NCBI GenBank assembly: GCA_018672285.1
Contig: JABHGC010000225.1
Location: forward strand, 7,153-71,152
DNA from: Methylococcales bacterium
GTDB lineage: Bacteria > Pseudomonadota > Gammaproteobacteria > JABHGC01
Direction of reading: 5' to 3'
DNA: 64,000 bases
Shown here: positions 1 through 64,000 of the stretch, one piece after another
Numbering within the stretch: position 1 is the first letter of the stretch
Layout: each line of letters begins with the position of its first letter
Notes under the pieces: generated by a model
What the model saw: only the letters and a program-made list of their open reading frames with translations
The model's database searches: none
Told to the model about the DNA's origin: nothing
Translations under genes and position numbers: made by a program

Positions 1-229
1 TTTGGGTTTGGTTTGCATTCCCTTCTAACCATGGAATCATCTTCGCCAAATACACAGGCTCACCACCGAGGACTAAACAGCGTAATGAGGCCAATTGTGC
101 CATTTCTGCTGTCGTCACAATGTGCTCATCGACCATTGAGTAAAAACTGCTCGGTGTAATATTTAAAATCGTGACATTGTGTTGGCTGATAAGTTGCAAC
201 ACACTCTTCGCTTTCGCAATTTCTTGTAA
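1..229 (-). other. Mid-A-domain sequence (post-A4, pre-A5) following the A10 motif directly with no T domain; continues off-window
   Basis: Translated ...SKEKHSLQEIAKAKSVLQLISQHNVTILNITPSSFYSMVDEHIVTTAEMAQLASLRCLVLGGEPVYLAKMIPWLEGN, which has the shape of the A4-to-A5 region (...ITVLNxTPS...LRxLxxGGE...) and not that of a PCP. Confidence 0.5.
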
Positions 230-3200
230 TGAGTGTTTCTCTTTAGACTGCTCACCAGGTTTTGGTAATGCTTTAAAATCGACTTTACCATTGGCCGTTA
301 AAGGCAATGACTCCATAACGACAAAGGCAGAAGGCACCATATAGCTCGGTAATTGTTGCTCTGATATCGCCCGTAAGTCTTCTACGCGCACCACAGAATC
401 ACTGACCAAATACACCACTAAACGTTGATCACCCTCGACATCTTCACGAATGATCGCCACATTCTCTCGAATACCAGGGTATAGCCCAACCACACTCTCA
501 ATTTCACCCAGCTCGATTCTAAAACCACGTAATTGCACTTGTGAGTCAATCCGGCGGATGTACTCCAGCTCACCACTTTCTAAGATTCTGGCCAAATCAC
601 CCGAGCGGTATAATTTACCGTCTGCAAAAGGATGCTCAATGAAACGTTCAGCCGTCAGCTCTGGTCTTTCTAAATAACCATCAGATAAACCCGCACCCGC
701 GATACACAGCTCACCAGGCACCCCTTCAGGCACAGGGTTAAGATTTTCATCTAGCACATACAACTGCAGATCAGGAATTGGCAGTCCAATGATACTGTTC
801 ATCCCCTGGCCTCTAACGGCAGAGCTCACATCATCAATTTTAATGCGGCGATAGGTCACATGAACGGTCGTCTCAGTAATACCATACATGTTCACCAATT
901 CAGGGCTGGCATCACCATGGCGTTTCACCCACGGCGCTAAATTACGTAAATCTAGTGCTTCACCACCGAAAATAACCTGACGTAATTGCAGTTGTTGGGC
1001 AATATCCGGGTTGATATTCAAGTGATATTCTTCAGCACGAATCAACTGATAAAATGCTGACGGGGTCTGGTTTAAAACAGTGACCTTCTGGTCTATCAAC
1101 ATCTGGTAGAACACATTCGGTTCGCGAGCGGTTAAATAAGGCACAACCACAATTGAGCCACCGTAGAATAATGCGCCCCATATTTCCCAAACAGAAAAAT
1201 CAAACGCATAAGAGTGGAACAAGGTCCAAACGTCATGTTCATCAAACTTGAACCATGCTTGAGTTGCAGCCATGAGCCTGACCACATTCTGATGATTAAT
1301 CATCACCCCCTTCGGTTTTCCAGTCGAACCTGAGGTATAGATGACATACGCTAAGTGTTCAGGTTTAACCGCAATATTCAGGTTCTCTTTGTCATATTCT
1401 AATAGTGCTTCCCGCTCTTGGTCTAAAACAAAAACCGAATCAATGCCGCCTTGAATTTGAGCGGCCAAGTTTGAATGTGTGATCAATAATACGGCAGCGG
1501 CATCTTTAACAATAAAGGAGACTCGGTCTTGTGGGGCACCAGGGTCTAATGGCAGGTATGCGGCCCCTGCTTTTAACACCGCCAAAATACACACAACCAT
1601 ATCCACGGAACGGTCTAAATAAAGCGCAACCAGTTGATTGCAGCTCACCCCTTCATTAACCAAATACCGAGCCAACTGATTTGCGCGCTCATTCAAGTCA
1701 TAATACGTAATATGGTTGTGCTCATACCTAACGGCAACATGGCTTGGGAAAGCCTCAGCGGCAGCTTCAAACTGGCTCGCTAGAGTAGCAACTGACTCAA
1801 ATTTCTGCTGCTTAGACACAAGATTCAAGTAATCATCAAGCTGTAACGCCGACATTAAACGAAGTTGGCCTAATTGTTTGCCCCCTTGAATAATTTGTTC
1901 AGAGAGTGCCACCACTTGTTCTAAGAATTGAAATTGCGAGAAGACCCTTGGGTGGTAATGTAAATTCAAGGTGAGCGATGACTCATCTTTCTCGATATAC
2001 AGTAAAACCTGATCTTCATCGGCTAATGTTTGCTGAGTTGAAACAACCCCCGCATCAAAAAACTCATAGTCATTTGACACACTTAAAAAGTGATAGTGGA
2101 AGGTTAATCGACCACTTTGCAACACACTACTTTGCAAGAACTCAAGTAAAGGTTCATTCGAGACAATATCGTGACGATAACGGGCAAAATACTGAAGCAA
2201 CTCTAAAACACCCGATTGCTGACCCAGCTTTTCAACCGGTACTAAGGTTGGCAAACAATCCCGGTTGTTACTAGAAGATGAAACAACCCCTAAAGCCCTT
2301 GCATCTAACTGCTCATGAATCACAAAATCTGCTTCTGGCCGGCAATATTGGCTGATCAGATACGCATAAATACTCTTAAAGTAATCATCTGGAAAAAGGT
2401 CATTTAAGCTACAAAATTCTTTAATGTCTAGTGCATGCTCAGCGCTAACCGCTACTTGGTGCTGCTGACGATAGTTACGCTCTGCGGTAAGTGCAGGGTA
2501 ATCCAACACATCCAATTGATTGATACGTTCTTGCCAATGCTTAAACACACCGGCACACTCATCACTTGGGCATAAATCATCACCATTACCCAGCAGAACC
2601 AAGTTTGCACCAACAGAGAACGTCGCAAAGAAGTTCTTCTGGCTTAAATCAAAGCAAAATGAACTTGCTAATAGCACATGATCATCGGCATTTAAATCAC
2701 ACGTTTTGGTATACCAATGAATCAAATTCGACAAGCTACGATGCGTGACTTCCACCATCTTAGGCTTACCAGTACTGCCTGAGGTATAAATAATATACGC
2801 AGGCTGACTTGCTCCGACTTGGCTCACTAAGTTAACCGAAGGCTCAATGGAAATGCCCATCCAATCGGTATCGACACATAACAGTCTGCAAGGCAAACTC
2901 ATGGGAATGTTATCCAGCTGCGACTCTTGGGTCAGCAATATGGCAGACTCGCTGTCTCCAATAATGTAACCAATCCGTTTTTCAGGATACGTGGGATCAA
3001 CAGGGACGTAAGCGGCTCCCGCCTTCAATACAGCATAAATGGAGATCACCATTTCTAATGAAGGTGACATGCAGATCGCCACATTAGAACCCCCATTAAC
3101 ACCCAGTCGTTGTAAATGATGCGCTAACTGGTTTGCCCGGCTATTCAGCTCGGTATAGGTCAATGATTGATTATTCAACGTCACTGCAGGTGAATAAGGG

Positions 3201-6200
3201 GATGCAAACACCTGTTTTTCTAGCATTTGGTGAACAGCAAAATGGCTTGGATAAACCACTTCTGTTTCGTTCCACTGATCAACCATTAAGGTCCACTCTG
3301 TCTCACTTAACATCGGTAAAGTAGAAACAGGCTGCTCAGGATCGGCGACCATGCCAGACAATAAATTATGATAATGACCAACCATATTCTCGATGCTGGA
3401 TTGATCAAATAAATCGGTATTATATTCCCAATGGAACACTAAGCCATCTGGCGTTTCATTGATCATGATGGTCAAATAAAATTTGGCCGTTTTAGTATCC
3501 GCTTCAATTGGTGAAAAGGTAAAATCACCCTGCTCCATATTCATCTCAGGCATGTTTTGTAACACTAACATCACTTGAAATAACGGAGACACATTCTGCC
3601 GACGTTCGGGCTGAATGTCGTCCACGAGTTTTTCAAAGGGGGCATCTTGATGGGCAAATGCATCTAGCGTTACTTCCCGAGCATTACGTAACAACTCTGA
3701 GAACCCAGGATTACCCGTTAAGTCACCACGGAGTACAACGGTATTCACAAACATACCAATCAATGCTTCGGTATCGGTCTGTCGACCCGCAACCGGTGTA
3801 CCAATACAAATATCTTTTTGACCCGAGTATCGTGACAACAACACTTGCAGCGATGACAATAAGGTCATAAACAGCGTTGCACCTTCATTCTGGCCAATCG
3901 TTTTCAGTTTATTCACCAAGCTTAATTCCACTTTATCGTGGCATGTTTGGCCTCGATAACGCATCACTTGTTGCCTAGGACGATCTGTTGGTAAATCTAA
4001 TATCTCAGCATCAGCAAGCTGCTCAGACCAATACGATAACTGTTGCTCAAGCACGTCACCGACCAGCCAGTTCTTTTGCCAATATGCATAATCACCATAT
4101 TGAATGGATAACGGTGGCATAGAGGTTTCATGGTTGTGAATCACCGCTTGGTAAAAATACCCAAGCTCTTTAATAAACACATGGCTGGACCAACCATCTG
4201 AGATAATGTGGTGCATATTGATGATCAACACATGCACATCATCATCCGTCTCCACTAAGGTGACGTTAAATAATGGCAACTGAGTTAAGTCAAAGGGCTT
4301 TTCAACCTCATGCCTAACCAGCTCTTCAATGGTTTTATCGGAGCTAATATCTTTGGTGATGACAGTTAATGGCACCGACATCTCGGCGTGAATTTTTTGT
4401 ACTGGCGGCTGGTTAGGCTCAACAGAAAACGTCGTTCGCAATATTTCATGACGCATGATAATGGCAGCAATCGCGTGTTCAAAGGCCTCTCTTTGCAAAA
4501 CGCCTTCCACTTTAACAGCAGCAGGCACGCTATAAGCGACATTTCCAGGTTCTAATTGATCTAAGAACCACAAACGCTCTTGTGCAAATGACAGCGGGAT
4601 CGCTACATCACGAGAAACGGCGGTAATTGCTGGTGCTTGTAAGGTTTTTTCTGTTCTCAAAACCACATCAATTGCTTGGGCAAATCCGCCGGCTGTTTCA
4701 GACTCAAACAACGTTCTTAATGGAATTTGAACTTGATATTGTTTAGATAATTTTGACACCACTTGGGTTGCCATCAATGAATGGCCACCTAAAACAAAGA
4801 AGTGATCATTGACACCGACTCGCTCAATGTTCAACGCTTCAGCCCACACATCACACACTGTTTGTTCAATACTGTTGCGTGGTGCGACATAAATCGCATC
4901 CCGATCAAGACCGGGTTCTGGTAACGCTTTACGGTCTACTTTCCCGTGTGCATTAAGTGGCATATCTGAGAGCGCCACATACTGCATAGGCACCATATAA
5001 TCAGGCAATACTTTAAGCAGAGACTGACGCGCTTGTGCCGGATCAAAGTCATCGGAAACCACATACGCCACAAGCTGATCGTGTTTGACTAAGACCGTGG
5101 TATCCGCCACGCTTTCCAGCTGACTTAGTGCCACTTCAATTTCACCAAGCTCGATACGCAAACCACGCAACTTCACCTGGAAATCGAGCCTGCCCATATA
5201 TTCTATAGTGCCATCCGCTAACCTGCGACCTAAGTCACCGGTTCGGTAAGCACGGATACTTGGCGCAAATGGTAAACTGATAAAGCTCTGTTCAGTCAGC
5301 TCTGGTTGCCCCATGTAACCGGCACCCACACAAACACCTGCGATGACGATCTCACCACAGACCCCATCAGGCACTAATTGTTGCTCTGCATTCAAGACAT
5401 ATAACGACACATTGGCAATGGCACTACCGATAGGCGGTGATGCCTGCTCATACGCTTGCGGTGCTGTAACCGTGAATGCAGCAACAACATCGGTACACTC
5501 TGTTGGGCCATAACTATTCACAATTTGAGCGACACAGCCTTCTTGTTGTAACCAACTCAACAACCGAGGCATTTGGATCGCTTCACCACCAAGCACGGCA
5601 TAACGTAGACTGGATAACTTCTCTGAATATGTTTCAGCTAACGGATACAACATACTCGGCGCACAGTTAACCGACTGAACTTGGTGTTGCAGAATCAAAT
5701 CTGCAACAAGCTCTGGCTCATAATGGGACAGCTCAGGTAATACCAAGCTACCACCGTGGCAAAGGTTAGCGAATATATTTTTCTGCGTTAAATCGAAACC
5801 AATCGAACTAATCAAGATAGAGCGGCTACTGCCATTCATATCCAAGGCATCGGCATACCAGGCAATTAAGTTAGAAAAGCTGTGTTGATACACACTGGCA
5901 CCTTTCGGCTTCCCTGTAGAACCTGATGTATAAATCGCATAGATCAACGCATTCTTCTGTGCAGAATCCACAACCACAGGTTCCGTGGTATTTACCGCTG
6001 CCTCTTCGACAATGATGACCTGTTGATCTGCAAAAGAGATGTCTTTAGCAATACGGGCTTGCGTTAACACAATCGAGACATTGGCATCGGCCAAAATATA
6101 GGACAAACGCTCTTCTGGGTAGTCAGGGTCTAATGGGATATAAGCGGCTCCAACTCTCAGGGTGGCAAAGATGCTAGCAATCATATCAACCGACCGGTGA

Positions 6201-9200
6201 CAACACACACCAATCCACTCTGGCGTGCTGTCTAATGCCATAATCGTATGAGCAATTTCATTCATACGATCATTTAATACTTGGTAACTCACCTGCTCAT
6301 TACCGGCAATGAGGGCCACTGCATTCGGAGACCGTTTCACATGCGCTAAGAATTGGTCATCTACCGATTCATATTCATCTAATTGACTAACCACTTGCTG
6401 AGAAGCAATTTGTGCTTGTGCCAACTCTGATTCTGTTAACCAGTTTAGTGCCGACACTTGTTCGGTGCCGCTTACAATTTGTTGGGCAACAAACTTAATC
6501 CGCTCTAGTAAATCTAATTGTTCAAAATGATCCGAGAATGACAATAAATTCAATTGCCAACCTGCATCCATAACCTTCACAATCATTTGTACTTGGTCTT
6601 CAGCAACAGGGGGAGAGTACTGTTGCAGTGCCTGATCCTGACCTAAGAAAGGCATTGTTGCTGCAAAATGGTAAAAGTTATAAAGAAAGGTCGTTCGAGC
6701 AGCAGGCAATAGCTGTTGCTGTACCATGACGGACAGATGACCGCGCTTTTTATCCATTTTTTGTAGCTGACGAACTTGATCAAATAATTCCGTTAAATTT
6801 AAGCTGCCATCAAACATGGCTTTGCTAAACAACACAGGCATTTGCTGATAATAACAACCCGCAGTCGCTAAGTGACCACGAGGCCTTCCAGAAAGCACTT
6901 CTGTGATGACAAAATCGTCTTCACTCCGACAAAAAACGGCCAGTGACAGTGCATACAATGATCGGAAGAACATGGTTGGTGTCATTCTGTTTTTACGACA
7001 AAATCGCTTAATGTCTTTAAATAAAGCACCTTCAATAACCAGATCAGATGCTTGATACTCCGATACAGCCGTACTGGTTGGAAAATCTAAGCGCTCTATC
7101 GTTTGTTTCTGCTGCTGCCAAAAATCGATGGCTTGAATTTTATCCACATCGTCGGCCGCAACGGTTACATAATCAAAGAAAGAGGTTGCTGACAACGGTA
7201 ATTCACAGCCCTCAGACAACGCCGTGTATTGAGCACAAATTTCTGAACAGACATGGGTCATGCCCACACCATCTAGAATAATATGTTGTGCCGCTTGCAA
7301 TAAATAATACTCATCGTCCCCTATTGCGATCACATAAAACTTAATCAGTGTCTCTTTATCAAGCTCATAAGCACGATAAGTAAATGCCTCAATCATTTTA
7401 TTGGCTTGAGCGTGTGAAGCATCACCTGCCGGTAACTCAATCACCTCAAACTCAATAGAGCGTTGCTTAGGAATACATTGATAAACAGGCTCAGCATAAG
7501 GCTGATCACAGCGTAGCAAGCGTGCACTTAAAATAGGATTATTATCCACTACCATCTGGCAAGCGCGTTGCCACACACTGGCACTAAATTCACCCTGTAA
7601 TTTCACCGCAAGACCAAGGCAGTTACGCGTGGTCTCTGGATTCACAACCGTATGAATATACAGATCCCGCTGTGTTGGCGTCAGCGGATAAACACCCAAA
7701 TAATCTTCTTGATTAAGACCAAGCACTTCATGTAAGGAGTGTTCGTTCAGCAAAGAAATTGTATTCAGAGGTTGCTCAATATTACCGACCATTTGCTCTA
7801 ATACAAACTGATAGTGCTGCATCATCACTTCAATGGTTTCAACATCGAATAAATCCGTATTAAATTCAACCAAAGCATTAAGCTGTTCACCATACTCAGA
7901 TACAGATAAAATCATATCGAACTTGGCTGTAGCCAACTCACTTTCTACCATCTCAAAAGACAACCCAGCCAGTTCAAACTCGGTATCCACAGAAGTTTCT
8001 AACGTGAAGCCCACTTGTGCTAATGGCGGGTATGACATTGAACGATCTTTGACCAAATCGTTCATAATCATCTCAATAGGGATATCTTGATGACCGTAAG
8101 CGGCCAGTGCACGCGTCCGAACAAGTTGTAAAAATTCAGATAAGGTTGGGTTGCCTGCCAAATCTGCTCGCATCAACACCACATTCACAAACATACCGAT
8201 CAATGGCTCTAATGATGCATGACTACGACCTGCAACCGGGGAGCCAACCACAACCGTCTCTTGACCTGCATATCGGCTCAATAAGATCTGATATGCCGCC
8301 AATAGATACATATACAGGGTGACACCATTGTCTTGTGCGTTTGCTTTAACCTGCTGTGAAAGTTCATCAGGCAACTGCAACCGATAACGCCGACCAATAT
8401 AGGTTTGAATATCGGGTCTTGGCCGATCAGTTGGTAAGGTCAGCTTCTCTGGTGCCCCGTCTAAAGTCTCTCGCCAAAACTGCAACATACCCGCAAGTAC
8501 ATCATCACTTAACCAGTCTCGTTGCCATATTGCATAGTCAACATACTGTACGGACAACTCAGGCAACATCGGTGATTGTTGCTGTGAATACGCTTGGTAA
8601 GCATGGCTGACCTCTTGAACCAAAACATTCACCGACCAACCATCAGACACAATGTGGTGCATGGTCAACATAACCACGTGCTCTTGTTCTGACAGCATCA
8701 CCAGTTTTGCCCGTAACAATGGGCCTTTGGTCAAATCAAAACTTAAAGCGGCATATTGCTCAGTAATGTTTTTAAGTTGTTGCTCTTTTAAATAGTCAGG
8801 CTGATCGGAGATATCTTCAACCGGAATGGTTTGAGACTTATAGTCATCAATGATTTGCACGGATTGGCTGTCAACCGTCGCAAAACGCGTTCTCAACGCA
8901 TCATGGCGTTTAATGACAAAATTGACTGATTTTTCTAACGAGACAATGTCTAACTTACCCGTTAAGCGGATGGCAGCAGGCATATTATAAACCGCATTAC
9001 CCGGCTGTAGCTGGTCTAAGAACAAAAGTCGTTCTTGAGCAAATGACAGCGGTATATTACTCGGTAATGTTTGCCTTTCAAGTACAGGCATGGGTACTTG
9101 GTCTACTTTTGCCAAAGCCAAATCAAGCTCATGCGCCAACTGTTGGATGGTTGGTTTTTCAAACACTTGGCGAACACTGAGTTCGACATTAAATCGCTCA

Positions 9201-12200
9201 CGTAATAATGCAATCATCCGTGTCACTAATAATGAATGCCCTCCAAGCTGGAAGAAATCATCGTTAACGCCAATCCGCTCATGTTTTAACAATTCACCCC
9301 ACAGGCTCGCGAGCAATTGCTCTGAATGGCTTTGAGGCGCAACAAAATTGTGCGCTTGTACTAGCGCTGATGGGTTGGGTAGTTTTGACCGATCTACTTT
9401 TCCATTCGGCGTTAATGGAAACTGTTCCAACGCAACACAATGGCTTGGCACCATATAATCAGGCAGTTGCTTGGCAACACTCAGATTAATCTCGTTCTCT
9501 TCTGCCGTGCCCACGGTATAAGCAATAATTTGCTCATCCCTAATCAGCACCAAACATTCACTCACACCCTCAATTTGGCCAATAACGGATTCAATTTCAC
9601 CTAATTCAATACGCAAACCACGCAGCTTAACTTGATGATCTGCCCGACCAACAAACAACATCTCCCCACGTTGGTTTTGTAGTACCCGGTCACCTGTTTT
9701 ATACATCTTACCGTGGCCGGTAATGTGGTTCTCAATGAAGCTTTCAGCAGTGGCAGCAGCATCCCCTAAATAACCACGCCCAACACCGAGACCTGCAATC
9801 ACCAACTCACCCACAACACCCATGGGTACAGGATTTAAATATTGATCCAACACATACAACTGAACATTATCATTGGGCAAACCAATTGGGATCGGCCCGG
9901 TTGCTGCCAACTCGTTGTCAGTCAACACATAAAATGCTGCGATATCCGTACACTCGGTCGGACCATAGGTATTCACGAGGGATACGGATTGCTGTGCTAA
10001 CCAAGGCTTAAGTTGGTTTAGCTGAATAGACTCCCCCCCTAAAAAGACCGTTTTCACAGTGGCCATTCGAGGCCAATACATTGGCTCGACGAGGGGGTAA
10101 AAAGCACTTGGCGCACTATTAATTCGTGTGACGCTATGCAATTCAATGGCTTGAGTGATTTGCTCTGGGTCGTAGAACTCTGTATCCGTAAAGCAAACAC
10201 AACCGCCACACCACAGTAACGCAAACAAGTTCTTTTGAGTTAAATCAAAACCAAGCGCACTGATGATTAACGTACTGTCGGTATCGGTAAAGGCAAACTC
10301 ATGACAATACCAGTGTAATAAATTCACAGCGCCCGCATGCTCTACACCAACCCCTTTTGGCTTGCCAGTAGAACCTGAGGTAAAGATCTGATAAATCAAT
10401 TCAGACCCGGTAAACACCAAATTGGGGTTCTCAACAGAGAACTCGGCAATATCGGTTAAACCATCTATTGCTAACCAAGCAGTTGTTTTATCCAGCTTAT
10501 CAATAACAGATTGGTCACTTAATACTGTTTTTATCGCCGCATTATCTAAAATATACTCAATTCGGGATTGTGGATAATTAGGGTCAATCGGCACATAACA
10601 ACCACCTGCTTTTAATACCGCCAATATCGCAACCAACACATTGGTTGAAGGAGGCAGACAAATGGCCACCGCTTGCTCAGGGTTTAATCCGTCCTTAATG
10701 AGCTTATGCGCTAATTGATTGGCACGCTCATTAAGCTGTTGATAGCTCAGTTTCGTATTCTGATAAGCGGTTGCAATATGATCAGGTGTTTTTTCGACTT
10801 GCTGCTCAAAACCTTGGTGCACTGCTGTGTAGGGTGCATCGGGTTGCTTTTCAGTCGCATTGTAGTCTGTGGTTAATGCCGCTAAAGCCGACTCACTGAG
10901 CATGTTGATTTGGCCAATAGAACCTGCTGCGTTATCCACCATCGCCTGCACTATATTTTGCAAGTGTTCAACCATATTGACAATGGTCGATGCCGCAAAT
11001 AAATCAGTGTTGTACTGTAAACTCCCCGTGATCTGGTCATCACTTTCAACAAGATTCAAGACCAACTCAAACTTAGCAATTCCCATGTCTAAGTCATACG
11101 GTTCTACCACAATATTCGGTAACTCAACGCGTTCATCACCTAAATTTTGCATTGAAAACATCACTTGGAAGACCGGCGACCGCGCCATATTACGTGGCAC
11201 ATTTAACACATCGACTAATTTATCAAACGGTAAATCCTGGTACTGGTAAGCGTCTACTGAGTCCTGTTTTAACTGCTGTAGTAATTCGCTAACACTGGGG
11301 TTAGCCGTAAAATCCGCACTGATCGCTTGAGTATTAACAAAGAAACCGATTAAAGGTGCCACTTCAGGATAATGCCGACCCGCTATGGGTGTGCCAACAG
11401 CAAATTGGTCTTGGTCGCTATATCGATGCAATAAAATTTGGAATGCGGCCATTAAGGTAATAAACAGCGTGCAGTCGTTATCCACAGCCAATTGTTTTAG
11501 CCCAGCGGATAATGATTCTGGCAGTACAATCGCTTGCTCAGCCCCATTAAACGTTTGATTAACTGGTCTTGGGAAATCAGTATTCAGTTCTAGCGCAGGC
11601 ACATCGGCGAGCTTTTGCGTCCAATATTGTATCTGCTCAGCAAGCACCTCCCCTTGTAACCACGCTCGTTGCCAATGTGCAAAATCTTTAAATTGGATAT
11701 CTAATGCGGGTGGCACACTTGGTATGCCTTGTACATCTGCACTGTAATACTCTATCAATTCTCTAACGAGCACACCAACAGACCAACCATCTGACACACT
11801 GTGATGCATGGTAACTAGTAATAAGACTTCATCCTCACCTGAACAGACAAAAGCACGAATCAAAGGCCCTTGTGTGAGTGAGAACGGTTTACTCGCTGCA
11901 GAGATGACCTGAGACTGATAGAACTGAGCGGCATCACCTTCCACATTCACACTAACAAAAGGAATATCTAGCGTTGTTTGTACCCGCTGAATCGGCACCC
12001 CATCCAGTGTGGTAAACGTGGTACGTAACACGTCATGACGAGCCACAATTGTATTTAATGCCCGCTCAATGGCCGCAATATTGACATCCCCTTTGAGCAT
12101 GACGGCAGCGGGAATATTATAAGCTGAGCTATTGGGCTCTAATTGATCAATAAACCACAATCGCTCTTGAGAGAAAGATAGTGGCGCATCCACCCCTTCA

Positions 12201-15200
12201 GCTAACGGTACAATTTCAGGTATATCTTGAGTATCGTTTTGATATTTGGCCACCGCTAATGCTAAAGCTTTAACCGTGGTCGACTCGAATAAGACTTTAA
12301 GTGGTATATCTACTTTGAACTGCGTTCTAATGGAAGCGATCAGTTGCGTCGCCAATAATGAATGGCCACCTAACGCAAAGAAATTATCTTCAATGCCCAC
12401 TTTACTGACCGATAATAACTGCGACCACATTTGACACAACTGAGCTTGCAGCTCATTTTCGGCCGCTACATATTGATCATGACTGGCTGAATCTGGTTTT
12501 GGTAATGCTTTTCGATCCACTTTACCATTACCCGTAAGCGGTAAAACAGGCAGTTGTAAAATGGATGAAGGCACCATATACGCAGGTAACTTATCGCCTG
12601 CAATGGTTTTTATTTGTTCAATATCCGCATCATGATTGGCAACCAAATAAGCGGTTAACCGTTGATCACCCGGAATATCCTCTCGGACAATAACGACAAC
12701 TTCTTCAACGCCTGCAATCTCAGCAATAACAGATTCAATTTCACCTAACTCTATCCGGAAACCACGAATCTTGACTTGAGAATCTATTCGACCTAAATAC
12801 TCAATACCACCATCTGGTAAATGCCTCGCTAAATCACCCGAACGATATAATTTACCGTCAGTAAACGGGTTCTCAACAAATTTCTCAGCGGTAAGCTCAG
12901 GGCGGTATAAATAGCCCCGTGCCAGACCTGCCCCGCCAACACACAACTCACCAGGAATGCCGATAGGCACTAATTGCAAATCACTATTGACGATATACAC
13001 TTGTAAATCAGGAATTGGCACCCCAATAATACTGCTGACAGCAGCCCCTTGTTTTGCCAGCGCCACATCTTCTGCGGTAACAACACGATAGGTCACATGT
13101 ACAGTAGTTTCAGTAATACCATACATATTCACTAAGGTTGGGAACTGATCACCATGCACATCAAACCAGCTGTCAAGCTGTTTAAAGTCCAGCGCTTCAC
13201 CACCGAAGATAACATAGCGTAAAGCCACCGCGTTCTCAGTATCACAATTGCTCAGCAGGTGCTGCTCAGCTCGGATTAGTTGGTAAAATGCTGATGGAGT
13301 CTGGTTGAGCACGGTGACTTTTTTATCCACCAATAACTGATAAAATGCCTCCGGCTCACGACTAATAAGGTAAGGCACCACAACCACTTCACCGCCATAG
13401 AATAAGCCACCCCATATTTCCCAAACTGAAAAATCAAACGCATACGAATGGAACAACGTCCATACGTCAGTCTCATCAAACTCATACCACTCATGCGTCG
13501 CATCCATTAAGCGAACAGCTTGTTGGTGCTCAATTTGAACACCTTTCGGTTTGCCAGTGGAGCCTGAGGTGTAAATCACATACGCGAGGTGTTCTGGTTG
13601 AATTAACAGATAGAGCGGTTCTGTTGATAACCCGCTTAAACGGTCGTCATCTAGCAACACAGTGTCCACTGATGATGCCAGCTGATCTTGTAAATCTTGC
13701 TCAGTAATCACGAATACGGCTTTCGCATCTTCAACAATAAATGCAATTCGATCATTAGGCGCACTAGGGTCTAATGGCAAGTAGCCTGCACCTGATTTGA
13801 GCACCGCTAAAATGGCAACAACAATATTGATAGAACGATTACAATACAAGCCGATCAAAACATCATTTGTTGCCCCTTTTTCAACCAATAGGCGAGCGAG
13901 TTGATTTGACTGTTGCTCCAGCTCGGCATACGTTAATTGGCCATATTCATCACTAACCGCAATGTTACCTGGGAAACGCTTGACACTAGATTCAAACCGA
14001 TCCACCAGTGTATCTGCCGTCGGATATGCTTGGTATGGGTATAAATGATTGATTTGATCACTTTGTTCTTGAAGTGTAATCCAAGGTAAATCATGTAACC
14101 TTTCCGCACCATCTAAACAGCGTTCTGTCAAAAGCACCAGGCGATCTAGCAAGCCTAAGTCATTAAAGTAATCACTATGGTAATGCAGGTTGAGTACCAC
14201 ATCGTCATAACCGGCATTAATGACGAGATGCACTTGGTCATCAAAAAATAACGGAATTTGTTGTTCTAATTCTGTTTTTTGACCTAAGAAATCTAACTCT
14301 GCTGCAAACCCATACAGGTTGAAGAAGAAATTAATTTTATCCGATGGCATGAGCTGGCGTTGTTCAAATACAGAGAAATTTTTATGCTCGCCCAAGGCCC
14401 GCTGATAGCCTCGTATAAAAGTGAAATAATCGGTTAGTAAAGTCTCACTATTGACTAAGTCTTTCGGAATAATAATCGGGGTTTGCTGATAATAACAGCC
14501 TATCCCTTTGAGGTGCTCTTTAACCCGGCCACCGACAATTTCATAAAAGCCGTAGTCTGAATCGGGTAAGCAGTATTCTTTTAATAATAAAGCATAGAGA
14601 GACTTCAATAATAACGATGGGGTTAACCGGTTTCGGCGACAATACTTCTTAATCGCAGCCCATTTTTCTTTATCAATAGAGGCTTGTACATGCACTTTTT
14701 CATGCTGGGTATTCGGCAACCATTGAAACGATAATGGCTCCACGCTGGCCGATTTTTCGCGCCAGTAGGTTTTTGTGTCCTGCAAATCAAAACTTTCAAT
14801 ATTATTTTTGACATAGCTTGGGAAAACATTCGGCAGTGGCTCATAGTCTTCATTAGCGAGCAAGCTACTCATGACCTTATTCAGCTCTAGCGCATGCAAC
14901 GTACCTGAGGTGCCATCCATTAATAAATGGTGTGATGAAATCACAAAGACATAATGCTCTTGGCTGATTTTAAGTAAGGCATTTCTATGCAGTGGGTCAA
15001 CATCAATGGCATACGGCTGATACACAAATTGATGAATCATATCGTCAACTTGCTTAGAGGTTAATCGGTCTTCTAAGTAGTCTATATAGGTAAAATCGAC
15101 TTCGTAGTCTTTTTTGTGCGCTTGATATACCGGTGCTAAATACGGTTTATTCACAGCATGTAACGTTGTTCTCAAGACTGGATGTGCATCGGCTAATTTT

Positions 15201-18200
15201 TGTAACGATTGTCGCCATACATCAGGGTCTGTTTCTTGATGGATGTGCAACACATAACCCAAACTGTTCATGGTGGTTTCTGGATTCATTTTTGAATCTA
15301 GATACAAATCACGCTGCGTGACGGTTAACGGTAAGATGGCGTCAAAGTCAGTCTCATCAATGCCTAATTCAGCGCACAGTTGCGCTTCTGGCATAACGGC
15401 TAACCAGTTAATATGAGAATCAGGTGTTTCTATGGCCGCATCCAGCAAGTGCAAATACGCTTGTGCCATGGTGGCAATGGTCTGTTCATCGAATAAATCG
15501 GTATTGTATTCCCATAACCCGCTATAGCCTTTCTGCCCTTCTAACACCATCAAGGTCATATCATATTTAGAACCACCTGCATCTAGCTCAACCGGTGATA
15601 ACACTAAGTCTGCTAAGGTAACCGTTTCAATTGGCGTATTTTGCAAAGCAAAGCCTACTTGAACAATGGGGCTATAGCTTAAGTTACGCTCAGGGCTTAA
15701 CGCTTCAATCACTTGTTCAAACGGCACATCTTGATGAGCAAGCGCTTGCAGAACAACGTCTTTTTGGCGTAACAACAACTCGGCAAACGTTGGGTTATTA
15801 TCCAGTGACGTTCGCATCACCACCCCATTAACGAAATAGCCCATTAATGCTTGCACGGCTTCTTGTTGGCGCCCTGCAATTGGGCTACCAATGACCATAT
15901 CGGTCATCCCAGAATACCTAGACAGCAAGACATTATAAGCAGCCAGTAACAGCATATAAGGCGTAATATTTTGTGCTTGACAGAACCCACTAATTTTATC
16001 TTGCAGCTGTGCCGGCACGTCAAAACGGTGCTGACACCCATTGAAGGTCATCTGTGCGGGTCTTGGCCGGTCTGTCGGTAAGTTCAGTAATGCCGGACTG
16101 TCTTTTAAGGTCTCAGTCCAAAAATCCAACTCTTGCTGCAGTCTGCCCCCAACCAACCATTTCCGCAGCCAAATAGAATAATCAACATACTGGACGGGCA
16201 GTGTGTGCAATTCAGCGGCGGTGCCTTCACTGAATGATTTGTACAAACTCGCCACTTCAGCAACCAGCAAACCAATAGACCAGCCATCTGAAATAATATG
16301 ATGCTGGTTGATGGACAGAATATGTGACGTTGCAGTGACTTTAATTAAACTAATGCGATACGCAAGCTCTGAGTTTAAATCGAAAGCGGTTCTCGCATCT
16401 TCAAGTACGGCTTGATTAGCGTCTACTTGAGGCTGCTCAGATTCACTTAAATCCAGGCTAAACCAAGGCAACTCAACAGTGTCTTGCACCAAGACTTGTG
16501 GAACCCCCTCATCATTACCAAACTGAGTGCGAAACACTTCATGCCGCTCAATGATGGCCTTAAAGCTGTTTTGTAACCATTCAACATTCAGTTGGCCAGT
16601 TAATTCAACGGCAAAATGGATGTTATAAATGGCCGACTGCTCATATTGCTGCACAAACCATAACCGCTCTTGTGCATACGACAGAGGCAATGCACCTTCT
16701 CGTTCAACAGCTACTAATGGTAATTCATCAACCCCCTTCTCAGACAATTGCGCGCAAAAATCGGCCAATACTGGGTGGTCAAAAATAACCCTAAGTGGTA
16801 ATGCCACATCAAAAATCTGCTTCACTTTAGCCGTCAATTGAGTCGCCAGTAATGAATGACCACCAAGCTCAAAAAATTGATCGGTTAAACCCACTTGCGC
16901 TTGCTGCAAAAGCTCCGACCAAAGCACTGCCATTTGCTGCTGTTCATCGGTTTCAGGTGCAACATAATCTTCGTTTGAACGCACTTGAAATTCAGGTGCA
17001 GGTAATGCTTTACGGTCTATTTTTTCATTCGGTGTGAGTGGAAACTCCGTCAAGCTAACAAAGGCAGCCGGCACCATATAATCCGGTATATCTTGCTTTA
17101 ATTGATTTCGCAGTTCATCCGCTGCAATATCCTCATTGTCAGGGATCACGTAAGCCACTAAACGCAGTTCGCCAGATGCGTCTGGGCGAGTCACAACAAC
17201 CGCTTCTTTTACACTGGTTTGCAGGCTTAATAACGCCTCAATTTCACCCAGCTCTACTCGGAAGCCACGCACTTTCACTTGGGTATCACTTCGTCCTAGG
17301 CACAACAAAACGCCATCCGGTAAATAACGTGCCAAATCCCCCGTTTTATAGATTCGGCCCGCCTGAGTAAACGGGTTATCAATGAAGACTTCTGCGGTTA
17401 AATCTGCACGGCCATGATAACCACGGGTAACACCGTCACCACCAATATACAGATCACCCACTGCACCGAGTGGTACAGGTTGTAGCAGCTCGTCTAAGAT
17501 ATAAATTGAGGTATTACCAATCGGCCGGCCAATGGTAATTTGCTCACCAGCAACCACTTTTGCAACGCTTGACCAAATCGTTGTTTCCGTAGGACCATAC
17601 ATATTCCACAGCTCGATTAATGGCTGTGCGGTTAATTGACTGGCCAGTGCCTCTGGTAGTGGCTCACCACCACACAGTACTTTAAGTGATTTTTTCACCT
17701 GCCAATTGGCATCCAATAACAGCTTCCACGTTGCAGGCGTCGCTTGCATAACGCTAATGGCTTGCTGCTCTATCGTTGTCGCCAGCAGTTCTCCATCCAT
17801 TGCCAAGTCCCGGTCAGCAATATAAACAGATGCCCCCGTAATTAACGGCAACCACAGCTCTAAGCCTGCAATATCAAATGACAATGAAGTCACAGATAAC
17901 AAGCGATCTTGTTGTTTAAACCCAGGTGTCTGGCGCATACCATACAAAAAGTTAAGCAACTGCTGATGCTCAACTTCAACCCCCTTAGGCTTACCGGTTG
18001 AACCGGACGTATAGATCACATACGCTAGGTTATTTGGCTGTACAGGCCAGTCAGAGTCAGAAATAGTCTGATCCAACACCTCATCCCAATCGGCATCGAT
18101 AAAGACGCGAGTTAAATTGTCTGGTCCTAATGTTGGCAAGTGCAGTTCGGTAACCAACACCGAGACACCACCATCTTCTAGCATGTAATCTAATCTGTCT

Positions 18201-21200
18201 TGTGGATACAGAGGGTCTAGAGGGACATAAGCACCACCGGCTTTAGCAATGGCAAGCATCGCAACCAACATACGGACAGAGCGCTCCACACACAAACCGA
18301 CCAATTGATCAGGCTGAACCCCAAGGCTCATTAAACGACTGGCCAATTGGGCACTTTGTTCATCAAGTTGACGATAGCTAATTGAAACCTTTGCATCAGC
18401 CGCAGCGATCTCTTCAGGGTATTTAAGTGCCTGCCCTGAAATAATTTGGACGATGGTTTTACTGCTAGGGTAATCTAACGACGTTTCATTCCAAGTCTCC
18501 AGCAACAAGCTTTGTTCTGTGCCAGTCAACATGGGTAACGCATAAACAGACTGTTCTGGCTGTGCTAAAAGGTGCCCTAACAGCTCAACAAAGTGCGCTG
18601 AAAAACGCTCGATGGTTTCCCTTGAAAATAAATCGGTTCGGTATTCAAAGCTGGCTTCATACACCCCTGATTTTTCTGCCAGCTCCAAGCTTAAATCATA
18701 TTTTGAAATTTTCTGATGAGCAGGTACTAACTTGACCTCAACATCAGACAATAACTGACTCACATCCACTTCTGGTGTGTTTTGCAAGGTAAATAAGGTT
18801 TGAAATACGGGTGTGTAACTTGTATCTCGTGTGACCTTAAGTGCATCTACCAATTTTTCAAATGGAATATCTTGATTGGCATACGCATCTAATGAAAACT
18901 GTCTGACCTGTTGAATTAAGGCATTAAAGCTCACCTGCTTTGCGACATCACCCCGGTAAGTCAATGTGTTAATAAACAGACCTAACATAGATTGTGTTTG
19001 CGCTTGTCCACGACCAGCAATCGGGCTACCCACGCAAATATCGTCCTGTCCGGCATAACGTGCCAGCATCACCATGTAGGCACTCATCAAGACCATAAAT
19101 GGCGTTGCCTCTTGCAGCTTAGCATGCAGGTTAATCGCATCATGTAAGCTTGCAGGTAAGGTAAAGTGTAACAACTCACCTTGGTACTGCTGCACTGCAG
19201 GTCTTGAGAAATCCGTGGGGAGATTTAACGTGGTACTTCCTGCCAACGCTTTTTGCCAAAATGCAATTTGCCCGGTTAAACGCTCACCAGACAGCCAGTC
19301 ACGTTGCCATAATGCATAATCTGCGTACTGCAACTCAGGCATTTCAAGCGCCTGCTCACCTTCAGTTTGCTTCTGCTGGTAAAGTGAAATCCACTCTGAA
19401 ATAAACACGCCTAAAGACCAGCCATCAGCAATAATATGGTGCATCACAAACACCAACACGGACTCTTCTTCATCTTCTGACATCAGGTAACGATTCACAG
19501 AAAATAAAGCTGGTTGCTGCAAATCAAAGACTTGTCGTGCACATTGATCAATCCGACTGCGTAGCGTTTGCTCAGGCAGAGCCATTGCCGACAGATCTTC
19601 AGTCGCAATGGTTACGCTCAGTTCAGGATAGATCACCTGCATTGCAACCCCATCAACGGATTCGAAGCCCGTTCTGAGCACTTCATGTTTCGCGATTAAT
19701 TGGTTTAATGCCCAAGTTAAATCTGCAGTATCAACCTTGCCTCTCATGCGTAATGCACCTGGCATATTGAACACATGCCCATCGTCATTAAAGTTTTGCA
19801 AGAACCACAAACGTTCTTGTGCAAATGACAATGGGATGCTGTCTGGCCGTTGCTGGTTGGCCATATCAACAATCGCATCTGCGGATTTCGCTTGTTCTAA
19901 TGCTCTTGCAAGTGCTTCAACCGTGGGATTTTCAAACAATGTCCGCAACTGAATTTGAGCGTGATAGTCCGCTTCCACTTTGGCAATCAGTTGTGTGGCT
20001 AACAAGGAATGCCCACCTAAGGTAAAGAAATTATCCAGCAAGCCTACTTTATTAACTTGCAGCAACTGGCTAAATAACGTAGCAACGTCTTTCTCCAGTG
20101 CTGTTCGTGGTGCCACGTAGCCTTGTCCTGAAGCCTCAGGGTCAGGTAGTGCCTTACGATCCACTTTGCCATTAGGTGTGAGTGGGTATTTTTCCAACAC
20201 AACAATATGATTGGGCACCATATATTCTGGTAATGCTTGGCGACAAGCTAATGCCATATCGGTTGGGTTTGCACTGCCGATGACATAAGCGACTAATTGG
20301 TCTTTCTTAACAATAACCAAGCTCGCATCAACACCCTCACCATAGCTGATGACGTTTTCTATTTCCCCTAATTCAATTCTCAACCCACGTAATTTCACTT
20401 GGTGGTCAATTCGGCCAACAAAGATGATTTGCTGGTCGACATCCAAACGGACTAAATCACCCGTTCGGTACATTTTACCTTCATTGCGGAATGGATCAGG
20501 TATAAACACCTTATCCGTTTGCCCATCATCATTAAGATAACCTCGGCCAACCCCTCTTCCGGCAATATAAAGCTCACCAACCACACCACGAGGGACCGGT
20601 TGACGAGCGGCGTTTAAGATATAGAGGTACACATTGTCATTTGCTTGGCCAATAGGCATGGGTTGATTGGCGTAATCATTGGCGTTATTCAGGGTAAAGC
20701 TAGCGGCAATATCAGTACACTCTGTCGGCCCATACATATTCACCAATTTGGCATCATGGGTCGTTAACCAGACTCGTAGCTGGTTCATTTGAATCGGCTC
20801 ACCACCAAAAAACAAGGTACGCAGTGAGTTAAGTTGACCTGCTGTTTCTTGCTCGACTAAAGGGTAAAAGGCACTTGGCGCACAATTTAATAAGCTGATA
20901 TCAAATGCCTTAATGGCACTCAGTATCGCTTTAACATCATAATGGGCAGACCCGGTGAAACACACTGAGCCACCTTGCCATAATGCCGCAAATAAATTCT
21001 TTTGCGTTAAATCAAAACCTAAAGCACTGATAATTAAGCTGTGGTCAGTGTCTGACATTGCATATTCACGGGTATACCACTGGAGTAAGTTCGTCATACC
21101 AGCGTGTTCAACGCCCACACTCTTCGGCTCTCCAGTCGAGCCTGACGTAAAGATTTGATACAGCAGTTGGGTATCGAGGATATTGCGATCTGGGTTACTC

Positions 21201-24200
21201 GTATCGCCATTTAACCATAACGCGGCATCGTCCATGGCAAGCCATATATCATTATCAGATTGAAAAACAGCTAACGCACTGTGACTCAAAACGGCAGACA
21301 TGTCTGACTTATCAATGATGTATTGTATTCTTGCAGCAGGGTAATTCGGGTCTATCGGTACATAACACCCACCCGCTTTAAGCACCGCTAAAATAGCAAC
21401 AAGTACATCAGGTGATGGCTCAATACAAATGCCCACAGCAGACTCTGGCTGCAACCCCTGATTCAGTAAATAATGTGAGAGCGTATTGGCCTTCTCATTT
21501 AAAACAGCATAGCTATAGGCAACCCCAGGCATTTGAGTGGCGATGGCATCGGGTGTTTTTTGAACCTGCGCTTCGAACCCTTGATGCACGGTTGCAAAGG
21601 TAGAATCTTGTGGGTTGATACCGCCATTCCAAGACCATTGCTCAGGGGTGGCTTCATCATTGAGCAATAAATCAAAGTCACCCACGGTTGTAACACCGGC
21701 CACGAATTGTTCTAGCAACTGTTTAAAGCGAGGTAATAAGTCTAGGCTTGAGAAGTTCGCATCATTAAAACGCAAGCTTAGCATCAAACCATCGTCCAGA
21801 GTTTTGATAATGAAGAGAATATCTTGTTCGCCAACTTGTGCATTACGCTGAATCGTTTTAATCGATACATCACTGTGTTTCAGTTTAATATCGTCAGCTA
21901 GCTCAAAAAAGTTATACGAAAACTTCAAACGCCCTTGCGGGATAGCTTGCTGCTGGGCAAAGTTTGAAATATCTTGTTTGCTTCCCAGTGTTCGTACGAA
22001 TTGCTTAACGTGGGTAAAGTAATCCCCTATGGGCGTATCGTCTTGTAATAAATGATTGGGGAAAATGACCGGAACTTGCTGATAATAACAGCCTAATGTT
22101 GAGTTGTGCTTTTTCACTCGCCCACTGAGTAACTCATAAACCACAAAGTCACTACTGGTTCGGCAGTATTCTTTCAAGACAATGCCGTAAATGGCTTTCA
22201 ACAACAGTGCCGGTGTCATTCGCTGGCGACGACAGACTTTTTTAACCTCTAACCAAAACTCACCATCGATTAGCTGTTCTTCTTCAACCGTTTTACCCTG
22301 TTCCACTGCCAATGGTACAAAATCCAATGGCTCAACATTCGCGGTTGCATTTTTCCAGTAGCGTAATGTTTCTTCTCGGTCGAAACGTGCCGCATTTTGT
22401 TCAACATATTCACGGAACAAACAGTCGATAGAGTGATATTGTTTGCCTTGCATTAAGGCTTCATACGTCCAGCATAATTGCTGAGCATAAACACGAACAC
22501 CAATACCATCGAGCATCACATGATGGATGCCCATCGCGATAACCGTGCGATCTTTTAACAAGTACACTTGATGACGTATTAATGGCCCTTCACCTATCGC
22601 ATAAGGGCGATAGATAAAATCACTGGACTGCTGATAAATTTTGTCTATATCGGCACTGCCACGACGGCAGTCAAATACGTCATACTCAAACACCGAATCG
22701 TTACTGACACATTGATAAGCCGTTGCCAAATAAGGCGCCGTTGAGGCTTTTAGTTGAACTCGGAGGACGGGCTGATCATCATGAACTTGGGCAATGGCTT
22801 TTTTCCAGGTTTCCTCATCAATCGCCATCGGTAAATCCAGGATGTAACCGATGGAATGGTTGATGTTATCAGGTGCCAAAGTACATGCGACAAAAATATC
22901 TCGCTGCATTGTCGTTAATGGCATTGCCGCCATATACTGTTCAGCTTCAATGCTTAAATCTTGGTACAACTCATCGATAGAGACAAAACGATATTGCTCA
23001 ATTTCAGCTTCAGGCTTGTCTACAAAATGTTGTAACAGTCGTTCAAAGTGCACCATCATCTGCTGCACTGTTTCAGGCTTAAATAAGTCTGTGTTGAATT
23101 CAAGCTCACCAACCAAACCTTCTGATTCAGTCAGCATTAAAATCATGTCGTATTTTGCCGTGCCATTGTCAAGCTTCAGTGGTTCTACTTCGACACCAGG
23201 CAAGGTTAAGTCTGCAGTCGGGACATTTTGCAAGGCAAAACCCACTTGCGCGATGGGTGGGTAGCTTAAATTACGCTCAGGCTGAAGTGTCTCAACCAAC
23301 AGCTCAAAGGGTATTTCTTGGTGGGCAAACCCAGATAAAGCGGTATCTCTGACAGATTTTAAGAACTCAACCCCTGTCATGTTGTCATTGATTTTTGAGC
23401 GCATCACAATGGCATTGACAAAAAAGCCAATTAAATCTTCGGTTTTATCAATGTTGCGCCCTGCGATTGGCGAGCCAACACAGATATCTTCTTGCCCACT
23501 ATAGCGATACAACAATACGTTGAAAGCAGCCAACACAGCCATATATAAAGTAATATTTTGCTGTCGGCATAATTCATGTAAATTATCGACCAACTCGGTG
23601 CCAATTTGGAAGCGGTACACTTGACCATTAAAGGTTTGTACAGGTGGCCTGGGGTAGTCCGTAGGTAAGCTTAAAAATGCAGGCGCACCCGTGAGCTGTT
23701 TCGTCCAATAAGCCAGCTGGGTTTCTAAAACCTCTCCTTGATACCAAGTCCGCTGCCAATGTGCGTAATCTGCATACTGAACGGAGAGTTCAGGTAGTTT
23801 TACGGCTCTATTATCATAAAGCGCACTGTAAATTTCTGTGAATTCACGGATAAATAACCCGACTGACCAACCGTCCGAAATAATATGATGAAAGTTCACG
23901 GCGAGAATAAAGTCAGCGTCTGAATTTTTAACCAACATGACACGAACTAAGCGGTCTTGTTCTAGGTTAAAGGGTTGCCGTGAAAAATGTGATAACTGAC
24001 TGTTTAATTCATCCTCAGACGCTACCTCAAGGTGCTGTATGTCTAACGAACAATGATCATCAATCAGTTGCTGAGCGGCACCATCTACAGATTTAAACCG
24101 GGTTCGCAAACTTTCTTGCCGAGTCAGTAATGCATTAAAGGCTTGCTGCACTAGGTCAACATCAATGTCACCTTTGATGGCTACCGCACCAAACATATTG

Positions 24201-27200
24201 TAAATAGGATTTTCTGGTTCTAATTGGGATAAAAACCAAAGCCGCTCTTGTGCAAATGACAATGGCAATGCTTGATCTCTTTCAATCACTTCAATGGGGG
24301 CAATTGCGGTTTGCTCACCCGTGAGATCAATCACTTCTGCTAACGTTTCTAGTGTCGATGCTTCAAATAATTTATGTAACGGAAGTTGTACCGTAAACTC
24401 AGTTTGAATTCTTGAGATTAACTGGGTTGCGATCAGCGAATGACCACCAAGATCAAAGAAATTATCATGCCTGCCTACTTGGTTTGCATTTAAAACTTGT
24501 TGCCACAATACCGACAGACGTTTTTCCGTATCCGTCACGGGCGCAATAAAATCTTGCTCTGATAATAGGTTCGCGTCTGGTGCCGGTAAAGCTTTTCGGT
24601 CAATTTTCTCATTAGGTGTGAGTGGGAACTCATCCATGTACACAAAGGCTGATGGAATCATAAAATCAGGTAAGTTGGTTTTCAGCTGTTTCTTTAAATC
24701 ACTCGCAGTGATTTCATCGGCACCTTCATTCACCACTAAATAACCAACCAAGCGTTGGTCACCGGGGGTATCTTCACGGGCAATCACAACCGCTTCTTTA
24801 ATATGTGCAATGTTACCTAATAAGGTTTCAATTTCACCCAGCTCTATTCGGTAACCCCGTAGTTTAATTTGAAAATCAGCACGGCCAACACATTCTAATA
24901 CACCCCCAGATAACCAGCGAACCAAGTCACCTGTTTTATAAATACGGCTACTACCACCATCAAAGGGGTTTTTGATAAAGACTGAAGAGGTTAAATCGGC
25001 ACGGTCATGATAGCCCGGTGATAAACCTAAACCACCAATATACAGCTGGCCTAATGCACCAATGGGTAATAATTCTAATTTATCATCCAGTACATAAACT
25101 TGGGTATTGTCAATTGGCTGACCAACAGGGATAACTTGACTCGCATCGTCAATACATTGAATAGTTGACCACACAGTTGTTTCCGTTGGGCCGTACATAT
25201 TCCACAGTTCAACGCCAGGTTGTTCAACCAGTTTTTGCGCCAAATTCTGTGGCATGGCTTCACCGCCACAGAGTACTTTTAAGGGTTTTTCTTGCTGCCA
25301 GCCACCATCGAGTAATAACTTCCACGTCGCAGGCGTCGCTTGCATTAAGTTGATTTGTTCATTCACCATAATTTGCTGAAGTTTCACACTATCAACAGCG
25401 ACGCTACGATCAACCAATATCAATTCACCACCGACAAGCAATGGCAACCAAATTTCAAGGCCTGCAATATCAAACGACAGTGAGGTAACGGCTAAGAGCC
25501 GATCACTCGCACTAAACCCTGGCTGACGCTGCATACTACACAAAAAGTTAATGATGTTTTCATGGGGAATTTTCACCCCTTTAGGTTTGCCTGTTGAACC
25601 GGAGGTATAAATCATATAAGCAAGATTTTCACCACCAAGACCTGCAATGGCATTTTTATCACTGCGTTGATCTATTTTTTTCCAATCCGTATCTAAATGA
25701 ACTTTTTCGATACCTTGGGTGTTCAACCCTAAATTAAGTGATTTCTCTGTTACCAATACATCCGCTTTGGCATCCGACAGCATAAAACTTAAACGATCTT
25801 CAGGATACAAAGGATCCATCGGCACGTATGCACCGCCGGCTTTTAAAATACCGAGCAAACCAATCACGAGGTTAATAGAGCGCTCAACACACAACCCCAC
25901 AAACACACCGGGGCCAACATCACGCATTCGTAAATATTGTGCCAATTGGTTGGATTTACTGTTTAATTCCGAGTAGGTAATGCGGTCGTCACCACATTTT
26001 AATGCGACTTTATCGGCATTTTCAGCACACACCACTTCAATGAGTTGATGCAGCGTTTCAATTTCTGGCAGTGTAACGGTGGTCTGATTCCAATCATACA
26101 ACAAGATGTTTTTCTCTTGCTCTGGCAACATCGGCAAATGGTCAACATCTTGATTTGGGTTTTTGACAATACTTTCTAACAAGGCGACATATTGCGCCAA
26201 ATAGCGATCCACAGTTTCTGGTTTAAATAAAGCGCTGTTATATTCTATAGACGCATCTAAGCCGTTATAGGACTCTGCAAGTGATAACCACAGATCAAAT
26301 TTTGCGGTGCCGTTATGGCTTTCAAATAAGCTGACTTCCATTTCGGGTAAGTCAAAATCTTCCATCGGTGTATTTTGCAAAGTGAACATGATCTGGTATA
26401 ACGGATGACGACTTGGATCTCGCTCAACATCCATGCTTTCAACCAGCTTCTCAAATGGGACATCTTGATGAGAAAAAGCTTCAAATGACGCGGTTCGAAC
26501 ATTTTCTAATAATTGCTCATAGCTATCATTGGGGTTAATTTGGGTTCTAAAGACCAAGGTATTGACAAAGAAACCAATCAGGCTTTCTACTTCCGTTCGC
26601 GTTCTGTTCGCGACAGGAAAACCGACTGACAAATCTGTTTGCCCGGTATGCCGGAACAACAATATTTTAAATGCGGATAACAGCACCATGCTTAAGCTCG
26701 CACCACGACGCTCGCTTAATTCTTCTAATGCCACCACAAGTTCAATGGGTATGGTTAAGCGCCTAATCCCACCTTGGTACACCAATACTGGCGGCCTTGG
26801 GTAATCAGTACTTAAGTCAATCAGTGGTAAATTGCCGTTAGACAGCTGTTTATTCCAGTAGCTTAACTGCTCTTGTAAATTATCCCCTTGCAGTGCATTT
26901 TGTTGCCATGCGGCATAGTCTAAAAATTGGGTCTTCAATGGTTTTAAGGGAGATGGCTCGCCCAATAAAAAGGATCGATACAAAGCCATTAACTCTGAGC
27001 TTAAAATCCCCAATGACCAACCATCAGACGCTATATGATGCATGGTGACTAACAACACATAATCTTGACTACCAATTACCACGACTTTGGCTCTCAGCAT
27101 TGGGCCTTTATCCAGCTCGAAAGGAATTTTACCCTCTTCGTCAGCAATCTCTTTGGCAGCAGCTTCTCTGGCTTCAAGACTGAGTGTTTGGTCAATATAT

Positions 27201-30200
27201 TCAATATTTAATTGGATACTTTGGTTATCTGATATCGTGGCTTTTGCAACACCATCAGCTTCTACAAATGTCACTCTCAATACTTCATGACGTGCTAAAA
27301 CGCCATTAAGCGCTTTCTTCATCAATTCAATATTTAAATCCCCACGCATTCTAAGGGCGGCAGGAATGTTGTAGACGGATTTATCGGTTAAGAACCGATC
27401 CATAAACCATAAACGTTGCTGTGAAGATGAAATCGACAGCGTTTGCTGGCGATCAACAATGTCAATGTTATCTTTACTGACGGCACCCGTGGTTTGCTGT
27501 TGTTCGATTAATTCCGATAGTTTTGCAACAGTTGGGAATTCGAATAGATAGCGCACAGGTAACTCAACAGAAAATTTATCTTTTACCCGTGAGATCACCT
27601 GGGTTGCCAATAAGGAGTGACCACCAAACTCAAAGAAGTTATCGTCAATACCAACTCGTACTGCACCCAGTACTTCCGACCAGATATCAACCAAGCCCAA
27701 TTCAATAGGGGTTCTTGGTGCTGTATAAGCATCCGTCATGGTCATGCCGCCAGGTGCTGGCAATGCATTGCGATCTATTTTACCGTTGGGTGTTAATGGA
27801 AAGGCATCTAAGAAGACATAGTCCGTAGGTACCATGTAGCTCGGCAATTGCTCTGCCAAAAATTCTTTTAAGTCTTGGGTTTCAAGTGGGGCAAATGATT
27901 CGGACACCACATAACCGACCAATCGTTGATAACCGGGTGTGTCCTCACGAACCAAGACCACAACTTGTGCCACATCATCATGTTTGGTCAGTGACGCTTC
28001 AATCTCACCTAATTCAATACGGTAACCACGCAGTTTAACCTGATGGTCTATTCGACCTAAAAATTCAATCGAACCATCATGTAAAAATCGGGTTAAATCC
28101 CCTGTTTTATACAGCCGCTCGTTGGCTGCAAATGGGTTGTCAATAAAACGTTCAGCGGTTAATTCCTCTCGTTGCCAATAACCATCTGAAAGACCTGCCC
28201 CACCAATGTGTAATTCACCTGGCACACCAACAGGCACAGGGTTGAGTGCTTTATCTAAGATATACACTTTGGCATTGTTAATTGGCCGTCCAATCGGCAC
28301 CAATGTCCGTAAATCATCAGGGTCACATTCCCAGAAGGTTGAATCAATTGCCGCTTCCGTTGGCCCATATAAGTTATATAAAGGCACATCAAACCGGTCA
28401 TAGTACTGTGATTGTAAGTCTGCAGGTAATGCTTCACCACCACAACACACCCGTTTCAATGAAGACAACGGCTTATTCTCTGGCAACATATCCAAAATCA
28501 TGCGTAACGCGGAAGGGACTAATTGCAGCGTGGTAATGTTATGTTCGTGAACTGCATCGATGAGGTACTCACCATCAGTATGACCACCCGGTTTGGCCAA
28601 CACCAAACAGGCGCCACTTAACAATGGTGCAAAAAATTCCCACACTGAGGCATCAAAACTGAATGGGGTTTTTTGTAAAATTCGATCACTTTCATCTAAG
28701 CCAAACGTTTCTAGCATCCACTGCATGTGGTTGCATATCGCTCTATGTGGAATCATGACCCCTTTCGGATTGCCTGTAGAACCTGAGGTATAAATCACGT
28801 AAGCCAAGTCATCTCTGCTTGGTTGTGGCAGGCTAATATCATTACTGAAAGAGGCAATATTGCGCCAGTCACTGTCTAGCTGAATAACGGTTCCTGTAAA
28901 TTCAGTTAATTTCGACTCGCGCTCGGCTTGGGTTAATAAAATATTAATCGCCGAATCATCCATCATGTACTGAATTCGATCCAATGGATAACCAGGATCA
29001 ATGGGTAAGTATGCGCCACCCGCCTTTAGTACACCGAGTATCGCTACGACCATTTCAACAGAGCGATCAGCACAAATACCGACCAGTTTATTAGGCAGCA
29101 CACCCTTCACAATTAAATAATGCGCTAATTTGTCAGACCGAGCTTGTAACTCTGCAAAGGTTAATGACTCATCTTGATACACTAAAGCGGTATTATCGGC
29201 ATATTTTTTAGCGGTTTGATCGAACATCCCGACCAATGTGTCTTTCGGGTAATCCACCCGAGTGTCATTCCACTCAATGGTGAGCAAGTCCCGATCCGCA
29301 TCGGTCAGTAGTGAGACATCATCTAAAGGCTGATCTGGTGAATCTAAAAGTCGTAACAATAAGGTATGAAAGTGCAGCGACATAATGGCCACTGAACTGT
29401 GATCAAATAAAGCAGAGTTGTATTGAAAGCTACCATGATAGCCGTCTTCACCTTCGGCCATCGTGAGCATAATATCAAACATGGCCACTTGATGGTCTAA
29501 TGCAATGGAGTGAAGGGTCACATCTCCTAATGATATCTCACCACCCGTTTCACCTAAAACGAAGCCAGTTAAGTCTTCATCTTTTTTCTGATAGGCTTTT
29601 TGCAGTACAAACATCGCTTGGAATAAAGGTGAACGGCTGGTGTCACGCGTTGGTTGAATCTGCTCAACCAAGTTTGCCATAGGGTAATCTTGGTGTGACA
29701 ACGCCCCGAGCACATCACTTTTGCACAGCTTAATAAAGTCATTAAATGAACGGTCTTCATCAAATTTTGCGCGCAGCACAACAGGGTCAACAAAGTAACC
29801 CACAATGCCCTCTAAACCGTAACGTGAACGCCCCGCAACCGGCGACCCCACTAAGATATCTTCTTGCCCTGTATAGCGATGCAATAACACTTGGAATACC
29901 GCTAATAACAACACAAATGGCGTCACATCTTGTGCCTTGGCAAACTCATTCACCCGCAGGCTGTCTTCCAAAGGTATTTTCATACTCACGGTTGCCCCTG
30001 CATACCCTTGCACGGGTGGACGAGGGTAGTCGGTAGGTAACTCTAAAACAGCCTGACATTCACTTAAGGCATTCTTCCAATAGGCACGTAATTCACCGCC
30101 CCGCTCACCCATGAGTACGCTATTTTGCCAGTTCACAAAATCTGTATAGCGATACGGTATTTCAGGTAGCTCTATAGAGGTACTTGTCCGCATTGCAGGG

Positions 30201-32905: not shown

Positions 32906-33181
32906 AATTATCCAGTAACTTATTAATTTTTAAAACATAGTTCCAATATATAAAATAGTCGAATATCTACATTGGGTGGGGGGACATACTTAGAAATTCG
33001 CCAAATTTAAACATAAGCAACTGTTTATTGGTCTTATTTTTATATCATTATGATACTGCTGACGCAGATAAAATACCATCGCAAAAACACATCAAAGTTG
33101 CCTATTTTCTATGTGTTTAGGTAGCAATTTCTCACAACGATGGCCATACTCTATAGTATTTGCGCCATAAAGTGACTTTGC
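32906..33181. promoter_or_regulatory. AT-rich divergent intergenic region between the NRPS start and the kinase-like gene; promoters not mapped
   Basis: 277-bp non-coding AT-rich spacer between divergently oriented start codons. It contains a short palindrome, atcattatgat, at about 33047-33057. Confidence 0.3.
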
Positions 33182-34153
33182 ATGACCACCGATAAAGAAA
33201 GATGCCAGAAAATCACCAGTATGCTTTCCACGCTAACCGAAAATAAGCAACGCAGTGAGGTGATTTTACAGAGCATTATCCAAGATTTATCTCAGGTCCA
33301 AATAACTGCTAACATCCACACTATGCAATTGGAAAAGCAAGTCCAATACCTGACTCGCGAGCTCACCAAAAGTAACCTCACCTTACAAAATAAAGTCATT
33401 GAACTTGAAGACACCCGTGACAGGGCCATCAAATCAAACAAAGCAAAAAGTGCCTTTATAGCAACCGTTAGCAGACAACTACGCATGCCACTGGATGCCA
33501 TTATCGGCTACAGCACACTACTACTCGAAGGCCAAGGAAACCCTGAAGAGTTGCACGACGATTTACAGCAAGTGAATGTTGGTGCAGGACAAATATTAGA
33601 TTTAATCAATGACATTCTTGAACTCTCTGAGCTTGAATCTGGCCAAAGAGAACTGTCCATTGATGACTTTGTGGTCGAAGATTTTGTCAACGAAATCGAA
33701 ACCACAAGCCGCAAGGTGACTGACACCAATAACAATAAACTGATTATGGAGGTCAAGGCGGAACTCGGTGTCATGTCGACAGATATGAAAAAATTACGCC
33801 AAGCTCTGCTACATTTAATCAAAGCAGTCTCAACCAGAAACCATGATCACGTCATCCATTTTTCCGTTGAAACTGAAATCAGACACAACCTTTCGTGGTA
33901 TATTTTTAAAGTATCGGACTCATCTGAGATGAAAATGCCCGGAGAGAATTTTGAACATTTATTTGACCCATTTATTGATGTACCGATGACCAATGCACAT
34001 ATCTTAGAAGGCTGCGGTCTTGGCATGGCCATTACCAAACATATATGCAATATTTTACATGGGCGCTGCGGCATAGTGCATGACCCTGATTATGGCCCGA
34101 CTTTTTCTATTGCAATCCCGGAAACCCACCAACTTATGAACATGAATATTTAG
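33182..34153 (+). CDS. Cytoplasmic histidine-kinase-like protein (HisKA-like + HATPase_c) lacking the phospho-acceptor histidine
   Basis: No transmembrane segment and a coiled-coil N-terminus. The H-box position reads ATVSRQLRMPLDAIIGY (agc aga caa cta cgc atg cca ctg) where SHELRTPL is expected. An intact ATP-lid/G-box region is present (...GCGLGMAI...). Confidence 0.75.
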   Translation: MTTDKERCQKITSMLSTLTENKQRSEVILQSIIQDLSQVQITANIHTMQLEKQVQYLTRELTKSNLTLQNKVIELEDTRDRAIKSNKAKSAFIATVSRQLRMPLDAIIGYSTLLLEGQGNPEELHDDLQQVNVGAGQILDLINDILELSELESGQRELSIDDFVVEDFVNEIETTSRKVTDTNNNKLIMEVKAELGVMSTDMKKLRQALLHLIKAVSTRNHDHVIHFSVETEIRHNLSWYIFKVSDSSEMKMPGENFEHLFDPFIDVPMTNAHILEGCGLGMAITKHICNILHGRCGIVHDPDYGPTFSIAIPETHQLMNMNI

Positions 34154-34171
34154 GCTAAAAGGTAGCAACAG

Positions 34172-34474
34172 ATGGCAAAAATTTTAGTGGTTGATGATGC
34201 CGAAATGATTCGCAAACTCATGTCCGCATTCTTTTCCAAACACGGCATTACTGTCACCACAGCAGTCGATGGCATGGACGGCTTTAACAAACTGAAAGCT
34301 GACCCTGAAATCAAATTGGTTTTTGCTGACGTCAACATGCCAGAATTAAATGGGCTAGCTATGGTTGAAAAAATTCGCAACGAACTTGAAACCGAAGCGG
34401 TTATTTTGATGCTCACCTCAGAAAACAGCAACGAAATGAAAGAACGAGGAAGAGCGCTTGGCGTCAAAGGCTGA
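34172..34474 (+). CDS. CheY-like receiver domain protein, ended by an in-frame TGA before the conserved KPF lysine. The reading frame continues to 34534.
   Basis: MAKILVVDDAEMIRKLMS...FADVNMPELNG...LMLTSE...GVKG then TGA at 34472-34474. The same frame continues as VVKPFNDPNVINLVKKIVA and ends at a TAA at 34532-34534. Confidence 0.7.
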   Translation: MAKILVVDDAEMIRKLMSAFFSKHGITVTTAVDGMDGFNKLKADPEIKLVFADVNMPELNGLAMVEKIRNELETEAVILMLTSENSNEMKERGRALGVKG

Positions 34475-34704
34475 GTCGTAAAACCCTTTAATGACCCCAA
34501 TGTCATTAATTTAGTGAAAAAAATTGTTGCATAAGCTGCAAACACAGCCTAAAAAAAAGCGGCACTCTCATGTTACCTCCCCGGCGCCACACCAAGTTTT
34601 AGCACGCCATGCACGCGCTTCAGCCAACATCAACAGCATTGCTTGATATACCCAGCTGTAGTAGTTTAAACCCATAAAAAAACGACATTGAGCACAACGC
34701 CGCC

Positions 34705-36717
34705 ATGCTAAAACTCCTTAAAAATCACTTAGGCTTATTTTTCAGCTTACTCACCTTACTCACCTTACAATGGTTTATGGTGCGAGAAAGCGGCGCAGGC
34801 ATGGCTTACGACCACTTACTTGCATTCGCCAACTTATCATTGAGCTATTGGCTGGTATTGCTGTTTTGGTTTATTTATCGTTTTTTTGCAATAAAACCTA
34901 GAGCCTGGTTTTTCCCTTTATTGATTCAAGCGACATTTACCGCCCTATTATACTCAAGCCAAGCGCTGTTTTTAAACCTTGATTCAATGCAGTACCTGCT
35001 TTTTTATGCCCTAACTTCCTTACCGTGGCTGCTCTGTGCAGCACTCATTGGCACAACCATCTCTCGCTTGTTTGTTTACCAAAGCATTCCCTTTAAAACG
35101 GTTATTTTCAGCGGCCTCATCATTTATTTTGTTGCCCCTATCCCGCAACCTAACAGCAACACTGACCCCAGCGCCACTGTGCCGCTCGGTGAGCTATCCG
35201 TCGATAACTACCAGTATGGGAGTGGCACGATACAGCGCCAAAGCCTGTATGAGACACCATACTGGAAAAGCAAAACAATAGACCTTGCCCAGTACATTGC
35301 ACCTCACCTCTCTAAAAACACAAAGGCCAGGGATCAATTTTGGCAGTTTGATTTAGCCCGGTTCCCACTCAATGCAGAGGTTTGGCTACCGAAAACCAGC
35401 CAACCGCAACCATTAGTTATCATCAGCCATGGTGATTTTTTCATGGAAAAATACTCCGAACATGGCTATGCCTACTTAGGCCAACACCTTGCCAGCTTAG
35501 GTTATGCAGTAGTATCTATTGATGCGAATGCACTGAACTGGAGTGCTGATGGTAATTACTGGAGACAAGAGGATCTTGCTCGAGCACAGCTTATTTTAGC
35601 GCATATCAAACAGATAAAAGCCTTCTCCGAACAAAGTGAACACCCTCTAGCCAATGTCGATCTTAACCAAATCGCTTTAATTGGCCATTCCCGTGGGGGA
35701 GACGCCATTATGCTAGCTGCAAAGCTCAACTTAGAAGGCCCTCAGTTTAATCTTAAGACATTAATTGGTTTAGCACCCGTTGACAGTATTGGCCTACCAA
35801 ACCATGAATCCCCAATCGCCTTAAACAACATCAACTACCTAGTGCTTCAAGGCGGGGTAGATACAGAACTGCCTTATTTCCAGGGACAAAATCATTATGA
35901 CAACGTCCATATAAGTGCTCCGGGGCTTCACAAACTGAGCATTTTCGCCACCAGGGCGGATCATAGCCAGTTTAATCAAGATTGGAGCGATGCGGCCAAA
36001 AAATCTTACCTTAGACCGCTCTATAATACCGCCAACACCATGCCGGACTATGAGCAGAGAAAGTGGGCAAAACTTGCCGTTACCCACTTCCTAAACCTGA
36101 CATTACGAGACAAATCTATTTGGCCTAAAATTTCTACCACCGCATTTTGGCAGCAACAGTTCGCTGCAGAAACATTCATTACCCAAAGAGCAGATTCGAG
36201 CCATGTCAAGCTCAATCGGTGGCCTAAAATCAAACCTAAAATCACCGATGCCAAAGCAAGAATTAGGCCGATCAGCCAACAAGGTATGCCTGAAATACAG
36301 CAGCAGGAAGCACTCAGCATCCACTGGAATGGTCAAGCAAAAGTCGACTTTTCCCTACCTTACAAATTAGACCTTCGCTACATGCAACTCAACTTAACCA
36401 CGCTATGCATCGCTCAAGCTCAAAATACCTCACTCACTGTGGTACTCATTGATAGCAGCGGCAAACAATCCAGCCAAGCCATTGACAACGCACTCTGCCG
36501 AGCATTACCGGCACAGCACTTTAATAGTCAATTGTTAAACGCTGCAATTCAAACCTTAGCCGAACCAAAACAACAGCAACACATCATCCCACTAGGCGCA
36601 TTCTTTAAAAACAGTGAAATTGCCCCTCTCAAAGTGACAAAAATACGCATTGAAGCGGATGCCAGCTTGCCGAGTGACCTAACCATTGTCTCAGCATCAC
36701 TTTCAGTTGAAGATTAA
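34705..36717 (+). CDS. Membrane-anchored alpha/beta-hydrolase (lipase/esterase-like, GHSRGG nucleophile elbow) with a C-terminal domain of unknown function
   Basis: The N-terminal roughly 150 aa contain several hydrophobic helices. A GxSxG elbow appears in ALIGHSRGGDAIMLAA. Overall resemblance is to PAF-acetylhydrolase/chlorophyllase-type hydrolases. Confidence 0.7.
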   Translation: MLKLLKNHLGLFFSLLTLLTLQWFMVRESGAGMAYDHLLAFANLSLSYWLVLLFWFIYRFFAIKPRAWFFPLLIQATFTALLYSSQALFLNLDSMQYLLFYALTSLPWLLCAALIGTTISRLFVYQSIPFKTVIFSGLIIYFVAPIPQPNSNTDPSATVPLGELSVDNYQYGSGTIQRQSLYETPYWKSKTIDLAQYIAPHLSKNTKARDQFWQFDLARFPLNAEVWLPKTSQPQPLVIISHGDFFMEKYSEHGYAYLGQHLASLGYAVVSIDANALNWSADGNYWRQEDLARAQLILAHIKQIKAFSEQSEHPLANVDLNQIALIGHSRGGDAIMLAAKLNLEGPQFNLKTLIGLAPVDSIGLPNHESPIALNNINYLVLQGGVDTELPYFQGQNHYDNVHISAPGLHKLSIFATRADHSQFNQDWSDAAKKSYLRPLYNTANTMPDYEQRKWAKLAVTHFLNLTLRDKSIWPKISTTAFWQQQFAAETFITQRADSSHVKLNRWPKIKPKITDAKARIRPISQQGMPEIQQQEALSIHWNGQAKVDFSLPYKLDLRYMQLNLTTLCIAQAQNTSLTVVLIDSSGKQSSQAIDNALCRALPAQHFNSQLLNAAIQTLAEPKQQQHIIPLGAFFKNSEIAPLKVTKIRIEADASLPSDLTIVSASLSVED

Positions 36718-36725
36718 ATAGCGGC

Positions 36726-37466
36726 TTATAACACAGACACAACTGAGGTTTTCCAGCAGCACACATTCGCATCATTCATTTGGCGCTCATATGCTAATGC
36801 GGCTTTAAACCCCAACGACCCCATATCAATAGAAGCCATTCCCCAACGCTGCGTCTCCTCAGGGAACTCAGCATCATTCAGCAATGCAGCGTCTACACCC
36901 ACTGACACATCAAAACTTTCCAACCCTCTCATCAACCCATCACCATGTGCTTTTACATAAGCCTCTTTACGCGTCCAACAGCGAAAAAAGGCATTTTTCT
37001 GATCATCAGGATCGCACGATAGTATCGCTGCATGCTCTTGTTTTGAAAAAAATCGTTGAGACAAACTAGACCATTCCACCCGCCTATCTTGCTGCTCTAA
37101 ATCCACCCCTAACCGCCTATCTAACGAAAAAGCAAACAAAGCTTGCCCATGTGAGTGAGACACATTAAATTGCAGCGCATTATTCACAAGAGCAGGTTTA
37201 CCCTGGCTTAAATATGAAAACTCAACAGATTTCGCAGGCATCGCTAAATAGTGACCAAGCAAACTACGCAACACGCCTCTGGCTACGGCAAAATGCATTT
37301 GATCTTGACGCCGGTAAAAGCGTTTAGCCCTAGTCAGCTCAGTCTCGTTTAGCACCTGTAAAAATCGTGACTCAAGCGCCAAATCTACCTCTAACCCCAA
37401 TGACCAAACATGAACCTCATCATCAGCAAGTGTTACAGGAAGTGTCGGTTGTAACCAGTGGGTCAT
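36726..37466 (-). CDS. 4'-phosphopantetheinyl transferase, Sfp/EntD type
   Basis: Signature motifs FNVSHSHG, GVDLE and WTRKEAYVKAHG, about 246 aa. Convergent with the hydrolase gene and about 3.8 kb from the NRPS start. Confidence 0.8.
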   Translation of the reverse strand: MTHWLQPTLPVTLADDEVHVWSLGLEVDLALESRFLQVLNETELTRAKRFYRRQDQMHFAVARGVLRSLLGHYLAMPAKSVEFSYLSQGKPALVNNALQFNVSHSHGQALFAFSLDRRLGVDLEQQDRRVEWSSLSQRFFSKQEHAAILSCDPDDQKNAFFRCWTRKEAYVKAHGDGLMRGLESFDVSVGVDAALLNDAEFPEETQRWGMASIDMGSLGFKAALAYERQMNDANVCCWKTSVVSVL

Positions 37467-37539
37467 GAGTGAATTACCTTAAATTTGACCACAGCAGGTC
37501 AGTTCGTCATTATGGCCTTTTGTTCAAAGCCGCCATCTA

Positions 37540-38403
37540 ATGTTAGCAAATAATTTTATCGAAGAAAAAATACCACAAGGCAGCAGCTTGTATTACAGCT
37601 TCCGCACAACCTCTGGTGATAAAAAACAGGCTATTTTCACGCTCTTCACCTGGTTTAAAACCTTAGAGGACATCATTGATATCCCTGAATACCAAGTGGC
37701 AGAAAAAACCTTCGCCTGGTGGGCAGATGAAACATGCCACTTACAGAGCGATGCCTCACACCCTATCAGCCAAGCCCTAGCTCCAATTCTAAAACAAACC
37801 CAATTACCACAGTCACATCTTGAAAAAATCTGCACAGCTTTACAAAGTAATCTGACAACAGTGCAATACGCCAACCAAAATGAATTAAACCTGTACACAA
37901 CAAGCACCTTATCCAGTTTAAACCTATTCATTGCAACCCTTCTTTTAAGCCAAGCTCCTACACAACAGGAGCGTGGCGCCATAGAGCAACTCAGCATGGC
38001 TATGCAATGGATGAAAATCATCAGGTCACTGAGGGACGACTGCTTAAGAGGTCACATTTACCTGCCACAAGATTTACTAAAACAGCACCAACTCAGCTCA
38101 ACCCAATTACTCTCGTGCCAACAAACGCCAGACAGCCTAAAGCAACTGATCACAGAGCTAAAGGGGGTCATTTACACCCAATTGACAAGCCTTCGTTCCA
38201 CACCTAAAAAGTTCCGAAGAGCACTTGCACCACTCATAACCCAAGCCCTTCTAGACTGGAAAATACTCAACCTAACCATCACTTCAGGCTGTGATATTTT
38301 TGAACAAAGACAAAGCCTCTCACCAGTACACAAACTTTTAAACACCAGTGCTAGCCTTTGGCAAATTCAACTTGGTATTCTTCCGCTGCAACGTATTGTT
38401 TGA
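37540..38403 (+). CDS. Squalene/phytoene synthase family protein with degenerate Asp-rich motifs
   Basis: SSLYYSF...LFTWFKTLEDIIDIPE aligns with the YAFCRxxDDxxD region, giving EDxxD. IIRSLRDDCLRGHIYLPQDLL aligns with ARDIxEDxxxGRxYLP, where the first Asp is replaced by Ser. Confidence 0.6.
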   Translation: MLANNFIEEKIPQGSSLYYSFRTTSGDKKQAIFTLFTWFKTLEDIIDIPEYQVAEKTFAWWADETCHLQSDASHPISQALAPILKQTQLPQSHLEKICTALQSNLTTVQYANQNELNLYTTSTLSSLNLFIATLLLSQAPTQQERGAIEQLSMAMQWMKIIRSLRDDCLRGHIYLPQDLLKQHQLSSTQLLSCQQTPDSLKQLITELKGVIYTQLTSLRSTPKKFRRALAPLITQALLDWKILNLTITSGCDIFEQRQSLSPVHKLLNTSASLWQIQLGILPLQRIV

Positions 38404-38456
38404 GATGAACATTCGTCTTATGATAGAGGTAAGTATACCGACACAAGGCTTAGCGC

Positions 38457-39200
38457 ATGAACTTCTCTGTACCTCCTAACAGCTTAAAAGACAAAGTTAT
38501 CTTAATCACAGGCGCTGGCGCAGGAATTGGCCGAGCAGTCGCCAAGGCACTTGCACTCCAAGGTGCGACCATCATTTTACTCGGCAAAACCATCTCGAAG
38601 CTTGAAAGTATTTACGATGAAATTGAGGCTGCTAATTGCCCAACCCCTGCAATCTATCCAATGGATTTAAGTGGTGCATCAGAACATGATTTAGGTGCGC
38701 TAATTGAGACCATCAATACAACGTTTCATCGCCTGGATGGCATCATACATAACGCGGCCTTTTTTGAAGCACTCACCCCATTTGACCAAGAGTCTGCTGA
38801 GTCATTATTAAAAGCCATGCAAGTTAACGTTAACACACCCTTTATCATCACCCAGCTAGCACTGCCACTTTTGAAACAATCCACCACAGCATCCATTATT
38901 TTTACTACTGATTCTGTTGGCAAAATTGGCAAAGCCTATACCGGTGTGTATGGCATTTCAAAGTTCGCCGTGGAAGGGATGGCACAAATTTTAGCGGAAG
39001 AACTCGAAGGCACAAGCGTTAGAGTGAATAGAGTTGAACCGATGGAGGTTCGCAGTGGACATAGCAGCCGAATTTATCCAGGTAAAGAAATTCAGAAATT
39101 AGCAGGCCCTGAAGACATCACTGCAGCTTACGTATATTTAATGAGCGACGAAAGTCAGGCTGTTCACGGTGAGTCAATCACTGCTGACACCACTCAGTAA
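38457..39200 (+). CDS. yciK: SDR-family oxidoreductase, YciK-like
   Basis: KVILITGAGAGIGRAVAKALALQGATIILLGK Rossmann motif. Length and sequence resemble E. coli YciK. Confidence 0.7.
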   Translation: MNFSVPPNSLKDKVILITGAGAGIGRAVAKALALQGATIILLGKTISKLESIYDEIEAANCPTPAIYPMDLSGASEHDLGALIETINTTFHRLDGIIHNAAFFEALTPFDQESAESLLKAMQVNVNTPFIITQLALPLLKQSTTASIIFTTDSVGKIGKAYTGVYGISKFAVEGMAQILAEELEGTSVRVNRVEPMEVRSGHSSRIYPGKEIQKLAGPEDITAAYVYLMSDESQAVHGESITADTTQ

Positions 39201-39250
39201 AATTCATGACTGCAGGTTAAGGTTAAAAGAAGTCATCACCCTTTGATAAC

Positions 39251-39295
39251 AAAAACGAGCAAAAGCACCTTCGGAGTGTGCTTTTGCTCGTTTTT
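39251..39295. terminator. Bidirectional rho-independent terminator between convergent genes
   Basis: Perfect 13-bp stem cgagcaaaagcac (39256-39268) pairing with gtgcttttgctcg (39278-39290), a 9-nt loop, an A-run upstream (39251-39255) and a T-run downstream (39291-39295). Confidence 0.75.
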
Positions 39296-39307
39296 ACAAA
39301 CTAACCG

Positions 39308-39904
39308 TTAAGCTGCGCCATCTAATAATTCAATTTGAAAACGCAAACTTTCTGGCATTTTTTTGGCTCTTCGACCCAGTAATGGTAATAATTTTTGCTC
39401 AACATAGTCATATTGACCGTCTGATAGAATTCGCTCAATTAACCAGTTGGCTTCCTCATCATCAATCTCATTGGGTGAATCAGAATCTTCAAGCAAATGA
39501 CGAGAGACTGTCCTTGCAAAAAATGCGCCCCAACTTGGATGATTTTCTTCGCTATTCGCCACTTGTTCATTTAAGTCGAATAAAAAATCTGCTAAAGGCC
39601 GTGTAATTTTTTCGGTCGTCGCTTTCACTGCTGGGAAAAGTTTTTTGATTTGCTGAACAAGCTCAGCTGACATACACCCACGATGGGCAACATGCTCGTT
39701 TATTGCAGAAAGTAATAAAGGGTTTGGTATGGTGGCTTTAATGCCATCATTACTGAAAATTTTGGTCAAATAACCAATACTGCTGATGCTCAAAGGTGAG
39801 CTATCGCTAATGTCTACCAGTAGTCGCTTCCGTTCAGCTGGTTTTAGAGTTGCGCTAAACGCACCCTTTTCACACTGAGATTTAATCTTCTTCTTATAAT
39901 CCAT
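39308..39904 (-). CDS. Hypothetical protein, acidic and helical
   Basis: ORF of 198 aa with no recognised family. Confidence 0.5.
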   Translation of the reverse strand: MDYKKKIKSQCEKGAFSATLKPAERKRLLVDISDSSPLSISSIGYLTKIFSNDGIKATIPNPLLLSAINEHVAHRGCMSAELVQQIKKLFPAVKATTEKITRPLADFLFDLNEQVANSEENHPSWGAFFARTVSRHLLEDSDSPNEIDDEEANWLIERILSDGQYDYVEQKLLPLLGRRAKKMPESLRFQIELLDGAA

Positions 39905-40392
39905 GGAAATCCTCCGCCAATGATTTTTTGCCCTCTTGTCAATTCCATAATCCTGAGGGTGTTTTTAGTTTTTTCAACCTCTGCTTATAATTACCTCCAT
40001 TACTCTATGTCTATAAAATTACACATCGTATTCTCAGGCAATGATACTCGCGCCACAGAAACTATCTACTCGGACATTCCCTAGCTTTTACCATTAAATA
40101 ATATTCTACTTTTATTGTGCGCGAGCGAAAAATTCAAATAAAACGTTAATTATCAATTATTTACAGATTAAAAGAAAAAATCATAAATCATTCAAATATT
40201 AACCATTTAAGAACAGACCTTTAATATAAAGTTCAATTTTTTTGCTTTTATTGTTAAAAGTATGCCACTGAATGCAGCTTACATTTCCCTTATGACAGCC
40301 GTATTACAAGACAATGTAAGCTTCTACCTACAAAGGGTCGTTGTGAACACACTCAGAATTCGCTAGCATCACACTTTTAACTTAGGCGAGCA

Positions 40393-41136
40393 ATGATGGT
40401 TCAGCGTGTAGAATTACTTCAGTACTTAAATGACCTCCTCAAACCTGAACAATTTAAGGACTATTGTCCAAACGGGCTACAAATTGAAGGCACTGACACC
40501 ATTGAGCACCTAGTCACTGGTGTCACCGCTTGCCAAGCATTAATCGACCAAACCGCTCAAGCTAAAGCCAGCGCATTATTGGTGCATCACGGTTTTTTTT
40601 GGAAAAATGAAGCACCTCAATTGGTTGGCATGAAACATCACCGAGTCAAAACCTTGATTCAGAATGACATTAACTTAATCGGTTATCACTTACCGCTGGA
40701 TGCACACCCTACCCTCGGCAATAACGCGCAGCTAGCAAGCCAACTTAAGCTTTCTATTGACCAAACTTTTGGCGATCAAAATTTAGCTGTCGCGGGTAAC
40801 ATAGACATTTCAACTAAAGCGCTAAGCGATCGGCTTTGCCAGGTCTTATCACGGCCACCAGAGGTATTTGGGGCGTCTCGACAAATTAAGAGGCTGGGCA
40901 TTTGTACAGGTGCTGCCCAAGGGTTTTTAACACAAGCTGCTGAACTTGGGTTAGATGCATTCATCAGTGGTGAGGTTTCAGAGTCAACTTTTCATATTGC
41001 TGAAGAGTTGAACATTCAATATTTTGCCGCAGGGCATCACGCCACAGAGCGGTTTGGTGTACAAGCCGTAGGCGCACACTTGGCGGAACATTTTGGGATC
41101 AGTCACCAGTTTATTGACATCAACAACCCTATTTAA
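40393..41136 (+). CDS. ybgI: Nif3-family dinuclear metal-centre protein (GTP cyclohydrolase 1 type 2 / YbgI-like)
   Basis: N-terminal ...LLQYLNDLLKPEQFKDYCPNGLQIEG... and overall length match Nif3/YbgI. Confidence 0.75.
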   Translation: MMVQRVELLQYLNDLLKPEQFKDYCPNGLQIEGTDTIEHLVTGVTACQALIDQTAQAKASALLVHHGFFWKNEAPQLVGMKHHRVKTLIQNDINLIGYHLPLDAHPTLGNNAQLASQLKLSIDQTFGDQNLAVAGNIDISTKALSDRLCQVLSRPPEVFGASRQIKRLGICTGAAQGFLTQAAELGLDAFISGEVSESTFHIAEELNIQYFAAGHHATERFGVQAVGAHLAEHFGISHQFIDINNPI

Positions 41137-41137
41137 A

Positions 41138-41686
41138 TTACAACCCTTTTACAGCATAAATCCCGGGGGCATTTCGCCAATGATTTTGATAATCCATGCC
41201 AAAACCAAAAACATAGCGATCAGCAATATCTAGGCCGACATAGTTAGGTCGGTACTCGACTTTGCGGTCGTGCACTTTATTCACCAACACGGCTGACTGC
41301 ACCGAATTGACATTTTCTGATTCACAGTACTCACACAATGCCTTCATTGTGTAGCCTTCGTCGAAGATGTCGTCAATTAGAATGACATTTCTACCCGCTA
41401 ATGCTGTCTTAGGGTAACCATACCAATGCAAATCGCCTCCAGACGTTTCACCTCGGTAGCGCGTCGCATGGACATAATCTATTTCTAACGGAAAAGACAA
41501 GCGCGTTGCTAGGTGCCCCATCATGACCACACCACCGACCATGACGGCCAGCAATAACGGTTGCGAGTCCGCATGTTCTTTAGTGATTTCTGCTGCCACC
41601 CGATCTAACGCTGCGTGCATTTCAGCTTCTGAATGCAATAAATCAGATTCATCAAAAACTTTTTGGTAGTCAACAGGTTCAGACAT
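41138..41686 (-). CDS. Hypoxanthine-guanine phosphoribosyltransferase family protein
   Basis: PRTase type-I motif VILIDDIFDEGYTMKAL with HGPRT-family architecture. Confidence 0.65.
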   Translation of the reverse strand: MSEPVDYQKVFDESDLLHSEAEMHAALDRVAAEITKEHADSQPLLLAVMVGGVVMMGHLATRLSFPLEIDYVHATRYRGETSGGDLHWYGYPKTALAGRNVILIDDIFDEGYTMKALCEYCESENVNSVQSAVLVNKVHDRKVEYRPNYVGLDIADRYVFGFGMDYQNHWRNAPGIYAVKGL

Positions 41687-41758
41687 GATATTTTCCTAGG
41701 GCGCAGTGTCAGTACAATATTCCCCCTAGTGTAGTGCCTTTACGAACCCCGAATCAAC

Positions 41759-42208
41759 CTATGCACTTTTTTGGTTTTTCTGAAAATCAATCACATCTTC
41801 CAGGGCTTGCAGAAGATCAACAGCCGACAAAATGCCCACGAGCTGCTGGGTTTTATCCAGCACGGGTAACGCCCCTTTTTTGTGCTCCTTCATTAGTTTC
41901 ACAGCCTTACCCAACGAATCATAGGTATGCAAAACCATCGGTCTTTTATCCATCACATCTTGACACAACAAATGATCATCTAAGTGATATATGTGTTCGA
42001 CATCATGCGCTTCATCTACCCAGTTTGGCCTTCTGATTTCACGATCACTGATCATTCCAACTAACTGTTGACTGTCATCTATAACGGGTAAGTGTCTAAT
42101 TTTATGCGCTTTCATAAAGAAAAAAGCTTCCCTTATCCCTTTCTCAGCATGAACTGACAATACTTTTTGCGTCATATACTCTGTGACTTTTGTAACCATA
42201 TTATTCAC
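41759..42208 (-). CDS. CBS-pair domain protein
   Basis: Two CBS-like repeats (...VMTQKVLSVH..., ...VGMISDREI..., ...LPVLDKTQQLVGILSAVDLL...). Confidence 0.65.
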   Translation of the reverse strand: MNNMVTKVTEYMTQKVLSVHAEKGIREAFFFMKAHKIRHLPVIDDSQQLVGMISDREIRRPNWVDEAHDVEHIYHLDDHLLCQDVMDKRPMVLHTYDSLGKAVKLMKEHKKGALPVLDKTQQLVGILSAVDLLQALEDVIDFQKNQKSA

Positions 42209-42309
42209 TTCCTCTTACAATGAAGATATTCTACCGGACTACCACAATCTACCGATAAAACCACCCGCTCAGTTATGACCTACGTCAAAAAGGTATTAAA
42301 TAACACGTT

Positions 42310-43473
42310 ATGGACAGTACACCTCACACACCACTCGGCAACCTTAGCCCTGCCAATTTTTTACAGCAATATTGGCAAAAAAAGCCCCTTGTTATCCGCC
42401 AAGGATTTCCCAACTTTACCTCTCCCATTAGCCCTGATGAGTTAGCAGGGCTTTCTTGTGAGGATGACGTTAACGCAAGGCTTGTGGTTGAACACAGTAA
42501 CCCGCCTTGGCATGTTCACTACGGCCCAATAGAAGAATCGCTATTCCCAACATTGCCAGAAACCCATTGGACCTTGCTCATTAATGACGTAGAAAAATGG
42601 CTACCAGAACTTTCGTGGATTGTTGATCAATTTCGATTTATTCCAGAATGGCTCATTGATGACCTGATGATTAGCTATGCACCTGAAGGTGGCTCAGTCG
42701 GCCCTCACCTAGACCGGTACGATGTCTTTATCTTACAAGCACAAGGTCACAGACGGTGGCAAATAAACACCCAGCCTGTCTCCCCTGAAAACCACATCGA
42801 CAACATCGACCTCTGCATTCAAAAGTCATTCACCGCTGAACAAGAATGGGTTCTGGCCCCTGGTGATATTATTTACATCCCTCCAGGGACAAGCCACCAT
42901 GGAGTTGCCCTAGATGACTGCATGAGCTTCTCTATTGGGTTTAGAGCACCTGCACACAGTGCATTACTCCATGATTTTTTGAACCATTTCAGTCGTCAAT
43001 TAAACCCTGAGGATGTATTCCGTCTACCAAATCTCACCAGCCAACCACACCCCTGTGAATTACCCGTAGAAGCCTTTGAGCAAGCACAAGACCTCATTAA
43101 CACCTTCTGCGCCACAGATAATCCAGAGTTTAAACAATGGTTCACGCAGTTTATGAGTGAAAATAACAGCCATATTCCCTGCGACGATGAACACAACACC
43201 ATTATGCAATTGCCAGACATCACAACAGACACTTTGCACCGCAACCCTGCTAGCCGGTTTGTCTTTAGCCGGGACGACAAAACCACTTGGCTCGCTGTAG
43301 ATGGCACTTGCTACCCATTAGAAACCCACTTAACCGAACAACTGTGTTTTGCTCGTGACATCAACCTTTCTAAGCTCACCTCACAAATTAGCGAAGAAGA
43401 TGCAGCAATACTTATTCTACTCCTTAATGCACAGCACCTTTTGCTTGGCAATTGCCCCGTCGCAGTCGAATAG
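42310..43473 (+). CDS. roxA: Cupin-4 / JmjC-type ribosomal protein uL16 arginine hydroxylase (RoxA/YcfD family)
   Basis: Strong collinear similarity to E. coli YcfD (QQYWQKKPLVIRQGFPNFTSPISPDELAGL...HLDRYDVFILQAQGHRRWQI...GDIIYIPPGTSHHGVAL). Confidence 0.8.
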   Translation: MDSTPHTPLGNLSPANFLQQYWQKKPLVIRQGFPNFTSPISPDELAGLSCEDDVNARLVVEHSNPPWHVHYGPIEESLFPTLPETHWTLLINDVEKWLPELSWIVDQFRFIPEWLIDDLMISYAPEGGSVGPHLDRYDVFILQAQGHRRWQINTQPVSPENHIDNIDLCIQKSFTAEQEWVLAPGDIIYIPPGTSHHGVALDDCMSFSIGFRAPAHSALLHDFLNHFSRQLNPEDVFRLPNLTSQPHPCELPVEAFEQAQDLINTFCATDNPEFKQWFTQFMSENNSHIPCDDEHNTIMQLPDITTDTLHRNPASRFVFSRDDKTTWLAVDGTCYPLETHLTEQLCFARDINLSKLTSQISEEDAAILILLLNAQHLLLGNCPVAVE

Positions 43474-43511
43474 ACTGAAGAAACTTCCCCTTATTTTTTA
43501 GGAAACAACAC

Positions 43512-44357
43512 ATGAAAATATCCATCATCGGAACAGGTCACATGGGGCTCGCTATGTTATCTAGGCTCAATACGGCACCCTTTGAATGTATGGCTTATAA
43601 TCGCAGCCCTGAAAGACTAAACGACCTACCTGATGGTGTAGTATCGACGGGTGACATTACTGAAGCCATTTCATTTGCCGAGGTTGCTATCTTCATAGTC
43701 TCTGACGCAGATGCCATACTCTCACTCCTTGATGGCCAAAATTTAACCAACAAAATTATTCTACAAATGGGCACCATTGCGCCAGATCAAAGCCTGCAAT
43801 GCGCGGATACGGTCACCAATATGGGCGGCCAATACCTAGAAGCCCCTGTACTTGGAAGTATTCCAGAATCTGCTGCCGGCACATTGCTGATTATGACCGG
43901 CGGTGACAATGCGACCTTTGAGCGCTGCCAACCCATTTTACAAAGACTCGGCAAATCCGTGCGGCATATTGGCAGCGTAGGGCAAGCGGCAGCCATCAAG
44001 TTGGCTTTAAACCAGCTAATCGCCTCGCTAACCAGCGCATTTTCGCTAACAGTCGGCTTTCTACAAAACAACCAGTTAGAGATAGACCCTTTCATGGAAA
44101 TTTTACGAGAAAGTGCGCTCTACGCCCCTACTTTCGATAAAAAATTACAAAAAATGCTAGATCGTGACTTTGAAAGCGCTAATTTTCCAATGCAACATTT
44201 ACTCAAAGATGTCGGTTTGTTTTTACAATCACCTGCAACAAAACCATTAGATAGCCGCTTTCTAGAGTCCATTCAGCAAACATTAATCGACGCAACACCA
44301 GAATACTCACAGCATGATTACTCAGCACTCTACAATCAAGTCAACCCAAAAGTTTGA
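43512..44357 (+). CDS. NAD(P)-binding oxidoreductase, 6-phosphogluconate/3-hydroxyisobutyrate dehydrogenase-like
   Basis: N-terminal MKISIIGTGHMGLAM Rossmann motif; 281 aa. Confidence 0.6.
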   Translation: MKISIIGTGHMGLAMLSRLNTAPFECMAYNRSPERLNDLPDGVVSTGDITEAISFAEVAIFIVSDADAILSLLDGQNLTNKIILQMGTIAPDQSLQCADTVTNMGGQYLEAPVLGSIPESAAGTLLIMTGGDNATFERCQPILQRLGKSVRHIGSVGQAAAIKLALNQLIASLTSAFSLTVGFLQNNQLEIDPFMEILRESALYAPTFDKKLQKMLDRDFESANFPMQHLLKDVGLFLQSPATKPLDSRFLESIQQTLIDATPEYSQHDYSALYNQVNPKV

Positions 44358-44463
44358 GAGCATGCCATACTAGGGTTATTCTTAATTATATTGGACAACA
44401 GCTTGCATCTATAATTAAGAATATTACAATGCGAACATAAAAATTACCCACTCGGAGTCATCA

Positions 44464-45873
44464 ATGTCCCGTATTTTAGCCAGCTTGATTCTTTGCTTAG
44501 GCATAGCACTTTCACCTGCCCATGCAAAAATCTCACTAGAAGATCAATTTTTTAACAGTACTGAGATTGAACAATACATTGAAGATTTTCCTGTACTCGC
44601 AGATTATGGGTTTAAGAAACAAGTGCGTGGCGCTGCTTTCTCTAAGCTGTTTCCCGCCAATAAAATGAGTAAACTCAAGCGTTTATTTAGATTCCCACAC
44701 GTAGATCAATACAAAGATTTAGCACAAGACAAGCTCACCTCAATGTTTACCGCCGAAGAAATCAAACAAATTGTGTCATGGAAACACTCAGGATTTGGCA
44801 AGCGCTTACAAAGATTGATTAAGTTTTCTCATACGGTTGATGGTATGGATCAAATGAAAACCTTTTTCACTAAGCAACAACCAACCAAAAAGCAACGATT
44901 AAAAGACATAAAACAACTCGCTAAAGATTTACGCGAAGTTGAGCTGTTAATTAATATTTCGGCACAAACCCAAACCACCATTCAAGTTGCTCTAGAAACA
45001 GTCACCAAAGAAAACCCCAGAGAATTCAAAGACATATTTACTATTCTGAGAAAAGTGGCACTTAAAAATCAAAAAAATGCCAAGAAATTTGTTCATGCTG
45101 ACTTGGTATACACCTACCGAACACTGTTAGATCGAGACATGAGAAAATATTTAGAGTTTTCAGGCTCAGCGCTTGGCAAAAAATATTACAAGTCACGACA
45201 ACGGGTCATCACCTGGATCATTTCTAAAATGAGCCATGACCTTTCAGTCTCAATTACCAAGTTAGTCGTTAGAAAAAAGGCGGGAGTGACCACTGAAAGC
45301 AACCCACAAGAAGACTATCAAGAGGACTTTCTCCGTGCTCAAGCACTCTTCAAAAAAGGCCAATATGCAACGGCTGTTCCTATCTTCGAAAGAATAGGCA
45401 AGCAAGGCCATATTCAAGCACAGTATTATCTAGGAAGAAGTTACAACGAAGGCCGACACGTCAATCTTAATGAAATGGTGGCTTATGCATGGTTCAACCT
45501 CGCAGGAGGACAAGGCCATAAACAAGCACGTAAAATCGCCAACAAAATGTTTGGCAACTTCTCGATGGTGACCATTTCTAAAGCCGGTAGAATGTCTCGA
45601 CAATACAAGAATAACTATCATGCAGATGCCGAGAAACGCCGTAAAAAATTAGAAGCTGAACAGAATGAAAAAGCACAATTTGAGGCAGATTTAGCGGCAA
45701 ACAAAGCCTTCTTACAAAAGAAAAAGGCGCTGAACAGTGCCTCTTCAGAAGAGAAAAAGAAACGCCGGCGATTGGCTAAACGTTCTGCCAAACATCGACA
45801 TTTATTACTTGAGCGCTACCCTCTTCCTGAACTGATGGGCAAAGCACCCACCATCATTACAGAGGCGGACTAA
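44464..45873 (+). CDS. Secreted protein with Sel1-like repeats and a Lys/Arg-rich C-terminal tail
   Basis: Signal peptide MSRILASLILCLGIALSPAHA. Sel1-like units (...GHIQAQYYLGRSYNEGRHVNLNEMVAYAWFNLAGGQGHKQA...). Tail KKKRRRLAKRSAKHRH. Confidence 0.6.
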   Translation: MSRILASLILCLGIALSPAHAKISLEDQFFNSTEIEQYIEDFPVLADYGFKKQVRGAAFSKLFPANKMSKLKRLFRFPHVDQYKDLAQDKLTSMFTAEEIKQIVSWKHSGFGKRLQRLIKFSHTVDGMDQMKTFFTKQQPTKKQRLKDIKQLAKDLREVELLINISAQTQTTIQVALETVTKENPREFKDIFTILRKVALKNQKNAKKFVHADLVYTYRTLLDRDMRKYLEFSGSALGKKYYKSRQRVITWIISKMSHDLSVSITKLVVRKKAGVTTESNPQEDYQEDFLRAQALFKKGQYATAVPIFERIGKQGHIQAQYYLGRSYNEGRHVNLNEMVAYAWFNLAGGQGHKQARKIANKMFGNFSMVTISKAGRMSRQYKNNYHADAEKRRKKLEAEQNEKAQFEADLAANKAFLQKKKALNSASSEEKKKRRRLAKRSAKHRHLLLERYPLPELMGKAPTIITEAD

Positions 45874-46481
45874 CTCGGGTAGCGAGACTCTAGAGCCGAA
45901 TACACTTGCTGCTGAATATTTGGCAGTGAGAGATCCATCTCGGCCATGACTTCAACCAAATGCTCGTTGTCTTCTCGCCCTTGCCATTGCTTGATGTAAG
46001 AACCATCTTTGTAACCATGATCTTGACGGAAAAAATTCAACACGTTTTTTCCAACATATTGACGATACAAGTCGTCAAATGTCATCTCTGAGTCCACTAA
46101 CATTACGGCGAAAGCATCAATATCAAACGTTTTCTCAGCCACCGCTTTGGCCGCAAGAGATTCAATAGCAACCCTTAAGTCACCTGATGCTTTGCTGGCT
46201 GCAAACGCATTCACTGATGTTGTTGCTATATCCTCAATTGGTATTTTTGTCTGCAATAAATGGCTCATACCAAAATGCCAAATATCCACCACTTCTAACT
46301 GCACTTGGGGCATATCAGGGTTAAATTTTTTCCACCACTTCCAACCGTAGTGCTCTAACATTTCTGCACTTTCCGTCCAGATTGCTCGCGTCCAATCAAA
46401 ACCTTGATTCATCCAGTCTGCATGCACTTTACTGTTCATATCATTCTGCAAGCTGAGCATGGTTAGCATTTGTTCCTTCAT
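45870..46481 (-). CDS. Hypothetical protein, possibly dimeric dUTPase / all-alpha NTP-pyrophosphohydrolase-like
   Basis: 203 aa. Acidic EsAEmlE and DIWHF motifs are reminiscent of the dUTPase_2/MazG-like fold. Tentative only. Confidence 0.35.
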   Translation of the reverse strand: MKEQMLTMLSLQNDMNSKVHADWMNQGFDWTRAIWTESAEMLEHYGWKWWKKFNPDMPQVQLEVVDIWHFGMSHLLQTKIPIEDIATTSVNAFAASKASGDLRVAIESLAAKAVAEKTFDIDAFAVMLVDSEMTFDDLYRQYVGKNVLNFFRQDHGYKDGSYIKQWQGREDNEHLVEVMAEMDLSLPNIQQQVYSALESRYPS

Positions 46482-46541
46482 TGCTTAATCTCTCCCTTTA
46501 AATTGGATGCACAATATCACGTAATTGAGTGCAGGTTGCAA

Positions 46542-46817
46542 TCAATCTTGAACCCCATGAAGCGTAAGACCATGTTCATCACGCTTTGGATAGCACGGCT
46601 TAAATAGATGCTGTGCTTTTTCTTTACATGATCTGTGGCCTTGAGAAAAGCACAGCATCAAGTACCGACCTCTCAAAACTAGGCAAGCACTCTCGGTATC
46701 TACACCATATCGGTCTATTGGCGCATCAGGGTCCGTCATTGATTGTATCTGGCCAAAAGCATGAGAACTGAAAGCTAGCCCTAAAATCCCAACGCCAAAA
46801 GCCCATCTTAGCATCAC
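46542..46817 (-). CDS. Small secreted hypothetical protein
   Basis: Signal-peptide-like N-terminus MMLRWAFGVGILGLAFSSHAFG. Overlaps the start of the upstream Sel1 gene by 4 nt. Confidence 0.4.
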   Translation of the reverse strand: MMLRWAFGVGILGLAFSSHAFGQIQSMTDPDAPIDRYGVDTESACLVLRGRYLMLCFSQGHRSCKEKAQHLFKPCYPKRDEHGLTLHGVQD

Positions 46818-47692
46818 AAAATATCACTCATGTTACGCCTGGCTCTACGAATGGTCTGCTGAGTAAATCCACGCACTTTATCGGATAACATGCCTTGTGC
46901 TAACGCTTTCTTACTCCAGAAAATCGCTTGCTGATAATTTTTGGCAACCCCATCTCCATCTAGGTACATTCGGCCAAGCATTAACTGAGATTTACCGTGG
47001 CCTAATTTCGCCAGCTTTCGCCAATGCACAACCGCTTTTGCCGGCTGACCAAAGGTATGTAATTTAACGGCTTGTTCATACAAAATACGGGTACTGTGTA
47101 TTTTCGCCAAAGGCAACCAACCTACATCAGGGCTTCCTTTAAGGCTGACCCGAACCCAACGGCCTTTTTTACGAATTTCATAAGCATTTGTATTGGCAGC
47201 TAATCGCCGTAGAATTTTGCTCTTACTACTGGGGGATTGTCGTAAGGCCACTTTCTGAGTGGTATTCAATTGAAAATTGTTTAAATAGCTCAGTAAGATT
47301 TTTAAGTTGGCTGATGCCGGCTTGTAACCCAATTTTTTGGCTTTTTGATATTGATTAATCGCCCGGTGGAAGTACTTCTTTCGCGCCCAAATCCCACCAA
47401 TATTCATCATCGCATCAGCCAACAACTGTTTGGCCGCTAACCGATACCAGTACAACGCTTTCTCATCACTTTGCGCTAAACCCTTGCCCTCATCATACAG
47501 CAGCCCCAAGTAAAACTGTGACTTAGCATGGCCTTTCTTACCCAATTTTTGCCATACTTCTGCAGACTTTGCGTATTGCCCTTCTGCTTTCCAATCCAGT
47601 GCTTGATAAAACTGCTCCATTTCAGAAACAGCCGATGCCACACCTGGCATAAACAAACAATTCAACACTAATAATACATGGCTTAATTTCAT
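46814..47692 (-). CDS. Secreted Sel1-repeat protein
   Basis: Signal peptide MKLSHVLLVLNCLFMPGVASA with several Sel1 units (AKSQFYLGLLYDEGKGLAQSDEKALYWYRLAA; HGKSQLMLGRMYLDGDGVAKNYQQAIFWSKKALAQG). Confidence 0.7.
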   Translation of the reverse strand: MKLSHVLLVLNCLFMPGVASAVSEMEQFYQALDWKAEGQYAKSAEVWQKLGKKGHAKSQFYLGLLYDEGKGLAQSDEKALYWYRLAAKQLLADAMMNIGGIWARKKYFHRAINQYQKAKKLGYKPASANLKILLSYLNNFQLNTTQKVALRQSPSSKSKILRRLAANTNAYEIRKKGRWVRVSLKGSPDVGWLPLAKIHSTRILYEQAVKLHTFGQPAKAVVHWRKLAKLGHGKSQLMLGRMYLDGDGVAKNYQQAIFWSKKALAQGMLSDKVRGFTQQTIRRARRNMSDIL

Positions 47693-47779
47693 TTTTATTG
47701 ACCCAATCCTATTCGAGCGTGACTGTACTATAATTTAGGTATTCATTAATTCTCTTTTGCCTACAGGCTTTGCATTAAT

Positions 47780-50700
47780 ATGCCCATCAAACAAAATGTT
47801 GGCTCCATTGACTCTATCATCCGTAAAGTGCTCGGTATTGGTGCCATATACTATGGTTTTATCTCTCCACAACTCGTTGGAGACCCTTTGTTTGCCAATT
47901 TATTGGGATTTCTTGGTGTCATCGTCATCATCAGCAGTTTATTTCGCTACTGCCCCTTATACGTGTTAGGAGAGTTTAAAAAAATATTCAACGCTAAAAG
48001 CAAAAAAACCGCCAAAGATCCTTCCCTCAGAACCACAAAAAAATATTTTTTTATTACCTTCTCTTTATTAACCGTCACCACCATCATCATTTTTGGCCTA
48101 GTGGCCTATCATAGCGCCGTTGAGATAAGCCAGGAAAGAGAAAATAGTTATACCAATACCCTCTTCAAAACCCATTCTGATTTTTTAGTCAGTAACGCCA
48201 ATGTTGACGATGTCCAATCATTACAAGATGTTGCTGCGAGTTTAAAAGGCTTTTTAGGACAGATTTTTGCCATCGAAAATGGCTATTTAATTCACCCTCT
48301 ATCCATTGGCAGCGGCATGATTATGTCCACTGCAGACATTCAGAGGCTCTCCATTCTCACCAGCAACGCAGGCACCCTCGATTTACCAGAACACCGCAGA
48401 CACTGGCAAAAAATTCCGCTACCCAATAGCCGTTATACCTTATTTGTCACTTACGACATGCCGCTGTATGAAACACAGTTGCTCGATGCATTTAACAGTA
48501 GATTGTTTGTTGCCAGTACCATTTTATTTTATTTTTACGTCTGGGGCACACTCATTGGAACCAGGTATATTTCCAAGAAATTTGACCTGATCAACTCAGC
48601 TCGCATGGAAAGTGAGGCACTGAACACGTTACTGCTTAACTCAACGGCAGAAGCGATTTATGGTGTCGATACCGATGGAAATTGCACTTTCTGTAACCCC
48701 GCGACGTTACAGCTGTTGGGTTATTCGGATGTAGACGACTTGTTAGGTAAAAATGTGCATAATTTAATGCACCATAGTCACCCAGATGGTTCAGAATATC
48801 CCATTGAAGACTGCCCAATGAACCGGGTTTTAAAACAAGGCCTCCCTGTACACGAAGATAATGAGGTTTTTTGGCGCGCCGACAACACCTGCTTCCCAGT
48901 TGAATACTGGGGCCACCCCATTGTACAAAATGACCAAGCACAAGGCATGGTCATGACCTTCTTAGACATTACCAAGCGTAAAGTCGCAGAAGCTGAAAGG
49001 CTAAAACTGTCCAGTGTTGTTGAGCAGTCTAAGGACCTCATTGTATTAACAGACAATCATGCCGTTATCAGCTATACCAATCCTGCATTTAGCGATATTA
49101 CCGGGTTTAGTTATGAAGATGCACTCGGTAAAGAAATTTCAATTCTCAACCAAGCACTGACTGAAAATGATGAACACGAACAAATTTTCGACACCCTAAA
49201 ACAAGGTGATATTTATCAAGACTCGTTTGTTAATTACCGAAAAAATGGTGATGCATATTATTTAGATTTATCTGTATATGGCCTTAAAAATCAACAAGGT
49301 GAGCTTGAATCTATTGTATATACTGGCCGTGATGTCACCGAGAAAATTGACACCGAAGAGACGATTCGCCAATCTGAGAGCGATAAAATAGAAGCTGAAG
49401 CTGCCAATCAATCGAAAAGCATCTTCTTAGCCAATATGAGCCATGAAATTCGCACACCAATGACTGCGATCATTGGCTTTGCCGAATCCTTGTTAGATGA
49501 TGATATTACCGAAATAGAACGAAGAGATGCCGTTAAAACGATTATTCGTGGTGGTCAACACTTAACCAGGATTATCAATGATATTTTAGATCTTTCTAAG
49601 ATAGAAGCTAACCGAGTTGATATTGAATCAATCCCGATAGACCTCTTAGAACTATTGGCTGAAATCAACAAGATTGCCAATATTCAAGTCAACAACAAGC
49701 ACATTGACTTTATTGATGAATACCAATTTCCACTACCAAGAATCATTCACTCAGACCCAACTCGGTTAAAACAAATTTTATTAAATTTAGTCACAAACGC
49801 GGTTAAATTTACCGATAGCGGTCATGTTGAGCTAACCCTGTCACATGACCCGCAAGAGCAATTAATTTTCTTTAAAATAAAAGATACCGGCATTGGGCTT
49901 AGCGACGAACAGCAACGTAAGTTATTCAACCCTTTCTCACAAGCAGAAAGCTCAACAACGAGACGTTACGGTGGCACCGGTTTAGGGCTGCATATTTCCA
50001 AACAACTCTCCGAACGAATGGGCGGCTCAATCACCGTTGAAAGCCAATTAAATGTTGGCAGTACATTTACCTTAAGCATTGCCAGTGGTTTGAAGAGCAC
50101 TCTTGCAGAAGACGAATTAATTACGACCCGCGAACAAGTCATTAAGACGGCGCATGAACATGACCACGTTTATGAGGATGCAACCCACGGTGCCAAGATA
50201 TTAATTTCAGAAGACAGTAAAGTCTCTCAAGCATTATTAAAACGGCTTTTCAAAGACAGCAATATTGAAATTGAAATCGTCGACAATGGAGAGCGAGCGT
50301 TAGAGCGCGCATTCGAGACAGAGTTTGACTTAGTCTTAACAGACATTCATATGCCGATCATGGATGGCTTAGAAGCCACTCAAAAAATGCGCGACAGAGG
50401 GTTTAAAAAACCCATTATTGCCATCACTGCCAACGTCATGAAAAATGACATCACCAATTATTACAGTGCAGGCTGTGATGCCGTTATTTCCAAACCCATC
50501 GAGAAAGACAATTTCTTTACGGTTATCAATAAATATTTAACTGACAAACAATATAAACCGAAGGCTACCACCACGGAGATTCCACAGCTGAGCGGCGAAA
50601 TATTAGTGGCAGAGGACAACCCAGATAATCAACGCCTCATTACGATGGTCATCAATAAAACAGGGGCAAACTTAAGTATCGCTGAGGATGGCTTATCAGC

Positions 50701-51295
50701 CATCGAACATACCTTAAGCAAGGATTACCACATCATTTTAATGGACATCAACATGCCATTAATGAATGGGCTTGAGGCGACTAAGAAGCTACGCAAAGCC
50801 GGTTATACCCTACCCATCTACGCTCTCACAGCTGATACAGATAAAGACAAGGTCACCGCGTTTGAAGAGGCAGGTTATGATGGTTATTTATCCAAGCCTT
50901 TAGACAACAGACAACTCTACAGCGTTCTAGAAAAATATTTACCCTGCAACAGTAAACCTGAAAAATTACCGACATATACCGAAGGGAAATCGGCAGAAAT
51001 GGCTTACGAGGAAGTCGATGAGGAAATTTTGTCGTTGATGATCTTGTTTGCGGAAAGATTACCCCCAATGATTGAACAAATTGACACTGCCATTAAAGAG
51101 CAAGACTGGGAAACAGCAGGCGCCGTCATTCACAATATTAAAGGGACTGCAGGTAGCTTTGGACACCCTAAATTAACACTGTTAGCTGGCGTGCTATCCA
51201 ACATCATCAAGAATGCCGATTATGATGATGCCCCTATTGCTTTTGCCGATGTCGTTGAATACGCCAAAAACCACGTTACGACGACCCCAAGTTAA
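47780..51295 (+). CDS. Hybrid sensor histidine kinase: DUF2892-like membrane N-terminus, PAS domains, HisKA, HATPase_c, two receiver domains and an Hpt domain
   Basis: N-terminus ...LFRYCPLYVLGEF (YgaP/DUF2892-like). H-box ANMSHEIRTPMTAIIGF. Receiver 1 ...DLVLTDIHMPIMDGLEA and receiver 2 ...HIILMDINMPLMNGLEA. Hpt HNIKGTAGSFG. Confidence 0.8.
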   Translation: MPIKQNVGSIDSIIRKVLGIGAIYYGFISPQLVGDPLFANLLGFLGVIVIISSLFRYCPLYVLGEFKKIFNAKSKKTAKDPSLRTTKKYFFITFSLLTVTTIIIFGLVAYHSAVEISQERENSYTNTLFKTHSDFLVSNANVDDVQSLQDVAASLKGFLGQIFAIENGYLIHPLSIGSGMIMSTADIQRLSILTSNAGTLDLPEHRRHWQKIPLPNSRYTLFVTYDMPLYETQLLDAFNSRLFVASTILFYFYVWGTLIGTRYISKKFDLINSARMESEALNTLLLNSTAEAIYGVDTDGNCTFCNPATLQLLGYSDVDDLLGKNVHNLMHHSHPDGSEYPIEDCPMNRVLKQGLPVHEDNEVFWRADNTCFPVEYWGHPIVQNDQAQGMVMTFLDITKRKVAEAERLKLSSVVEQSKDLIVLTDNHAVISYTNPAFSDITGFSYEDALGKEISILNQALTENDEHEQIFDTLKQGDIYQDSFVNYRKNGDAYYLDLSVYGLKNQQGELESIVYTGRDVTEKIDTEETIRQSESDKIEAEAANQSKSIFLANMSHEIRTPMTAIIGFAESLLDDDITEIERRDAVKTIIRGGQHLTRIINDILDLSKIEANRVDIESIPIDLLELLAEINKIANIQVNNKHIDFIDEYQFPLPRIIHSDPTRLKQILLNLVTNAVKFTDSGHVELTLSHDPQEQLIFFKIKDTGIGLSDEQQRKLFNPFSQAESSTTRRYGGTGLGLHISKQLSERMGGSITVESQLNVGSTFTLSIASGLKSTLAEDELITTREQVIKTAHEHDHVYEDATHGAKILISEDSKVSQALLKRLFKDSNIEIEIVDNGERALERAFETEFDLVLTDIHMPIMDGLEATQKMRDRGFKKPIIAITANVMKNDITNYYSAGCDAVISKPIEKDNFFTVINKYLTDKQYKPKATTTEIPQLSGEILVAEDNPDNQRLITMVINKTGANLSIAEDGLSAIEHTLSKDYHIILMDINMPLMNGLEATKKLRKAGYTLPIYALTADTDKDKVTAFEEAGYDGYLSKPLDNRQLYSVLEKYLPCNSKPEKLPTYTEGKSAEMAYEEVDEEILSLMILFAERLPPMIEQIDTAIKEQDWETAGAVIHNIKGTAGSFGHPKLTLLAGVLSNIIKNADYDDAPIAFADVVEYAKNHVTTTPS

Positions 51296-51921
51296 CCAAC
51301 CACATCAAGATGCCGGCGTTTAAATTGAACGCCAAGATTCTGCGCTATGGATTCACAGGCATCAATATCTACGCCCTCTAAACCATCAATTGCGGTTGCG
51401 GTTACATCATCGATATACTCTGGTGCAAGCTTTAAAAATTCGAGCATATCTTGAAAAGACCCCTCTAAACTTGGCAGGCAATGCTGCTGATAAACTTGTT
51501 CATTATGGGCATTCATTGAGACGGATACCGCATCAACCACCTTAGCGAGCTCTGGTAAAATATTGTGTTTGTTCACTCTATTCCCTAGCCCATCCGTATT
51601 CAAACGAACCTTAACCCCTTTAGACTTCACCTCAGCTGCCACGGCCAGCAATACTTTAAGACGGAGTGTTGACTCACCGAAACCACAAAAAACGACTTCA
51701 GAAAATCGGGTAACATCCCCTATTTCGCTCATAATTTCCTGAATTTTGGGCCTATGATCCAGCTCTAAATTGTATTCATGCACGTCCCAGGAGCCGTTGT
51801 GTTTTGGACAAAACTGGCATGACAAAGTACAACGATCAGTAATGTTAAGATAACAACGGTCTTCTATTTGATATGCAATGGTTTGCGACATACTATTCCT
51901 TTTAGCACATGCCACCCTCAT
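51292..51921 (-). CDS. Small radical-SAM protein (CxxxCxxC)
   Basis: NITDRCTLSCQFCPKH (Cx3Cx2C) and a FCGFGESTL glycine-rich motif; 209 aa. Its 3' end overlaps the kinase gene's 3' end by 4 nt, in convergent orientation. Confidence 0.6.
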   Translation of the reverse strand: MRVACAKRNSMSQTIAYQIEDRCYLNITDRCTLSCQFCPKHNGSWDVHEYNLELDHRPKIQEIMSEIGDVTRFSEVVFCGFGESTLRLKVLLAVAAEVKSKGVKVRLNTDGLGNRVNKHNILPELAKVVDAVSVSMNAHNEQVYQQHCLPSLEGSFQDMLEFLKLAPEYIDDVTATAIDGLEGVDIDACESIAQNLGVQFKRRHLDVVG

Positions 51922-52123
51922 TTAAACCCCAGCACAATGACCATGACTTAATGTCAGCAATATAAATGGGTGTACAAATATTTTATGAGTGATGTTAAAA
52001 ACAATTTAGACTTTTGTAACGCAGAAACATTATCCAATGCACTGATACTCATTAACATGACCAAGGTCATAAGACAGAAGGGTTAAGTGGGTTTTACGGT
52101 GCTTCAGTCTCAATAACGAGCAA

Positions 52124-52780
52124 TTAGGCTGTTTTGCAATAATATCCAGACAGCACATCCATAGCCCATCTCACCTTTTGAAACACCTCTATATCTCCCC
52201 CTTTATCTGGATGGTGAATATTCGCTAACGCGCGGTATTGAAGTTTAATGTCGGTAAAACTCACCGGTTCCGACAAGGAGAACACAGACAGTGCTTCTTG
52301 TTTATCATCAGAGGCATGAAATTTTGTCCAAAATTTCCCCAACATGTTGTTAATTTCATCTGTTGACGTTTCAAGGTGACTTAAGTCTAAATAATAAGTC
52401 CGCATCGGGTCTGGCGCCGAAATCGCACCTTGCCCTGATCGATAAGGCAATATGCGTATTGATAGCGGGCCTATCTCCAAGTCACCTTGCTCAGCCAGCC
52501 AAAGTTCATCACGAAATTGATAAAGCACATGAAATAAAACGAAATGAACCGTAAACAGAAAATATTGATCCGTCGAAACGCGCCGATCAGGAAAGGTGCC
52601 TTGCTTTTGCAGCTGATCAATTAAATCAAATTCACTGAGAGCGCCATTAGCCTCCGTTAAAATAGATTCAACAGAGGCCTTCAGTGCCTCAGGTATTGTA
52701 GCCAACCTCATATTCACCATTCTTCGTGACTGTAAAGTCACATATAGACCAGCCTTCTTCCCGTTTGGCATGGTACTCAT
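52124..52780 (-). CDS. DnaJ-related protein with a C-terminal J-domain carrying the HPD motif. The start is uncertain; an internal Met at about 52711 would avoid overlap with the upstream ORF.
   Basis: C-terminal ...DIKLQYRALANIHHPDKGGDIEVFQKVRWAMDVL. Confidence 0.6.
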   Translation of the reverse strand: MSTMPNGKKAGLYVTLQSRRMVNMRLATIPEALKASVESILTEANGALSEFDLIDQLQKQGTFPDRRVSTDQYFLFTVHFVLFHVLYQFRDELWLAEQGDLEIGPLSIRILPYRSGQGAISAPDPMRTYYLDLSHLETSTDEINNMLGKFWTKFHASDDKQEALSVFSLSEPVSFTDIKLQYRALANIHHPDKGGDIEVFQKVRWAMDVLSGYYCKTA

Positions 52781-53006
52781 AAATGTCTAAGAAATGATCC
52801 ATCAATTCAATTTCTTTGTCTTCTGACGCTTGATAACTGGTTGTTTGATCTTCAGGCATAAAGCAGGTAATCAACCAGCTTTGCACGATCTCTTCATCCT
52901 CAAAGCCAACTTCCATGTTGATGTGTGTTTTCAACCAACCTTCTGGCGCTGTATCCGCAACCCAGTAAACTAGCTCTTGGTAAATCACTTCCATTGTTTC
53001 ACTCAT
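52689..53006 (-). CDS. Small acidic hypothetical protein, translationally coupled to the upstream kinase gene
   Basis: 105-aa ORF whose ATG overlaps the stop codon of the Ser/Thr kinase gene by 1 nt (TAATG). Confidence 0.45.
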   Translation of the reverse strand: MSETMEVIYQELVYWVADTAPEGWLKTHINMEVGFEDEEIVQSWLITCFMPEDQTTSYQASEDKEIELMDHFLDIYEYHAKREEGWSICDFTVTKNGEYEVGYNT

Positions 53007-55174
53007 TAGATATTCAATCCTTGTAAATCTGCTTGAAGTTCTTGTATTCCTTGGTATCGATCTTGAGGCTTTTTAGCCATTGCCCGCTGCACAATCAAAT
53101 CAATTTCCATGGGCATTTCAGGATATTTTTCACATATTTTAGGCACTGGGTCTTTAAGGTGAGACTGCAGTAATTCCCTTAAATCAATCGACTTAAAGGG
53201 GGTCGTTCCTGCAAAAATCCGATAAAACACAGCCCCCAACTGATAAATATCTGTTCGCTCATCAATTCCTTGGCGCATAATTTGTTCTGGCGCCATATAG
53301 TAAGGTGTACCAATAATTTTCTTGGTTTCTTGCTCATTATCAACTTGTAACGCCAAACCAAAATCCATCACTTTTAAGATGCCTTGGGATGAAATCATCA
53401 TATTCCTAGGGTTAATATCTCGATGAACGATCCCTTGCTCATGTGCAGAAGCAATGGCTGCAGACATCTGTCTGGCTAAAATCACTCCCAAACGAATGTT
53501 ATCAATTCGCCCACCGGAGCGCTGCAACAAGGTGTGCAAGTCATACCCATGTATATATTCCATAGAAATATAAATTTGGTTATTCACGACGCCATAGTCG
53601 TATGTTCTTAACACATTCCTTGCCGTAATCATTCTGGCCAGCTTAATTTCATGCTTAAGCAACGCTTGCTGATTATCATCAACTTGAAACAATACTTTCA
53701 AAGCGACGGTTTCATCTAGACCGGTGTCATGTGCCAAATACACCATTCCCATTCCGCCCGCACCAAGCTCTTTTATAATATTGAAGCGACCCTCAGCAAA
53801 GGGTTGCCCAATCGTGACTTGGTCTGGCTCTACAGCACTTGCTTTTGCAGACAATGGCTGTGATAAATCCTGGGTGACAAAATGACTAGAATCTTCAGAC
53901 TCCACATCGATAACCAAACTACGGTTTAAGCTATCATCACCACTGTAGTTTGTAATTTCAGTGGCAAATTCTTTCGATAAATTTCTTGAGTACTCATCCT
54001 CAAGCAGGCCCTCCGAGATTTTAGCCAGATAATCTTGCAGATCCTCATTATCACGTAATTTTTCACCCAGTAAATAGATTGAATCTGTTAAAACACAGAT
54101 TTCATCTTTACAGGATGTAGATAACTCCGATTCTGCGATTGAATCAATTTGCTTAAAATCCCCCTCTTTGATTCTTGAGGTGAGCTCAATAAGGTGGTTC
54201 ACAGGTTTGGTAATTTGACCTGAGAAAATCCATGCAAAAATACTCGCTAAAATAAGACTAATGAGGCCAATAATAAGAATTTTGTCTTTAATTGTATCAA
54301 ACGGTTTCATAAAGTCGGATTTAGACTTCATCGCCAACACATACCCAAGCGTACTACCACCACTGCGCTCGAGTGGGTAAACAGCAATATGGTATTGTAA
54401 GCCATTTAACTGTAACCGGCTCATACTGCCTTCTTTCAAATTCTGTTTGATACGTGTAAAAATATCACCTTCTTTAGAAATTAATGCTTCAGCAAGGCCA
54501 ATATCGGTCATAAATTGTAGTTTAGGTTTTACCGTACCATCCACTTTTGCCATTGCATAAATTGCGATATCACTGGTGGTCAGTTTTTTAATTCTTGCGG
54601 CCATATCTGAGGAAACCTGAAATGCTACTGCAATAGCACCTCTGATAATATCCCCTGCATTAACGTCTAAATCATAAACAGGTAAAGAGACAATTTGAAA
54701 TATCTTACCTCGAGAAACCATGAAGCCTCTCGCTTCCTTTCCCGTTAATGCCGTGTCTATTAAATGATGACTTCCTTTAATTCTTGAACCGATCAATGAT
54801 TTTTTATCTGTTCTAGACAAAACATAGCCATCTGCATTGACAAACAATAAAATATCAAGCTCTGATGACTCTTTGAGCTCATTAGATAAATCCAACAAAG
54901 AGTCTTTATCTTGCTCAATGACTAAAGGCGTCACTCTTTGGTCCTCAGCAATGGTTTTAGCAATGTTGGATATGCGCTCAAACCGGTTCAACCAGCTTTC
55001 TTCTAGTACCGCCTCAGTTTGTGTTAATGCAAGGTTAATCTCTGAATTCGCGACATCTTCAGCTTGCTCTCCAACTAGCAAAATCAATGCAGCCAATAAA
55101 AACCCAAAACTCAGAGATAGAATTAAAAAAAGCTTTCTCTTGATCGAGACTTGATTAAAAATCTTCAAAGTCAT
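53006..55174 (-). CDS. Transmembrane receptor Ser/Thr protein kinase: periplasmic sensor domain, HAMP, Hanks-type kinase
   Basis: TM1 LFLILSLSFGFLLAALILLV. A periplasmic region of about 250 aa. TM2 ILIIGLISLILASIFAWIFSG. A HAMP-like linker. Kinase motifs GAGGMGMVY, VALKVL, HRDINPRN, MDFGLA and MAPEQ. Confidence 0.8.
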   Translation of the reverse strand: MTLKIFNQVSIKRKLFLILSLSFGFLLAALILLVGEQAEDVANSEINLALTQTEAVLEESWLNRFERISNIAKTIAEDQRVTPLVIEQDKDSLLDLSNELKESSELDILLFVNADGYVLSRTDKKSLIGSRIKGSHHLIDTALTGKEARGFMVSRGKIFQIVSLPVYDLDVNAGDIIRGAIAVAFQVSSDMAARIKKLTTSDIAIYAMAKVDGTVKPKLQFMTDIGLAEALISKEGDIFTRIKQNLKEGSMSRLQLNGLQYHIAVYPLERSGGSTLGYVLAMKSKSDFMKPFDTIKDKILIIGLISLILASIFAWIFSGQITKPVNHLIELTSRIKEGDFKQIDSIAESELSTSCKDEICVLTDSIYLLGEKLRDNEDLQDYLAKISEGLLEDEYSRNLSKEFATEITNYSGDDSLNRSLVIDVESEDSSHFVTQDLSQPLSAKASAVEPDQVTIGQPFAEGRFNIIKELGAGGMGMVYLAHDTGLDETVALKVLFQVDDNQQALLKHEIKLARMITARNVLRTYDYGVVNNQIYISMEYIHGYDLHTLLQRSGGRIDNIRLGVILARQMSAAIASAHEQGIVHRDINPRNMMISSQGILKVMDFGLALQVDNEQETKKIIGTPYYMAPEQIMRQGIDERTDIYQLGAVFYRIFAGTTPFKSIDLRELLQSHLKDPVPKICEKYPEMPMEIDLIVQRAMAKKPQDRYQGIQELQADLQGLNI

Positions 55175-56036
55175 CTTCTTTCTTCACTGCTGGCTGGTTG
55201 TTTTTTTCGACATCAGAACTATCGTCAAATTCTTCGTCCTCGTCGTCTTCTTCTTCATCTTCTTCGTCATCAAAATCGTCAATCATGTCATAGTCATCTT
55301 GCTCATCATCTTCATCAATTTGGTTCTGTATTTTTGACCAATCTTCAGACTTTAAGCTTTTTTGTGGTGCAGCAGGATAAACACCACTTTTTTTCGGCCG
55401 AGTCCGCTTTGTCCATTGAGTACCATCAACCGAAAGGTCAATGACCAAGTTCGAATTTTTGATCAATACTGTTCTCGTGGTCTGACCTCGCACATGCCAC
55501 GCAGTTAAAGTGTACCGGCCAGGTGCTAAATCACTAATATGATAAAAGCCGTCTTTATTGGTGATCATGGAGCGTTCTTTGGCCATAACCCACACATAGG
55601 TAAACATTTTCTTGTGCACGTTACAGTAGATTTTAACCAAACCGGGATTCTTGAAAGCAACCTCGGGGCTCATGCCACGACGAAAACTGCCAAGATCAAA
55701 ACGATTACCTTCAGATGAACTAAAAACATTGTGCTTGATACGATCTTGATTCGGGAAATAGACAGAGTCACCAACCTGTACCACTAGATGTGACGGGGTA
55801 TAGGTCTTATTACGCATTTTAATTTTAAAGGTTTTTGCCGCACGCGCATTCAAATCGATGCTGCTATCTAATGGCTTTAAAGTCACGATAACGTGCTTAG
55901 GGCTAGTCGGTACTTGCCCCTTTCCGAGTACTGTCACCTTACCCTGGACAGAACCTGTCGTAACGGGCTCAGCAGCGGTCGCATGCCCTGTTATAAAGAA
56001 CAAGAGAAAGCAAAAAAACAGCAAGGAATAGTTCAT
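55155..56036 (-). CDS. Secreted cupredoxin-like (type-1 copper) protein with a poly-acidic C-terminal tail
   Basis: Signal peptide MNYSLLFFCFLLFFITGHATA. HNVF and YCNVHKKMF motifs (His...Cys-x2-His-x2-Met) typical of plastocyanin/azurin-type sites. Asp/Glu-rich tail DEDDEQDDYDMIDDFDDEEDEEEDDEDEEFDD. Overlaps the kinase start by 20 nt. Confidence 0.5.
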   Translation of the reverse strand: MNYSLLFFCFLLFFITGHATAAEPVTTGSVQGKVTVLGKGQVPTSPKHVIVTLKPLDSSIDLNARAAKTFKIKMRNKTYTPSHLVVQVGDSVYFPNQDRIKHNVFSSSEGNRFDLGSFRRGMSPEVAFKNPGLVKIYCNVHKKMFTYVWVMAKERSMITNKDGFYHISDLAPGRYTLTAWHVRGQTTRTVLIKNSNLVIDLSVDGTQWTKRTRPKKSGVYPAAPQKSLKSEDWSKIQNQIDEDDEQDDYDMIDDFDDEEDEEEDDEDEEFDDSSDVEKNNQPAVKKEDDFEDF

Positions 56037-56199
56037 AGTTTAATTTCTGTATACAGTGATGCTAATTGTAACAAAAATTCACAGGAACTGTTTTGACGTT
56101 TCCAACATTTTTAAAGAAAACAGCAACATTTTCAGCCTATTTAGCACTAGCAAACGCCCAATGCTGCCATTTAATACAACTACCCGCTAAAGCAACGCC

Positions 56200-56541
56200 T
56201 TAGCGCTGACGCAAAAAAGATTTAGCTTGTTCGTGTCCAGACTCAGCAGCTTTGATAAACCACTTATGAGCTTCACCCTCATCCCTATGTAATCTGGGTC
56301 CACCGAGGTAAAATAAGCCAAGTTCATACCAAACATTTGAACTGGCCTGCTCAACCTTAAGCTCTGTCTCTTCAATACTCTTAGCTAATCTACTGGCCTC
56401 TACGTGGCCAAATTTCGCCGCTTTGCGAAACCATTTTTTGGCTTCTATTAGATCGTGGGCGGTACGCTGCCCTTGATAAAACATCTGACCTAAACGATAC
56501 CATTTCTCTAAATTAACCGATTGCTGATGCATTATTTCCAT
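56200..56541 (-). CDS. Small Sel1-repeat protein
   Basis: Two Sel1 units (WYRLGQMFYQGQRTAHDLIEAKKWFRKAAKFGH; WYELGLFYLGGPRLHRDEGEAHKWFIKAAESGH). Confidence 0.6.
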   Translation of the reverse strand: MEIMHQQSVNLEKWYRLGQMFYQGQRTAHDLIEAKKWFRKAAKFGHVEASRLAKSIEETELKVEQASSNVWYELGLFYLGGPRLHRDEGEAHKWFIKAAESGHEQAKSFLRQR

Positions 56542-56665
56542 TGCAACACTCCATTTGAACTTGAAGAACCGTGCGTTTTCCCTAACTACTTAGTAGAATC
56601 TTACCACATCACACCTTGGAATATACTGGTTTTTTCTAACTATTTAACGCTCAACTCAGTCGCCA

Positions 56666-57457
56666 CTAACATCGGCTTAAATTTGGCCCAGGGTTTTCGG
56701 TTAAACCCAGCGGCTCTCTTAGCAGTAAACGTCGCTTAAATAACTCAAACACCATGAGATAACTTAAGTCTGTTAAGGCACTGTCGTAGCGATGGCCTTC
56801 ATCTCTAGTGAAGGCATGCTGAGCATTCATTTCGTGCCAATTAAAAAGTCGCTCATGCTTGACTAAAGCATCATAAATTTTCTTACGCCCATCTTGCGGA
56901 ACATGAGGGTCTTGCCTTCCCCATACCATCAACAACTCAGCGTTGATATCAGGCATTCTTTGTAGTGAATTATCGTTTTTGTTTTGCCCTAATGTGCTGG
57001 TATGAATATCCGTAGGATATAAACAGACACACGCACTAACACTGGGGTTCATCGCAGCTCTAAAGCTTAAGTGTCCACCTAAACAAATTCCCATCGTTCC
57101 AAGTGCGCCATTGCAATCATCTAACCCTAACAGGTGTGCCAATACTGCTTTAGCATCATCATCAAATGCTTGAATGGGTTTATCTATTTTGTATTGATTG
57201 CCTTTGTCTGTACCTTCGGCGTCATACGCTAATGCAGTTCCTAATGGCTCAAACTCGTGGTAGACCTCTGGTACAGCCACAATGTAGCCCTCGCAAGCTA
57301 TCTTTCGAGCAGCACGAGCAATTGGCCCCGTCATTTGATAGATTTCAGAAAACAACACCACGCCAGGGTAAACCCCTTTTGCAACCGGCTTAAAAAGGTG
57401 TGTCCGCATTAAGCCCGTTGGTGTATTTAAATCCGTATAGTCTTCTGAAATAATCAT
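56666..57457 (-). CDS. Dienelactone hydrolase family protein
   Basis: 263 aa with DLH-family features (...GVVLFSEIYQMTGPIARAARKIACEGYIVAVPEVYHE...GTMGICLGGHLSFRAA...). Confidence 0.65.
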   Translation of the reverse strand: MIISEDYTDLNTPTGLMRTHLFKPVAKGVYPGVVLFSEIYQMTGPIARAARKIACEGYIVAVPEVYHEFEPLGTALAYDAEGTDKGNQYKIDKPIQAFDDDAKAVLAHLLGLDDCNGALGTMGICLGGHLSFRAAMNPSVSACVCLYPTDIHTSTLGQNKNDNSLQRMPDINAELLMVWGRQDPHVPQDGRKKIYDALVKHERLFNWHEMNAQHAFTRDEGHRYDSALTDLSYLMVFELFKRRLLLREPLGLTENPGPNLSRC

Positions 57458-57669
57458 CTACATTCCCTTTGTTATTGGTTTTATTCAACTTAATTCGAGT
57501 GTAATGCTCACACACGGCAAGGTCAATGCGTGATCTGAGCCATAAAATAGAAAGAGATAAATTTCACTTGCCTTTATCAGTATTTGGTTATATTATTGAG
57601 CTAGAGATAATGATAACCCAATAAGGAAATTTAATGAGATAACTTTAACGACAACGTAAGGAGACGATC

Positions 57670-57801
57670 ATGTATGTCGATACTTTCACACTACAAAGCT
57701 TAATGATGATTATCAGTATTGCAGCCATCATTTATTTGTCTAGAGACAAAAAACCTTTCAACCTTAAGGACTTAGCAAAATATGTTGATCAGCACCACTA
57801 A
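57670..57801 (+). CDS. Small hydrophobic protein (43 aa) with a strong ribosome-binding site; not in the supplied ORF track
   Basis: AAGGAG at 57658-57663, 6 nt before the ATG at 57670. Product MYVDTFTLQSLMMIISIAAIIYLSRDKKPFNLKDLAKYVDQHH; TAA at 57799-57801. Confidence 0.45.
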   Translation: MYVDTFTLQSLMMIISIAAIIYLSRDKKPFNLKDLAKYVDQHH

Positions 57802-57810
57802 ACCAAGACG

Positions 57811-58968
57811 CTAGATCTTGTTCACATCAGGATCTAGCGGTAAGGTAAAATAAAACTGACTACCAACCCCAACCGTACTTTCCACACCCACTTCCCCACC
57901 ATGTGCATCAATAATTTTTTTGACGATGGCCAAACCTAAACCCGTACTTGACTCACCACCGGTGGACTGTGTTCCCGCTGTTTGAAATGAATCAAATAAT
58001 GTTTTTTGAGCAGGTTCATCAATCCCAGGTCCCTCATCAACAACGGCCACTTTAGCAAAGCCATTAGCATGACTAATTGCCACTTTAATTTTCGCATTTT
58101 TGGGGCTGAACTTAATGCTATTACTAATTAGGTTATCAATCACCTGACCGACTCGCAAACGGTCAAAAACAAAGGGGGCATTCGATTGCCCCTCCATTAA
58201 TAGAGAGATATGCTTTTGATCGGCTCTGAAGCGATGGTGTTTGATTTTTTCTAACACCAGCATTTCTAAATCTGCTTCATTTTTAGATAGTTTTAAAGTC
58301 CCGTTTTCAATGGCTGACATGTCAACAAGGTCATTGATTAACAGTAATGCTTCATTGGCCACATTAAAAATTTTATTGTGAATCCCCTCCAACTCATCAG
58401 CTTCATACTGAGCATCCAGCAATAGCTCCATATAACCTTTAATCACACCTACGGGGTTGCGTAAGTCATGAGCGACCATGCCTAACAGCTTGTTTTTATC
58501 CTCATTGAGCCTAGCTTGTTCCTGTAACGCATACCTTAGCTGTAAATGGGTTTGAATCCTAATTCTAACTTCACGCTCATTAAAGGGCTTAGTCATATAA
58601 TCTTTGGCGCCAGCATCAAACCCTTTTATGACATCATCGATATCAGACATTGCGGTTAAAAATATAATGGCAACGTCTTTAAATTCAGGTTTTTGCTTCA
58701 GTATTCGACAAACCTCAAAGCCATCAATACCGGGCATCATGATGTCTAATAAGATTAAATCAGGCTTGAAATGCTCTGCAACTTTTATCGCTCGCTCACC
58801 ACTTTGTGCCAGCGCTAGCTGATACCCATCAGGCCTCAGCGCCTCTGTTAACACTCTGATGTTTTCAGCAACATCATCGACCAGTAAAATTTTAAGACCC
58901 GCTGGATTATAAGGTAGATTAGACATCAGATATTTTACCAATGATGTCAATAATCCCATCCATATCAT
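57811..58968 (-). CDS. Response-regulator receiver fused to a histidine kinase (REC-HisKA-HATPase_c). The start is probably the internal Met at about 58926.
   Basis: REC ...ILLVDDVAENIRVL...LILLDIMMPGIDGFEV. H-box MVAHDLRNPVGVIKGY. G-box ...GLGLAIVKKII. Confidence 0.75.
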   Translation of the reverse strand: MIWMGLLTSLVKYLMSNLPYNPAGLKILLVDDVAENIRVLTEALRPDGYQLALAQSGERAIKVAEHFKPDLILLDIMMPGIDGFEVCRILKQKPEFKDVAIIFLTAMSDIDDVIKGFDAGAKDYMTKPFNEREVRIRIQTHLQLRYALQEQARLNEDKNKLLGMVAHDLRNPVGVIKGYMELLLDAQYEADELEGIHNKIFNVANEALLLINDLVDMSAIENGTLKLSKNEADLEMLVLEKIKHHRFRADQKHISLLMEGQSNAPFVFDRLRVGQVIDNLISNSIKFSPKNAKIKVAISHANGFAKVAVVDEGPGIDEPAQKTLFDSFQTAGTQSTGGESSTGLGLAIVKKIIDAHGGEVGVESTVGVGSQFYFTLPLDPDVNKI

Positions 58969-61150
58969 AAGATTTAGCCATGGCAGCCAAATGATCGGCT
59001 AAACCCTGACCACCGTCAAGTTCTGATATTTGCTTAATCACAACATCTAAATCAGTAATCATACAGAATTCTGCCGCCTCATTGATGGCCATCTTAATCG
59101 CAGGGTCTAAGACAATGGTTGACGTGTCAAAACCATTGATACTCGTGACCGGCACGTCACCCAGCAAATCGTCTTCATATTCATACTCAATTTCAAGTAA
59201 CTTTTGCATACTACTGAAGACTTGCTGTGATTTAAACGGCTTGGTAATAATACCATTACACGCTGAGTCGTAAAATTTTTCTCTGTCATGATCAAACGCT
59301 GTGGCAGAGACAATGACCATTTTTATTTTATCACCATAAATATCTCTAATTTGATTCATGGCCTCAATGCCATCCATTTTAGGCATTCGGTAATCCATAA
59401 AAATAATATCGGGTGGTGATTTTTTTGCTTTTTCAATCGCAACCAACCCATTTTCAGCCTCAGTGACGTTCACCCCAATTTTACGTAAAATCAAACTTAA
59501 TAGATCTCTATTCACCTCAACATCATCAACAACTAAGGCATTCACAGAGAATTCGGGCAATAGCTTAACGACCACCTTAAGGTCGTCTTCTTGAATATTA
59601 ATGACCTTATTTTCTGCTTTCGGGAGAGTTATTTCAAAATAAAATTTTGAACCGACACTCAGTCGCGATTCAATTTGTAAACTCCCACCCATCATATCAA
59701 CTTGCTTACTAGAAATGGCTAGCCCTAACCCTGTCCCGCCTTTTTTCACACCTTGATCGCTCTGTTGAAAAGCTTTAAATATTGAATCTTGATGCGACTC
59801 AGCAATGCCCTCACCGGTATCACAGACTTCAAATCGATACCGATCTGTTTTTGCTTGGCGAAAGATATTCAAGGTAATGGCTCCTGAATCCGTAAATTTA
59901 ACGGCGTTACCTAGCAGGTTAATCAACACCTGCCGCACTTTACCTTCGTCACCATACACGTGAATATCATCTACCGAAAAATTATCATTCACAGACCAAG
60001 CCAGCTTTTTCTCTTGGCAGCGCAAGCGGAACATCTCATCCACGTCATGCGTTAACGCTTTCAAATCAAAATCGGCAGAATTCAGCTTTTGTTTACCCGC
60101 TTCAATCTTAGAGATATCTAAAATATCATTGATTAACTGTAATAAATGCTGACCACTACGCTCAATTGTATTGATCGATTCTCGCTGCTCTTTTTCTAGT
60201 GCATGGTCACGTTTTAATATCTGTGCATAACCCAGAATGGCATTCATCGGTGTACGAATCTCATGACTCATATTGGCCAAAAACACTGATTTTGACTGGT
60301 TAGCCATTTCCGCATCTTGTTTGGCAATTAAAAGTGCCTGCTCTGCACTTTTTCTTTCAGAAATTTCATTCCGCATTTGAGAGTTGAGCGCCATCAGCTG
60401 GGATTGGCTTTCTTCTAATTTATCCATTTTAGCGCGTGCTAATTCCTCTGCATCCGTGACAGCGGCTTTTAACTTTTCTTGTTGCTTAGCAACATTATCA
60501 ACCATCTCATTAAAAAACTGAGCCAAATCTCCAAACTCATCCGGACGCGACGCATCAAAGCGGTAGTCTAAGTGCCCATTAGCCACTTGCCTCGTACCAT
60601 CAACTAATGCTTCAAAAGGCTTAGTCACCACCTTATTCATGGTCCAACTTAAAACCAACCCAAATACCAAGCAGACGGCCACCATTGACCATAACCAGCG
60701 TTTTTGTTGCTGCCGAAAGGATTTTCCAACAGGAGGATGGCACAGCTCAATCAAGACAAATTGTATATCCTGCTCTATTCCTGAAGTTGTCACCCGCCGG
60801 GAAACACACACATCTTTTTTGCCTAAATTCCCCCAACTTTGTTTATTTCCTTCATAAATCAGGTGAACAGACGTAAATTGCTTTGTGGTTAATTGCTGCA
60901 AGAATTCAAAAGCAATTGGCGCATCAACCGCTTGCTGTTCTCTGGAAAACTCAGACCATTGATAGGCTATTCGATCAGCATCACTTTCAACCCCGGTTAA
61001 TAACTCTTTCTCACCGTCCCACAACAAAACAGCAGAAATCACCAAACCAATAATCGCGATCCCCCACAGCACCACTGAGGTAATTTTTATCGGAAGCCTA
61101 GCATTCCAGTTCGTTGTCCAGTCGGAGGTTAAAGACTTGTCAATTTCCAT
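58919..61150 (-). CDS. Membrane hybrid sensor histidine kinase (TM, HAMP, coiled coil, HisKA, HATPase_c, receiver)
   Basis: H-box ANMSHEIRTPMNAILGYAQIL. Receiver ALVVDDVEVNRDLL...DIIFMDYRMPKMDGIEA. Confidence 0.8.
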   Translation of the reverse strand: MEIDKSLTSDWTTNWNARLPIKITSVVLWGIAIIGLVISAVLLWDGEKELLTGVESDADRIAYQWSEFSREQQAVDAPIAFEFLQQLTTKQFTSVHLIYEGNKQSWGNLGKKDVCVSRRVTTSGIEQDIQFVLIELCHPPVGKSFRQQQKRWLWSMVAVCLVFGLVLSWTMNKVVTKPFEALVDGTRQVANGHLDYRFDASRPDEFGDLAQFFNEMVDNVAKQQEKLKAAVTDAEELARAKMDKLEESQSQLMALNSQMRNEISERKSAEQALLIAKQDAEMANQSKSVFLANMSHEIRTPMNAILGYAQILKRDHALEKEQRESINTIERSGQHLLQLINDILDISKIEAGKQKLNSADFDLKALTHDVDEMFRLRCQEKKLAWSVNDNFSVDDIHVYGDEGKVRQVLINLLGNAVKFTDSGAITLNIFRQAKTDRYRFEVCDTGEGIAESHQDSIFKAFQQSDQGVKKGGTGLGLAISSKQVDMMGGSLQIESRLSVGSKFYFEITLPKAENKVINIQEDDLKVVVKLLPEFSVNALVVDDVEVNRDLLSLILRKIGVNVTEAENGLVAIEKAKKSPPDIIFMDYRMPKMDGIEAMNQIRDIYGDKIKMVIVSATAFDHDREKFYDSACNGIITKPFKSQQVFSSMQKLLEIEYEYEDDLLGDVPVTSINGFDTSTIVLDPAIKMAINEAAEFCMITDLDVVIKQISELDGGQGLADHLAAMAKSYDMDGIIDIIGKISDV

Positions 61151-61280
61151 AACGCATTATCTTGGTAAGACCCTCATAACATGATTGCGGTTAGATACCG
61201 GTTTTAGGATGTCCTATTCAGTATAGTTGAATGTAACCAATTAACACGTTTTGCAAATTGACATACGAACGCACTACTGC

Positions 61281-61299
61281 AATAATGAGAATCATTCAC
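61281..61299. promoter_or_regulatory. Candidate Fur box upstream of the imelysin operon
   Basis: aataatgagaatcattcac matches the gataatgataatcattatc consensus at about 15 of 18 aligned positions, 45 nt upstream of the ATG at 61344. Confidence 0.5.
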
Positions 61300-61343
61300 A
61301 TATTGAGACCTATTCTCAATTAACCTTTGGAGACCATTGACCC

Positions 61344-62681
61344 ATGCCACTATCCCGCTCACTCAAAATTGCCTGTTTTTCATTAGCAACGACCCTTTCC
61401 AGTACCTCACTTGCCAATGAGACTAGCTCACAGCAAATTTTACTGAGCTACGCTAACATTGCATCAGATGCGTACACTGCAACACTCGCTGACGCAACTT
61501 CATTACAGAGCGCCATCAACCGTTTTGCCAACGCCCCTAGTGCCCAGCATTTTTCTCAAGCAAAAGCTGCCTGGCTAACCTCAAGAGAATCTTATGGTTT
61601 AACTGAAATTTTTCGCTTATCAGGCGGCCCTATTGATGCAGAAGATGGTTGGGTCGCAACCGCTTATGGCGCACCTGAGGGCCAATTAAATGCCTGGCCT
61701 TTAGATGAAAACATGATTGATTACACGATAAACGATGAGGGTAAGCGCACCTCTGGTAATATTATTGATACGGCTGGGCAATTTAACCCAGGTGGTGAAG
61801 ATGCCACAGCCATTGACGTCAGCAAGATCACAGTAACAGCCCTTGCATCACTCAACGAAAATGGCGGAGATGCCAACGTTGCATCAGGCTACCACGCCAT
61901 TGAATTTCTACTTTGGGGACAAGACCAGGACTACGCCAACTTCACCGCTGACACCGTTACACCAGGTCCACTCACAGCAGGGCAACGTCCTTTAACTGAC
62001 TTCACCAGCGACACATTTGCGAGTAGACGATTAGAGTACCTTCAGGCTGCCAGCACTTTATTGGTTTCAGACATACAAACCATCGCCTCAGCTTGGCAAA
62101 AACAAGCCTCTAATGATTGCACTCAAGACCCAACAGGCTGTTATCGCGCGGCTCTCCTAAGCCAGTTAAAAGGAAAGGACGCTGATAAAAACATACCCGC
62201 AGCTGACGCTTTAAAAAATATCATCATGGGCATGGGGGTGTTTATTAAATCCGAACTTGCCAATGAGCGAATTGCTGTAGCCGTCCTAACCCCCAGTGAA
62301 GAAGACGAACACTCATGCTTCAGCGACAACACGCATCGCGATATCACTTTAAACTACCAAGGATTCGTTAATATTCTTCACGCGAAATACCAAGGCAAAC
62401 ACTATGGCAAAAGCTTGTTCAGCATCAGCGACAAAGCAACTCAAAATACATTATCATCACTCATCACCAGCATCGATGCCAAAGTCAGCAATATGAACCA
62501 GCTGGCAAAAACCACATGGCATTTTGACCACCAGATATTGGCCAAAAACAACGCTAAAGAAATTAAAGCCATGAAAAATGAAATGCGAAAACTCGGTGAT
62601 GTCATGGTAATGGTTGCCAAAGCGGTGGACCTAAGCTTGACCAAAGGTGATGTGACCGACGCAGATGAAACCAAGTTCTAA
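61344..62681 (+). CDS. Imelysin-family (peptidase_M75-like / iron-regulated protein A) periplasmic protein
   Basis: Signal peptide followed by ASGYHAIEFLLWGQD (the imelysin HxxE motif). Confidence 0.7.
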   Translation: MPLSRSLKIACFSLATTLSSTSLANETSSQQILLSYANIASDAYTATLADATSLQSAINRFANAPSAQHFSQAKAAWLTSRESYGLTEIFRLSGGPIDAEDGWVATAYGAPEGQLNAWPLDENMIDYTINDEGKRTSGNIIDTAGQFNPGGEDATAIDVSKITVTALASLNENGGDANVASGYHAIEFLLWGQDQDYANFTADTVTPGPLTAGQRPLTDFTSDTFASRRLEYLQAASTLLVSDIQTIASAWQKQASNDCTQDPTGCYRAALLSQLKGKDADKNIPAADALKNIIMGMGVFIKSELANERIAVAVLTPSEEDEHSCFSDNTHRDITLNYQGFVNILHAKYQGKHYGKSLFSISDKATQNTLSSLITSIDAKVSNMNQLAKTTWHFDHQILAKNNAKEIKAMKNEMRKLGDVMVMVAKAVDLSLTKGDVTDADETKF

Positions 62682-63940
62682 TGCATACCTCTCTACAGCA
62701 GATGGTCACTTTGGCCATCGCAGTACTGTCTCTTTGCCCTTTTCAACTTAATCAAGCACAAGTGCTCTCGGATGAACAACTAGACACATATGCTTTAGGG
62801 CAGAGTTTTGTCAGCAAACCGTGGGTTGCAGCGCCAGCGGCAACAACCGCACGAGATGGTTTAGGCCCTCTCTACAATGCCAATACCTGTTTAAGCTGTC
62901 ACCCCAAACAGGGTCGGGGCAATACTCTGCTGAATAATGATCATATTGACCGCTCTTTATTACTCAAGACCTCTAATCCAGTCACCCGTGTTGACCCAGT
63001 CTATGGCGACCAAATCAACATCAATGCCATCCATGGCGTAAAGTTTGAAGCCACACCTAAGGTACAATTCAAAACCATTGCGTTCACCTACCCTGATGAA
63101 TCTACGGTAGCTTTAAAACAACCGGTGTTCAGCTTAACGAATTTGCAGTATGGCCCGTTACACCCACAAACAACACTTCTACCGAGGCTTGCCCCCGCCC
63201 TCTTTGGCCTAGGTTTGCTTGAAAGCATCCCCGACAACCTCATACTGCAACGATCAGACCCAAACGACCTAAACCAAGATGGCATTTCAGGCAGACCACA
63301 CTGGGTTAATGTTAACAGCACTCGAAAACTTGGCCGGTTCAACTGGAAAGCGTCGGCAACCAGCATCCAACAACAAATCACCCTTGCCTTAAGTCATGAC
63401 ATGGGGCTTACCTCTCCTGACTTAGCCAATGAAAACTGTACAAAACCACAAATAAAATGTAAAAATGCGCCCAAAGGCAGTGCGCTAGACATTAGCCGTG
63501 AACGCATTCAAGCCATGAGCTTTTATATTTCACAACAAGCAGTCCCTAAGCCGACAACGCAACAGCCAAGCGCCTTAGGCCAGCAGCACTTTGTTACTTT
63601 TGGTTGTAACCTATGCCATACAAGCCAATATCAGCTTTCTGAATCAGTCATTATCAAACCCTACTCAGACTTACTTCTGCATGACATGGGACCAGATTTA
63701 TCTGATAAACACTCGAAAGCTGATTCAATGAATAACGAGTGGCGCACACCACCGCTTTGGGGGATTGGCCAAGCTAAGGTTCTGAACAAAAAAGCCGGTT
63801 TTTTACATGACGGCAGAGCGGCTACGCTTGAACACGCGATACTCTGGCACGGTGGAGAGGCAACTAAAGCGAAACAAGCCTTTATTCAGGGTACTAAAGC
63901 ACAACGTAACCAACTCATTCAGTTTTTAAGGTCATTATAA
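62681..63940 (+). CDS. DUF1111-family di-haem cytochrome c enzyme (putative thiol oxidoreductase/peroxidase)
   Basis: Two CxxCH haem motifs (CLSCHPK, CNLCHTS). Its start overlaps the imelysin stop (ATGA-type coupling). This is the usual partner of imelysin genes. Confidence 0.7.
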   Translation: MHTSLQQMVTLAIAVLSLCPFQLNQAQVLSDEQLDTYALGQSFVSKPWVAAPAATTARDGLGPLYNANTCLSCHPKQGRGNTLLNNDHIDRSLLLKTSNPVTRVDPVYGDQININAIHGVKFEATPKVQFKTIAFTYPDESTVALKQPVFSLTNLQYGPLHPQTTLLPRLAPALFGLGLLESIPDNLILQRSDPNDLNQDGISGRPHWVNVNSTRKLGRFNWKASATSIQQQITLALSHDMGLTSPDLANENCTKPQIKCKNAPKGSALDISRERIQAMSFYISQQAVPKPTTQQPSALGQQHFVTFGCNLCHTSQYQLSESVIIKPYSDLLLHDMGPDLSDKHSKADSMNNEWRTPPLWGIGQAKVLNKKAGFLHDGRAATLEHAILWHGGEATKAKQAFIQGTKAQRNQLIQFLRSL

Positions 63941-64000
63941 ATGTTCAAAATATTACTCACCATCACCACGCTGAGCCTGGTATTTTTTGCAGGAGCAATG
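63941..64000 (+). CDS. 5' end of the next gene (signal-peptide protein, possibly a second imelysin); truncated by the window
   Basis: ATG at 63941 immediately after the upstream TAA. MFKILLTITTLSLVFFAGA is a signal-peptide-like start. Confidence 0.4.
   Translation, partial: MFKILLTITTLSLVFFAGAM

What the first reader, a model, noticed from the sequence alone, without database searches (positions are those of the whole stretch)
1..32905. Single lipopeptide NRPS ORF of more than 32.9 kb (at least 10,968 codons in-window) with a FAAL-ACP starter, running off the contig edge
One uninterrupted minus-strand frame carries a FAAL loading domain, an ACP, a starter C domain and at least nine further condensation and adenylation units. 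Codon phase is identical at the start, at five internal check points and at position 1. No TE domain, MbtH or transporter lies in the window, so the synthetase continues further left. A product starting with a fatty acyl group and containing at least nine amino acids is implied. Mega-synthetases of this size encoded as one ORF are rare. The repeat structure described below suggests a periodic peptide.
Basis: partly seen in the sequence, partly recalled or inferred. Interest (0 to 1): 0.8.

Follow-up and report, generated by a model that had tools for sequence, protein, structure and literature searches.

The report
Giant lipopeptide synthetase with extra domains
The window holds the first 33 kb of a roughly 39-kb single gene from an uncultured Methylococcales bacterium that encodes a fatty-acid-primed peptide assembly line; the gene is real but not record-sized, and its unusual features are a recurring extra condensation-type domain tied to homoserine/threonine modules and one adenylation domain nested inside another.

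Summary
Confirmed: minus-strand frame 32905→1 is open for 10,968 codons (0 stops; chance ~1e-288). It starts at ATG 32905 and encodes FAAL–ACP–C followed by NRPS modules. The same locus on a 108-kb metagenome contig has a 13,010-aa gene call, so ~2,040 aa (6.1 kb) lie beyond the edge. Source: Methylococcales MAG.

Corrections: the window holds 8 modules (7 complete), not ≥9. Predicted chain: acyl-Gln-Gly-Hse-Gly-Thr-Hse-Hse-(Hse/Thr). Three of the "condensation units" are an extra C-type domain (X) between C and A in modules 3, 5 and 7. Module 8's A domain is interrupted after motif A4 by half an X domain plus a complete Thr-type A domain (unique among 925 A domains checked).

X has the catalytic xHxxxDG motif, is closest to DCL-type C domains, and defines a widespread uncharacterised C–X–A–T module. 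In 148 relatives, 136/140 X domains follow a C, and 122/124 downstream A domains select Hse/Dab/Orn/Thr/Ser (p≈1e-47). Best reading, inferred: a second acyl transfer onto side-chain-bearing residues, like the embedded chain-initiating C of icosalide synthetase. That would give a multiply acylated or ester-linked lipopeptide.

Size is large but below SelB (59.9 kb) and kolossin (49.1 kb). New variant of a known kind.

The parts
1..32905 (-). 5' 84% (10,968 codons) of one NRPS gene. The full gene is probably 13,010 codons (~39 kb, ~1.4 MDa); its 3' end lies ~6.1 kb beyond window position 1.
   Evidence: 0 stops in frame; ATG 32905 with upstream in-frame stop at 32932; 13,010-aa gene call at the same locus on a JGI contig
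30986..32821 (-). FAAL (fatty acyl-AMP ligase) loading domain, aa 29-640
   Evidence: Pfam AMP-binding 209 bits plus DIP2-like C-terminal domain; best NCBIfam families are all FAAL
30716..30925 (-). ACP, aa 661-730, with the GVDSL serine motif
   Evidence: PP-binding 48.5 bits; motif
27500..30652 (-). Module 1: C in the starter position (LCL-like, HHIAVDM) - A1 (DAWQCGLID, Gln-like) - T1
24323..27445 (-). Module 2: C2 - A2 (DILQLGMVW, Gly) - T2
19892..24274 (-). Module 3: C3 (pre-X clade) - X3 (window 21596-22933, HHVMLDG) - A3 (DLKNFGMDI, Hse) - T3
   Evidence: the Hse code is documented in PMC7524897 and PMC12283262
16736..19843 (-). Module 4: C4 - A4 (DILQLGMIW, Gly) - T4
12245..16696 (-). 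Module 5: C5 (pre-X clade) - X5 (window 14006-15343, HHLLMDG) - A5 (DFWNIGMVH, Thr) - T5
9119..12193 (-). Module 6: C6 - A6 (DLKNFGTDI, Hse) - T6, with no X
4664..9061 (-). Module 7: C7 (pre-X clade) - X7 (window 6356-7693, QHIILDG) - A7 (DLKNVGSDV, Hse) - T7
3284..4606 (-). C8, the condensation domain of module 8
2585..3214 (-). Outer A8, N-terminal part (motifs A2-A4 intact; code begins DLKNVG, Hse-like). It breaks off after '...FDLSQKNFFATFSVGANLVLLGNGDD'.
1772..2560 (-). Half-X: the C-terminal subdomain only of an X-type domain (aa 10116-10378), the first part of the insert in A8
   Evidence: hmmsearch with the X3/5/7 profile gives 116 bits, E 1e-37, profile positions 195-431 of 454; the C profile gives only 3 bits; no Pfam or PDB hit on its own
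281..1771 (-). Inner A domain (aa 10379-10875): complete, code DFWNIGMVH (Thr), 60% identical to A5. The A2-A7 and A10 motifs examined are present; A8 is slightly deviant (RRIDSQVQLRG).
2..208 (-). Outer A8 resumed ('KSVLQLISQHNVTILNITPSSF...LRCLVLGGEPV...'), running off the window edge
   Evidence: The composite of the N-part plus this tail aligns without a break to the other A domains and to GrsA 234-315
32906..33181 (.). 276-nt divergent intergenic region between the NRPS start and the histidine-kinase gene; presumed promoter region
   Evidence: the same spacing occurs on other contigs
33182..34474 (+). Histidine kinase (33182-34153) and response regulator (34172-34474), transcribed divergently from the NRPS; a possible cluster regulator (inferred from position only)
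   Evidence: Pfam HisKA/HATPase_c; response-regulator gene call and conserved order on other contigs
34705..36717 (+). 670-aa alpha/beta-hydrolase (chlorophyllase/PETase-like); a possible esterase linked to the cluster (inferred)
   Evidence: conserved next to the NRPS in a second MAG
36726..37466 (-). Sfp-type 4'-phosphopantetheinyl transferase, needed to activate the 8+ carrier domains
   Evidence: Pfam ACPS + AASDHPPT_N

Best explanation
SHOWN. Window 1-32905 (minus strand) is the first 10,968 codons of one real gene of an uncultured Methylococcales bacterium. It encodes a type I nonribosomal peptide synthetase with this layout: FAAL-ACP-C-A(Gln-like)-T / C-A(Gly)-T / C-X-A(Hse)-T / C-A(Gly)-T / C-X-A(Thr)-T / C-A(Hse)-T / C-X-A(Hse)-T / C-[A(Hse-like) interrupted after motif A4 by half-X + complete A(Thr)]... 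A Sfp-type PPTase, an alpha/beta-hydrolase and a two-component pair lie just upstream. The gene most probably totals 13,010 codons.

INFERRED from established NRPS logic. The FAAL activates a fatty acid and loads it on the ACP. The first C N-acylates Gln-S-T1. The chain is then extended module by module to give acyl-Gln-Gly-Hse-Gly-Thr-Hse-Hse-(Hse or Thr)-..., and is released by a TE that is predicted, not seen, in the missing 2,042 aa (rest of A8, T, then probably C-X-A-T-TE as in relatives).

INFERRED, main mechanistic proposal. X is a second, catalytically competent condensation-type domain. It acts on the aminoacyl-S-T of its own module and carries out an additional acyl transfer from a donor other than the upstream T domain. 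Its dedicated partner, the 'pre-X' C domain, joins the upstream chain. Because X modules almost always load a residue with a side-chain OH or NH2, one of the two bonds is probably made at the side chain (ester or isopeptide), or at the hydroxyl of a 3-hydroxyacyl cap as in icosalide synthetase IcoA. The product would then be a branched or ester-linked lipopeptide with several acyl groups, built from acyl-dipeptide units: modules 1-2, 3-4, 5-6, 7-8.

The nested A domain is most simply an old in-frame insertion of a 'C-acceptor-subdomain + A' cassette into the A4-A5 loop of A8. Which of the two A domains loads T8 is unknown.
For: ORF and start. Domains and motifs.

Total length and organism: 13,010-aa call, same neighbours and same 276-nt spacing; identical neighbour proteins named 'Methylococcales bacterium'.

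Independent record: P0145 is an exact 3,217-aa substring. There are no long near-identical DNA repeats that could mislead an assembler.

Specificity codes: with the Hse code documented in PMC7524897 and PMC12283262.

X is a distinct clade: 28-32% identity among X3, X5 and X7 against 14-21% to the C domains, and Pfam Condensation 106-117 bits against about 290-420 bits for the ordinary C domains. The X profile is closest to DCL-type domains in the PDB: BacC second domain 115.6 bits, PvdL 142, McyB 130, SrfA-C 103-118, TycB1 108. The window's other C domains are LCL-like, with Txo1/2 and TycC6 at 230-317 bits.

The catalytic xHxxxDG motif is kept in nearly all X domains (H142, D146 invariant and G147 near-invariant in A2).

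Survey of 148 relatives: of 140 X domains, 136 come directly after a C and 4 sit at a protein N-terminus; 131 are followed by A. Of 124 downstream A domains, 122 carry codes for Hse (83), Dab-like (14), Thr (11), Orn (8) or Ser (6), against 93 of 328 elsewhere (Fisher p 1.3e-47).

Pre-X C domains form their own clade across proteins, with the nearest neighbour in the same class in 39 of 41 cases.

Precedent: IcoA module 3 is LCL-CI-A(Ser)-T, and the embedded CI was shown in vitro to N-acylate Ser-S-PCP (PMC6553374; review PMC10510592).

No hydroxylase or other trans partner appears in the parts seen of the clusters of four relatives or in the window.

Nested A.
Against: X does not resemble the solved starter/chain-initiating C domains: RzmA-Cs scores 65 bits over the N-half only, and CDA-C1 scores 42 bits. 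IcoA itself could not be obtained for comparison.

No acyl donor for X is identified. The only FAAL-ACP is the N-terminal one, and no extra ACP or ligase gene lies in the window's right flank.

In icosalide the ester uses the fatty-acid 3-OH, not the Ser side chain, so the side-chain association is not explained by that precedent alone.

Hse is also incorporated without X in module 6 and in 38 modules of relatives, so X is not required for Hse.

The pre-X clade could reflect module duplication history rather than function.

The last 2,042 aa, including any TE, are unseen. The 13,010-aa figure comes from a contig whose NRPS sequence could not be read. No product is known.
Confidence: 0.55

Rival explanations
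1. X is the real peptide-bond-forming domain of its module (a DCL-type C). The LCL-like C in front of it is the accessory domain. That accessory sits where an E domain sits in canonical T-E-DCL-A-T modules, and would act as an epimerase substitute, a gatekeeper or an inert spacer.
For: All of X's closest solved relatives appear to be DCL domains, which normally follow an E domain (the DCL assignments rest on my knowledge of these synthetases, and for the PvdL chain on inference from its length and match position). The layout T-[C]-[X]-A-T mirrors T-E-C-A-T. The synthetase has no recognisable E or dual E/C domain: no HH[I/L]xxxxGD motif, and every C-family domain resolves as an LCL-like C or as X. 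Proteins that begin with X-A-T would then be ordinary elongation subunits.
Against: Pre-X C domains are typical LCL sequences with an intact HHxxSDGWS motif, 38-46% identical to the C domains that must condense on their own in C-A-T modules. They are far from E domains, which score 35 bits or less. This reading does not explain why X modules select only residues with side-chain nucleophiles. Two intact catalytic centres argue for two reactions.
Confidence: 0.15
2. X catalyses an intramolecular reaction of the acceptor's side chain rather than a second acylation. One option is cyclodehydration onto the new amide (oxazoline from Ser/Thr, dihydro-oxazine from Hse, tetrahydropyrimidine from Dab), analogous to the tandem Cy domains of VibF. 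Another is that it shields Hse/Dab thioesters from self-lactonisation or lactamisation.
For: The side-chain-nucleophile rule holds for 122 of 124 modules. No external acyl donor is needed, and none was found. One of X's best structural relatives is a PvdL C-type domain, inferred here to be the one whose acceptor is Dab at the junction where a tetrahydropyrimidine ring forms (PMC9569983).
Against: X carries xHxxxDG, not the DxxxxD motif of Cy domains, and Cy structures score only about 56 bits. Orn-type codes (8 modules) would require a seven-membered ring. Hse is incorporated without X in module 6 and in 38 other modules, so protection is not obligatory.
Confidence: 0.15
3. X is a non-catalytic scaffold that recruits a trans-acting tailoring enzyme to the T-bound residue. 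This is how the siderophore 'interface' domain works for beta-hydroxylases, and how the glycopeptide X-domain works for P450s.
For: X is a divergent C-superfamily member placed inside a module, as described for interface domains (antiSMASH 8 paper PMC12230676 citing Reitz et al. 2019). A JmjC/cupin oxygenase gene lies 9.4 kb away at 42310-43473.
Against: The catalytic His-x3-Asp-Gly is conserved across the family. None of the 124 downstream A domains has an Asp or His code. No TauD-type hydroxylase, P450 or other conserved partner appears in five contexts. The JmjC protein is a ROXA/YcfD-type housekeeping enzyme sitting among housekeeping genes. The glycopeptide X domain scores only 43 bits.
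Confidence: 0.08
4. All or part of the structure is an artefact or is decaying. The nested A region, or the whole ORF, could be a metagenome mis-assembly. Alternatively module 8 is a dead recombination scar and the gene is on its way to becoming a pseudogene.
For: The sequence comes from a metagenome-assembled genome. The nested arrangement is unique, 1 in 925. The half-X is more diverged than the full X domains, at 22-24% against 30-35% identity. The inner A8 motif is slightly off. No independent record overlaps the last 3 kb.
Against: Both junctions are in frame, and the two outer-A halves align seamlessly. There are no near-identical repeats that could cause a mis-join. Composition is uniform. 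The insert is old: the inner A is only 60% identical to its closest paralogue. The frame stays open to the window edge, and the 13,010-aa gene call on the other contig implies it continues for 6 kb more. The core motifs checked are intact in the outer N-part (A2-A4) and in the inner A (A2-A7, A10).
Confidence: 0.05

Closest known systems
Icosalide synthetase IcoA (Burkholderia gladioli), with its 'embedded chain-initiating C domain' (Jenner et al. 2019, PMC6553374)
   Same: Both have a C-type domain directly after an elongating LCL domain and directly before A-T, with no carrier domain in between. Both keep a catalytic His. The residue loaded has a hydroxyl side chain (Ser in IcoA). Both have a two-module (acyl-dipeptide) periodicity, and both have a lipo-initiation step at the N-terminus.
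   Different: IcoA has one embedded domain; this protein has three, plus a half and probably a fourth. IcoA's embedded domain groups with starter C domains, whereas X is closest to DCL domains and far from the solved starters. IcoA starts with a CI domain that uses FAS-derived 3-hydroxyacyl thioesters, whereas this protein starts with FAAL-ACP-C. A direct sequence comparison was not possible.
FAAL-ACP-C primed lipopeptide/siderophore synthetases, e.g. PvdL of pyoverdine
   Same: An N-terminal acyl-AMP ligase, a carrier domain and a C domain that acylates the first amino acid. The window's first 750 aa match the PvdL-like NCBIfam model PRK05691 over positions 8-509 at 533 bits.
   Different: PvdL has 4 modules with an E domain and no X-type domains. 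Here there are at least 8 modules, no E domains, and the C-X-A-T modules.
Giant single-gene NRPSs: SelB (selethramide, 59.9 kb, 18 modules) and Kol (kolossin, 49.1 kb, 15 modules) (PMC10589681)
   Same: The whole assembly line is encoded in one ORF of tens of kilobases, and the product is or is predicted to be a lipopeptide.
   Different: This gene is smaller (~39 kb, about 9 modules). It comes from a different lineage (Methylococcales), has a different starter (FAAL-ACP) and contains domain types those enzymes lack.
Interrupted adenylation domains (M, KR, Ox and MOx inserts; Lundy et al. 2020, PMC8341866)
   Same: An A domain whose N- and C-terminal parts flank a foreign insert. A cyanobacterial A domain in L015 has an ordinary ~345-aa interruption at about the same position.
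   Different: The insert here is not a tailoring domain. It is half a condensation-type domain plus a whole second A domain (~790 aa). That category is not in the published catalogue and was not seen in the other 924 A domains examined.
DCL-type condensation domains (BacC, McyB-C1, SrfA-C, TycB-C1)
   Same: These are the closest sequence relatives of X, with full-length alignments and the catalytic motif conserved.
   Different: DCL domains follow an E domain and are the only C domain of their module. X follows an LCL-like C, no E domain is present, and X is restricted to modules for side-chain-nucleophile residues.

Membership tests
Type I modular NRPS | Repeated C, A and T (PP-binding) domains with intact core motifs on one polypeptide | tested here: met
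   Pfam hits in every 1,000-aa slice; domain map; HHxxxDG, A-domain core motifs A2-A8 and GGHSL present
FAAL-ACP-primed lipopeptide synthetase | N-terminal fatty acyl-AMP ligase, then an ACP, then a C domain | tested here: met
   The best NCBIfam families are FAAL (435, 425 and 404 bits), above acyl-CoA ligases (307 bits or less), though below the whole-protein cutoffs because it is only a domain. ACP has GVDSL. C domain at aa 752-1208.
FAAL-ACP-primed lipopeptide synthetase | Fatty acid actually activated and transferred | not testable with these tools
   Needs a biochemical assay or the product structure
Embedded chain-initiating C domain (icosalide type) | C-type domain immediately downstream of an elongating C and upstream of A-T, with no intervening T | tested here: met
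   C-to-X gaps are 11-13 aa in modules 3, 5 and 7; 136 of 140 X domains in relatives follow a C, and 131 of 140 precede an A
Embedded chain-initiating C domain (icosalide type) | Catalytic His of HHxxxDG present | tested here: met
   HHVMLDG, HHLLMDG and QHIILDG; the second His and the Asp are invariant and Gly near-invariant in the 15-sequence alignment
Embedded chain-initiating C domain (icosalide type) | Groups phylogenetically with starter/CI domains | tested here: inconclusive
   Against solved structures, X is nearest to DCL domains (103-142 bits) and weak to the starters RzmA-Cs (65 bits) and CDA-C1 (42 bits). The IcoA sequence and the NaPDoS reference sets were not available.
Embedded chain-initiating C domain (icosalide type) | N-acylates the T-bound amino acid with an acyl thioester not carried by the upstream T | not testable with these tools
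   Requires an in vitro assay as in PMC6553374
Siderophore 'interface' (I) domain (Reitz et al. 2019) | Sits in a module whose A domain selects Asp (or His), with a beta-hydroxylase domain or gene in the cluster | tested here: not met
   0 of 124 A domains after X have Asp or His codes. No TauD-type hydroxylase in the window or in the parts seen of four relatives' clusters. The primary paper could not be read.
Glycopeptide X-domain | Degenerate HRxxxDD motif, located after the last T and before the TE, recruits P450s | tested here: not met
   The motif xHxxxDG is conserved, the position is between C and A, and 4TX2 scores only 43 bits
Epimerisation (E) domain | Follows T and precedes a DCL; closest to E-domain sequences | tested here: not met
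   X follows a C domain, not a T. The TycA and GrsA E domains score 30-42 bits, below DCL and LCL.
Heterocyclisation (Cy) domain | DxxxxD motif in place of HHxxxDG | tested here: not met
   xHxxxDG is present; BmdB and EpoB Cy score 40-56 bits
DCL condensation domain | Closest sequence class | tested here: met
   The top five PDB matches to the X profile are all domains I read as DCL: for BacC, McyB, SrfA-C and TycB this rests on my knowledge of the pathways, and for the PvdL chain on inference from its length and match position
DCL condensation domain | Receives a D-configured donor generated by an upstream E or dual E/C domain, and is the only C of its module | tested here: not met
   No recognisable E or dual E/C domain in the window protein (no HH[IL]xxxxGD; all other C domains are LCL-like). 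X always shares its module with another C.
Interrupted A domain | One A domain whose two parts flank an inserted auxiliary catalytic domain (M, KR, Ox, MOx) | tested here: inconclusive
   The two outer parts align as one A domain, but only 69 aa of the resumed part are in the window. The insert is half-X plus a whole A, not a listed auxiliary domain.

The most novel reading that the evidence does not exclude
C-X-A-T is a widespread, uncharacterised NRPS module type in which two condensation-type domains make two bonds to one residue that carries a side-chain OH or NH2. One is an N-acyl cap delivered by X; the other is a backbone link through the side chain or the cap's hydroxyl, made by the specialised pre-X C. 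On that reading, this Methylococcales synthetase strings four or five acyl-dipeptide units into a multi-tailed, ester-linked 'oligolide'. That would generalise the single icosalide precedent into a family with a predictive rule (X implies Hse/Dab/Orn/Thr/Ser). In addition, module 8 would be a natural A-within-A domain that can load two different amino acids.
Probability: 0.3. Interest if true: 0.8.

Novelty: new variant of a known kind. Interest (0 to 1): 0.55.

Why it matters
If the C-X-A-T reading is right, genome-mining tools currently mis-predict the products of over a hundred synthetases. They treat X as a redundant C domain, when it would mark sites of branching or of ester or isopeptide linkage and of extra acylation. 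The strict link between X and Hse/Dab/Orn/Thr/Ser modules (p≈1e-47) gives a directly testable rule, and small relatives suitable for experiments exist: P0137 (a 14.5-kb gene), the X-A-T proteins of about 1,100 aa, and cultured Pelagibaculum spongiae. The nested A domain is a rare snapshot of how NRPS modules are rebuilt by recombination at the C-subdomain/A boundary, the same boundary used in NRPS engineering. Finally, a ~1.4-MDa lipopeptide synthetase in Methylococcales, an order known for methanotrophs, points to unexplored specialised metabolism in that group.

Tried and rejected
(1) Extending the ORF leftwards did not succeed.
- A protein search with the last 1,094 aa found nothing above 56% identity.
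- The genome-collection scan found no close relative; the best was 57-61% over one A domain.
- The metagenome scan with the last 109 aa matched only the A10 motif.
- The DNA of the 108-kb JGI contig was not retrievable.

(2) An AlphaFold model of X3 from a 3-sequence alignment had pLDDT 47 and was unusable, so no fold search was run.

(3) The word-index search with the X profile at E≤1e-40 returned nothing. That was a wasted search, because the exhaustive search shows that many strong hits exist.

(4) IcoA could not be retrieved for a direct comparison. Candidates of the right size among the hits were not Burkholderia proteins, and the plasmid collection holds no X-type domain.

(5) A test of whether pre-X C domains resemble the ester-forming C domain SgcC5 was inconclusive: 120-136 bits against 112-120 for pre-A C domains.

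(6) Dual E/C domains were rejected because the N-terminal HH[I/L]xxxxGD motif is absent.

(7) Recent intragenic duplication was rejected as the source of the periodicity or of the insert. C domains are 31-43% identical, the inner A is 60% identical to A5, the half-X is 22-24% identical to other X halves, and DNA repeats exist only at motif level.

(8) The Reitz interface-domain paper was not available to read. That family was therefore judged from secondary descriptions and from the Asp/hydroxylase criteria.
Full report
OBSERVATION

The reverse complement of window 1-32905 translates in one frame to 10,968 sense codons without a stop. The other two frames carry 666 and 1,029 stops. Given the strand's composition (5.9% stop probability per codon), the chance of such a run is about 1e-288.

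The first codon is ATG at 32905, and an in-frame TAA lies 27 nt upstream at 32932. Gene calls on other contigs carrying the same neighbouring histidine kinase start the NRPS at the same point, 276 nt away on the opposite strand. The frame runs off position 1, so the gene is truncated by the window.

SOURCE AND TRUE LENGTH

Six neighbouring proteins are found letter for letter in public records named 'Methylococcales bacterium', from two NCBI MAGs and on contigs up to 108,484 bp.

On a 108,326-bp JGI contig with the same gene order, the gene next to the kinase has a 13,010-residue product. So about 2,042 residues (6.1 kb) probably lie beyond the window, and the whole gene is about 39 kb (~1.4 MDa). 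I could not read that DNA, and all attempts to extend the ORF failed.

A 3,217-aa protein record (P0145) is an exact substring of the window protein at aa 3843-7059, and P0151 overlaps X3. These are separate records of the middle of the gene.

DNA repeats inside the ORF are only motif-level, at 60-85% identity over 40-300 nt. No long near-identical repeat exists that could have misled an assembler.

ANATOMY

Pfam finds AMP-binding, PP-binding and Condensation in every 1,000-aa slice. A self-search with the window's own domains gave the full map, in this order:
- FAAL (aa 29-640), ACP (661-730), and a C in the starter position (752-1208).
- Seven complete modules, followed by C8 and an anomalous A region.

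The loading domain scores best against fatty-acyl-AMP-ligase families, at 435, 425 and 404 bits. Acyl-CoA ligases score 307 bits or less. The ACP has GVDSL and all seven T domains have GGHSL.

Stachelhaus codes were read against a GrsA ruler that reproduces DAWTIAAIC:
- A1 DAWQCGLID (Gln-like; from my own knowledge of Pseudomonas-type Gln codes).
- A2 and A4 DILQLGM[VI]W (Gly).
- A5 DFWNIGMVH (Thr).
- A3, A6 and A7 DLKN[FV]G[MTS]D[IV].

DLKN-type signatures are documented as homoserine codes: DLKNFGSDVK in scytocyclamide/laxaphycin (PMC7524897), and DLKNVGSDVK and DLKNLGTDVK in a signature survey (PMC12283262).

The predicted in-window chain is acyl-Gln-Gly-Hse-Gly-Thr-Hse-Hse-(Hse/Thr).

No TE-like or MbtH-like sequence was found anywhere in the window, and Pfam annotation of 25 of the larger ORFs in 33-64 kb shows no transporter. 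The upstream side does carry a two-component pair, a 670-aa alpha/beta-hydrolase and a Sfp-type PPTase, in the same order as in a second MAG.

THE EXTRA X DOMAINS

In modules 3, 5 and 7 a second Condensation-family domain of about 445 aa sits between C and A. It lies 11-13 aa after the C, with no carrier domain between them.
- X3, X5 and X7 are 28-32% identical to each other but only 14-21% identical to the eight ordinary C domains. They keep HHVMLDG, HHLLMDG and QHIILDG.
- It also explains the alternating 3.1-kb and 4.45-kb spacing of motif repeats, which is a period of about 7.6 kb.

HOW WIDESPREAD X IS

An exhaustive profile search of 1.84 billion representative proteins returned many synthetases with full-length X matches. 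I mapped all 148 of the top hits that are not fragments of this protein.
- 104 proteins contain 140 true X domains.
- 136 of these directly follow a C domain, and 4 sit at a protein N-terminus.
- 131 are followed by an A domain.

Examples are P0137, (C-X-A(Hse)-T)x3 with a TE-like tail, and P0140 from Pelagibaculum spongiae. Among 102 unrelated NRPS loci (1.6 Mb) X occurred once, in another Methylococcales MAG. That protein reads C-A(Thr)-T-C-X-A(Hse)-T-TE.

The catalytic xHxxxDG is conserved in nearly all X domains.

The A domains that follow X (n=124) carry these codes: Hse 83, Dab-like 14, Thr 11, Orn 8, Ser 6, and 2 others. Thus 122 of 124 select a residue with a side-chain OH or NH2, against 93 of 328 for A domains not preceded by X (Fisher p 1.3e-47).

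The ordinary C domains that precede X form their own clade across many proteins, with the nearest neighbour in the same class in 39 of 41 cases. The window's C3, C5 and C7 fall in that clade, while C2, C6 and C8 group with other pre-A C domains. So C-X behaves as a co-inherited didomain.

WHAT X RESEMBLES

Against solved structures, the 15-sequence X profile scores as follows:
- DCL-type condensation domains are closest: the second domain of the BacC chain (which follows an E-like first domain in that chain) at 115.6 bits, a PvdL C-type domain at 142 total, McyB-C1 at 130, SrfA-C at 103-118, and TycB-C1 at 108.
- LCL types reach 45-61 bits.
- The starter domains RzmA-Cs and CDA-C1 reach 65 and 42 bits.
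- E domains reach 30-42 bits, Cy 40-56 bits, and the glycopeptide X-domain 43 bits.

The DCL labels come from my knowledge of these pathways. For the PvdL chain, the label rests on inference from its length (1,653 aa) and the match position (557-1006).

The window's other C domains, including the one after the ACP, are LCL-like, with Txo1/2 and TycC6 at 230-317 bits.

X is therefore a distinct clade nearest to DCL, but it lacks the defining DCL context. No recognisable E or dual E/C domain is present, and another C shares its module.

It also fails the criteria for other known subtypes:
- The siderophore interface domain: there are no Asp or His codes after X, and no hydroxylase in five contexts.
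- The glycopeptide X-domain, the E domain and the Cy domain, on motif, position and score (see the membership table).

MECHANISM

The only characterised enzyme with this domain order is icosalide synthetase IcoA.
- Its module 3 is LCL-CI-A(Ser)-PCP.
- The embedded chain-initiating C was shown in vitro to N-acylate Ser-S-PCP with (3R)-3-hydroxyacyl thioesters, and a His-to-Ala mutant was inactive.
- The LCL domain is proposed to esterify the upstream chain onto the new hydroxyl (PMC6553374; PMC10510592).

IcoA also has the two-module period seen here. I therefore propose that X performs a second acyl transfer onto the aminoacyl-S-T of its own module, from a donor other than the upstream T. The specialised pre-X C attaches the upstream chain.

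The strict side-chain-nucleophile rule goes beyond the icosalide precedent. It suggests that one of the two bonds is made at the side chain, as an ester for Hse, Thr and Ser or an isopeptide for Dab and Orn. That would resemble the Ser-linked backbone of enterobactin and the double acylation of Lys by MxcG (both comparisons from my own knowledge).

None of this is shown. Four weaknesses stand out:
- No donor is identified.
- X is not close to the solved starter domains.
- IcoA could not be compared directly.
- Hse is also incorporated without X in module 6.

The rivals are these: X is the true (DCL-like) condensation domain and the pre-X C is accessory; X carries out side-chain cyclodehydration or protection; X is a recruitment scaffold. 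Each is listed with a refuting experiment.

THE NESTED A DOMAIN

After C8, an A domain runs normally through motifs A2-A4 (aa 9898-10107) and then stops. The next 263 aa (10116-10378) have no Pfam or PDB hit. They match the C-terminal half of the X profile at 116 bits (E 1e-37, positions 195-431 of 454) and do not match the C profile.

A complete A domain follows (10379-10875). It has the Thr code, is 60% identical to A5, and keeps the A2-A7 and A10 motifs, with a slightly deviant A8.

Then the sequence resumes exactly where the first A domain broke off. The N-part plus the last 69 aa align as one continuous A domain.

So an insert of about 790 aa, 'X C-subdomain + A', sits in the A4-A5 region of the outer, Hse-type A domain.
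- The insert is old. The half-X is only 22-24% identical to other X C-halves, and composition is uniform.
- Both junctions are in frame.
- In 422 NRPS sequences with 925 complete A domains, this was the only A-within-A. One cyanobacterial A domain has an ordinary ~345-aa interruption near the same position.
- The published catalogue of interrupted A domains lists M, KR, Ox and MOx inserts only.

The cassette boundaries (middle of a C-type domain to the end of A) match the C-acceptor-subdomain/A unit used in NRPS engineering (my own knowledge). That points to recombination. Whether one or both A domains load T8 cannot be told.

COMPARISON AND VERDICT

FAAL-ACP-C priming is well known from PvdL-type enzymes. 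Single-gene mega-synthetases larger than this one are published: SelB at 59.9 kb and 18 modules, and kolossin at 49.1 kb and 15 modules (PMC10589681).

The protein has no close homologue in the databases searched, with a best match of 53-61% over one A domain.

The finding is thus a genuine, large, new NRPS of a known kind. Its interest lies in the repeated C-X-A-T modules, which form a widespread uncharacterised module type with a sharp substrate rule and a single biochemical precedent, and in the nested A domain. I rate it a new variant of a known kind, with interest 0.55.

Noticed in passing
window 33182-37466: A divergent histidine kinase and response regulator, a 670-aa chlorophyllase/PETase-like alpha/beta-hydrolase and a Sfp-type PPTase sit directly upstream of the NRPS. 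They occur in the same order in a second MAG (L001). The hydrolase could be an esterase acting on an ester-linked product, but this is untested.
   Followed up: partly
window 61344-63940: An imelysin (Peptidase_M75) gene is followed immediately by a di-haem oxidoreductase (DHOR/DUF1111) gene. One source names the imelysin 'putative iron-regulated protein'. The pair lies 28 kb from the NRPS, and no link to it was tested.
   Followed up: no
window 46814-47692 and 53006-55174: A Sel1-repeat/SH3 protein, and a 722-aa protein combining a dCache_3 sensor with a eukaryotic-type Ser/Thr protein kinase domain. The region also holds several hybrid histidine kinases (47780-51295, 57811-58968, 58919-61150).
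   Followed up: no
window 37540-39200: A squalene/phytoene-synthase-family gene lies next to a short-chain dehydrogenase, between the PPTase and housekeeping genes. It is unclear whether they belong to the NRPS cluster.
   Followed up: no
P0001-P0120: The inner Thr-type A domain's best database matches are a very uniform, widespread set of ~1,700-aa proteins (Condensation, AMP-binding, PP-binding) from many phyla, 49-56% identical. This family was not examined further.
   Followed up: no
L106 (Pelagibaculum spongiae, P0140): P0140 contains a 'C-T-C' stretch, a module without an A domain, and ends in a C domain, while the next protein starts with a docking domain plus A. In this family, modules are split between C and A across proteins.
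   Followed up: partly
P0275 (434 aa) and P0211, P0242, P0201: X-type domains also occur as a stand-alone 434-aa protein and at the N-terminus of X-A(Ser)-T proteins. P0211 is the first NRPS gene after the ilvN/ilvC housekeeping genes (L103).
   Followed up: partly
L015, + strand ORF starting at nt 17817, aa 476-1138: A Tolypothrix A domain is interrupted by about 345 aa at roughly the same position (profile ~220-247) as the insert in the window's A8. The nature of the insert was not determined.
   Followed up: no
L105, L106 (clusters of P0138 and P0140): C-X-A-T synthetase clusters in relatives are followed by the same export set: an MFS_3 transporter, a type II thioesterase and an RND pump (BSH_RND, plus ACR_tran in L105). 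The window's unseen left flank may hold the same genes.
   Followed up: no

What the first reader, a model, noticed from the sequence alone, without database searches (positions are those of the whole stretch)
1..4640. Abnormal 3'-proximal region: A domain truncated after A4, fused in-frame to a C' fragment and a complete A domain, then directly to mid-A-domain sequence
After C8 (HH at about 4200), an A domain runs only from A1 to just past A4 (...FDLSQKNFFATFSVGANLVLLGNG). The next 750 nt align block-by-block with the post-HH two-thirds of the module-5 C' domain. A complete A domain (A1 to A10, 1800-230) follows. After its A10 (LPLTANGKVDFKALPKPGEQ) the frame continues into sequence typical of the A4-to-A5 interval (...VTILNITPSS...LRCLVLGGEP...) instead of a T domain. 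This looks like a [ΔC'-A] cassette nested inside a host A domain at the A4/A5 junction. Alternatively it is two deletion joins or a chimeric repeat assembly. Either a natural module-shuffling intermediate has been caught in-frame, or the assembly is wrong exactly where the contig ends.
Basis: seen in the sequence. Interest (0 to 1): 0.65.

Follow-up and report, generated by a model that had tools for sequence, protein, structure and literature searches.

The report
Adenylation domain nested inside another
In a 13,010-residue peptide-synthetase gene of an uncultured Methylococcales bacterium, one amino-acid-activating domain is split in a surface loop by an in-frame insert. The insert is half a condensation domain plus a second, complete threonine-activating domain; I found no earlier example of this arrangement, and it does not look like an assembly error.

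Summary
On the minus strand, the module-8 A domain runs from motif A1 to just past A4 (window 3319-2582; Pfam AMP-binding positions 2-237). It resumes at window 247-2 (positions 245-299).

Between the two halves lie 778 in-frame codons:
- The C-terminal lobe only of the gene's unusual second condensation domain (C'), window 2581-1802.
- A complete A domain with the canonical Thr code DFWNIGMVHK, window 1801-248.

The tail is not a carrier domain. The window edge is not a contig end: a 108-kb JGI contig with the same gene order carries this gene as a 13,010-residue product, about 2,042 residues beyond the window.

Misassembly is unlikely. Both joins are in frame, the two host halves fit exactly, no exact repeat longer than 17 nt touches a join, and composition is uniform.

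Both A domains look intact. The C' remnant is the most divergent of 80 family members but keeps full length, and is modelled docked on the nested A as in normal C-A modules.

None of 976 other A domains scanned has such an interruption, and none of 84 other C' lobes is an internal orphan.

Best reading: a real insertion of a C-lobe-plus-A unit. Its function is unknown. I found no independent assembly or ortholog covering the joins.

The parts
2..32905 (-). In-window part (10,968 residues) of one giant NRPS gene. Layout: FAAL-ACP-C loading, then modules in the pattern (C-A-T)(C-C'-A-T) three times, then module 8. The gene runs off the window start.
   Evidence: Single open frame. Motif map. Pfam on the N-terminus. 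A JGI contig with identical gene order calls a 13,010-aa product starting at this ATG.
3320..4627 (-). C8: ordinary condensation domain of module 8 (C1 motif LSFAQERLW; HHIISDG at 4213-4193).
   Evidence: Pfam PF00668 5-443/456, E=1.2e-112. No epimerase motifs anywhere in the protein.
2582..3319 (-). Host A domain, N-terminal part (motifs A1-A4), ending ...FCFDLSQKNFFATFSVGANLVLLGNG. It supplies specificity residues D235, L236 and K239.
   Evidence: Pfam AMP-binding 2-237/384, E=1.1e-52. 33-39% identical to the same part of 8 paralogs. As similar to external A domains (211 bits, 42%) as intact paralogs of its clade (184-213 bits).
2579..2584 (-). Join 1: host ...GNG | DDLCPSDECAG... (the insert starts at 2581). 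In frame, with no repeat or microhomology.
   Evidence: Sequence; repeat scan.
1802..2581 (-). C' remnant: only the C-terminal (acceptor-side) lobe of a C'-family condensation domain. It starts about 50 residues after where HHxxxDG would be. There is no N-lobe and no catalytic motif. The HMM match spans 2548-1847.
   Evidence: C' C-lobe HMM: 166.5 bits over positions 4-239/248, against 245-264 for the three intact C' of this gene, at least 178.8 for 76 external ones, and 15-28 for ordinary C domains. No N-lobe hit. Keeps 17/23 family-conserved and 20/47 gene-conserved positions. Folds as a C-lobe in the AF2 model.
248..1801 (-). Nested complete A domain (A1-A10 plus the C-terminal subdomain). 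Stachelhaus code DFWNIGMVHK (Thr). Ends ...LPLTANGKVDFKALPKPGEQ.
   Evidence: Pfam AMP-binding 1-384/384, E=1.2e-91, and AMP-binding_C 1-76/76. Motifs. Code identical to the module-5 A domain, with 55% identity to it. As similar to 120 external A domains of this type as module 5's A (49% vs 48%).
245..250 (-). Join 2: ...KPGEQ | SKEKHSLQ..., in frame. There are about 8 extra linker residues relative to uninterrupted paralogs.
   Evidence: Sequence. Alignment of host N+C with the insert removed.
2..247 (-). Host A domain resumes (A4-A5 interval: ...VLQLISQHNVTILNITPSSFYSMV...LRCLVLGGEPV...). It supplies specificity residues N278, V299 and G301. Cut by the window edge before motif A5.
   Evidence: Pfam AMP-binding 245-299/384. 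Matches A4-A5 intervals of paralogs. No PP-binding hit, and no Ser in 'LGGEP'. Host code DLKNVG matches the first six positions of the module-7 A domain, DLKNVGSDVK.

Best explanation
This is a real genomic arrangement, most simply made by one insertion event.

What was inserted, and where. A DNA segment encoding the acceptor-side lobe of a C'-type condensation domain plus its cognate Thr-activating A domain was captured in frame. It landed in the strand-to-helix loop that follows core motif A4 of the module-8 A domain. The gene is a 13,010-residue lipopeptide synthetase of an uncultured Methylococcales bacterium.

How it folds. The guest folds on its own as a normal 'C-lobe + A' unit. The C' remnant is non-catalytic and serves as the structural platform that A domains normally lean on. 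The guest hangs from the host's surface loop while the two host halves re-associate around it, as in known interrupted A domains.

What it does (inferred, not shown). The host A (code DLKNVG..., substrate unknown) stays in the canonical position next to the module's carrier domain and is the default loader. The nested A is still a competent Thr-adenylating enzyme. It either also reaches that carrier domain, giving alternative residues at this position, or is a tolerated passenger.

Shown versus inferred:
- Shown: the anatomy, the reading frame, the intact motifs and codes, the predicted fold of the guest, and the continuation of the gene.
- Inferred: a single insertion, folding of the host around the guest, and any catalytic activity.
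For: - Exact complementarity of the host halves: Pfam 2-237 then 245-299. With the insert removed, the host is colinear with 8 paralogs.
- The specificity code is split across the join, yet equals the first six positions of the module-7 code (DLKNVG).
- Both joins are in frame within a stop-free 10,976-codon frame. The gene continues to 13,010 aa on a 108-kb contig.
- No exact repeat longer than 17 nt at the joins, or longer than 19 nt for window 1-4700 against the rest of the window.
- GC, GC3 and synonymous-codon usage of the insert lie inside the range of the rest of the gene.
- The nested A has all core motifs, the canonical Thr code and undiminished similarity to outside relatives. The host N-part is likewise undiminished.
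- The C' remnant starts at the lobe boundary and keeps the full lobe length and 17/23 family-conserved residues. It is nevertheless the lowest-scoring of 80 lobes. That pattern fits retained structure with lost catalysis.
- AF2 model of the insert: pLDDT 82, pTM 0.82. It superposes on EntF C-A-T with TM 0.83 and 4.1 A rmsd over 813 alignment columns, so the remnant docks on the A domain as in normal modules.
- The loop equivalent to the insertion site in the nested A is a strand-loop-helix junction with locally low confidence (block mean 69).
- Literature: the C-terminal C subdomain carries the C-A interface and can restore A-domain behaviour (bioRxiv 10.1101/2021.08.23.457306). A domains tolerate guest domains in loops (PMC8949500).
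- The remaining 2,042 residues fit the rest of A plus T (about 293), plus C-C'-A-T (1,473-1,509), plus TE (about 250-280). This continues the gene's periodic pattern (lengths). It is inference only, and C-A-T-C-TE fits equally well.
Against: - This is a single instance. I found no ortholog, no second assembly and no reads spanning either join.
- The host's A5-A10 and its T domain lie outside the window, so its completeness is unverified.
- No known interrupted A domain carries a guest this large, of this kind, or at this site.
- There is no obvious biosynthetic need for two A domains in one module.
- The nested A is not followed by a carrier domain.
- The lower score of the C' remnant could reflect a divergent donor rather than time spent in place; one intact C' lobe scores 178.8. 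The age of the event, and hence selection for it, is not established.
Confidence: 0.55

Rival explanations
1. The insertion is real but is a non-functional scar. An accidental in-frame capture of NRPS DNA broke the module-8 A domain. The frame is kept only because downstream modules and the TE still need translating, or because the event is recent. Module 8 is dead or skipped, and the nested A does nothing.
For: No homolog with this architecture among 976 A domains and 85 C' lobes, nor in the protein searches. There is no carrier domain after the nested A. The C' remnant is the most divergent member of its family and has lost gene-conserved motifs such as GCYYQQ. Partial A-domain recombinants are usually inactive in the laboratory (PMC7486941).
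Against: All ten core motifs and a perfect Thr code are kept in the nested A, and the host code is intact on both sides of the join. Neither A is more diverged from outside relatives than working paralogs. A useless 778-codon insert would be expected to shrink by in-frame deletion, yet the C-lobe is full length and is modelled with a confident fold. None of this excludes a very recent event.
Confidence: 0.25
2. Two separate in-frame deletions collapsed three ancestral modules: (C-A-T)(C-C'-A-T)(C-A-T). The first ran from mid-A of module 8 to mid-C' of the next module. The second ran from the end of that module's A to mid-A of the module after it. On this reading the two 'host' halves come from different A domains.
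For: The gene's periodic (C-A-T)(C-C'-A-T) pattern would place a C-C'-A(Thr)-T module after module 8, as module 5 follows module 4. The nested cassette resembles module 5's C'-A (47% identity).
Against: It needs two illegitimate events, both in frame, whose breakpoints in two different A domains fall within 8 profile positions of each other. A single insertion gives this automatically. Both halves are of the same 'FDLSQKN / GGEP' clade and together give one coherent code. There are no repeats or microhomology at either join.
Confidence: 0.1
3. Assembly artefact: a chimeric contig joined unrelated NRPS fragments.
For: The source is a metagenome. NRPS genes are repetitive, and another assembly of the same organism broke inside this gene (a 9.65-kb contig covering codons 3851-7067 of the frame). 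No independent assembly covers the joins.
Against: A chimera would have to leave and re-enter the same A domain at the same residue, in frame both times. There is no shared k-mer of 20 nt or more to cause it. Composition and codon usage are uniform. The frame stays open about 2,042 further codons. The inserted piece has no near-identical copy in the window; its best paralog is 47% identical at the protein level.
Confidence: 0.08
4. The last 229 nt encode a carrier (PCP) domain, so the arrangement is simply ...A-T.
For: Only the superficial 'LGGEP' string.
Against: Pfam gives AMP-binding 245-299 and no PP-binding hit. Alignment scores are 97-109 against A4-A5 intervals, versus 34-45 against A-T linker plus T. 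There is no serine at the attachment position.
Confidence: 0.01

Closest known systems
Interrupted adenylation domains: A domains hosting a methyltransferase, ketoreductase, oxidase or monooxygenase domain, e.g. TioS, TioN, MarQ, IndC (review PMC8949500; Labby et al. 2015 cited there)
   Same: An A domain whose core motifs are split by a whole guest domain placed in a loop, all in one reading frame. The host is expected to fold around the guest.
   Different: Known guests are tailoring domains. They sit between a8 and a9, or exceptionally between a2 and a3. Here the guest is half a condensation domain plus a second complete A domain (778 aa), and the site is between a4 and a5, inside the stretch that encodes the binding pocket. 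Activity of host and guest is untested.
XUC exchange units and the C(acceptor subdomain)-A interface (Bozhuyuk et al. 2019, as described in bioRxiv 10.1101/2021.08.23.457306)
   Same: The guest begins at the linker between the N- and C-terminal lobes of a condensation domain. This is the point used to cut engineered XUC units so that the C-lobe/A-domain interface stays intact. The model docks the remnant on the A domain in the canonical way.
   Different: XUC units are C(acceptor lobe)-A-T-C(donor lobe), placed between modules. This piece stops after A10, lacks T and the donor lobe, and sits inside another A domain.
Natural A-domain and A-subdomain recombination in NRPS evolution (Calcott et al. 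2020, PMC7486941; Baunach et al. 2021, PMC8097286, listed)
   Same: Movement of A-domain-containing DNA within and between synthetase genes, with breakpoints in the C-A region.
   Different: Those events replace homologous sequence, with hotspots at C/A, A2-A4 and near A5. Here nothing is replaced: foreign sequence is added at a non-homologous point, without repeats or microhomology.
C-C'-A-T modules of uncharacterised metagenomic NRPSs (e.g. P0267, P0150 = MCG8315621.1 from a Pseudomonadales MAG)
   Same: The remnant belongs to this C' family (166 bits against 15-28 for ordinary C domains), and like intact C' domains it is followed directly by an A domain.
   Different: All 73 intact C' domains keep their N-lobe and sit directly after an ordinary C domain. 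This one has only the C-lobe and sits after an A-domain fragment. The function of C' itself is unknown.

Membership tests
Interrupted adenylation domain | A-domain core motifs split by an inserted, separately folding domain in the same polypeptide | tested here: met
   Pfam AMP-binding 2-237, then 778 aa, then 245-299. Colinear with paralogs once the insert is removed.
Interrupted adenylation domain | Insertion between a8-a9 (or a2-a3) | tested here: not met
   The insertion lies after a4 (FDLS) and before a5, between specificity positions 239 and 278.
Interrupted adenylation domain | Guest is a tailoring domain (MT, KR, Ox, monooxygenase) | tested here: not met
   The guest is a C'-family C-lobe plus a complete A domain.
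Interrupted adenylation domain | Host A domain complete (a5-a10) and followed by a carrier domain; host active | not testable with these tools
   The sequence beyond the window start is not available. Only the product length (13,010 aa) is known.
NRPS adenylation domain (nested copy) | Core motifs A1-A10, a C-terminal subdomain, and Lys517 | tested here: met
   AMP-binding 1-384 plus AMP-binding_C 1-76. Motifs. Code DFWNIGMVHK ends in K. Model matches solved A domains.
Threonine-specific A domain | Stachelhaus code DFWNIGMVHK | tested here: met
   Exact match by alignment to GrsA. That this code means Thr is from established knowledge, not tested biochemically.
C'-type condensation domain | C-terminal lobe of the family | tested here: met
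   166.5 bits over 4-239/248 of a family HMM, against 15-28 bits for ordinary C domains.
C'-type condensation domain | N-terminal lobe with (H/N/Q)HxxxDG, directly preceded by an ordinary C domain | tested here: not met
   No N-lobe hit. All 73 intact members have both features.
XUC-like unit (C acceptor lobe-A-T-C donor lobe) | Starts at the inter-lobe linker of a C domain | tested here: met
   The remnant starts about 50 residues after the HH position, at HMM position 4 of the C-lobe.
XUC-like unit (C acceptor lobe-A-T-C donor lobe) | Contains T and the next C donor lobe | tested here: not met
   The cassette ends about 10 residues after A10, with no PP-binding or Condensation hit after it.
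Carrier (PCP) domain for window 2-247 | PP-binding profile match and GG(H/D)S serine | tested here: not met
   Only AMP-binding is matched. 'LGGEP' has no Ser.
Repeat-driven assembly chimera | Shared exact sequence of at least assembler k-mer length at the joins; frame and domain register random | tested here: not met
   Longest shared exact match at the joins is 17 nt. Both joins are in frame and in register. Read-level evidence is not available.

The most novel reading that the evidence does not exclude
A working 'A-in-A' module: two active adenylation domains in one NRPS module. The guest (Thr) and the host (unknown substrate) both serve the single downstream carrier domain. The module would then install alternative residues, or supply Thr for the unexplained C'-type chemistry. 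This would be the first interrupted A domain whose guest is another A domain. It would also reveal an insertion-tolerant site in the A4-A5 loop.
Probability: 0.22. Interest if true: 0.8.

Novelty: new variant of a known kind. Interest (0 to 1): 0.58.

Why it matters
If the arrangement is real and tolerated, three things follow:
- The A4-A5 loop of an adenylation domain can carry an insert of nearly 800 residues. That is a new permissive site for engineering these enzymes.
- The unit 'acceptor lobe of C plus A' can move and fold as one piece in nature. This is the unit that engineers chose empirically (XUC).
- It would be a rare snapshot of non-homologous insertion, rather than homologous swapping, as a route by which assembly lines change.

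If both A domains are active, it would be a new way to put two substrate choices into one module. If it proves to be a dead scar, it is still a useful natural control for what such enzymes can survive.

Tried and rejected
1. Finding the source contig or orthologs. Two scans of genome contigs and two of metagenome contigs returned only unrelated A domains. The last genome scan included a neighbouring kinase as a positive control. The control also failed, so the source genome is not in that collection.

2. Protein database searches.
- Three word-index searches found no near-identical fragment across either join. Hits were never longer than about 1.75 times the query, so longer fragments may be invisible to this tool.
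- The exhaustive search of representatives gave no self-hit, and no protein aligning through join 1.
- The only same-organism protein found was P0216 (MBT5228779.1). It covers only codons 3851-7067 of the frame.

3. Last 82 aa as a PCP: rejected.

4. 'C' domains as epimerases, which would make T-E-A abnormal: rejected. There are no E motifs, and all carry the C1 motif LSFAQERLW.

5. Target-site duplication or microhomology at the joins: none.

6. Foreign composition of the insert: none.

7. Natural proteins that start at the same C'-lobe boundary (P0150, P0171). P0150's gene starts at base 15 of its contig, so it is an edge truncation. P0171 was not looked up; I assume it is likewise truncated from its similar N-terminal profile.

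8. C' as an 'interface' domain of beta-hydroxylase-partnered NRPSs, recalled from Reitz et al. 2019. That paper is not held. 63/73 C' keep the second His of the motif, which argues for a catalytic domain. Left open.

9. Modelling host plus guest together. MAFFT put every helper sequence on the nested A, so the host would have had no alignment. The job was not submitted.

10. Using the low score of the C' remnant as proof of an old event. I weakened this claim after finding one intact C' lobe at 178.8 bits, and seeing that the remnant keeps 17/23 conserved positions.

Full report
**What is there.** The minus strand of window 2-32929 is one uninterrupted frame of 10,976 codons, with an ATG at 32905. 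Motif and Pfam mapping show a lipopeptide-type NRPS.
- It starts with a fatty-acyl-AMP-ligase-like domain, an ACP and a C domain.
- Modules then follow the pattern (C-A-T)(C-C'-A-T), three times.
- C' is a second, divergent condensation-family domain. Its C1 motif is PLTxxQRD, and its catalytic motifs are HHVMLDG, HHLLMDG and QHIILDG.
- There are no epimerase motifs. Every 'C' has LSFAQERLW.
- The finding concerns module 8, the last one in the window.

**Check of the observation.**
- C8 (window 4627-3320): Pfam Condensation 5-443/456.
- A-domain fragment (window 3319-2582): AMP-binding profile positions 2-237 of 384, ending just after FDLS (motif A4).
- Window 2581-1802 (260 aa): no Pfam family.
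- Window 1801-248: a full A domain, AMP-binding 1-384 and AMP-binding_C 1-76.
- Last 82 residues of the window: AMP-binding positions 245-299.

BLAST against the protein itself agrees.
- The host N-part is 33-39% identical to the same part of the other A domains.
- Frame codons 10131-10916 align with module 5's C'-A at 47% identity.
- The tail aligns with the A4-A5 interval of four paralogs.
- The tail scores 97-109 against those intervals, but only 34-45 against A-T linker plus T. It lacks the carrier serine.

With the insert removed, the host is colinear with eight paralogs and has about eight extra residues at the join.

**The window edge is not a contig end.** The neighbouring histidine-kinase protein occurs on a 108,326-bp JGI contig (sample 3300072015). 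That contig has exactly the gene order of the window. The adjacent NRPS gene starts at the same ATG and is called as 13,010 residues. The frame therefore stays open for about 2,042 residues (6.1 kb) beyond the window.

DNA for that contig could not be fetched. The same organism appears at 99.7-100% nucleotide identity in an NCBI MAG and four ENA assemblies, but only as 2-4.6-kb contigs at the 5' end of the gene. One 9.65-kb MAG contig encodes frame codons 3851-7067 with 100% identity. It is named 'Methylococcales bacterium' (MBT5228779.1).

**Artefact or real?**
- A chimeric assembly would have to leave the host A domain and return to it at the same residue, in frame both times.
- The longest exact repeat between the join neighbourhoods and the rest of the window is 17 nt. 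For the whole of window 1-4700 it is 19 nt. That is shorter than any assembler k-mer.
- The insert's nearest relative in the window is only 47% identical at the protein level.
- GC, GC3 and synonymous-codon usage of the insert fall within the spread of the rest of the gene.
- I found no reads or second assembly across the joins. Authenticity therefore rests on internal evidence, which I rate as strong (artefact about 8%).

It requires two illegitimate, in-frame events whose breakpoints in two different A domains coincide within eight profile positions. An insertion gives that for free.

The two host halves are of the same clade (FDLSQKN..., NITPSS..., GGEP). Together they give DLKNVG, identical to the first six code positions of module 7's A domain, DLKNVGSDVK. 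Neither join shows duplication or microhomology. I favour a single insertion, but cannot exclude the other model (about 10%).

**State of the parts.**
- *Nested A.* It has all core motifs and the canonical Thr code DFWNIGMVHK, the same as module 5. It is as similar to 120 external A domains of this type as module 5's A is (49% vs 48%, a set biased towards the nested A).
- *Host N-part.* Its best external match (211 bits, 42%) equals those of intact paralogs of its clade (184-213 bits).
- *C' remnant.* I built HMMs of the two lobes from 67 external C' domains.
  - It scores 166.5 bits over nearly the whole C-lobe. The three intact C' of this gene score 245-264, 76 external ones score at least 178.8, and ordinary C domains score 15-28.
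  - It keeps 17 of 23 family-conserved positions, where the external range is 18-23.
  - It keeps 20 of 47 positions invariant among the gene's own three C'.
  - It has lost, for example, the GCYYQQ stretch.
  - It is the only one of 85 C' lobes in the set that lacks an N-lobe without an obvious edge explanation. Of the two others, one is a confirmed contig-edge truncation and the other looks like one.

In short, the remnant is clearly of the family, full length, somewhat relaxed and certainly non-catalytic. One intact lobe scores nearly as low, so I do not treat this as proof of age.

**Rarity.**
- Among 976 A domains whose N-part is complete, in the roughly 560 proteins fetched, only this one has a large interruption at the site.
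- The exhaustive search of 1.84 billion representatives found no protein aligning through join 1.
- The literature held here describes guests only of the tailoring type, at a8-a9 or a2-a3 (PMC8949500).

**Structure.** I ran an AlphaFold2 model of the 789-residue insert with a 13-row alignment.
- It has mean pLDDT 82.3 and pTM 0.82. The low-confidence loops fall where the remnant has lost family motifs.
- Foldseek superposes it on complete C-A(-T) structures over about 800 alignment columns. The best match is EntF in the thioester-forming state (TM 0.83, rmsd 4.1 A).
- The remnant is therefore predicted to fold as a C-lobe and to dock on the nested A as in ordinary modules.
- In the nested A, the loop equivalent to the host's insertion site is a strand-loop-helix junction with a local dip in confidence. 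This is consistent with a flexible loop.
- I could not model host and guest together, because the helper sequences all aligned to the nested copy.

**How it most likely works.**
- *Shown:* the anatomy, frame, intact motifs and codes, predicted fold of the guest, and continuation of the gene.
- *Inferred:* a 'C acceptor lobe + A' unit was captured in a surface loop of the module-8 A domain. This is the unit that preserves the C-A interface, which is reported to support A-domain behaviour. The unit folds independently, and the host reassembles around it as in other interrupted A domains.
- The host is in the canonical place to load the module's carrier domain.
- The nested Thr A has no carrier of its own. 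It either also serves that carrier or is a passenger.
- My probabilities: about 0.55 for a real, tolerated insertion with at least structurally intact domains; about 0.25 for a dead scar; about 0.22 for the strongest reading, that both A domains are active in one module.

**Length of the unseen remainder.** The 2,042 residues match the rest of A plus T (about 293), plus C-C'-A-T (1,473-1,509), plus TE (about 250-280). That continues the periodic pattern. C-A-T-C-TE fits as well, so this is only a consistency check.

**Comparison and novelty.** It works like an interrupted A domain but fails two of that family's usual features, the site and the kind of guest. Its guest boundary matches the engineered XUC cut point, but it lacks T and the donor lobe. 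It is not the homologous A-domain swapping documented in nature (PMC7486941). I file it as a new variant of a known kind: domain insertion into an A domain.

**Limits.**
- It is a single metagenomic instance.
- The joins are not independently confirmed.
- The host's second half is unseen.
- No function has been tested.
- The role of C' domains is unknown.

Noticed in passing
window 21647-22984, 14054-15394, 6416-7753 (minus strand): Modules 3, 5 and 7 carry a second, divergent condensation-family domain (C') between the ordinary C and the A domain. In 150 metagenomic NRPSs, all 73 C' domains sit directly after an ordinary C, and 63/73 keep xHxxxDG. The closest solved structure by sequence reaches only E=1.7e-12 (McyB C1). 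This C-C'-A-T module type seems widespread and uncharacterised; its function is unknown.
   Followed up: partly
window A domains with A3 motifs at about 21151, 10384, 5932 and 2788 (minus strand): Four A domains, including the host, belong to an 'FDL(T/S)QKN ... GPTECTD' clade with code DLKN(F/V)G.D(I/V)K, which I could not assign to a substrate. 51 of 73 C' domains in other NRPSs are followed by this clade.
   Followed up: partly
window 2-32905 (minus strand) and beyond: The gene product is 13,010 residues (about 39 kb) on the JGI contig, among the largest bacterial proteins. Its modules follow a regular (C-A-T)(C-C'-A-T) repeat, with predicted Gln, Gly, ?, Gly, Thr, ?, ? residues after a fatty-acyl start.
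   Followed up: partly
window 6416-7753 (minus strand): The module-7 C' has QHIILDG instead of HHxxxDG. The second His is kept.
   Followed up: no
window 33182-38403: Next to the NRPS start lie a histidine kinase and response regulator (33182-34474), a 670-aa chlorophyllase/PETase-like alpha/beta hydrolase with no NCBIfam match (34705-36717), a HetI/Sfp-type phosphopantetheinyl transferase (36726-37466) and an HpnD-like presqualene/phytoene synthase (37540-38403).
   Followed up: no
window 42310-43473 (+): A 387-aa JmjC_2 cupin protein lies 9 kb from the NRPS. It is probably a YcfD-like ribosomal oxygenase among housekeeping genes. As an Fe/2OG oxygenase it could in principle be an NRPS tailoring partner.
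   Followed up: no
window 47780-61150: An unusual density of large signalling proteins: a 1,171-aa and a 743-aa hybrid histidine kinase, and a 722-aa protein with a C-terminal Ser/Thr kinase domain.
   Followed up: no
tool behaviour: Hits of the search for homologous proteins were never longer than about 1.75 times the query length (1931/1106, 220/128, 349/200). Long partial proteins of the same gene, such as the 3,217-aa P0216, could not have been seen by these searches. Absence of a join-spanning fragment there is therefore weak evidence.
   Followed up: partly

Follow-up and report, generated by a model that had tools for sequence, protein, structure and literature searches.

This locus raises two questions: how an NRPS came to alternate between modules of two sizes, and what the additional domain in its longer modules does. 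The window analyzed here, a stretch of 64,000 nucleotides from a Methylococcales bacterium contig, contains on its minus strand a stop-free frame running from 32929 to 2, with an ATG at 32905. The single NRPS open reading frame that starts there (2..32905) encodes at least 10,968 aa and is truncated at the window's left edge before any stop codon. Its domains were mapped with HMMs built from the window's own domains, together with core motifs, Pfam and NCBIfam, and comprise a FAAL and an ACP followed by at least eight NRPS modules. Pfam Condensation, AMP-binding and PP-binding domains identify it as a modular (type I) NRPS, in which nine HHxxxDG motifs, ten A3 cores and seven GGxS carrier motifs were found. 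The N-terminal FAAL loading domain (31070..32857) was recognized by Pfam AMP-binding and by NCBIfam NF004509 (fatty-acid--AMP ligase, 436 bits) and NF038339 (FadD32-type, 426 bits), both scores lying below the curated full-length cut-offs. It is followed by an ACP (PF00550, 30722..30913) and then by the C domain of module 1, which is LCL-like and falls outside the starter clade; this order of FAAL, ACP and C domain is that of a FAAL-primed lipopeptide synthetase. The region addressed by the original prediction, positions 4690 to 27450 or residues 1827-9414, covers modules 2 to 7, its limits coinciding with the beginning of the first C domain (27439) and the end of the last T domain (4667) of that series, and is the middle of one very large synthetase of this kind.

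The A3 cores ([ST]SG[ST]TGxPK) at window positions 28789, 25606, 21148, 18010, 13570, 10381, 5929 and 2785 are separated by 3183, 4458, 3138, 4440, 3189, 4452 and 3144 nt. An alternation of about 3.15 and about 4.45 kb had been predicted, and the spacings bear this out, falling at either 3138-3189 or 4440-4458 nt; the domain map likewise shows two module sizes rather than a uniform one. The modules of the synthetase are of two kinds, the ordinary C-A-T and a C-C'-A-T, where C' is a second Pfam Condensation (PF00668) domain placed after the canonical C domain and directly ahead of A, the order that had been anticipated. C' is present in modules 3, 5 and 7, where it spans 428-430 aa (1.29 kb, or about 1.33 kb with linkers), in good agreement with the extra domain of about 1.35 kb that had been proposed for every second module.

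Module 1 (C-A-T, 27503..30646) has the A code DAWQCGLIDK (Gln-like), and module 2 (C-A-T, 24326..27439) the code DILQLGMVWK (Gly). Module 3 consists of a partner C domain with HHxxxDG intact (22973..24268), a C' with the motifs IHHVMLDG and GCYYQQ (21650..22939), and an A-T pair of homoserine type (DLKNFGMDIK, 19895..21640). Module 4 (C-A-T, 16745..19837) again specifies Gly (DILQLGMIWK), and is followed by the partner C (15383..16690), C' (SHHLLMDG, 14060..15349) and Thr-specific A-T (DFWNIGMVHK, 12251..14056) of module 5. Module 6 (C-A-T, 9122..12187) is of homoserine type (DLKNFGTDIK) and carries no C'. In module 7, a partner C (7739..9058) precedes a C' (6422..7705) whose motif reads AQHIILDG, the first His being replaced and the second, catalytic, His kept, and an A-T pair of homoserine type (DLKNVGSDVK, 4667..6412). 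From these Stachelhaus codes the residue order is predicted to be Gln-Gly-Hse-Gly-Thr-Hse-Hse-(Hse/Thr), with the third, fifth and seventh positions assigned to C' modules. The codes of modules 2, 4 and 6 (Gly, Gly, Hse) and of modules 3, 5 and 7 (Hse, Thr, Hse) contradict the repeating (XY)3 dipeptide core that had been expected.

The order [C-A-T][C-C'-A-T] does occur three times over modules 2 to 7, but its proposed origin by tandem duplication of a dimodule is not supported. Had an ancestral dimodule been duplicated twice in tandem, giving a product with an (XY)3 core, this would account for the perfect alternation of short and long modules. It would also fit the A domains of modules 2 and 4, which lie one dimodule apart and are near-reciprocal best relatives (51.8% protein and 64.9% DNA identity over 1078 nt), and the partner C domains of modules 3 and 5, which are each other's closest paralogs in the window (43%). 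We nevertheless consider such an origin very improbable, as the A codes are not X/X/X and Y/Y/Y. The three C' domains of the window rank only 17th to 63rd as each other's relatives among 213 C' domains, and the partner C and T copies, like C', have many closer relatives in other genomes than within their own gene. The only detectable intragenic paralogy links pairs of A domains of equal specificity (modules 2-4, 3-6 and 5-8), two of which, 3-6 and 5-8, are offset by three modules and thus out of phase with a dimodule. Self-comparison of the gene at the DNA level found matches that are essentially confined to A domains sharing a specificity and do not follow dimodules, with no detectable similarity across the C' domains and a single short, motif-level match of 83 nt among the canonical C domains. 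The copies are strongly diverged, as predicted, with modules of the same type sharing just 35-44% protein identity; their domains are not all mutually closest, nor does similarity run along the whole unit, as would be expected of a tandem duplication. With three long modules among eight, 4 of 56 arrangements are strictly period-2 (~7% by chance), and periodicity by itself is weak evidence. Relatives carry C-C'-A-T modules consecutively or irregularly, with up to three in a row. The alternation over modules 2 to 7 did not arise by triplication of a dimodule, and its strictness instead follows from the order of residue types incorporated (Gly, Hse, Gly, Thr, Hse, Hse, every second one by a C' module).

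Internal repeats had also been expected to endanger short-read assembly. Within the gene, no exact repeat reaches 24 nt, and even the closest DNA matches have only 65-68% identity; internal repeats are thus not a particular risk for assembly. In a short-read MAG from the same population the gene is present only in pieces, and the two contig ends examined lie at the conserved core motifs A2 and C3; such breaks are a general NRPS problem and not the result of a dimodule repeat.

The question of what C' is begins with its divergence, as it scores about 110 bits (106-117) against PF00668 in comparison to about 360 bits for canonical C domains. This divergent condensation fold could be taken to indicate a misread E domain, a recruiting domain of the interface or X type, or a dead relic, as could the QH that replaces HH in module 7 and the clearly degenerate half C' of module 8. 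The latter module (2..4600, minus strand) is a mosaic, comprising a C domain (3299-4600) and an outer A domain of homoserine type that is interrupted past core A4 (2555-3277) and continues, from a point between A4 and A5, on the far side of an insert (2-217). The insert consists of a C-lobe fragment of C' (1853-2545) and an entire A domain of Thr type (245-1828). We regard all three possibilities as extremely improbable. Of 207 C' copies, 203 retain the catalytic motif xHxxxD[GA], 177 of them as HHxxxD[GA] and 26 in the less strict form, which argues against a relic. An E domain is contradicted by the absence of the E motifs EGHGRE and FNYLG from C', by an E-domain HMM score of 47 bits that is the lowest among four subtypes, by upstream T domains that in 122 of 135 cases carry GGHS and not the GGDS seen before E domains, and by the LCL-like C domain downstream of the C' module (best match TycC, 301 bits). 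The I domains of siderophore NRPSs are, like C', non-canonical members of the condensation superfamily tied to one substrate class, but they occur in modules for beta-hydroxy-Asp (or His) and act together with a hydroxylase of the TauD type (Reitz et al. 2019). Judged by this context C' is not an interface domain: no Asp or His code follows C' in the 39 loci or the wider set described below, and no hydroxylase or P450 gene was found in the visible flank (window 33-64 kb).

Other known subtypes were likewise rejected. The second, N-terminal HH[ILV]xxxxGD motif of dual E/C domains occurs in 0 of 204 copies, and the DxxxxD motif of Cy domains is replaced by HHxxxD[GA] or xHxxxD[GA]. A profile of 50 C' sequences found its best structural matches in DCL-type C domains, PvdL at 138 bits and BacC at 134 bits, as compared to 77 bits for the LCL domain of TycC, 98 bits for McyA (N-lobe only), and 60-82 bits for the starter C structures RzmA (~80 bits) and CDA-C1, which argues against a starter-type C domain of the icosalide kind. 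A dehydrating domain of the modAA type is disfavored by an AmbE score of 78 bits and by the residues that follow C', of which Ser or Thr account for only 16 of 131 and Hse for 89. For 161 of 204 C' copies the best score came from an HMM of C domains located after a putative E domain, which were taken on that basis to be DCL-type. C' is therefore a large, divergent and uncharacterized clade of the condensation superfamily that is closest to DCL-type C domains. It shares with the latter (the BacC C domain after E, the third C domain of PvdL, SrfA-C and TycB1) a PLTxMQ-type C1 motif and HHxxxDG. Unlike them, it has GCYYQQxP where C5 reads xGxFVNT, its match to DCL structures is about 135 bits, and it follows an LCL-like C domain with no E domain upstream, whereas a DCL domain follows E and is the sole C domain of its module. 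A structure model of C' reached a pLDDT of 55, too low for inspection of tunnels. The C domains ahead of C' keep HHxxxD[GA] in 192 of 197 cases, and in 191 of 197 the nearest neighbor of such a domain is another pre-C' C domain; those of modules 3, 5 and 7 belong to this clade. By sequence relationship, C' is thus inherited as a cassette, together with an upstream partner C domain that belongs to a dedicated clade.

C' was found in 39 genomic loci, mostly in marine gammaproteobacterial MAGs and also in Brevibacillus laterosporus and Taibaiella, and C-C'-A-T modules are present in more than 100 of the 150 representatives listed from an exhaustive search. The order is almost always C-C'-A-T, with a few relatives showing C-C'-T without an A domain or C' at the protein start. 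The code pattern DIWE[LM]TADDK, seen in some of these modules, is presumably that of a basic, Dab-like residue, as judged from the pocket. Of the 57 A domains that follow C' in the 39 loci, 46 show the code DLKNxGxDxK, and the DLKN code has been assigned to homoserine (PMC7524897, PMC12283262). In the wider set, A domains for Hse, Thr, Ser or predicted basic residues follow C' in 127 of 131 cases, as compared to 67 of 237 after a lone C domain (Fisher p = 1e-42, a value that overstates the number of independent events, as the relatives are phylogenetically non-independent). C' therefore sits almost exclusively before A domains for residues with a side-chain hydroxyl or, by pocket reasoning, amine: mainly homoserine (89 of 131, 68%), but also Thr, Ser and residues whose codes are interpreted as Orn or as basic and Dab-like. 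Among the exceptions, C' stands at the protein start before an A domain of Ile/Val-like type in three orthologous loci, and Gly-like codes account for 2 of the 131 A domains after C'; such residues have no side-chain nucleophile, an observation that runs against a role at the side chain.

Our best guess, drawn from chemical logic only, is that C' transfers a second acyl group, to the side chain. As such a module combines a pair of catalytically intact C-type domains with one carrier and a bifunctional acceptor, two steps of acyl-transfer type on a single tethered residue are the most likely outcome: the partner C would form the normal alpha-amide bond, and C' would act on the side-chain nucleophile, leading to side-chain acylation or to an ester or isopeptide branch. 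The closest precedent is the icosalide synthetase of Burkholderia, which has tandem C domains (module 3, C-Cstarter-A-T) and places two acyl groups on one module's residue. There too, two condensation-family domains precede one A-T in the same order, the A-adjacent domain acts on the residue of its own carrier while the upstream C captures the chain of the previous module, and the residue loaded, Ser, has a side-chain hydroxyl. The icosalide system differs in that its second domain is a starter-type (lipoinitiation) C domain, which C' does not resemble, and in having one tandem module where this gene has three. The combined reading, in which a lipopeptide synthetase of two module types carries a cassette clade of C' domains that perform side-chain acyl transfer, has in our judgment an even chance of being correct. 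More tentative is the narrower proposal that the C-C' didomain is a dedicated branching device, which would attach acyl groups to the alpha-amine of a tethered Hse, Thr, Ser, Dab or Orn and also to the O or N of its side chain. If it holds, marine gammaproteobacterial synthetases would make multiply branched, multi-tailed or side-chain-linked (ester or isopeptide) lipopeptides, with three branch points in the product of this gene, by an NRPS logic for which icosalide, with its starter-type domain, is the one case known so far.

The same substrates could also point to removal of water, with the partner C condensing and C' modifying: Thr or Ser would be converted to Dhb or Dha, or the side chain would be cyclodehydrated onto the preceding carbonyl to give an oxazoline (Ser/Thr), a dihydro-oxazine (Hse) or a tetrahydropyrimidine (Dab). 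All of the favored residues have either a nucleophile placed for ring closure or a beta-hydroxyl available for elimination, and dehydrating members of the C family exist, namely the albopeptide domains and AmbE, with the modAA clade discussed in relation to Dhb. The PvdL C domain, one of the two best structural relatives, precedes what we take to be a Dab module whose Dab ends in a tetrahydropyrimidine ring; the equal match to BacC means, however, that this may reflect DCL ancestry alone. Such a division of labor is found in VibF (Cy1-Cy2-A), where two condensation-superfamily domains likewise precede a Thr-activating A domain and split the work between them. VibF differs in that its Cy domains have DxxxxD where C' has HHxxxDG, and the first domain of the pair here is an ordinary LCL-like C. 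Homoserine, the predominant residue, cannot undergo alpha,beta-elimination of its gamma-hydroxyl, and the AmbE match is well below those of ordinary DCL domains. We therefore consider water removal unlikely.

Finally, C' may leave the product unmarked and serve as an auxiliary catalyst or chaperone for troublesome acceptors, either by sharing the condensation step with the partner C or by preventing or reversing side-chain mis-acylation or the formation of a lactone or lactam by Hse, Dab or Orn on the carrier. Thioesters of these three residues are prone to intramolecular cyclization, which lends this reading some appeal, but we find it rather improbable. Homoserine-type A domains occur in 25 of 237 lone-C modules, and module 6 of this gene is of this kind, indicating that C' is not needed merely for homoserine incorporation; moreover, a strictly conserved second active site with a dedicated clade of partner C domains would be a costly means of side-chain protection. 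A partial parallel is provided by the "tandem CL domain" of the syringomycin class (keanumycin KeaB module 1, thanamycin and nunamycin), the role of which is stated to be uninvestigated. As with C', these proteobacterial lipopeptide lines have a duplicated C ahead of a residue, Dab, whose side chain is nucleophilic; these Pseudomonas domains are likened to C' by their description. Unlike a side-chain-acylated residue, the L-Dab incorporated there is unmodified in the final product, and if the two domains are the same, the role of C' could leave no trace in the product. The lone C' at the protein start before an Ile/Val-type A domain suggests that ordinary condensation catalysis is possible for domains of this clade.

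A single minus-strand reading frame, with no stop codon from 32929 to 2, fills the first 33 kb of the window. Its ATG lies at 32905 and the gene is cut by the window edge, giving a product of at least 10,968 aa that begins with a fatty acyl-AMP ligase (426-436 bits against the NCBIfam FAAL models), followed by an ACP and then by NRPS modules. The module map, built with HMMs made from the window's own domains, places eight modules (M1-M8) on the minus strand: M1, M2, M4 and M6 are C-A-T, M3, M5 and M7 are C-C'-A-T, and M8 consists of a C domain followed by a mosaic. The acceptor of the fatty acyl chain from the FAAL-ACP portion is the M1 C domain (29300-30646), which is LCL-like, with Txo2 and TycC as best matches (~232 bits), and lies outside the starter clade, as RzmA and CDA-C1 are not among its top matches.

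The pattern reported in the original prediction is correct, also in placing C before C', while most of what was concluded from it about evolution and chemistry is wrong. The range of 4690-27450, for which no strand was stated, corresponds to the stretch from where the M2 C domain starts (27439) to where the M7 T domain ends (4667), and the A3 cores alternate in spacing as described (3183, 4458, 3138, 4440, 3189, 4452 and 3144 nt). The extra domain, C', is present in M3, M5 and M7 after the canonical C domain and directly before the A domain; it is 428-430 aa long and matches Pfam Condensation at 106-117 bits, versus 330-365 bits for the adjacent canonical C domains.

This alternation had been read as three tandem copies of a [C-A-T][C-C'-A-T] unit. 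The copies are indeed diverged, with 35-44% protein identity between modules of the same type, but duplication of a dimodule is not borne out: among 213 C' domains the three copies rank only 17th-63rd as mutual relatives, and their partner C domains (the canonical C domains directly before C') and T domains behave in the same way. Reciprocal best paralogues are found only among A domains of equal specificity, namely M2-M4 (Gly, 51.8%), M3-M6 (Hse, 54.6%) and M5-M8 (Thr, 59.4%), and two of these three pairs are separated by three modules. The same A-domain pairs make up the notable DNA self-matches, with 65-68% identity and lengths of 883, 1078 and <270 nt; other self-matches are short and motif-level (60-306 nt), and in the DNA self-comparison no C' region matches another. 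As the gene also contains no exact repeats of >=24 nt, a dot-plot would not show a 7.6-kb period. Among relatives the order of the two module types varies widely, with runs of up to three consecutive C-C'-A-T modules, and the chance of a strictly period-2 placement of three long modules among eight is ~7%. The alternation mirrors the order of the residues and did not arise from a repeated unit. It also carries a caution for annotation: neither a repeat nor a repetitive product can be read from the periodicity of a megasynthase's domains.

The expected (XY)3 peptide core likewise fails on the A-domain codes, which were read from alignments to GrsA-PheA, a reference validated by the recovery of DAWTIAAICK from GrsA and of textbook codes from the other domains. 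M1 is Gln-like (DAWQCGLIDK); M2, M4 and M6 carry codes for Gly (DILQLGMVWK), Gly (DILQLGMIWK) and Hse (DLKNFGTDIK), and M3, M5 and M7 for Hse (DLKNFGMDIK), Thr (DFWNIGMVHK) and Hse (DLKNVGSDVK), with DLKN being the homoserine code (PMC7524897, PMC12283262). The inner A domain of M8 is of Thr type (DFWNIGMVHK). The line is therefore predicted to start as acyl-Gln-Gly-Hse-Gly-Thr-Hse-Hse-(Hse or Thr)..., with C' at the third, fifth and seventh residues.

A hazard for short-read assembly arising from repeats was also anticipated; fragmentation here is the generic problem of NRPS assembly and not repeat collapse. An independent short-read assembly confirms the order M3(A)-M4-M5-M6(C), as the protein MBT5228779.1 ("MAG: Methylococcales bacterium", 9.65-kb contig) matches residues 3851-7067 (11729-21379) at 100% identity and MBT5230033.1 ("Methylococcales bacterium") matches residues 3080-3904 (about 21220-23692) at 96.6%. 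The last residues of the latter diverge and match nothing in the window. In this independent MAG the gene is split over short contigs, and the 9.65-kb contig opens within an A2 core motif and stops shortly past a C3 core motif.

The three C' copies share PLTxxQRD, PVLR, xHxxxDG and GCYYQQxP, the last replacing the xGxFVNT of ordinary C domains. Of 207 C' copies, 203 retain the catalytic motif xHxxxD[GA], and 192 of the 197 partner C domains have HHxxxD[GA]. In the M7 C' (6422-7705) the motif reads AQHIILDG, with the first His replaced by Gln and the second kept, and 26 of the 207 family members keep the second His alone. The best solved relatives of a 50-sequence C' profile are C domains of the DCL type (PvdL, 138 bits; BacC, 134 bits), followed at lower scores by AmbE (78 bits), the LCL domain of TycC (77 bits) and starter domains (60-82 bits); among subtype HMMs built from our own data, DCL scores best for 161 of 204 C' copies. 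These scores and the retained motif indicate that C' is a divergent clade nearest to the DCL type with its active site intact, and its interpretation as an E, I or X-like domain or as a dead relic is disfavored. C' lacks the EGHGRE and FNYLG motifs of E domains, and the E-domain HMM gives the lowest score (47 bits). The T domains preceding C-C' are of the GGHS type in 122/135 cases, those preceding putative E domains in the same data set are GGDS in 59/65, and the C domain following a C' module is LCL-like (TycC best match, 301 bits). Together, motifs, HMM scores, upstream T type and downstream C type show that C' is not a misplaced epimerase. The dual E/C motif occurs in 0/204 copies, and assignment to the Cy type was rejected as C' carries HHxxxDG, not DxxxxD. 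AlphaFold2 with a 3-sequence alignment gave a C' model at pLDDT 55, too low for matches in a fold search to be meaningful.

A scan of one genome per species yielded 39 loci with C' relatives at 21-33% identity, nearly all in marine gammaproteobacterial MAGs (Pseudomonadales, BD1-7, Spongiibacteraceae, Ketobacter, Moraxellaceae and bins labeled Methylococcales), the exceptions being Brevibacillus laterosporus and Taibaiella. Pelagibaculum spongiae (WP_116687287.1) is a relative in culture. An exhaustive profile search returned thousands of matches, with true C' in more than 100 of the 150 representatives listed. A word-indexed protein search with the three C' copies gave one distant match and missed a 100%-identical database entry, and for that reason was not used for claims about distribution. 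Across loci and proteins the order is nearly always C-C'-A-T, with median linkers of 15 aa from C to C' and 10 aa from C' to A. Exceptions to this order and to the side-chain-nucleophile rule are C-C'-T modules without an A domain, found in some relatives (P0032, P0034, P0098, L028, L039), and a C' at the protein start before an Ile/Val-like A domain (DAFFLGIVFK) at three orthologous loci (L010, L013, L016). The only C' in the plasmid collection, in B. laterosporus B9 (L040, NZ_CP011076.1 948137-989399; also L019), lies inside a KS-ACP-aminotransferase/NRPS hybrid on a 1.38-Mb replicon, in the order C-C'-A(DIWELTADDK)-T; Gly modules that contain E domains come next, along with a DLKN-type module, and the record carries no annotation for this stretch.

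The substrate rule is sharp. A domains following C' carry DLKNxGxDxK in 46/57 cases at the loci and in 89/131 of the wider set, where a further 38 have codes for Thr, Ser, Orn (DVGE[IV]GSIDK) or DIWE[LM]TADDK. The last we tentatively take, from pocket reasoning, to specify a basic, Dab-like residue; literature searches for DIWELTADDK gave nothing. In total, Hse, Thr, Ser, Orn or Dab-like codes account for 127/131 A domains after C' versus 67/237 after a C domain without C' (Fisher p = 1e-42, a value that overstates independence because the loci are related). The C domains preceding C' form their own clade, the nearest neighbor being another such domain in 191/197 cases, and lone C domains are nearest to lone C domains in 262/289, so that C plus C' is a co-inherited cassette. 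For C domains downstream of C' modules, a comparison looking for a clade of their own gave an enrichment of 27/47, which is confounded by orthology and supports no claim.

Each C' module combines two intact C-type active sites, one carrier domain and a partner C of a distinct clade, and its acceptor nearly always bears a second nucleophile. Two acyl-transfer-type steps on one tethered residue would be the simplest chemistry to use all of these features: the LCL-like partner C would form the alpha-amide bond, and C' would catalyze a side-chain reaction. The icosalide synthetase offers a precedent, with two C domains acting on the residue of one module. Side-chain acylation or branching specifically is a tentative assignment that we hold at well under even confidence. 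Three points speak against a side-chain reaction: M6 and many relatives load Hse without C'; some C' copies are found directly ahead of A domains of Ile/Val or Gly type; and in syringomycin-class lines the "tandem CL" module, a possible counterpart by its arrangement, takes up a Dab that stays unmodified. One alternative is a water-removing tailoring reaction, either cyclodehydration to an oxazoline, oxazine or tetrahydropyrimidine or formation of Dhb/Dha; another is an auxiliary role that leaves no trace in the product.

Tandem C domains have been described in a few lipopeptide lines, and the authors of the keanumycin work state that, to their knowledge, the role has not been investigated; our literature searches found no functional study of tandem C domains together with homoserine. 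The real interest of this gene is a well-defined, functionally uncharacterized condensation-domain clade, which gives the tandem-C phenomenon a testable definition: its active site is intact, over 200 members were retrieved, it is inherited together with its partner C clade, its position in the module is fixed and its substrate rule is sharp. Current structure prediction from NRPS genes ignores a C'-like domain. Should C' modify the residue or branch from it, each C' position is mispredicted throughout this whole family, whose marine producers are mostly uncultured.

The 33-64 kb flank encodes a histidine kinase, an alpha/beta hydrolase and a PPTase, then housekeeping-type genes. No obvious tailoring enzyme was seen in this flank, and the rest of the cluster must lie beyond the left window edge. 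The Sfp-type PPTase (36726-37466, minus strand) plausibly serves the synthetase. The hydrolase (34705-36717, plus strand, 670 aa) has weak chlorophyllase/PETase-like Pfam matches, and both genes are no more than 4.6 kb away from the start codon of the NRPS; the proximity of an esterase to a line that might form side-chain esters could be meaningful or fortuitous. Two ORFs, of 469 aa (44464-45873, plus strand) and 198 aa (39308-39904, minus strand), have no Pfam match at E <= 0.001, and the window contains no tRNA genes or Rfam matches.

The M8 mosaic (2-3277, minus strand, residues 9885-10976) has the appearance of an A domain with ~780 aa inserted in frame. The outer domain, of homoserine type, extends through core A4 (FDLSQKNFF) and is broken at about residue 10125, where a degenerate C-lobe of C' (HMM positions 193-424, 23-28% identity to the other copies) is followed by a complete Thr-type A domain whose closest paralogue is that of M5. 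After the A10 motif of this inner domain, the A4-A5 region of an A domain resumes until the window end. The insert may represent either a scar of recombination or an A-in-A arrangement of nested domains, and it demonstrates that parts of the C'-A unit are mobile within the gene.

What the first reader, a model, noticed from the sequence alone, without database searches (positions are those of the whole stretch)
6400..22950. Three paralogous extra condensation-like domains (C') with non-canonical active sites inserted between C and A, with no intervening carrier domain
Modules 3, 5 and 7 each carry an extra C' domain, at about 21600-22950, 14050-15370 and 6400-7730. In each, a normal C domain (MHHxxSDGWS, with C6/C7 motifs HQEIPFE / RNLSYPP verified for module 3) is followed directly by a second domain of about 450 aa with condensation-like fold features (...GRVKEH..IGCYYQQ.P.I...LNLHYH...). 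The active-site motifs of these second domains are HHVMLDGIG, HHLLMDGTS and QHIILDGVG (the last has the first His replaced by Gln). T-C-C'-A with no T between C and C' is not the standard E-C or Cy arrangement. Candidate roles are a side-chain-modifying C (for example dehydration or beta-lactone/ester formation), a trans-recruiting X-like domain, or an inactive structural spacer. The conservation of all three copies argues for function.
Basis: partly seen in the sequence, partly recalled or inferred. Interest (0 to 1): 0.7.

Follow-up and report, generated by a model that had tools for sequence, protein, structure and literature searches.

The report
Extra condensation domains in homoserine/threonine modules
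A giant peptide-making enzyme from a marine methane-oxidiser relative has three modules with two condensation domains in a row; this module type recurs in many uncultured marine bacteria, almost only where the amino acid has a reactive side chain, and nobody yet knows its chemistry.

Summary
One minus-strand ORF (window 2-32929, 10,976 aa, open at the window start) encodes FAAL-ACP-C-A-T followed by seven more modules. Modules 3, 5 and 7 are T-C-C'-A-T.

- **What C' is:** a full-length, confidently folded condensation-superfamily domain with its catalytic His and Asp intact. It is not an E, Cy, X or C_modAA domain. By sequence it sits nearest DCL-type C domains.
- **It is a family:** 134 of the 150 best database representatives carry it. 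It is preceded by an LCL-type C in 158 of 172 cases and followed by an A domain at the canonical C-to-A spacing.
- **Substrate link:** the A domain after C' has a homoserine, Thr, Ser, Dab or Orn code in 156 of 161 cases, against 60 of 176 in C'-less modules of the same proteins (Fisher p = 5e-38).
- **Best model (inferred, about 0.35):** C' performs a second acyl transfer on the carrier-bound residue, as the embedded chain-initiating C domain does in icosalide synthetase.
- **Known parallels:** tandem C domains in Pseudomonas keanumycin-type synthetases, stated to be uninvestigated, and in megapolipeptin MgpC.
- **Module 8:** it carries a truncated C' remnant.

No product is known for any member.

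The parts
2..32905 (-). Giant NRPS gene, open at the window start. The likely ATG is at 32905; the stop-free frame runs 32929-2. Domain order: FAAL-ACP-C1-A1(Gln-like)-T | C-A(Gly)-T | C-C'-A(Hse)-T | C-A(Gly)-T | C-C'-A(Thr)-T | C-A(Hse)-T | C-C'-A(Hse)-T | C-[A fragment]-[C' remnant]-A(Thr)...
22994..24274 (-). C3, the first C of the module 3 tandem. LCL-type, motif HHIISDGWS, all core motifs intact.
   Evidence: PDB best hits are Txo2, Txo1 and TycC6.
21590..22942 (-). C'3, the extra condensation-superfamily domain. Motif HHVMLDGIG at 22525.
   Evidence: AF2 model pLDDT 86.6, pTM 0.82. Foldseek TM-score 0.73-0.80 to solved C domains.
20165..21577 (-). A3, Stachelhaus code DLKNFGMDIK (homoserine-type).
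   Evidence: Code assignment from PMC7524897 and PMC12283262.
15380..16693 (-). C5, the first C of the module 5 tandem. LCL-type, motif HHIISDGWS.
14030..15340 (-). C'5, the extra condensation-superfamily domain. Motif HHLLMDGTS at 14932.
   Evidence: 100% identical to the C' of P0037 (Methylococcales MAG).
12521..13996 (-). A5, code DFWNIGMVHK (Thr).
7739..9055 (-). C7, the first C of the module 7 tandem. LCL-type, motif HHIVSDGWS.
6410..7708 (-). C'7, the extra condensation-superfamily domain. Motif QHIILDGVG at 7288: the first His is Gln, but the catalytic second His and the Asp are kept.
4940..6337 (-). A7, code DLKNVGSDVK (homoserine-type).
3284..4603 (-). C8, LCL-type. Slightly closer to the tandem-first C3/C5/C7 (40-43% identity) than to most of the single C domains (35-41%).
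2582..3187 (-). N-terminal fragment of an A domain (model positions 1-212, includes TSGSTGKPK; the code begins DLKD).
1841..2545 (-). C' remnant: C-terminal lobe only (model positions 194-429), no HHxxxDG. 23-28% identical to the other C' copies.
   Evidence: No Pfam hit.
284..1771 (-). A8b, a full A domain, code DFWNIGMVHK (Thr), 60% identical to A5.
29282..32929 (-). Lipo-initiation region: FAAL (aa 1-620), ACP (aa 669-746) and C1 (HHIAVDMWS).
36726..37466 (-). Sfp-type phosphopantetheinyl transferase, probably marking the upstream edge of the cluster.

Best explanation
**Shown.** C' is a catalytically competent member of a distinct clade of the NRPS condensation-domain superfamily, nearest by sequence to DCL-type domains.
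- It defines a recurrent module type, T(n-1)-LCL-C'-A-T(n).
- C' occupies the normal C position next to the A domain.
- The A domain almost always loads a residue with a side-chain nucleophile: homoserine, Thr, Ser, Dab or Orn.

**Inferred mechanism.** The carrier-bound residue is acylated twice.
- The LCL domain passes the upstream chain from T(n-1).
- C' catalyses a second acyl transfer onto the same T(n)-bound residue from a donor supplied in trans (acyl-CoA, acyl-ACP or another carrier).
- One acyl group would end on the alpha-amine and the other on the side-chain O or N, giving an ester or isopeptide branch point, or a backbone that runs through the side chain.
- This is the logic demonstrated for icosalide synthetase module 3 (LCL-C_I-A(Ser)-T). 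The difference here is that the amino acid's own side chain would supply the second nucleophile.

**Predicted scaffold.** Acyl-Gln-Gly-Hse*-Gly-Thr*-Hse-Hse*-Thr..., with an extra acyl or branch at the three starred residues.

**Not determined.** Which domain uses which nucleophile, and what the second donor is.
For: **Architecture and paralogy:**

**Fold:** AF2 pLDDT 86.6; Foldseek TM-score 0.73-0.80 to solved C domains.

**Active site under selection:** second His 171/175, Asp 175/175, Gly 159/175.

**Family-wide module type**
- 134 of the 150 best 50%-identity representatives carry C'.
- C' is preceded by a C in 158 of 172 cases and followed by an A in 162 of 172.
- Median C'-to-A gap is 22 aa against 23 aa for canonical C-to-A.

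**Substrate association**
- 156 of 161 A domains after C' have a nucleophilic side-chain code, against 60 of 176 in C'-less modules of the same proteins. Odds ratio 60, p = 5e-38.
- The DLKN code is homoserine per PMC7524897 and PMC12283262.
- The association also holds in distant taxa: Brevibacillus laterosporus (Dab) and Taibaiella (Orn).

**The upstream C is a specialised lineage:** its nearest neighbour in another protein is also tandem-first in 151 of 157 cases.

**C' can head a protein:** it opens a protein in 13 cases (C'-A-T). In L001 that gene follows housekeeping genes directly.

**Module 8 has lost the catalytic lobe of C' while the ORF stays open**, which suggests that elongation rests on the LCL domain.

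**Experimental precedent:** IcoA module 3 is an LCL domain directly followed by a chain-initiating C. That C-A-PCP tridomain N-acylates Ser-PCP, and mutating its His to Ala abolishes the reaction (PMC6553374; PMC10510592).
Against: - **No product is known for any member,** so no extra acyl group has been observed.
- **C' is not close to the starter C domains with solved structures.** RzmA-Cs scores 48 bits over the N-lobe only, and CDA-C1 36 bits. The best matches are DCL domains: BacC 154, PvdL C3 110, McyB C1 109, TycB1 100 bits.
- **No dedicated second donor recurs.** No free-standing carrier or acyl-activating enzyme is found repeatedly in the window or in related loci.
- **Exceptions to the side-chain rule exist.**
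  - Two C'-A(Gly) modules, both with low-scoring C' domains.
  - C'-A(DAFFLGIVFK, Ile/Val-like) at the head of proteins in three related MAGs.
  - A few C'-T modules without an A domain.
- **Known parallels show no extra acyl group.** In the Pseudomonas keanumycin group and in megapolipeptin, no extra acyl group is described at the residue made by the tandem-C module in the passages read here. If those second C domains are homologous to C', which I could not test, the model is weakened.
- **The clade structure of the first C could simply reflect inheritance of whole modules.**
Confidence: 0.35

Rival explanations
1. C' is a non-catalytic or only weakly catalytic guard or scaffold. It shields Hse-, Dab- and Orn-thioesters, which readily self-cyclise to a lactone or lactam, or it positions T(n). 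All bond formation is done by the LCL domain.
For: - About 80% of C' modules load Hse, Dab or Orn. Their gamma or delta nucleophiles form 5- or 6-membered rings with an activated carboxyl (established chemistry; my own knowledge).
- Lys, which would need a 7-membered ring, is absent from the codes after C'.
- Module 8 keeps only the C-lobe of C', next to its A domain.
Against: - The catalytic His is 98% conserved and the Asp 100%, which a pure scaffold would not need.
- About 19% of C' modules load Ser or Thr, which do not self-cyclise readily.
- Many Hse modules in the same proteins, including window module 6, work without C'.
Confidence: 0.15
2. C' is a cyclodehydrating partner (Cy-like division of labour). 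The LCL domain makes the amide and C' closes the side chain onto the preceding carbonyl. This would give oxazoline (Ser/Thr), dihydro-oxazine (Hse) or tetrahydropyrimidine (Dab) rings.
For: - It explains the side-chain nucleophile rule without a second donor.
- Split duties between tandem Cy domains are known in VibF, and Dab-derived tetrahydropyrimidines occur in pyoverdines (my own knowledge).
- PvdL C3, whose acceptor is Dab, is among the best profile matches at 110 bits.
Against: - C' keeps HHxxxDG, not the DxxxxD motif of Cy domains.
- The profile score to the bacillamide Cy domain is only 45 bits.
- Orn would require a 7-membered amidine.
- The PvdL C3 score is no better than that of other DCL domains.
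Confidence: 0.12
3. C' controls stereochemistry or iteration. It would either epimerise or edit the residue, or let the module act twice. Both are suggested by megapolipeptin MgpC, where a C-C-A-T module is proposed to add L-Thr and then L-allo-Thr.
For: - MgpC is C-C-A-T with a Thr-specific A domain and yields Thr plus allo-Thr (PMC11411415).
- The giant ORF has no E domains at all.
- C' is nearest to the DCL group, to which dual C/E domains are related (the relation to dual C/E domains is my own knowledge).
Against: - Epimerisation would not be restricted to OH/NH2 side chains. No Leu, Val or Phe modules carry C' in the 150 proteins.
- The downstream C4 is LCL-type, not DCL-type.
- E-domain similarity is low (TycA E 42 bits, GrsA E 36 bits).
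- No second HH motif was seen in the C' N-terminal consensus (PLT.MQRD.Y); dual C/E domains carry one there (my own knowledge).
- Homology between C' and the MgpC second C was not tested.
Confidence: 0.1
4. C' is a docking platform for a trans-acting tailoring enzyme (X-domain or interface-domain logic). Candidates are a hydroxylase, sulfotransferase, carbamoyltransferase or glycosyltransferase acting on the carrier-bound side chain.
For: - Precedents are the X domain, which recruits P450s, and the interface domain, which positions Asp/His beta-hydroxylases (cited in PMC12230676; details from my own knowledge).
- One related soil cluster encodes a sulfotransferase and a free-standing C-like protein.
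- The downstream end of this cluster lies outside the window.
Against: - No partner recurs across loci. The genes embedded between NRPS genes are MFS exporters or GGDEF proteins.
- The catalytic motif is conserved, unlike in X domains.
- A domains after C' are not Asp- or His-specific.
- No TauD domain is fused.
Confidence: 0.08
5. C' is a dehydrating C_modAA-type domain that makes Dha or Dhb.
For: About 19% of C' modules load Ser or Thr, including window module 5.
Against: - 126 of 161 load Hse, Dab or Orn.
- C_modAA domains act as the only C domain downstream of the Ser/Thr carrier. C' lies upstream of the A domain of its own module.
- Profile scores are 41 bits to AmbE C_modAA and 71 bits (N-lobe only) to McyA.
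Confidence: 0.04

Closest known systems
Icosalide synthetase IcoA module 3 (Burkholderia gladioli): LCL domain directly followed by an embedded chain-initiating C domain, then A(Ser)-PCP
   Same: - Identical domain order, T-LCL-C-A-T, with no carrier between the two C domains.
- The A-proximal C is the unusual one.
- The loaded residue carries a side-chain OH.
- The A-proximal C is catalytically active and its His is essential (PMC6553374).
   Different: - IcoA has one such module. The window ORF has three plus a remnant, and relatives have up to three per protein.
- IcoA's second C falls in the starter (C_I) clade. C' scores best against DCL domains and only weakly against RzmA-Cs.
- In icosalide the ester goes to the 3-OH of the newly added fatty acid, so no amino-acid side chain is required. 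Here the side-chain nucleophile is the family's defining correlate.
- Direct sequence comparison with IcoA could not be done.
'Tandem C_L domain' of Pseudomonas syringomycin-class synthetases (keanumycin KeaB module 1, thanamycin, nunamycin)
   Same: - Gammaproteobacterial lipopeptide NRPS with two consecutive C domains in one module.
- The peptides are rich in Ser, Dab, Hse and Thr.
- The authors state the role of the duplication has not been investigated (PMC9897216).
   Different: - One tandem per pathway.
- Both domains are called LCL-type by the authors, whereas C' is not LCL-like.
- Homology of their second C to C' was not tested. No Pseudomonas sequence surfaced among the 150 best hits or the 39 genome loci.
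Megapolipeptin MgpC first module (C-C-A-T, Paraburkholderia)
   Same: A C-C-A-T module with a Thr-specific A domain (PMC11411415).
   Different: - It is proposed to add two Thr units iteratively (L-Thr, then L-allo-Thr).
- It belongs to a PKS-NRPS hybrid context.
- No sequence comparison was possible.
DCL-type condensation domains (BacC, PvdL C3, McyB C1, TycB1, SrfA-C)
   Same: These are the best sequence-profile matches to C' (86-154 bits, against 31-55 bits for LCL domains). They share the same fold.
   Different: - DCL domains follow an E domain and are the only C of their module. C' follows an LCL domain, there is no E domain anywhere in the ORF, and two of the three upstream residues are Gly.
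- C' has its own signature (PLTxMQRDxY, CRxxxxTP, GRxKxH, GCYYQQxP, FxYNFYxF).
- Relative to canonical C domains it lacks 5 residues at the C4 region and 9 residues at the C7 region.
Interface (I) domain of siderophore NRPSs (Reitz et al. 2019)
   Same: A non-canonical extra member of the condensation superfamily inside an NRPS.
   Different: - As I recall, and as the cyanochelin C preprint describes (a C domain plus TauD at a protein's C-terminus), the I domain sits next to a fused TauD-type beta-hydroxylase in Asp or His modules.
- Here there is no TauD domain and no Asp or His code, and C' is followed by an A domain.
- The original paper was not available.

Membership tests
NRPS condensation-domain superfamily (Pfam PF00668) | Significant match to the Condensation profile | tested here: met
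   106-117 bits against a cut-off of 30.6 for all three C' copies.
NRPS condensation-domain superfamily (Pfam PF00668) | HHxxxDG active-site motif with the catalytic second His | tested here: met
   HHVMLDG, HHLLMDG and QHIILDG. Family-wide: second His 171/175, Asp 175/175.
NRPS condensation-domain superfamily (Pfam PF00668) | Two-lobed chloramphenicol-acetyltransferase-like fold | tested here: met
   AF2 pLDDT 86.6, pTM 0.82. Foldseek E = 1e-24 to 1e-28 and TM-score 0.73-0.80 to solved C domains.
Epimerisation (E) domain | Located directly after the carrier domain of the residue it acts on, and closest in sequence to E domains | tested here: not met
   C' follows a C domain, not a T domain. 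The C' profile scores 42 bits (TycA E) and 36 bits (GrsA E) against 86-154 bits for DCL domains.
Heterocyclisation (Cy) domain | DxxxxD motif in place of HHxxxDG | tested here: not met
   HHxxxDG is retained. 45 bits to the bacillamide Cy domain.
X domain (glycopeptide NRPS) | Degenerate active site lacking the catalytic His, sited in the last module, recruits P450s | tested here: not met
   The His is conserved. C' lies in internal modules followed by A domains. 37 bits to the teicoplanin X domain. No P450 in the window.
C_modAA (dehydrating condensation domain) | Sole C domain downstream of a Ser/Thr module, clustering with AmbE, McyA and similar domains | tested here: not met
   C' is the second of two C domains and lies upstream of its own A domain. 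126 of 161 modules load Hse, Dab or Orn. 41 bits to AmbE C_modAA.
Interface (I) domain | Adjacent to a fused TauD-type beta-hydroxylase, in Asp or His modules | tested here: not met
   No TauD domain in the ORF. A codes after C' are never Asp or His. The definition is from memory; no I-domain sequence was available for comparison.
Starter / chain-initiating C domain (Cs, C_I) | Clusters with starter C domains | tested here: inconclusive
   Only two starter structures were available. RzmA-Cs scores 48 bits (N-lobe only) and CDA-C1 36 bits, below the DCL scores. Within the window, C' is marginally closer to the functional starter C1 (68 bits) than to the LCL domains (39-51 bits). No reference phylogeny could be built.
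Starter / chain-initiating C domain (Cs, C_I) | [quoted passage not shown] | tested here: inconclusive
   13 of 172 C' domains open a protein. In L001, L045 and L046 that gene directly follows ilvC. The donor cannot be determined from sequence.
Icosalide-type embedded-initiation module (LCL-C_I-A-T) | LCL domain directly followed by a second, active C domain, then A-T | tested here: met
   compared with PMC6553374.
Icosalide-type embedded-initiation module (LCL-C_I-A-T) | The second C N-acylates the loaded residue with a 3-hydroxyacyl thioester, and the first C then forms an ester | not testable with these tools
   Needs an enzyme assay or a product structure.
DCL condensation domain | Accepts a D-configured donor generated by an upstream E or dual C/E domain | tested here: not met
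   No E domain anywhere in the ORF. The upstream residue is Gly in modules 3 and 5. DCL domains are nevertheless the nearest by sequence.
Pseudomonas syringomycin-class 'tandem C_L' module | The second C is homologous to the KeaB, thanamycin or nunamycin second C | not tested
   No sequence of these synthetases could be retrieved. Only the literature description is available.

The most novel reading that the evidence does not exclude
C-C' modules are a general NRPS device for building through side chains. C' caps or primes the alpha-amine (or the side chain) of Hse, Thr, Ser, Dab or Orn with a trans-delivered acyl unit, while the specialised LCL domain joins the upstream chain to the other nucleophile. 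Assembly lines such as this one would then make multiply branched or multiply lipidated depsi- or isopeptides. Examples would be a peptide with three extra acyl tails, or a backbone running through homoserine gamma-esters. That would be an undescribed natural-product class from marine Gammaproteobacteria, and it would also explain the unexplained tandem C domains of Pseudomonas lipopeptide synthetases.
Probability: 0.25. Interest if true: 0.85.

Novelty: new variant of a known kind. Interest (0 to 1): 0.6.

Why it matters
Tandem condensation domains have been noted in a few NRPSs. They have been dissected biochemically in only one case I could find (icosalide), and the keanumycin authors say explicitly that the duplication is uninvestigated.

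This window shows the arrangement is not a one-off:
- It is a coherent, widespread module type with its own domain clade.
- Its active site is conserved.
- It has a very strong substrate rule: residues with a side-chain nucleophile, mostly homoserine.

That rule turns an open question into a testable one and gives a sequence signature for finding such modules.

If C' adds a second acyl group, structure prediction from such clusters is currently wrong at every C' module. The products, from largely uncultured marine Gammaproteobacteria, would be a new kind of branched or multi-tailed peptide. It would also offer an engineering handle for site-specific side-chain acylation on an assembly line.

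Tried and rejected
**Searches that failed or added little**
- The search for homologous proteins with C'3 alone and with an alignment of Thr-type C' domains returned nothing useful (0 and 1 hits), although the exhaustive search found 12,436 hits. I abandoned that route to named or cultured relatives.
It was redone with the three window copies. That restricts the scan to close relatives, so absence of Pseudomonas or Burkholderia there means little.
- Reitz et al. 2019, which defines the interface domain, is not held.
- Cluster look-ups named only two sources, a Methylococcales MAG and Pelagibaculum spongiae.

**Ideas tested and dropped**
- Interface domain plus beta-hydroxylase was my first idea. 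I rejected it: no TauD domain, no Asp codes, no hydroxylase in the window or in 40+ loci.
- The first C as a disguised E domain that epimerises the upstream residue. Rejected: it has full C motifs, is LCL-like, and the upstream residue is Gly in two of the three modules.
- A docking domain between C and C' in P0016. Rejected: the TubC_N domain is at residues 5-53, before the first C.
- A conserved trans partner. None was found. Genes embedded between NRPS genes are MFS exporters or a GGDEF protein. Flanks of P0002, P0016, P0038 and P0003 share nothing consistent.
- Clusters that start with C'-A(Ser)-T could not be followed downstream, because every assembly breaks just after the gene.

Full report
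**1. What is in the window**

A single stop-free frame on the minus strand runs from 32929 to 2 (10,976 codons) and leaves the window at its start.

Motif scans, Pfam, self-BLAST and HMMs built from the window's own domains give this order:

FAAL-ACP-C1-A1-T1 | C2-A2-T2 | C3-C'3-A3-T3 | C4-A4-T4 | C5-C'5-A5-T5 | C6-A6-T6 | C7-C'7-A7-T7 | C8-(A fragment)-(C' remnant)-A8b...

Stachelhaus codes, extracted by alignment to GrsA, are as follows:

| A domain | Code | Assignment |
|---|---|---|
| A1 | DAWQCGLIDK | Gln-like |
| A2 | DILQLGMVWK | Gly |
| A3 | DLKNFGMDIK | homoserine-type |
| A4 | DILQLGMIWK | Gly |
| A5 | DFWNIGMVHK | Thr |
| A6 | DLKNFGTDIK | homoserine-type |
| A7 | DLKNVGSDVK | homoserine-type |
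| A8b | DFWNIGMVHK | Thr |

- The DLKN code is the homoserine code. DLKNFGSDVK was called Hse for the laxaphycin/scytocyclamide synthetases, whose products contain Hse (PMC7524897). DLKNVGSDVK and DLKNLGTDVK are listed as Hse-activating (PMC12283262).
- The Dab assignment of DIWE(L/M)TADDK is from my own knowledge and was not verified here.
- Upstream of the gene lie a histidine kinase, an alpha/beta hydrolase and an Sfp-type PPTase, then housekeeping genes. The downstream end of the cluster is outside the window.
- The C' domains of two partial proteins from a 'Methylococcales bacterium' MAG (MBT5230033.1 and MBT5228779.1) are 100% identical to C'3 and C'5. The window therefore comes from that organism or a very close relative.

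**2.

- C'3, C'5 and C'7 lie at 22942-21590, 15340-14030 and 7708-6410.
- They are 29-36% identical to each other (E about 1e-70), but only about 20% identical to the canonical C domains of the same protein (E = 1e-6 to 1e-15).
- They pass the Pfam Condensation threshold at roughly a third of the score of a canonical C domain.
- There is no carrier domain between C and C'.
- A fourth, truncated copy, consisting of the C-terminal lobe only with no active-site motif, sits in module 8.

**3. What kind of domain C' is**

- *Fold.* An AlphaFold2 model of C'3 is confident (pLDDT 86.6, pTM 0.82). It superposes on every solved C domain at TM-score 0.73-0.80.
- *Sequence neighbours.* A profile of 12 diverse C' sequences scores best against DCL-type domains (identities from the entry descriptions):

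| PDB target | Type | Bits |
|---|---|---|
| BacC second C-like domain | DCL | 154 |
| PvdL C3 | DCL | 110 |
| McyB C1 | DCL | 109 |
| TycB1 | DCL | 100 |
| SrfA-C | DCL | 86-93 |
| LCL domains | LCL | 31-55 |
| RzmA starter C (partial) | starter | 48 |
| Bacillamide Cy | Cy | 45 |
| TycA E | E | 42 |
| AmbE | C_modAA | 41 |
| Teicoplanin X | X | 37 |
| TqaA | C_T | 28 |

- *Conclusion from the scores.* C' is not an E, Cy, X, C_modAA or C_T domain. It is a separate clade nearest the DCL group.
- *Signature.* PLTxMQRDxY, HHxxxDGx(G/S), CRxxxxTP, GRxKxH, GCYYQQxP, FxYNFYxF. Relative to canonical C domains it has short deletions at the C4 and C7 regions.
- *Active site.* Across 175 family members the catalytic second His is kept in 171, the Asp in all 175, the Gly in 159 and the first His in 149. 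The Gln of C'7 is therefore a tolerated variant at the less critical first position, not a sign of inactivation.

**4. It is a family, and the module is the unit**

- An exhaustive HMMER search of 1.84 billion representatives gave 230 hits at E <= 1e-30.
- Among the best 150, 134 carry a full C' (172 domains).
  - It is preceded by a canonical-type C in 158 cases and stands at a protein N-terminus in 13.
  - It is followed by an A domain in 162.
- The C'-to-A gap (median 22 aa) equals the canonical C-to-A gap (23 aa). The C-to-C' gap is short (median 14 aa). C' therefore occupies the normal C position on the A domain.
- The upstream C is LCL-type, like the single C domains, with intact motifs.
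- The upstream C nevertheless forms its own lineage. Its nearest neighbour in a different protein is another tandem-first C in 151 of 157 cases, and single C domains pair with single C domains in 149 of 169. This may reflect specialisation, or simply inheritance of whole C-C'-A-T modules.
- A genome scan found 39 loci. Nearly all are in marine Gammaproteobacteria MAGs (Pseudomonadales, Ketobacter, Moraxellaceae, Spongiibacteraceae, Cellvibrionales, BD1-7, 'Methylococcales'). One is in Brevibacillus laterosporus and one in Taibaiella chishuiensis.
- A cultured carrier is Pelagibaculum spongiae.

**5. The substrate rule**

- In the 150 proteins, the A domain after C' carries a Hse (96), Dab (20), Thr (19), Ser (11) or Orn (10) code in 156 of 161 cases.
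- In C'-less modules of the same proteins the figure is 60 of 176. Odds ratio 60, Fisher p = 5e-38.
- No Leu, Val, Phe, Asp or Gln module there has a C'.
- The rule holds in the distant Brevibacillus (Dab) and Taibaiella (Orn) loci.
- C' subclades track the A specificity.
- Exceptions:
  - two Gly modules with low-scoring C' domains;
  - an Ile/Val-like code after N-terminal C' in three related MAG loci;
  - a few A-less C'-T modules.
- The rule is one-way. Many Hse, Thr and Ser modules, including window module 6, lack C'.

**6. Mechanism**

*Shown:*
- the architecture;
- the fold;
- the conserved catalytic residues;
- the position of C' on the A domain;
- the substrate rule.

*Inferred:* two condensation active sites serve one carrier-bound residue that has two nucleophiles, so the simplest reading is two acylations.

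*Precedent:* in IcoA module 3 an LCL domain is directly followed by a chain-initiating C. That C-A-PCP tridomain N-acylates Ser-PCP with a 3-hydroxyacyl thioester, His-to-Ala abolishes the reaction, and the LCL domain is proposed to then esterify the upstream chain (PMC6553374; PMC10510592).

*Points that fit this model:*
- C' can head a protein, and in one cluster it follows housekeeping genes directly.
- Module 8 has lost the catalytic lobe of C' while the 10,976-codon frame stays open. This suggests the LCL domain carries elongation and C' an auxiliary step.

*Points against it:*
- C' is nearer DCL than starter domains.
- No dedicated donor recurs in the loci.
- No product is known.
- The tandem-C modules of keanumycin-type synthetases and of MgpC are not described as adding an extra acyl group at that residue in the passages read here. 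Their homology to C' is untested.

I put this model at about 0.35. The rivals are a guard against lactone or lactam self-cyclisation, cyclodehydration, stereochemical or iterative roles, recruitment of a tailoring enzyme, and dehydration. They are weighed in the rivals section. Dehydration and the X-like or inactive readings are the least compatible with the data.

**7. Comparison with what is known**

- Tandem C domains are reported for icosalide (characterised), for the Pseudomonas syringomycin class ('not yet investigated') and for megapolipeptin (iteration proposed).
- I found no description of the following in the papers I could search:
  - a distinct C' clade;
  - its multiplicity per synthetase;
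  - its dominance in homoserine-rich assembly lines of marine Gammaproteobacteria;
  - the side-chain-nucleophile rule.
- That search is limited to open-access text.
- I therefore file this as a new variant of a known kind, of moderate to high interest.

Noticed in passing
window 4603-2 (minus strand), module 8: Module 8 looks like a recombination scar that stays in frame. The order is: C8, an A-domain N-terminal fragment (model positions 1-212), the C-terminal lobe only of a C' (positions 194-429), a full Thr A domain 60% identical to A5, and then another A-like piece (positions 216-275) where a T domain is expected. Similar 'partial A + full A' scars occur in P0076 and P0088, and P0097 shows C - A stub (80 aa) - C' - A.
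   Followed up: partly
window 34705-36717 (+) and 36726-37466 (-): A 670-aa alpha/beta hydrolase (chlorophyllase/PETase-like) and an Sfp-type PPTase sit just upstream of the NRPS start. An esterase next to a possibly ester-containing product may be relevant.
   Followed up: no
P0012, P0024, P0033, P0071, L011, L020; also P0034, P0052, P0098, L029, L041: A-less modules sit next to C-C' modules: C-T-C-C'-A(Hse)-T and C-C'-T-C-C'-A(Hse)-T. One homoserine A domain may load two carriers, which would give Hse-Hse units.
   Followed up: no
L047 (B. laterosporus B9, NZ_CP011076.1 948110-989399); also L021: The Brevibacillus cluster starts FAAL-ACP | KS-ACP-aminotransferase-C-A..., which is beta-amino fatty acid priming of the iturin type. 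Several of its NRPS ORFs end with the N-lobe of a C domain while the next ORF begins with a C-lobe, so the genes appear to be split inside C domains. PLSDB holds no annotation for this stretch.
   Followed up: partly
L049 (soil metagenome, cluster of P0003): A cluster with three C-C' modules also encodes a sulfotransferase-like protein, a free-standing 399-aa C-like protein, a type II thioesterase, an EntS-like MFS exporter, an RND pump and a class III aminotransferase.
   Followed up: no
L010, L012, L014, L015, L017, L019 (between NRPS genes): An EntS-like MFS exporter gene (MFS_1/MFS_3) lies between or next to the NRPS genes in several marine loci (Pfam-checked in L010, L012, L014, L015). 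It is often followed by a protein that starts directly with C'.
   Followed up: partly
window 32929-29282 (minus strand): The assembly line is lipo-initiated in cis by FAAL-ACP. Its first C domain has the motif HHIAVDMWS (Gly replaced by Met). This C1 is the canonical-type C domain closest to C' within the protein (68 bits).
   Followed up: partly
whole window: The window is identical over C'3 and C'5 to two partial proteins of a 'Methylococcales bacterium' MAG (MBT5230033.1, MBT5228779.1). No locus near-identical to the window appeared among the 39 loci of the species-representative genome scan (best identity 33%), so the source genome was not recovered there.
   Followed up: partly

Follow-up and report, generated by a model that had tools for sequence, protein, structure and literature searches.

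A histidine kinase homologue with arginine at the phospho-acceptor position, encoded beside a giant NRPS gene, is probably a non-catalytic member of a small pseudokinase family

Pseudo-histidine kinases are a recognized class of which few members have been characterized, and 722 of 76,471 sampled HisKA domains (0.9%) were found to be without the histidine (bioRxiv 10.1101/2025.06.23.661182). The question raised by the present locus is what such a protein does when it is encoded next to a giant NRPS gene, and whether that position says anything about its function. Within the window, that is, the whole 64,000-nucleotide stretch of Methylococcales bacterium DNA analyzed here, positions 33182–34153 of the + strand form an ORF of 323 amino acids. 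The original prediction took its product to be a soluble pseudokinase, or a phosphatase or scaffold, that would constitute a non-canonical regulatory module for the NRPS cluster together with an adjoining receiver gene.

Comparison of the 323-residue protein with Pfam revealed matches above the gathering score to both HisKA (51.1 bits, E 1.4e-13, residues 88–154 aligning with profile positions 1–66) and HATPase_c (33.1 bits, E 8e-8), which bears out its description as a histidine kinase (HK) homologue. The DHp (HisKA) domain, which shows the strongest constraint within the protein, spans residues 78–157 (33413–33652, + strand) and is followed by the CA (HATPase_c) domain (33653–34126, + strand), in which the fold is kept and the nucleotide-binding motifs are degenerate. 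The N-terminal ∼77 residues (33182–33412, + strand) are predicted to form a polar, coiled-coil helix without sensor domain or transmembrane (TM) segment; no significant Pfam match was obtained for this region, and no recognizable sensor domain was present in the protein. The Kyte-Doolittle maximum was 1.16 (19-residue window) and no hydrophobic segment was found, consistent with the predicted solubility.

An AlphaFold2 model built from 61 sequences (pLDDT 86) has the canonical HK fold, with low confidence limited to the part of the CA domain around the ATP lid, at about residues 250–280. In the model, an unbroken helix extends from residue 4 to 117, such that the coiled-coil-like N-terminal helix merges into DHp helix 1; DHp helix 2 comprises residues 122–153 and leads into the alpha/beta CA domain. 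The top PDB fold matches identified by Foldseek were GacS, RetS, and DivL, followed by HK853, WalK, and CpxA. Pfam, AlphaFold2, and Foldseek are thus in agreement that the protein combines the HisKA DHp domain and the HATPase_c fold of a class I HisKA-type kinase.

Inspection of the H box, which reads VSRQLRMPL, places Arg98 (codon AGA, 33473–33475, + strand) at the phospho-acceptor position, with Gln99 at H+1, where Glu is normal, and Met102 at H+4, where Thr or Asn is normal. Pairwise HMMER alignments paired Arg98 with the phospho-acceptor histidine of HK853 and GacS, and with the tyrosine of DivL. In an outgroup of 56 canonical homologues, His, Glu (H+1), and Thr (H+4) were present in 100% of sequences, compared with Arg, Gln, and Met in the window protein. 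Of the 120 best database homologues, 115 had histidine in the acceptor column and three had arginine, these three being the protein's own family (the other two gave no match to the H-box pattern); the next 148 cluster representatives yielded 214 H-boxes, all 214 with His. The phospho-acceptor histidine of a class I kinase is therefore absent, as had been claimed, judged by alignment both to solved kinases and to at least 56 homologues. The H+1 acid and H+4 Thr/Asn are likewise missing from the family, the two closest relatives (P0002 and P0003) having Gln and Ser at these positions.

The possibility that another histidine serves as a substitute acceptor was considered and rejected. Only His46 and His125 lie ahead of the CA domain, and neither is conserved, the relatives having Glu or Gln instead; His125, which is Gln in both relatives, stands at the start of DHp helix 2, ∼27 residues off the acceptor site. 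The statement that the dimerization helix holds no other histidine is therefore literally incorrect on account of His125, but holds in that no conserved alternative exists, and the HMM alignment likewise placed no different, conserved histidine at the acceptor position.

That the arginine is not a sequencing error had been argued from the codon AGA lying two substitutions away from any histidine codon. The count is wrong, since AGA and CAY differ at all three positions, but the conclusion stands: the relatives also encode arginine, with CGT and CGG, and three different arginine codons in three lineages exclude both a sequencing error and a recent mutation at Arg98. Given the CGT and CGG codons of the relatives, the simplest history would be one CAY-to-CGY transition in the common ancestor of the family, followed by synonymous drift.

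In four HisKA proteins, the H+1 acid was found to be needed for kinase activity and the H+4 Thr/Asn for phosphatase activity (PMC3510030). With Glu replaced by Gln at H+1 and Thr by Ser or Met at H+4, the motifs for both activities are therefore gone. These substitutions bear directly on the idea that the protein is a dedicated phosphatase, which has lost kinase activity and still dephosphorylates a cognate phosphorylated receiver. In its favor, literature reviewed in a recent preprint describes the histidine as non-essential for HisKA phosphatase activity (bioRxiv 10.1101/2025.06.23.661182), and the relatives retain Ser at H+4 together with intact N, G1, and G2 boxes. Nevertheless, the H+4 requirement seen in the four HisKA kinases is satisfied neither by the Met of the window protein nor by the Ser of the relatives, and domain frequencies led the authors of that preprint to argue against dephosphorylation as the main role of pseudo-HKs (bioRxiv 10.1101/2025.06.23.661182). 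Phosphatase activity of the window protein is unlikely because H+4 is Met, and a dedicated phosphatase is accordingly regarded as a most improbable identity for the protein.

The family to which the protein belongs is a small, lineage-restricted group within the pseudokinase class. A word-indexed search of 5.8 billion proteins returned three 90% clusters (P0001–P0003), and an HMM search run exhaustively on 1.84 billion representatives returned one family cluster (50% level) at 622 bits, the next match scoring 294 bits. No close relatives were present in 185,579 GTDB species genomes, a DNA-pattern scan of JGI metagenomes detected no members beyond P0001–P0003, and a literature search by accession numbers gave no matches. 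The two relatives, both from uncultured organisms, are 52–53% identical to the window protein and 78% identical to each other. Arginine occupies the acceptor site in all three members (AGA in the window, CGT and CGG in the relatives), so that an HK fold is combined with a replaced histidine conserved among orthologues, as expected of a histidine pseudokinase. The substitutions H98R, E99Q, T102S/M, and N105D are common to the whole family at columns that are 98–100% conserved in the outgroup, and N211H is also found in all three members.

To describe constraint in these three sequences, raw pN and pS were used in place of dN/dS, which is not computable because synonymous sites in the family are saturated (pS 0.73–0.88). 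The DHp domain of the window protein is 78–80% identical to those of the relatives (pN 0.16, pS 0.84–0.88), with pN of 0.04 between the two relatives and a range of identity over the family of 78–93%. Identity is lower in the CA domain (46–47% between window and relatives; family range, 46–80%) and in the N terminus (33–34% against the relatives; family range, 33–60%), the latter containing a conserved patch, QR.E.ILQ.II..LS. Overall, the divergence of the HK homologue (53% identity) resembles that of its syntenic neighbours (38–65%), namely PPTase (54%), SDR (65%), NIF3 (60%), a hypothetical protein (52%), and SQS_PSY (38%). Retention of arginine despite saturated pS, the low pN of the DHp domain, and the neighbour-like divergence together indicate, as far as sequence comparison goes, that the gene is under purifying selection rather than decaying.

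In stark contrast to the DHp domain, the CA domain of the window copy has not been preserved, and the earlier view that the ATPase domain is intact must be withdrawn. The HATPase_c score of 33 bits compares with 68 and 71 bits for P0002 and P0003, and three other kinases encoded in the window score 88–102 bits. The N box (33800–33841, + strand) reads QALLHLIKAVSTRN, whereas the relatives have QAILHILKNAAKFT and canonical kinases have LLNLLSNAxKFT; the changes private to the window copy are N215A, which removes the Mg/ATP asparagine, K218T, F219R, and T220N. The G1 box (33917–33934, + strand) reads DSSEMK, as opposed to DTG(I/V)G in the relatives and in canonical kinases, and contains a one-residue insertion; both glycines of the DxGxG motif are replaced (G248S and G251K) in the window copy only. 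G223H and Q266D are further window-only changes. The N-box asparagine and the G1 motif are kept in P0002 and P0003, and the G2 box GxGxG (Gly277, Gly279, and Gly281) and the F box (Phe261 and Phe264) are invariant.

At outgroup-conserved positions of the CA domain, 18 private changes were counted in the window copy versus five in the relative (chi-square ∼7.3, p ∼0.007), whereas the corresponding counts in the DHp domain were two and three. This asymmetry, together with the window-only losses in the N and G1 boxes, indicates that the window lineage has given up nucleotide binding, with loss of the constraint on it, while the DHp domain stays constrained. Autophosphorylation of the window protein would be impossible, because the acceptor histidine, the H+1 acid, the N-box asparagine, and the G1 glycines are all absent. 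The designation pseudokinase is thus strengthened: the histidine and the H+1 and H+4 residues are replaced family-wide, and in the window copy the ATP-binding motifs are gone as well.

The gene that follows is also altered. A receiver ORF begins 18 nt downstream of the HK homologue and encodes a CheY-like single-domain receiver (34172–34474, + strand) that is truncated by a TGA codon (34472–34474) after residue 100; the claim that the HK homologue lies next to a receiver gene is therefore correct as to position, but the gene is interrupted in seven assemblies. The truncated product gave a Response_reg match in Pfam of 65 bits over profile positions 1–94 of 111. Asp8, Asp9, Asp53, and Thr82 of a functional receiver are present, but the TGA at codon 101 removes the conserved catalytic lysine (KPF), and the product is left without beta5 and alpha5. 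The TGA sits at the conserved tryptophan of the motif GVKGW(I/V)VKPF, which homologues read as GVKGWIVKPF, and the remainder of the receiver is intact in frame (VVKPFNDPNVINLVKKIVA, followed by TAA; 34475–34534, + strand). Replacing TGA by a tryptophan codon yields a receiver of 120 residues that scores 78 bits over profile positions 1–110 of 111. All seven independent assemblies spanning the site carry the TGA, which looks like a recent nonsense mutation; low-level readthrough may occur there.

Other interpretations of the TGA codon were rejected. An alternative genetic code is inconsistent with the use of TGA to end three other ORFs in the window; tryptophan in the NRPS is encoded by 127 TGG codons and no TGA. 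Selenocysteine was discounted, there being no Rfam SECIS or other match. A seemingly intact 120-residue receiver in the databases (P0121) was traced to erroneous gene calling, since the TGA is found in its contigs too.

Assemblies of the source organism are virtually identical, and the same allele of the HK homologue was found in assemblies from several samples. A single-base difference at 33988 (+ strand), where the window has G and five metagenome assemblies have T, is non-synonymous, giving Met269 and Ile269, respectively, in the ATP-lid region; over shared sequence of up to 13.8 kb it is the sole mismatch. Located 7 kb from the HK homologue, the NIF3 gene is 100% identical to the copy in GCA_018661205.1 (a “Methylococcales bacterium” MAG), of which a 7.5-kb contig is an exact match to window positions 37163–44631.

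Accelerated change in the CA domain of the window copy and the dead receiver beside it raise the possibility that the whole module could be decaying in the window lineage. Under such an explanation, the HK-receiver pair has fallen into disuse and is becoming a pseudogene, the intact ORF reflecting the recency of the loss. The window-specific N-box and G1-box losses, the 18 versus five CA changes, the nonsense codon in the adjacent receiver, and the location of the sole SNP in 13.8 kb, which is non-synonymous and falls within the HK homologue, would all be in keeping with decay. Set against these are an ORF of full length with no frameshift, an allele that recurs in assemblies from several samples, a CA fold predicted with high confidence, and a DHp domain that shows no excess of change on the window branch (two versus three) and remains 78–80% identical to its relatives across saturated synonymous divergence. 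Decay of the pair is on balance considered unlikely.

To what extent the neighbouring NRPS gene bears on function was assessed from gene context. The 5′ part of the giant gene occupies positions 2–32905 of the − strand (start ATG at 32905; at least 10,968 codons), within a minus-strand reading frame that has no stop between 32929 and the window's left end and runs past it; it is described here for context only. In its first 4,000 residues, a FAAL-type AMP-binding domain is followed by an ACP and then by repeated C-A-T modules, and this FAAL-ACP-(C-A-T)n layout, on the strand opposite to the HK homologue, confirms the divergent arrangement originally described. The AT-rich intergenic region between the two starts (32906–33181; 276 bp) contained promoter-like hexamers at a frequency not above the shuffled expectation, only weak inverted repeats, and no Rfam match.

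Such an arrangement is compatible with a cluster-situated regulator, in which pseudokinase and receiver form a two-component module controlling transcription of the divergent NRPS gene: the two genes start 276 bp apart on opposite strands, the receiver ORF lies 18 nt downstream, and a PPTase and an alpha/beta-hydrolase are encoded close by. However, the PPTase, which is of the Sfp/HetI type (36726–37466, − strand; Pfam ACPS, with the NCBIfam HetI-like match below cut-off), shares synteny with locus L001, and the PPTase-SQS_PSY-SDR-NIF3 block represents conserved synteny rather than a cluster-specific set. At L001/L002, which encode P0003, the gene is flanked on one side by an AmiC-type amidase (AMIN/Amidase_3/LysM), which is divergent, and on the other by a convergent PPTase; beyond the PPTase, SQS_PSY, SDR, a hypothetical gene, and NIF3 follow in the order also seen to the right of the window gene. 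At L004, which encodes P0002, the gene has the amidase on one side and a PHO4 transporter on the other. The NRPS, the receiver, and the 670-residue hydrolase were absent within ∼10 kb at L001 and on the short contig of L004, so that, in this very small sample, the HK homologue does not co-occur with an NRPS gene at either of two orthologous loci; an AmiC-type amidase is found instead.

The lineages of P0002 and P0003 are sisters (amidases, 84% identical; proteins, 78%), and gain of the NRPS, receiver, and hydrolase in the window lineage and their loss in the other are therefore equally parsimonious. Even so, the family persists without NRPS and receiver, and its function therefore cannot depend on them; it is maintained independently of the NRPS. 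The receiver itself provides little encouragement for a cluster regulator, since it has no output domain, its TGA is fixed in seven assemblies, and no DNA-binding component is present. In addition, the closest receiver homologues (51–59% identity) lie in flagellar/chemotaxis-like clusters, adjoining CheA-like and CheX-like genes, and were not found beside kinases of the type of the HK homologue. Given orthologous loci without NRPS or receiver, an adjoining receiver interrupted by a nonsense codon, and receiver homologues of a chemotaxis-like setting, the proposed non-canonical regulatory module for the cluster is not sustained, and control of the NRPS by the pair is quite improbable. A local regulatory link may nonetheless exist in the window genome, adjacency being the sole observation in its support.

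With catalysis, decay, and cluster regulation weighed in this way, the window protein is probably a non-catalytic histidine pseudokinase, presumably a dimeric DHp scaffold with a receiver or a kinase as its binding partner. A binding scaffold is suggested because the catalytic residues have been lost, the DHp surface is constrained, and the nucleotide-binding motifs have proved dispensable in one lineage. Of the dual label phosphatase/scaffold, the first half is unlikely to apply to the window protein (Met at H+4), and the second is the best explanation. The sequence comparisons and the model show directly that the catalytic residues are lost, that their loss is conserved in the family, that the DHp domain is constrained, and what the fold, the gene contexts, and the receiver stop codon are; that the protein dimerizes, that it acts by binding, and which partner it binds are inferred. 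The pseudokinase would form a homodimer, as HisKA proteins do, and its conserved DHp surface would bind a partner protein in one of two ways. It may hold or sense a receiver domain, in the manner of DivL and phosphorylated DivK, or it may associate with a bona fide (hybrid) histidine kinase and modulate it, in the manner of RetS and GacS. The window encodes three hybrid kinases. Both relatives are orphans and the sole receiver adjoining the window gene is truncated, observations that were counted against a scaffold.

The arginine might itself be a working residue. In this proposal, Arg98, standing at the site from which the histidine faces a receiver's acidic pocket, would form a salt bridge with the phospho-aspartate or the Asp cluster of a partner receiver, and the DHp domain would act as a reader of phosphorylation state or as a clamp that protects or sequesters the receiver. 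In the JGI metagenome DNA-pattern scan, 12 unrelated HisKA genes with SRELRTPLNAIIG(F/Y) were detected, showing that the His-to-Arg change recurs; among the 12 is a second small family that retains arginine (L055, L057, and L059; 69–79% identical). As arginine recurs in this second, diverged lineage, a general mechanism of “Arg-type” pseudo-HKs could exist, and in the window genome such a clamp might be linked to the control of giant lipopeptide synthetase expression. The Arg98 clamp is a speculative reading, to which a very low probability is attached.

The strong constraint on the DHp domain, although all catalytic positions have been replaced, would make the family a clean system in which to ask what a dead DHp domain binds. 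The locus also carries a lesson for genome mining, in that adjoining a giant NRPS gene does not make a gene a cluster regulator.

Comparison with known systems places the protein closest in sequence to canonical, often hybrid, HisKA kinases of the TorS/LuxQ/ArcB/BarA type, to which it is 33–37% identical; these also supplied the best NCBIfam similarities, all far below cut-off. By contrast with the window protein, the H box of such kinases (consensus ANKAKSxFLAxMSHELRTPLNAIIGYSE) contains His, Glu, and Thr, and their N, G1, and G2 boxes are intact; they also possess sensor domains and, in many cases, a receiver.

RetS and GacS of Pseudomonas aeruginosa (PDB 6dk7, 7n0e, and 7z8n) are among the top structural matches. 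Through direct contact between DHp domains, RetS modulates a second kinase, for which its own phosphorylation is not needed (co-complex 7n0e), and this contact provides a model for how a dead DHp domain may act. Unlike the 323-residue soluble core encoded in the window, both are hybrid kinases that are anchored in the membrane, possess sensor and receiver domains, and retain the histidine.

The best PDB sequence match (E 2.5e-21), also a top fold match, was DivL of Caulobacter crescentus (PDB 4q20), the classic histidine pseudokinase, which likewise has a HisKA plus HATPase_c core in which the acceptor histidine is replaced, in this case by tyrosine. DivL is described as working by binding the receiver DivK~P and not by phosphotransfer (PMC4211667; PMC12963549). 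The two proteins are only ∼26% identical. In DivL (SYELRTPL), H+1 is still Glu and H+4 still Thr, where the window protein has Gln and Met beside its arginine, and this alphaproteobacterial protein has an N-terminal TM segment and PAS domains as output, which the window protein lacks. Orthology to DivL was therefore rejected on the basis of Arg rather than Tyr, the lack of PAS and TM regions, and the gammaproteobacterial origin of the MAG. The resemblance to GacS, RetS, and DivL may reflect the HisKA subfamily alone and not a common mode of action.

PsmA, the polarisome pseudokinase of Streptomyces venezuelae, has no H-box histidine and no D/ExxT/N motif, and its ATP-binding residues are altered; it is conserved in one lineage and gene context, acts via protein-protein interaction, and binds DivIVA (PMC12963549). 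PsmA is nevertheless a large, hybrid-type actinobacterial protein with PAS domains and a receiver, and its likeness to the window protein lies in the shared HK core. The window protein is no orthologue of DivL, RetS, or PsmA. It belongs to a very small, lineage-restricted pseudokinase family that is notable mainly for its minimal architecture: helix, DHp, and CA with no sensor, approximately the smallest possible pseudo-HK.

The receiver gene, which encodes a CheY-like single-domain protein and begins 18 nt downstream of the pseudokinase gene, is interrupted: its open reading frame occupies positions 34172-34474 of the window, where the codon for a conserved tryptophan is replaced by an in-frame TGA (34472-34474). 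The same TGA was present in seven assemblies, and the 19 codons that follow it, with the rest of the frame extending to 34534, still specify a perfect receiver C terminus. Two readings fit: a nonsense mutation that became fixed very recently, or a site of readthrough.

A seemingly "intact" 120-residue form of this receiver is held in the protein database (entry P0121), with tryptophan at position 101. Inspection of the two contigs behind this entry (L060, 91-453; L061, 76-438) revealed that both read TGA rather than a tryptophan codon. Therefore, the tryptophan in P0121 apparently arose from a gene caller applying a code in which TGA specifies tryptophan to these short contigs. The same caution is needed with other database proteins derived from short metagenome contigs.

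Between the receiver and phosphopantetheinyl transferase (PPTase) genes lies a gene for a 670-residue protein (34705-36717, forward strand) with a chlorophyllase/PETase-like alpha/beta-hydrolase core and several hydrophobic segments in its N terminus, for which no NCBIfam match was found. The hydrolase gene is missing from L001, the orthologous locus of pseudokinase relative P0003, and the hydrolase and the NRPS may belong together. At L001, the 3' end of the pseudokinase gene shares 26 nt (10947-10972) with that of the convergent PPTase gene; in the window, the two genes are 2.6 kb apart, with the receiver and hydrolase genes between them.

The NRPS is encoded on the reverse strand as a single open reading frame (2-32905), which spans at least 10,968 codons and has not closed where the window ends. 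At its start are a fatty-acyl-AMP-ligase-like domain and an ACP, and C-A-T modules come after these. The protein is a very large lipopeptide-type synthetase of an uncultured "Methylococcales" MAG. The NRPS interior is a break point of metagenome assemblies.

Comparison of up to 13.8 kb of the window with five metagenome assemblies revealed a sole mismatch, a G/T difference at position 33988. As a result, residue 269, located in the ATP-lid of the pseudokinase, is Met in the window but Ile in all five assemblies.

Signalling genes are dense in the right half of the window (47780-51295, 53006-55174, 57811-58968 and 58919-61150). The set comprises a PAS-rich hybrid kinase with two receivers and an Hpt domain, a dCache_3-linked Ser/Thr protein kinase, a receiver-first kinase and a HAMP hybrid kinase, and the signalling kinases listed all gave normal HATPase_c scores (88-102 bits). 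Also to the right of the pseudokinase are two open reading frames with no Pfam family, one encoding 469 residues (44464-45873, forward strand) and one encoding 198 residues (39308-39904, reverse strand), the latter with a syntenic, 52% conserved counterpart in L001.

Substitution of the acceptor histidine by arginine was also observed in other HisKA proteins from JGI metagenomes, in which the arginine codon is CGY and Glu at H+1 and Thr at H+4, counted from the acceptor position, are retained (MSRELRTPLNAIIGF). The loci concerned are L055, L057 and L059, together with L047/L058, L050/L053 and L051/L052/L056. Because L055, L057 and L059 share 69-79% pairwise identity, they form a second conserved lineage of Arg-type pseudokinases.
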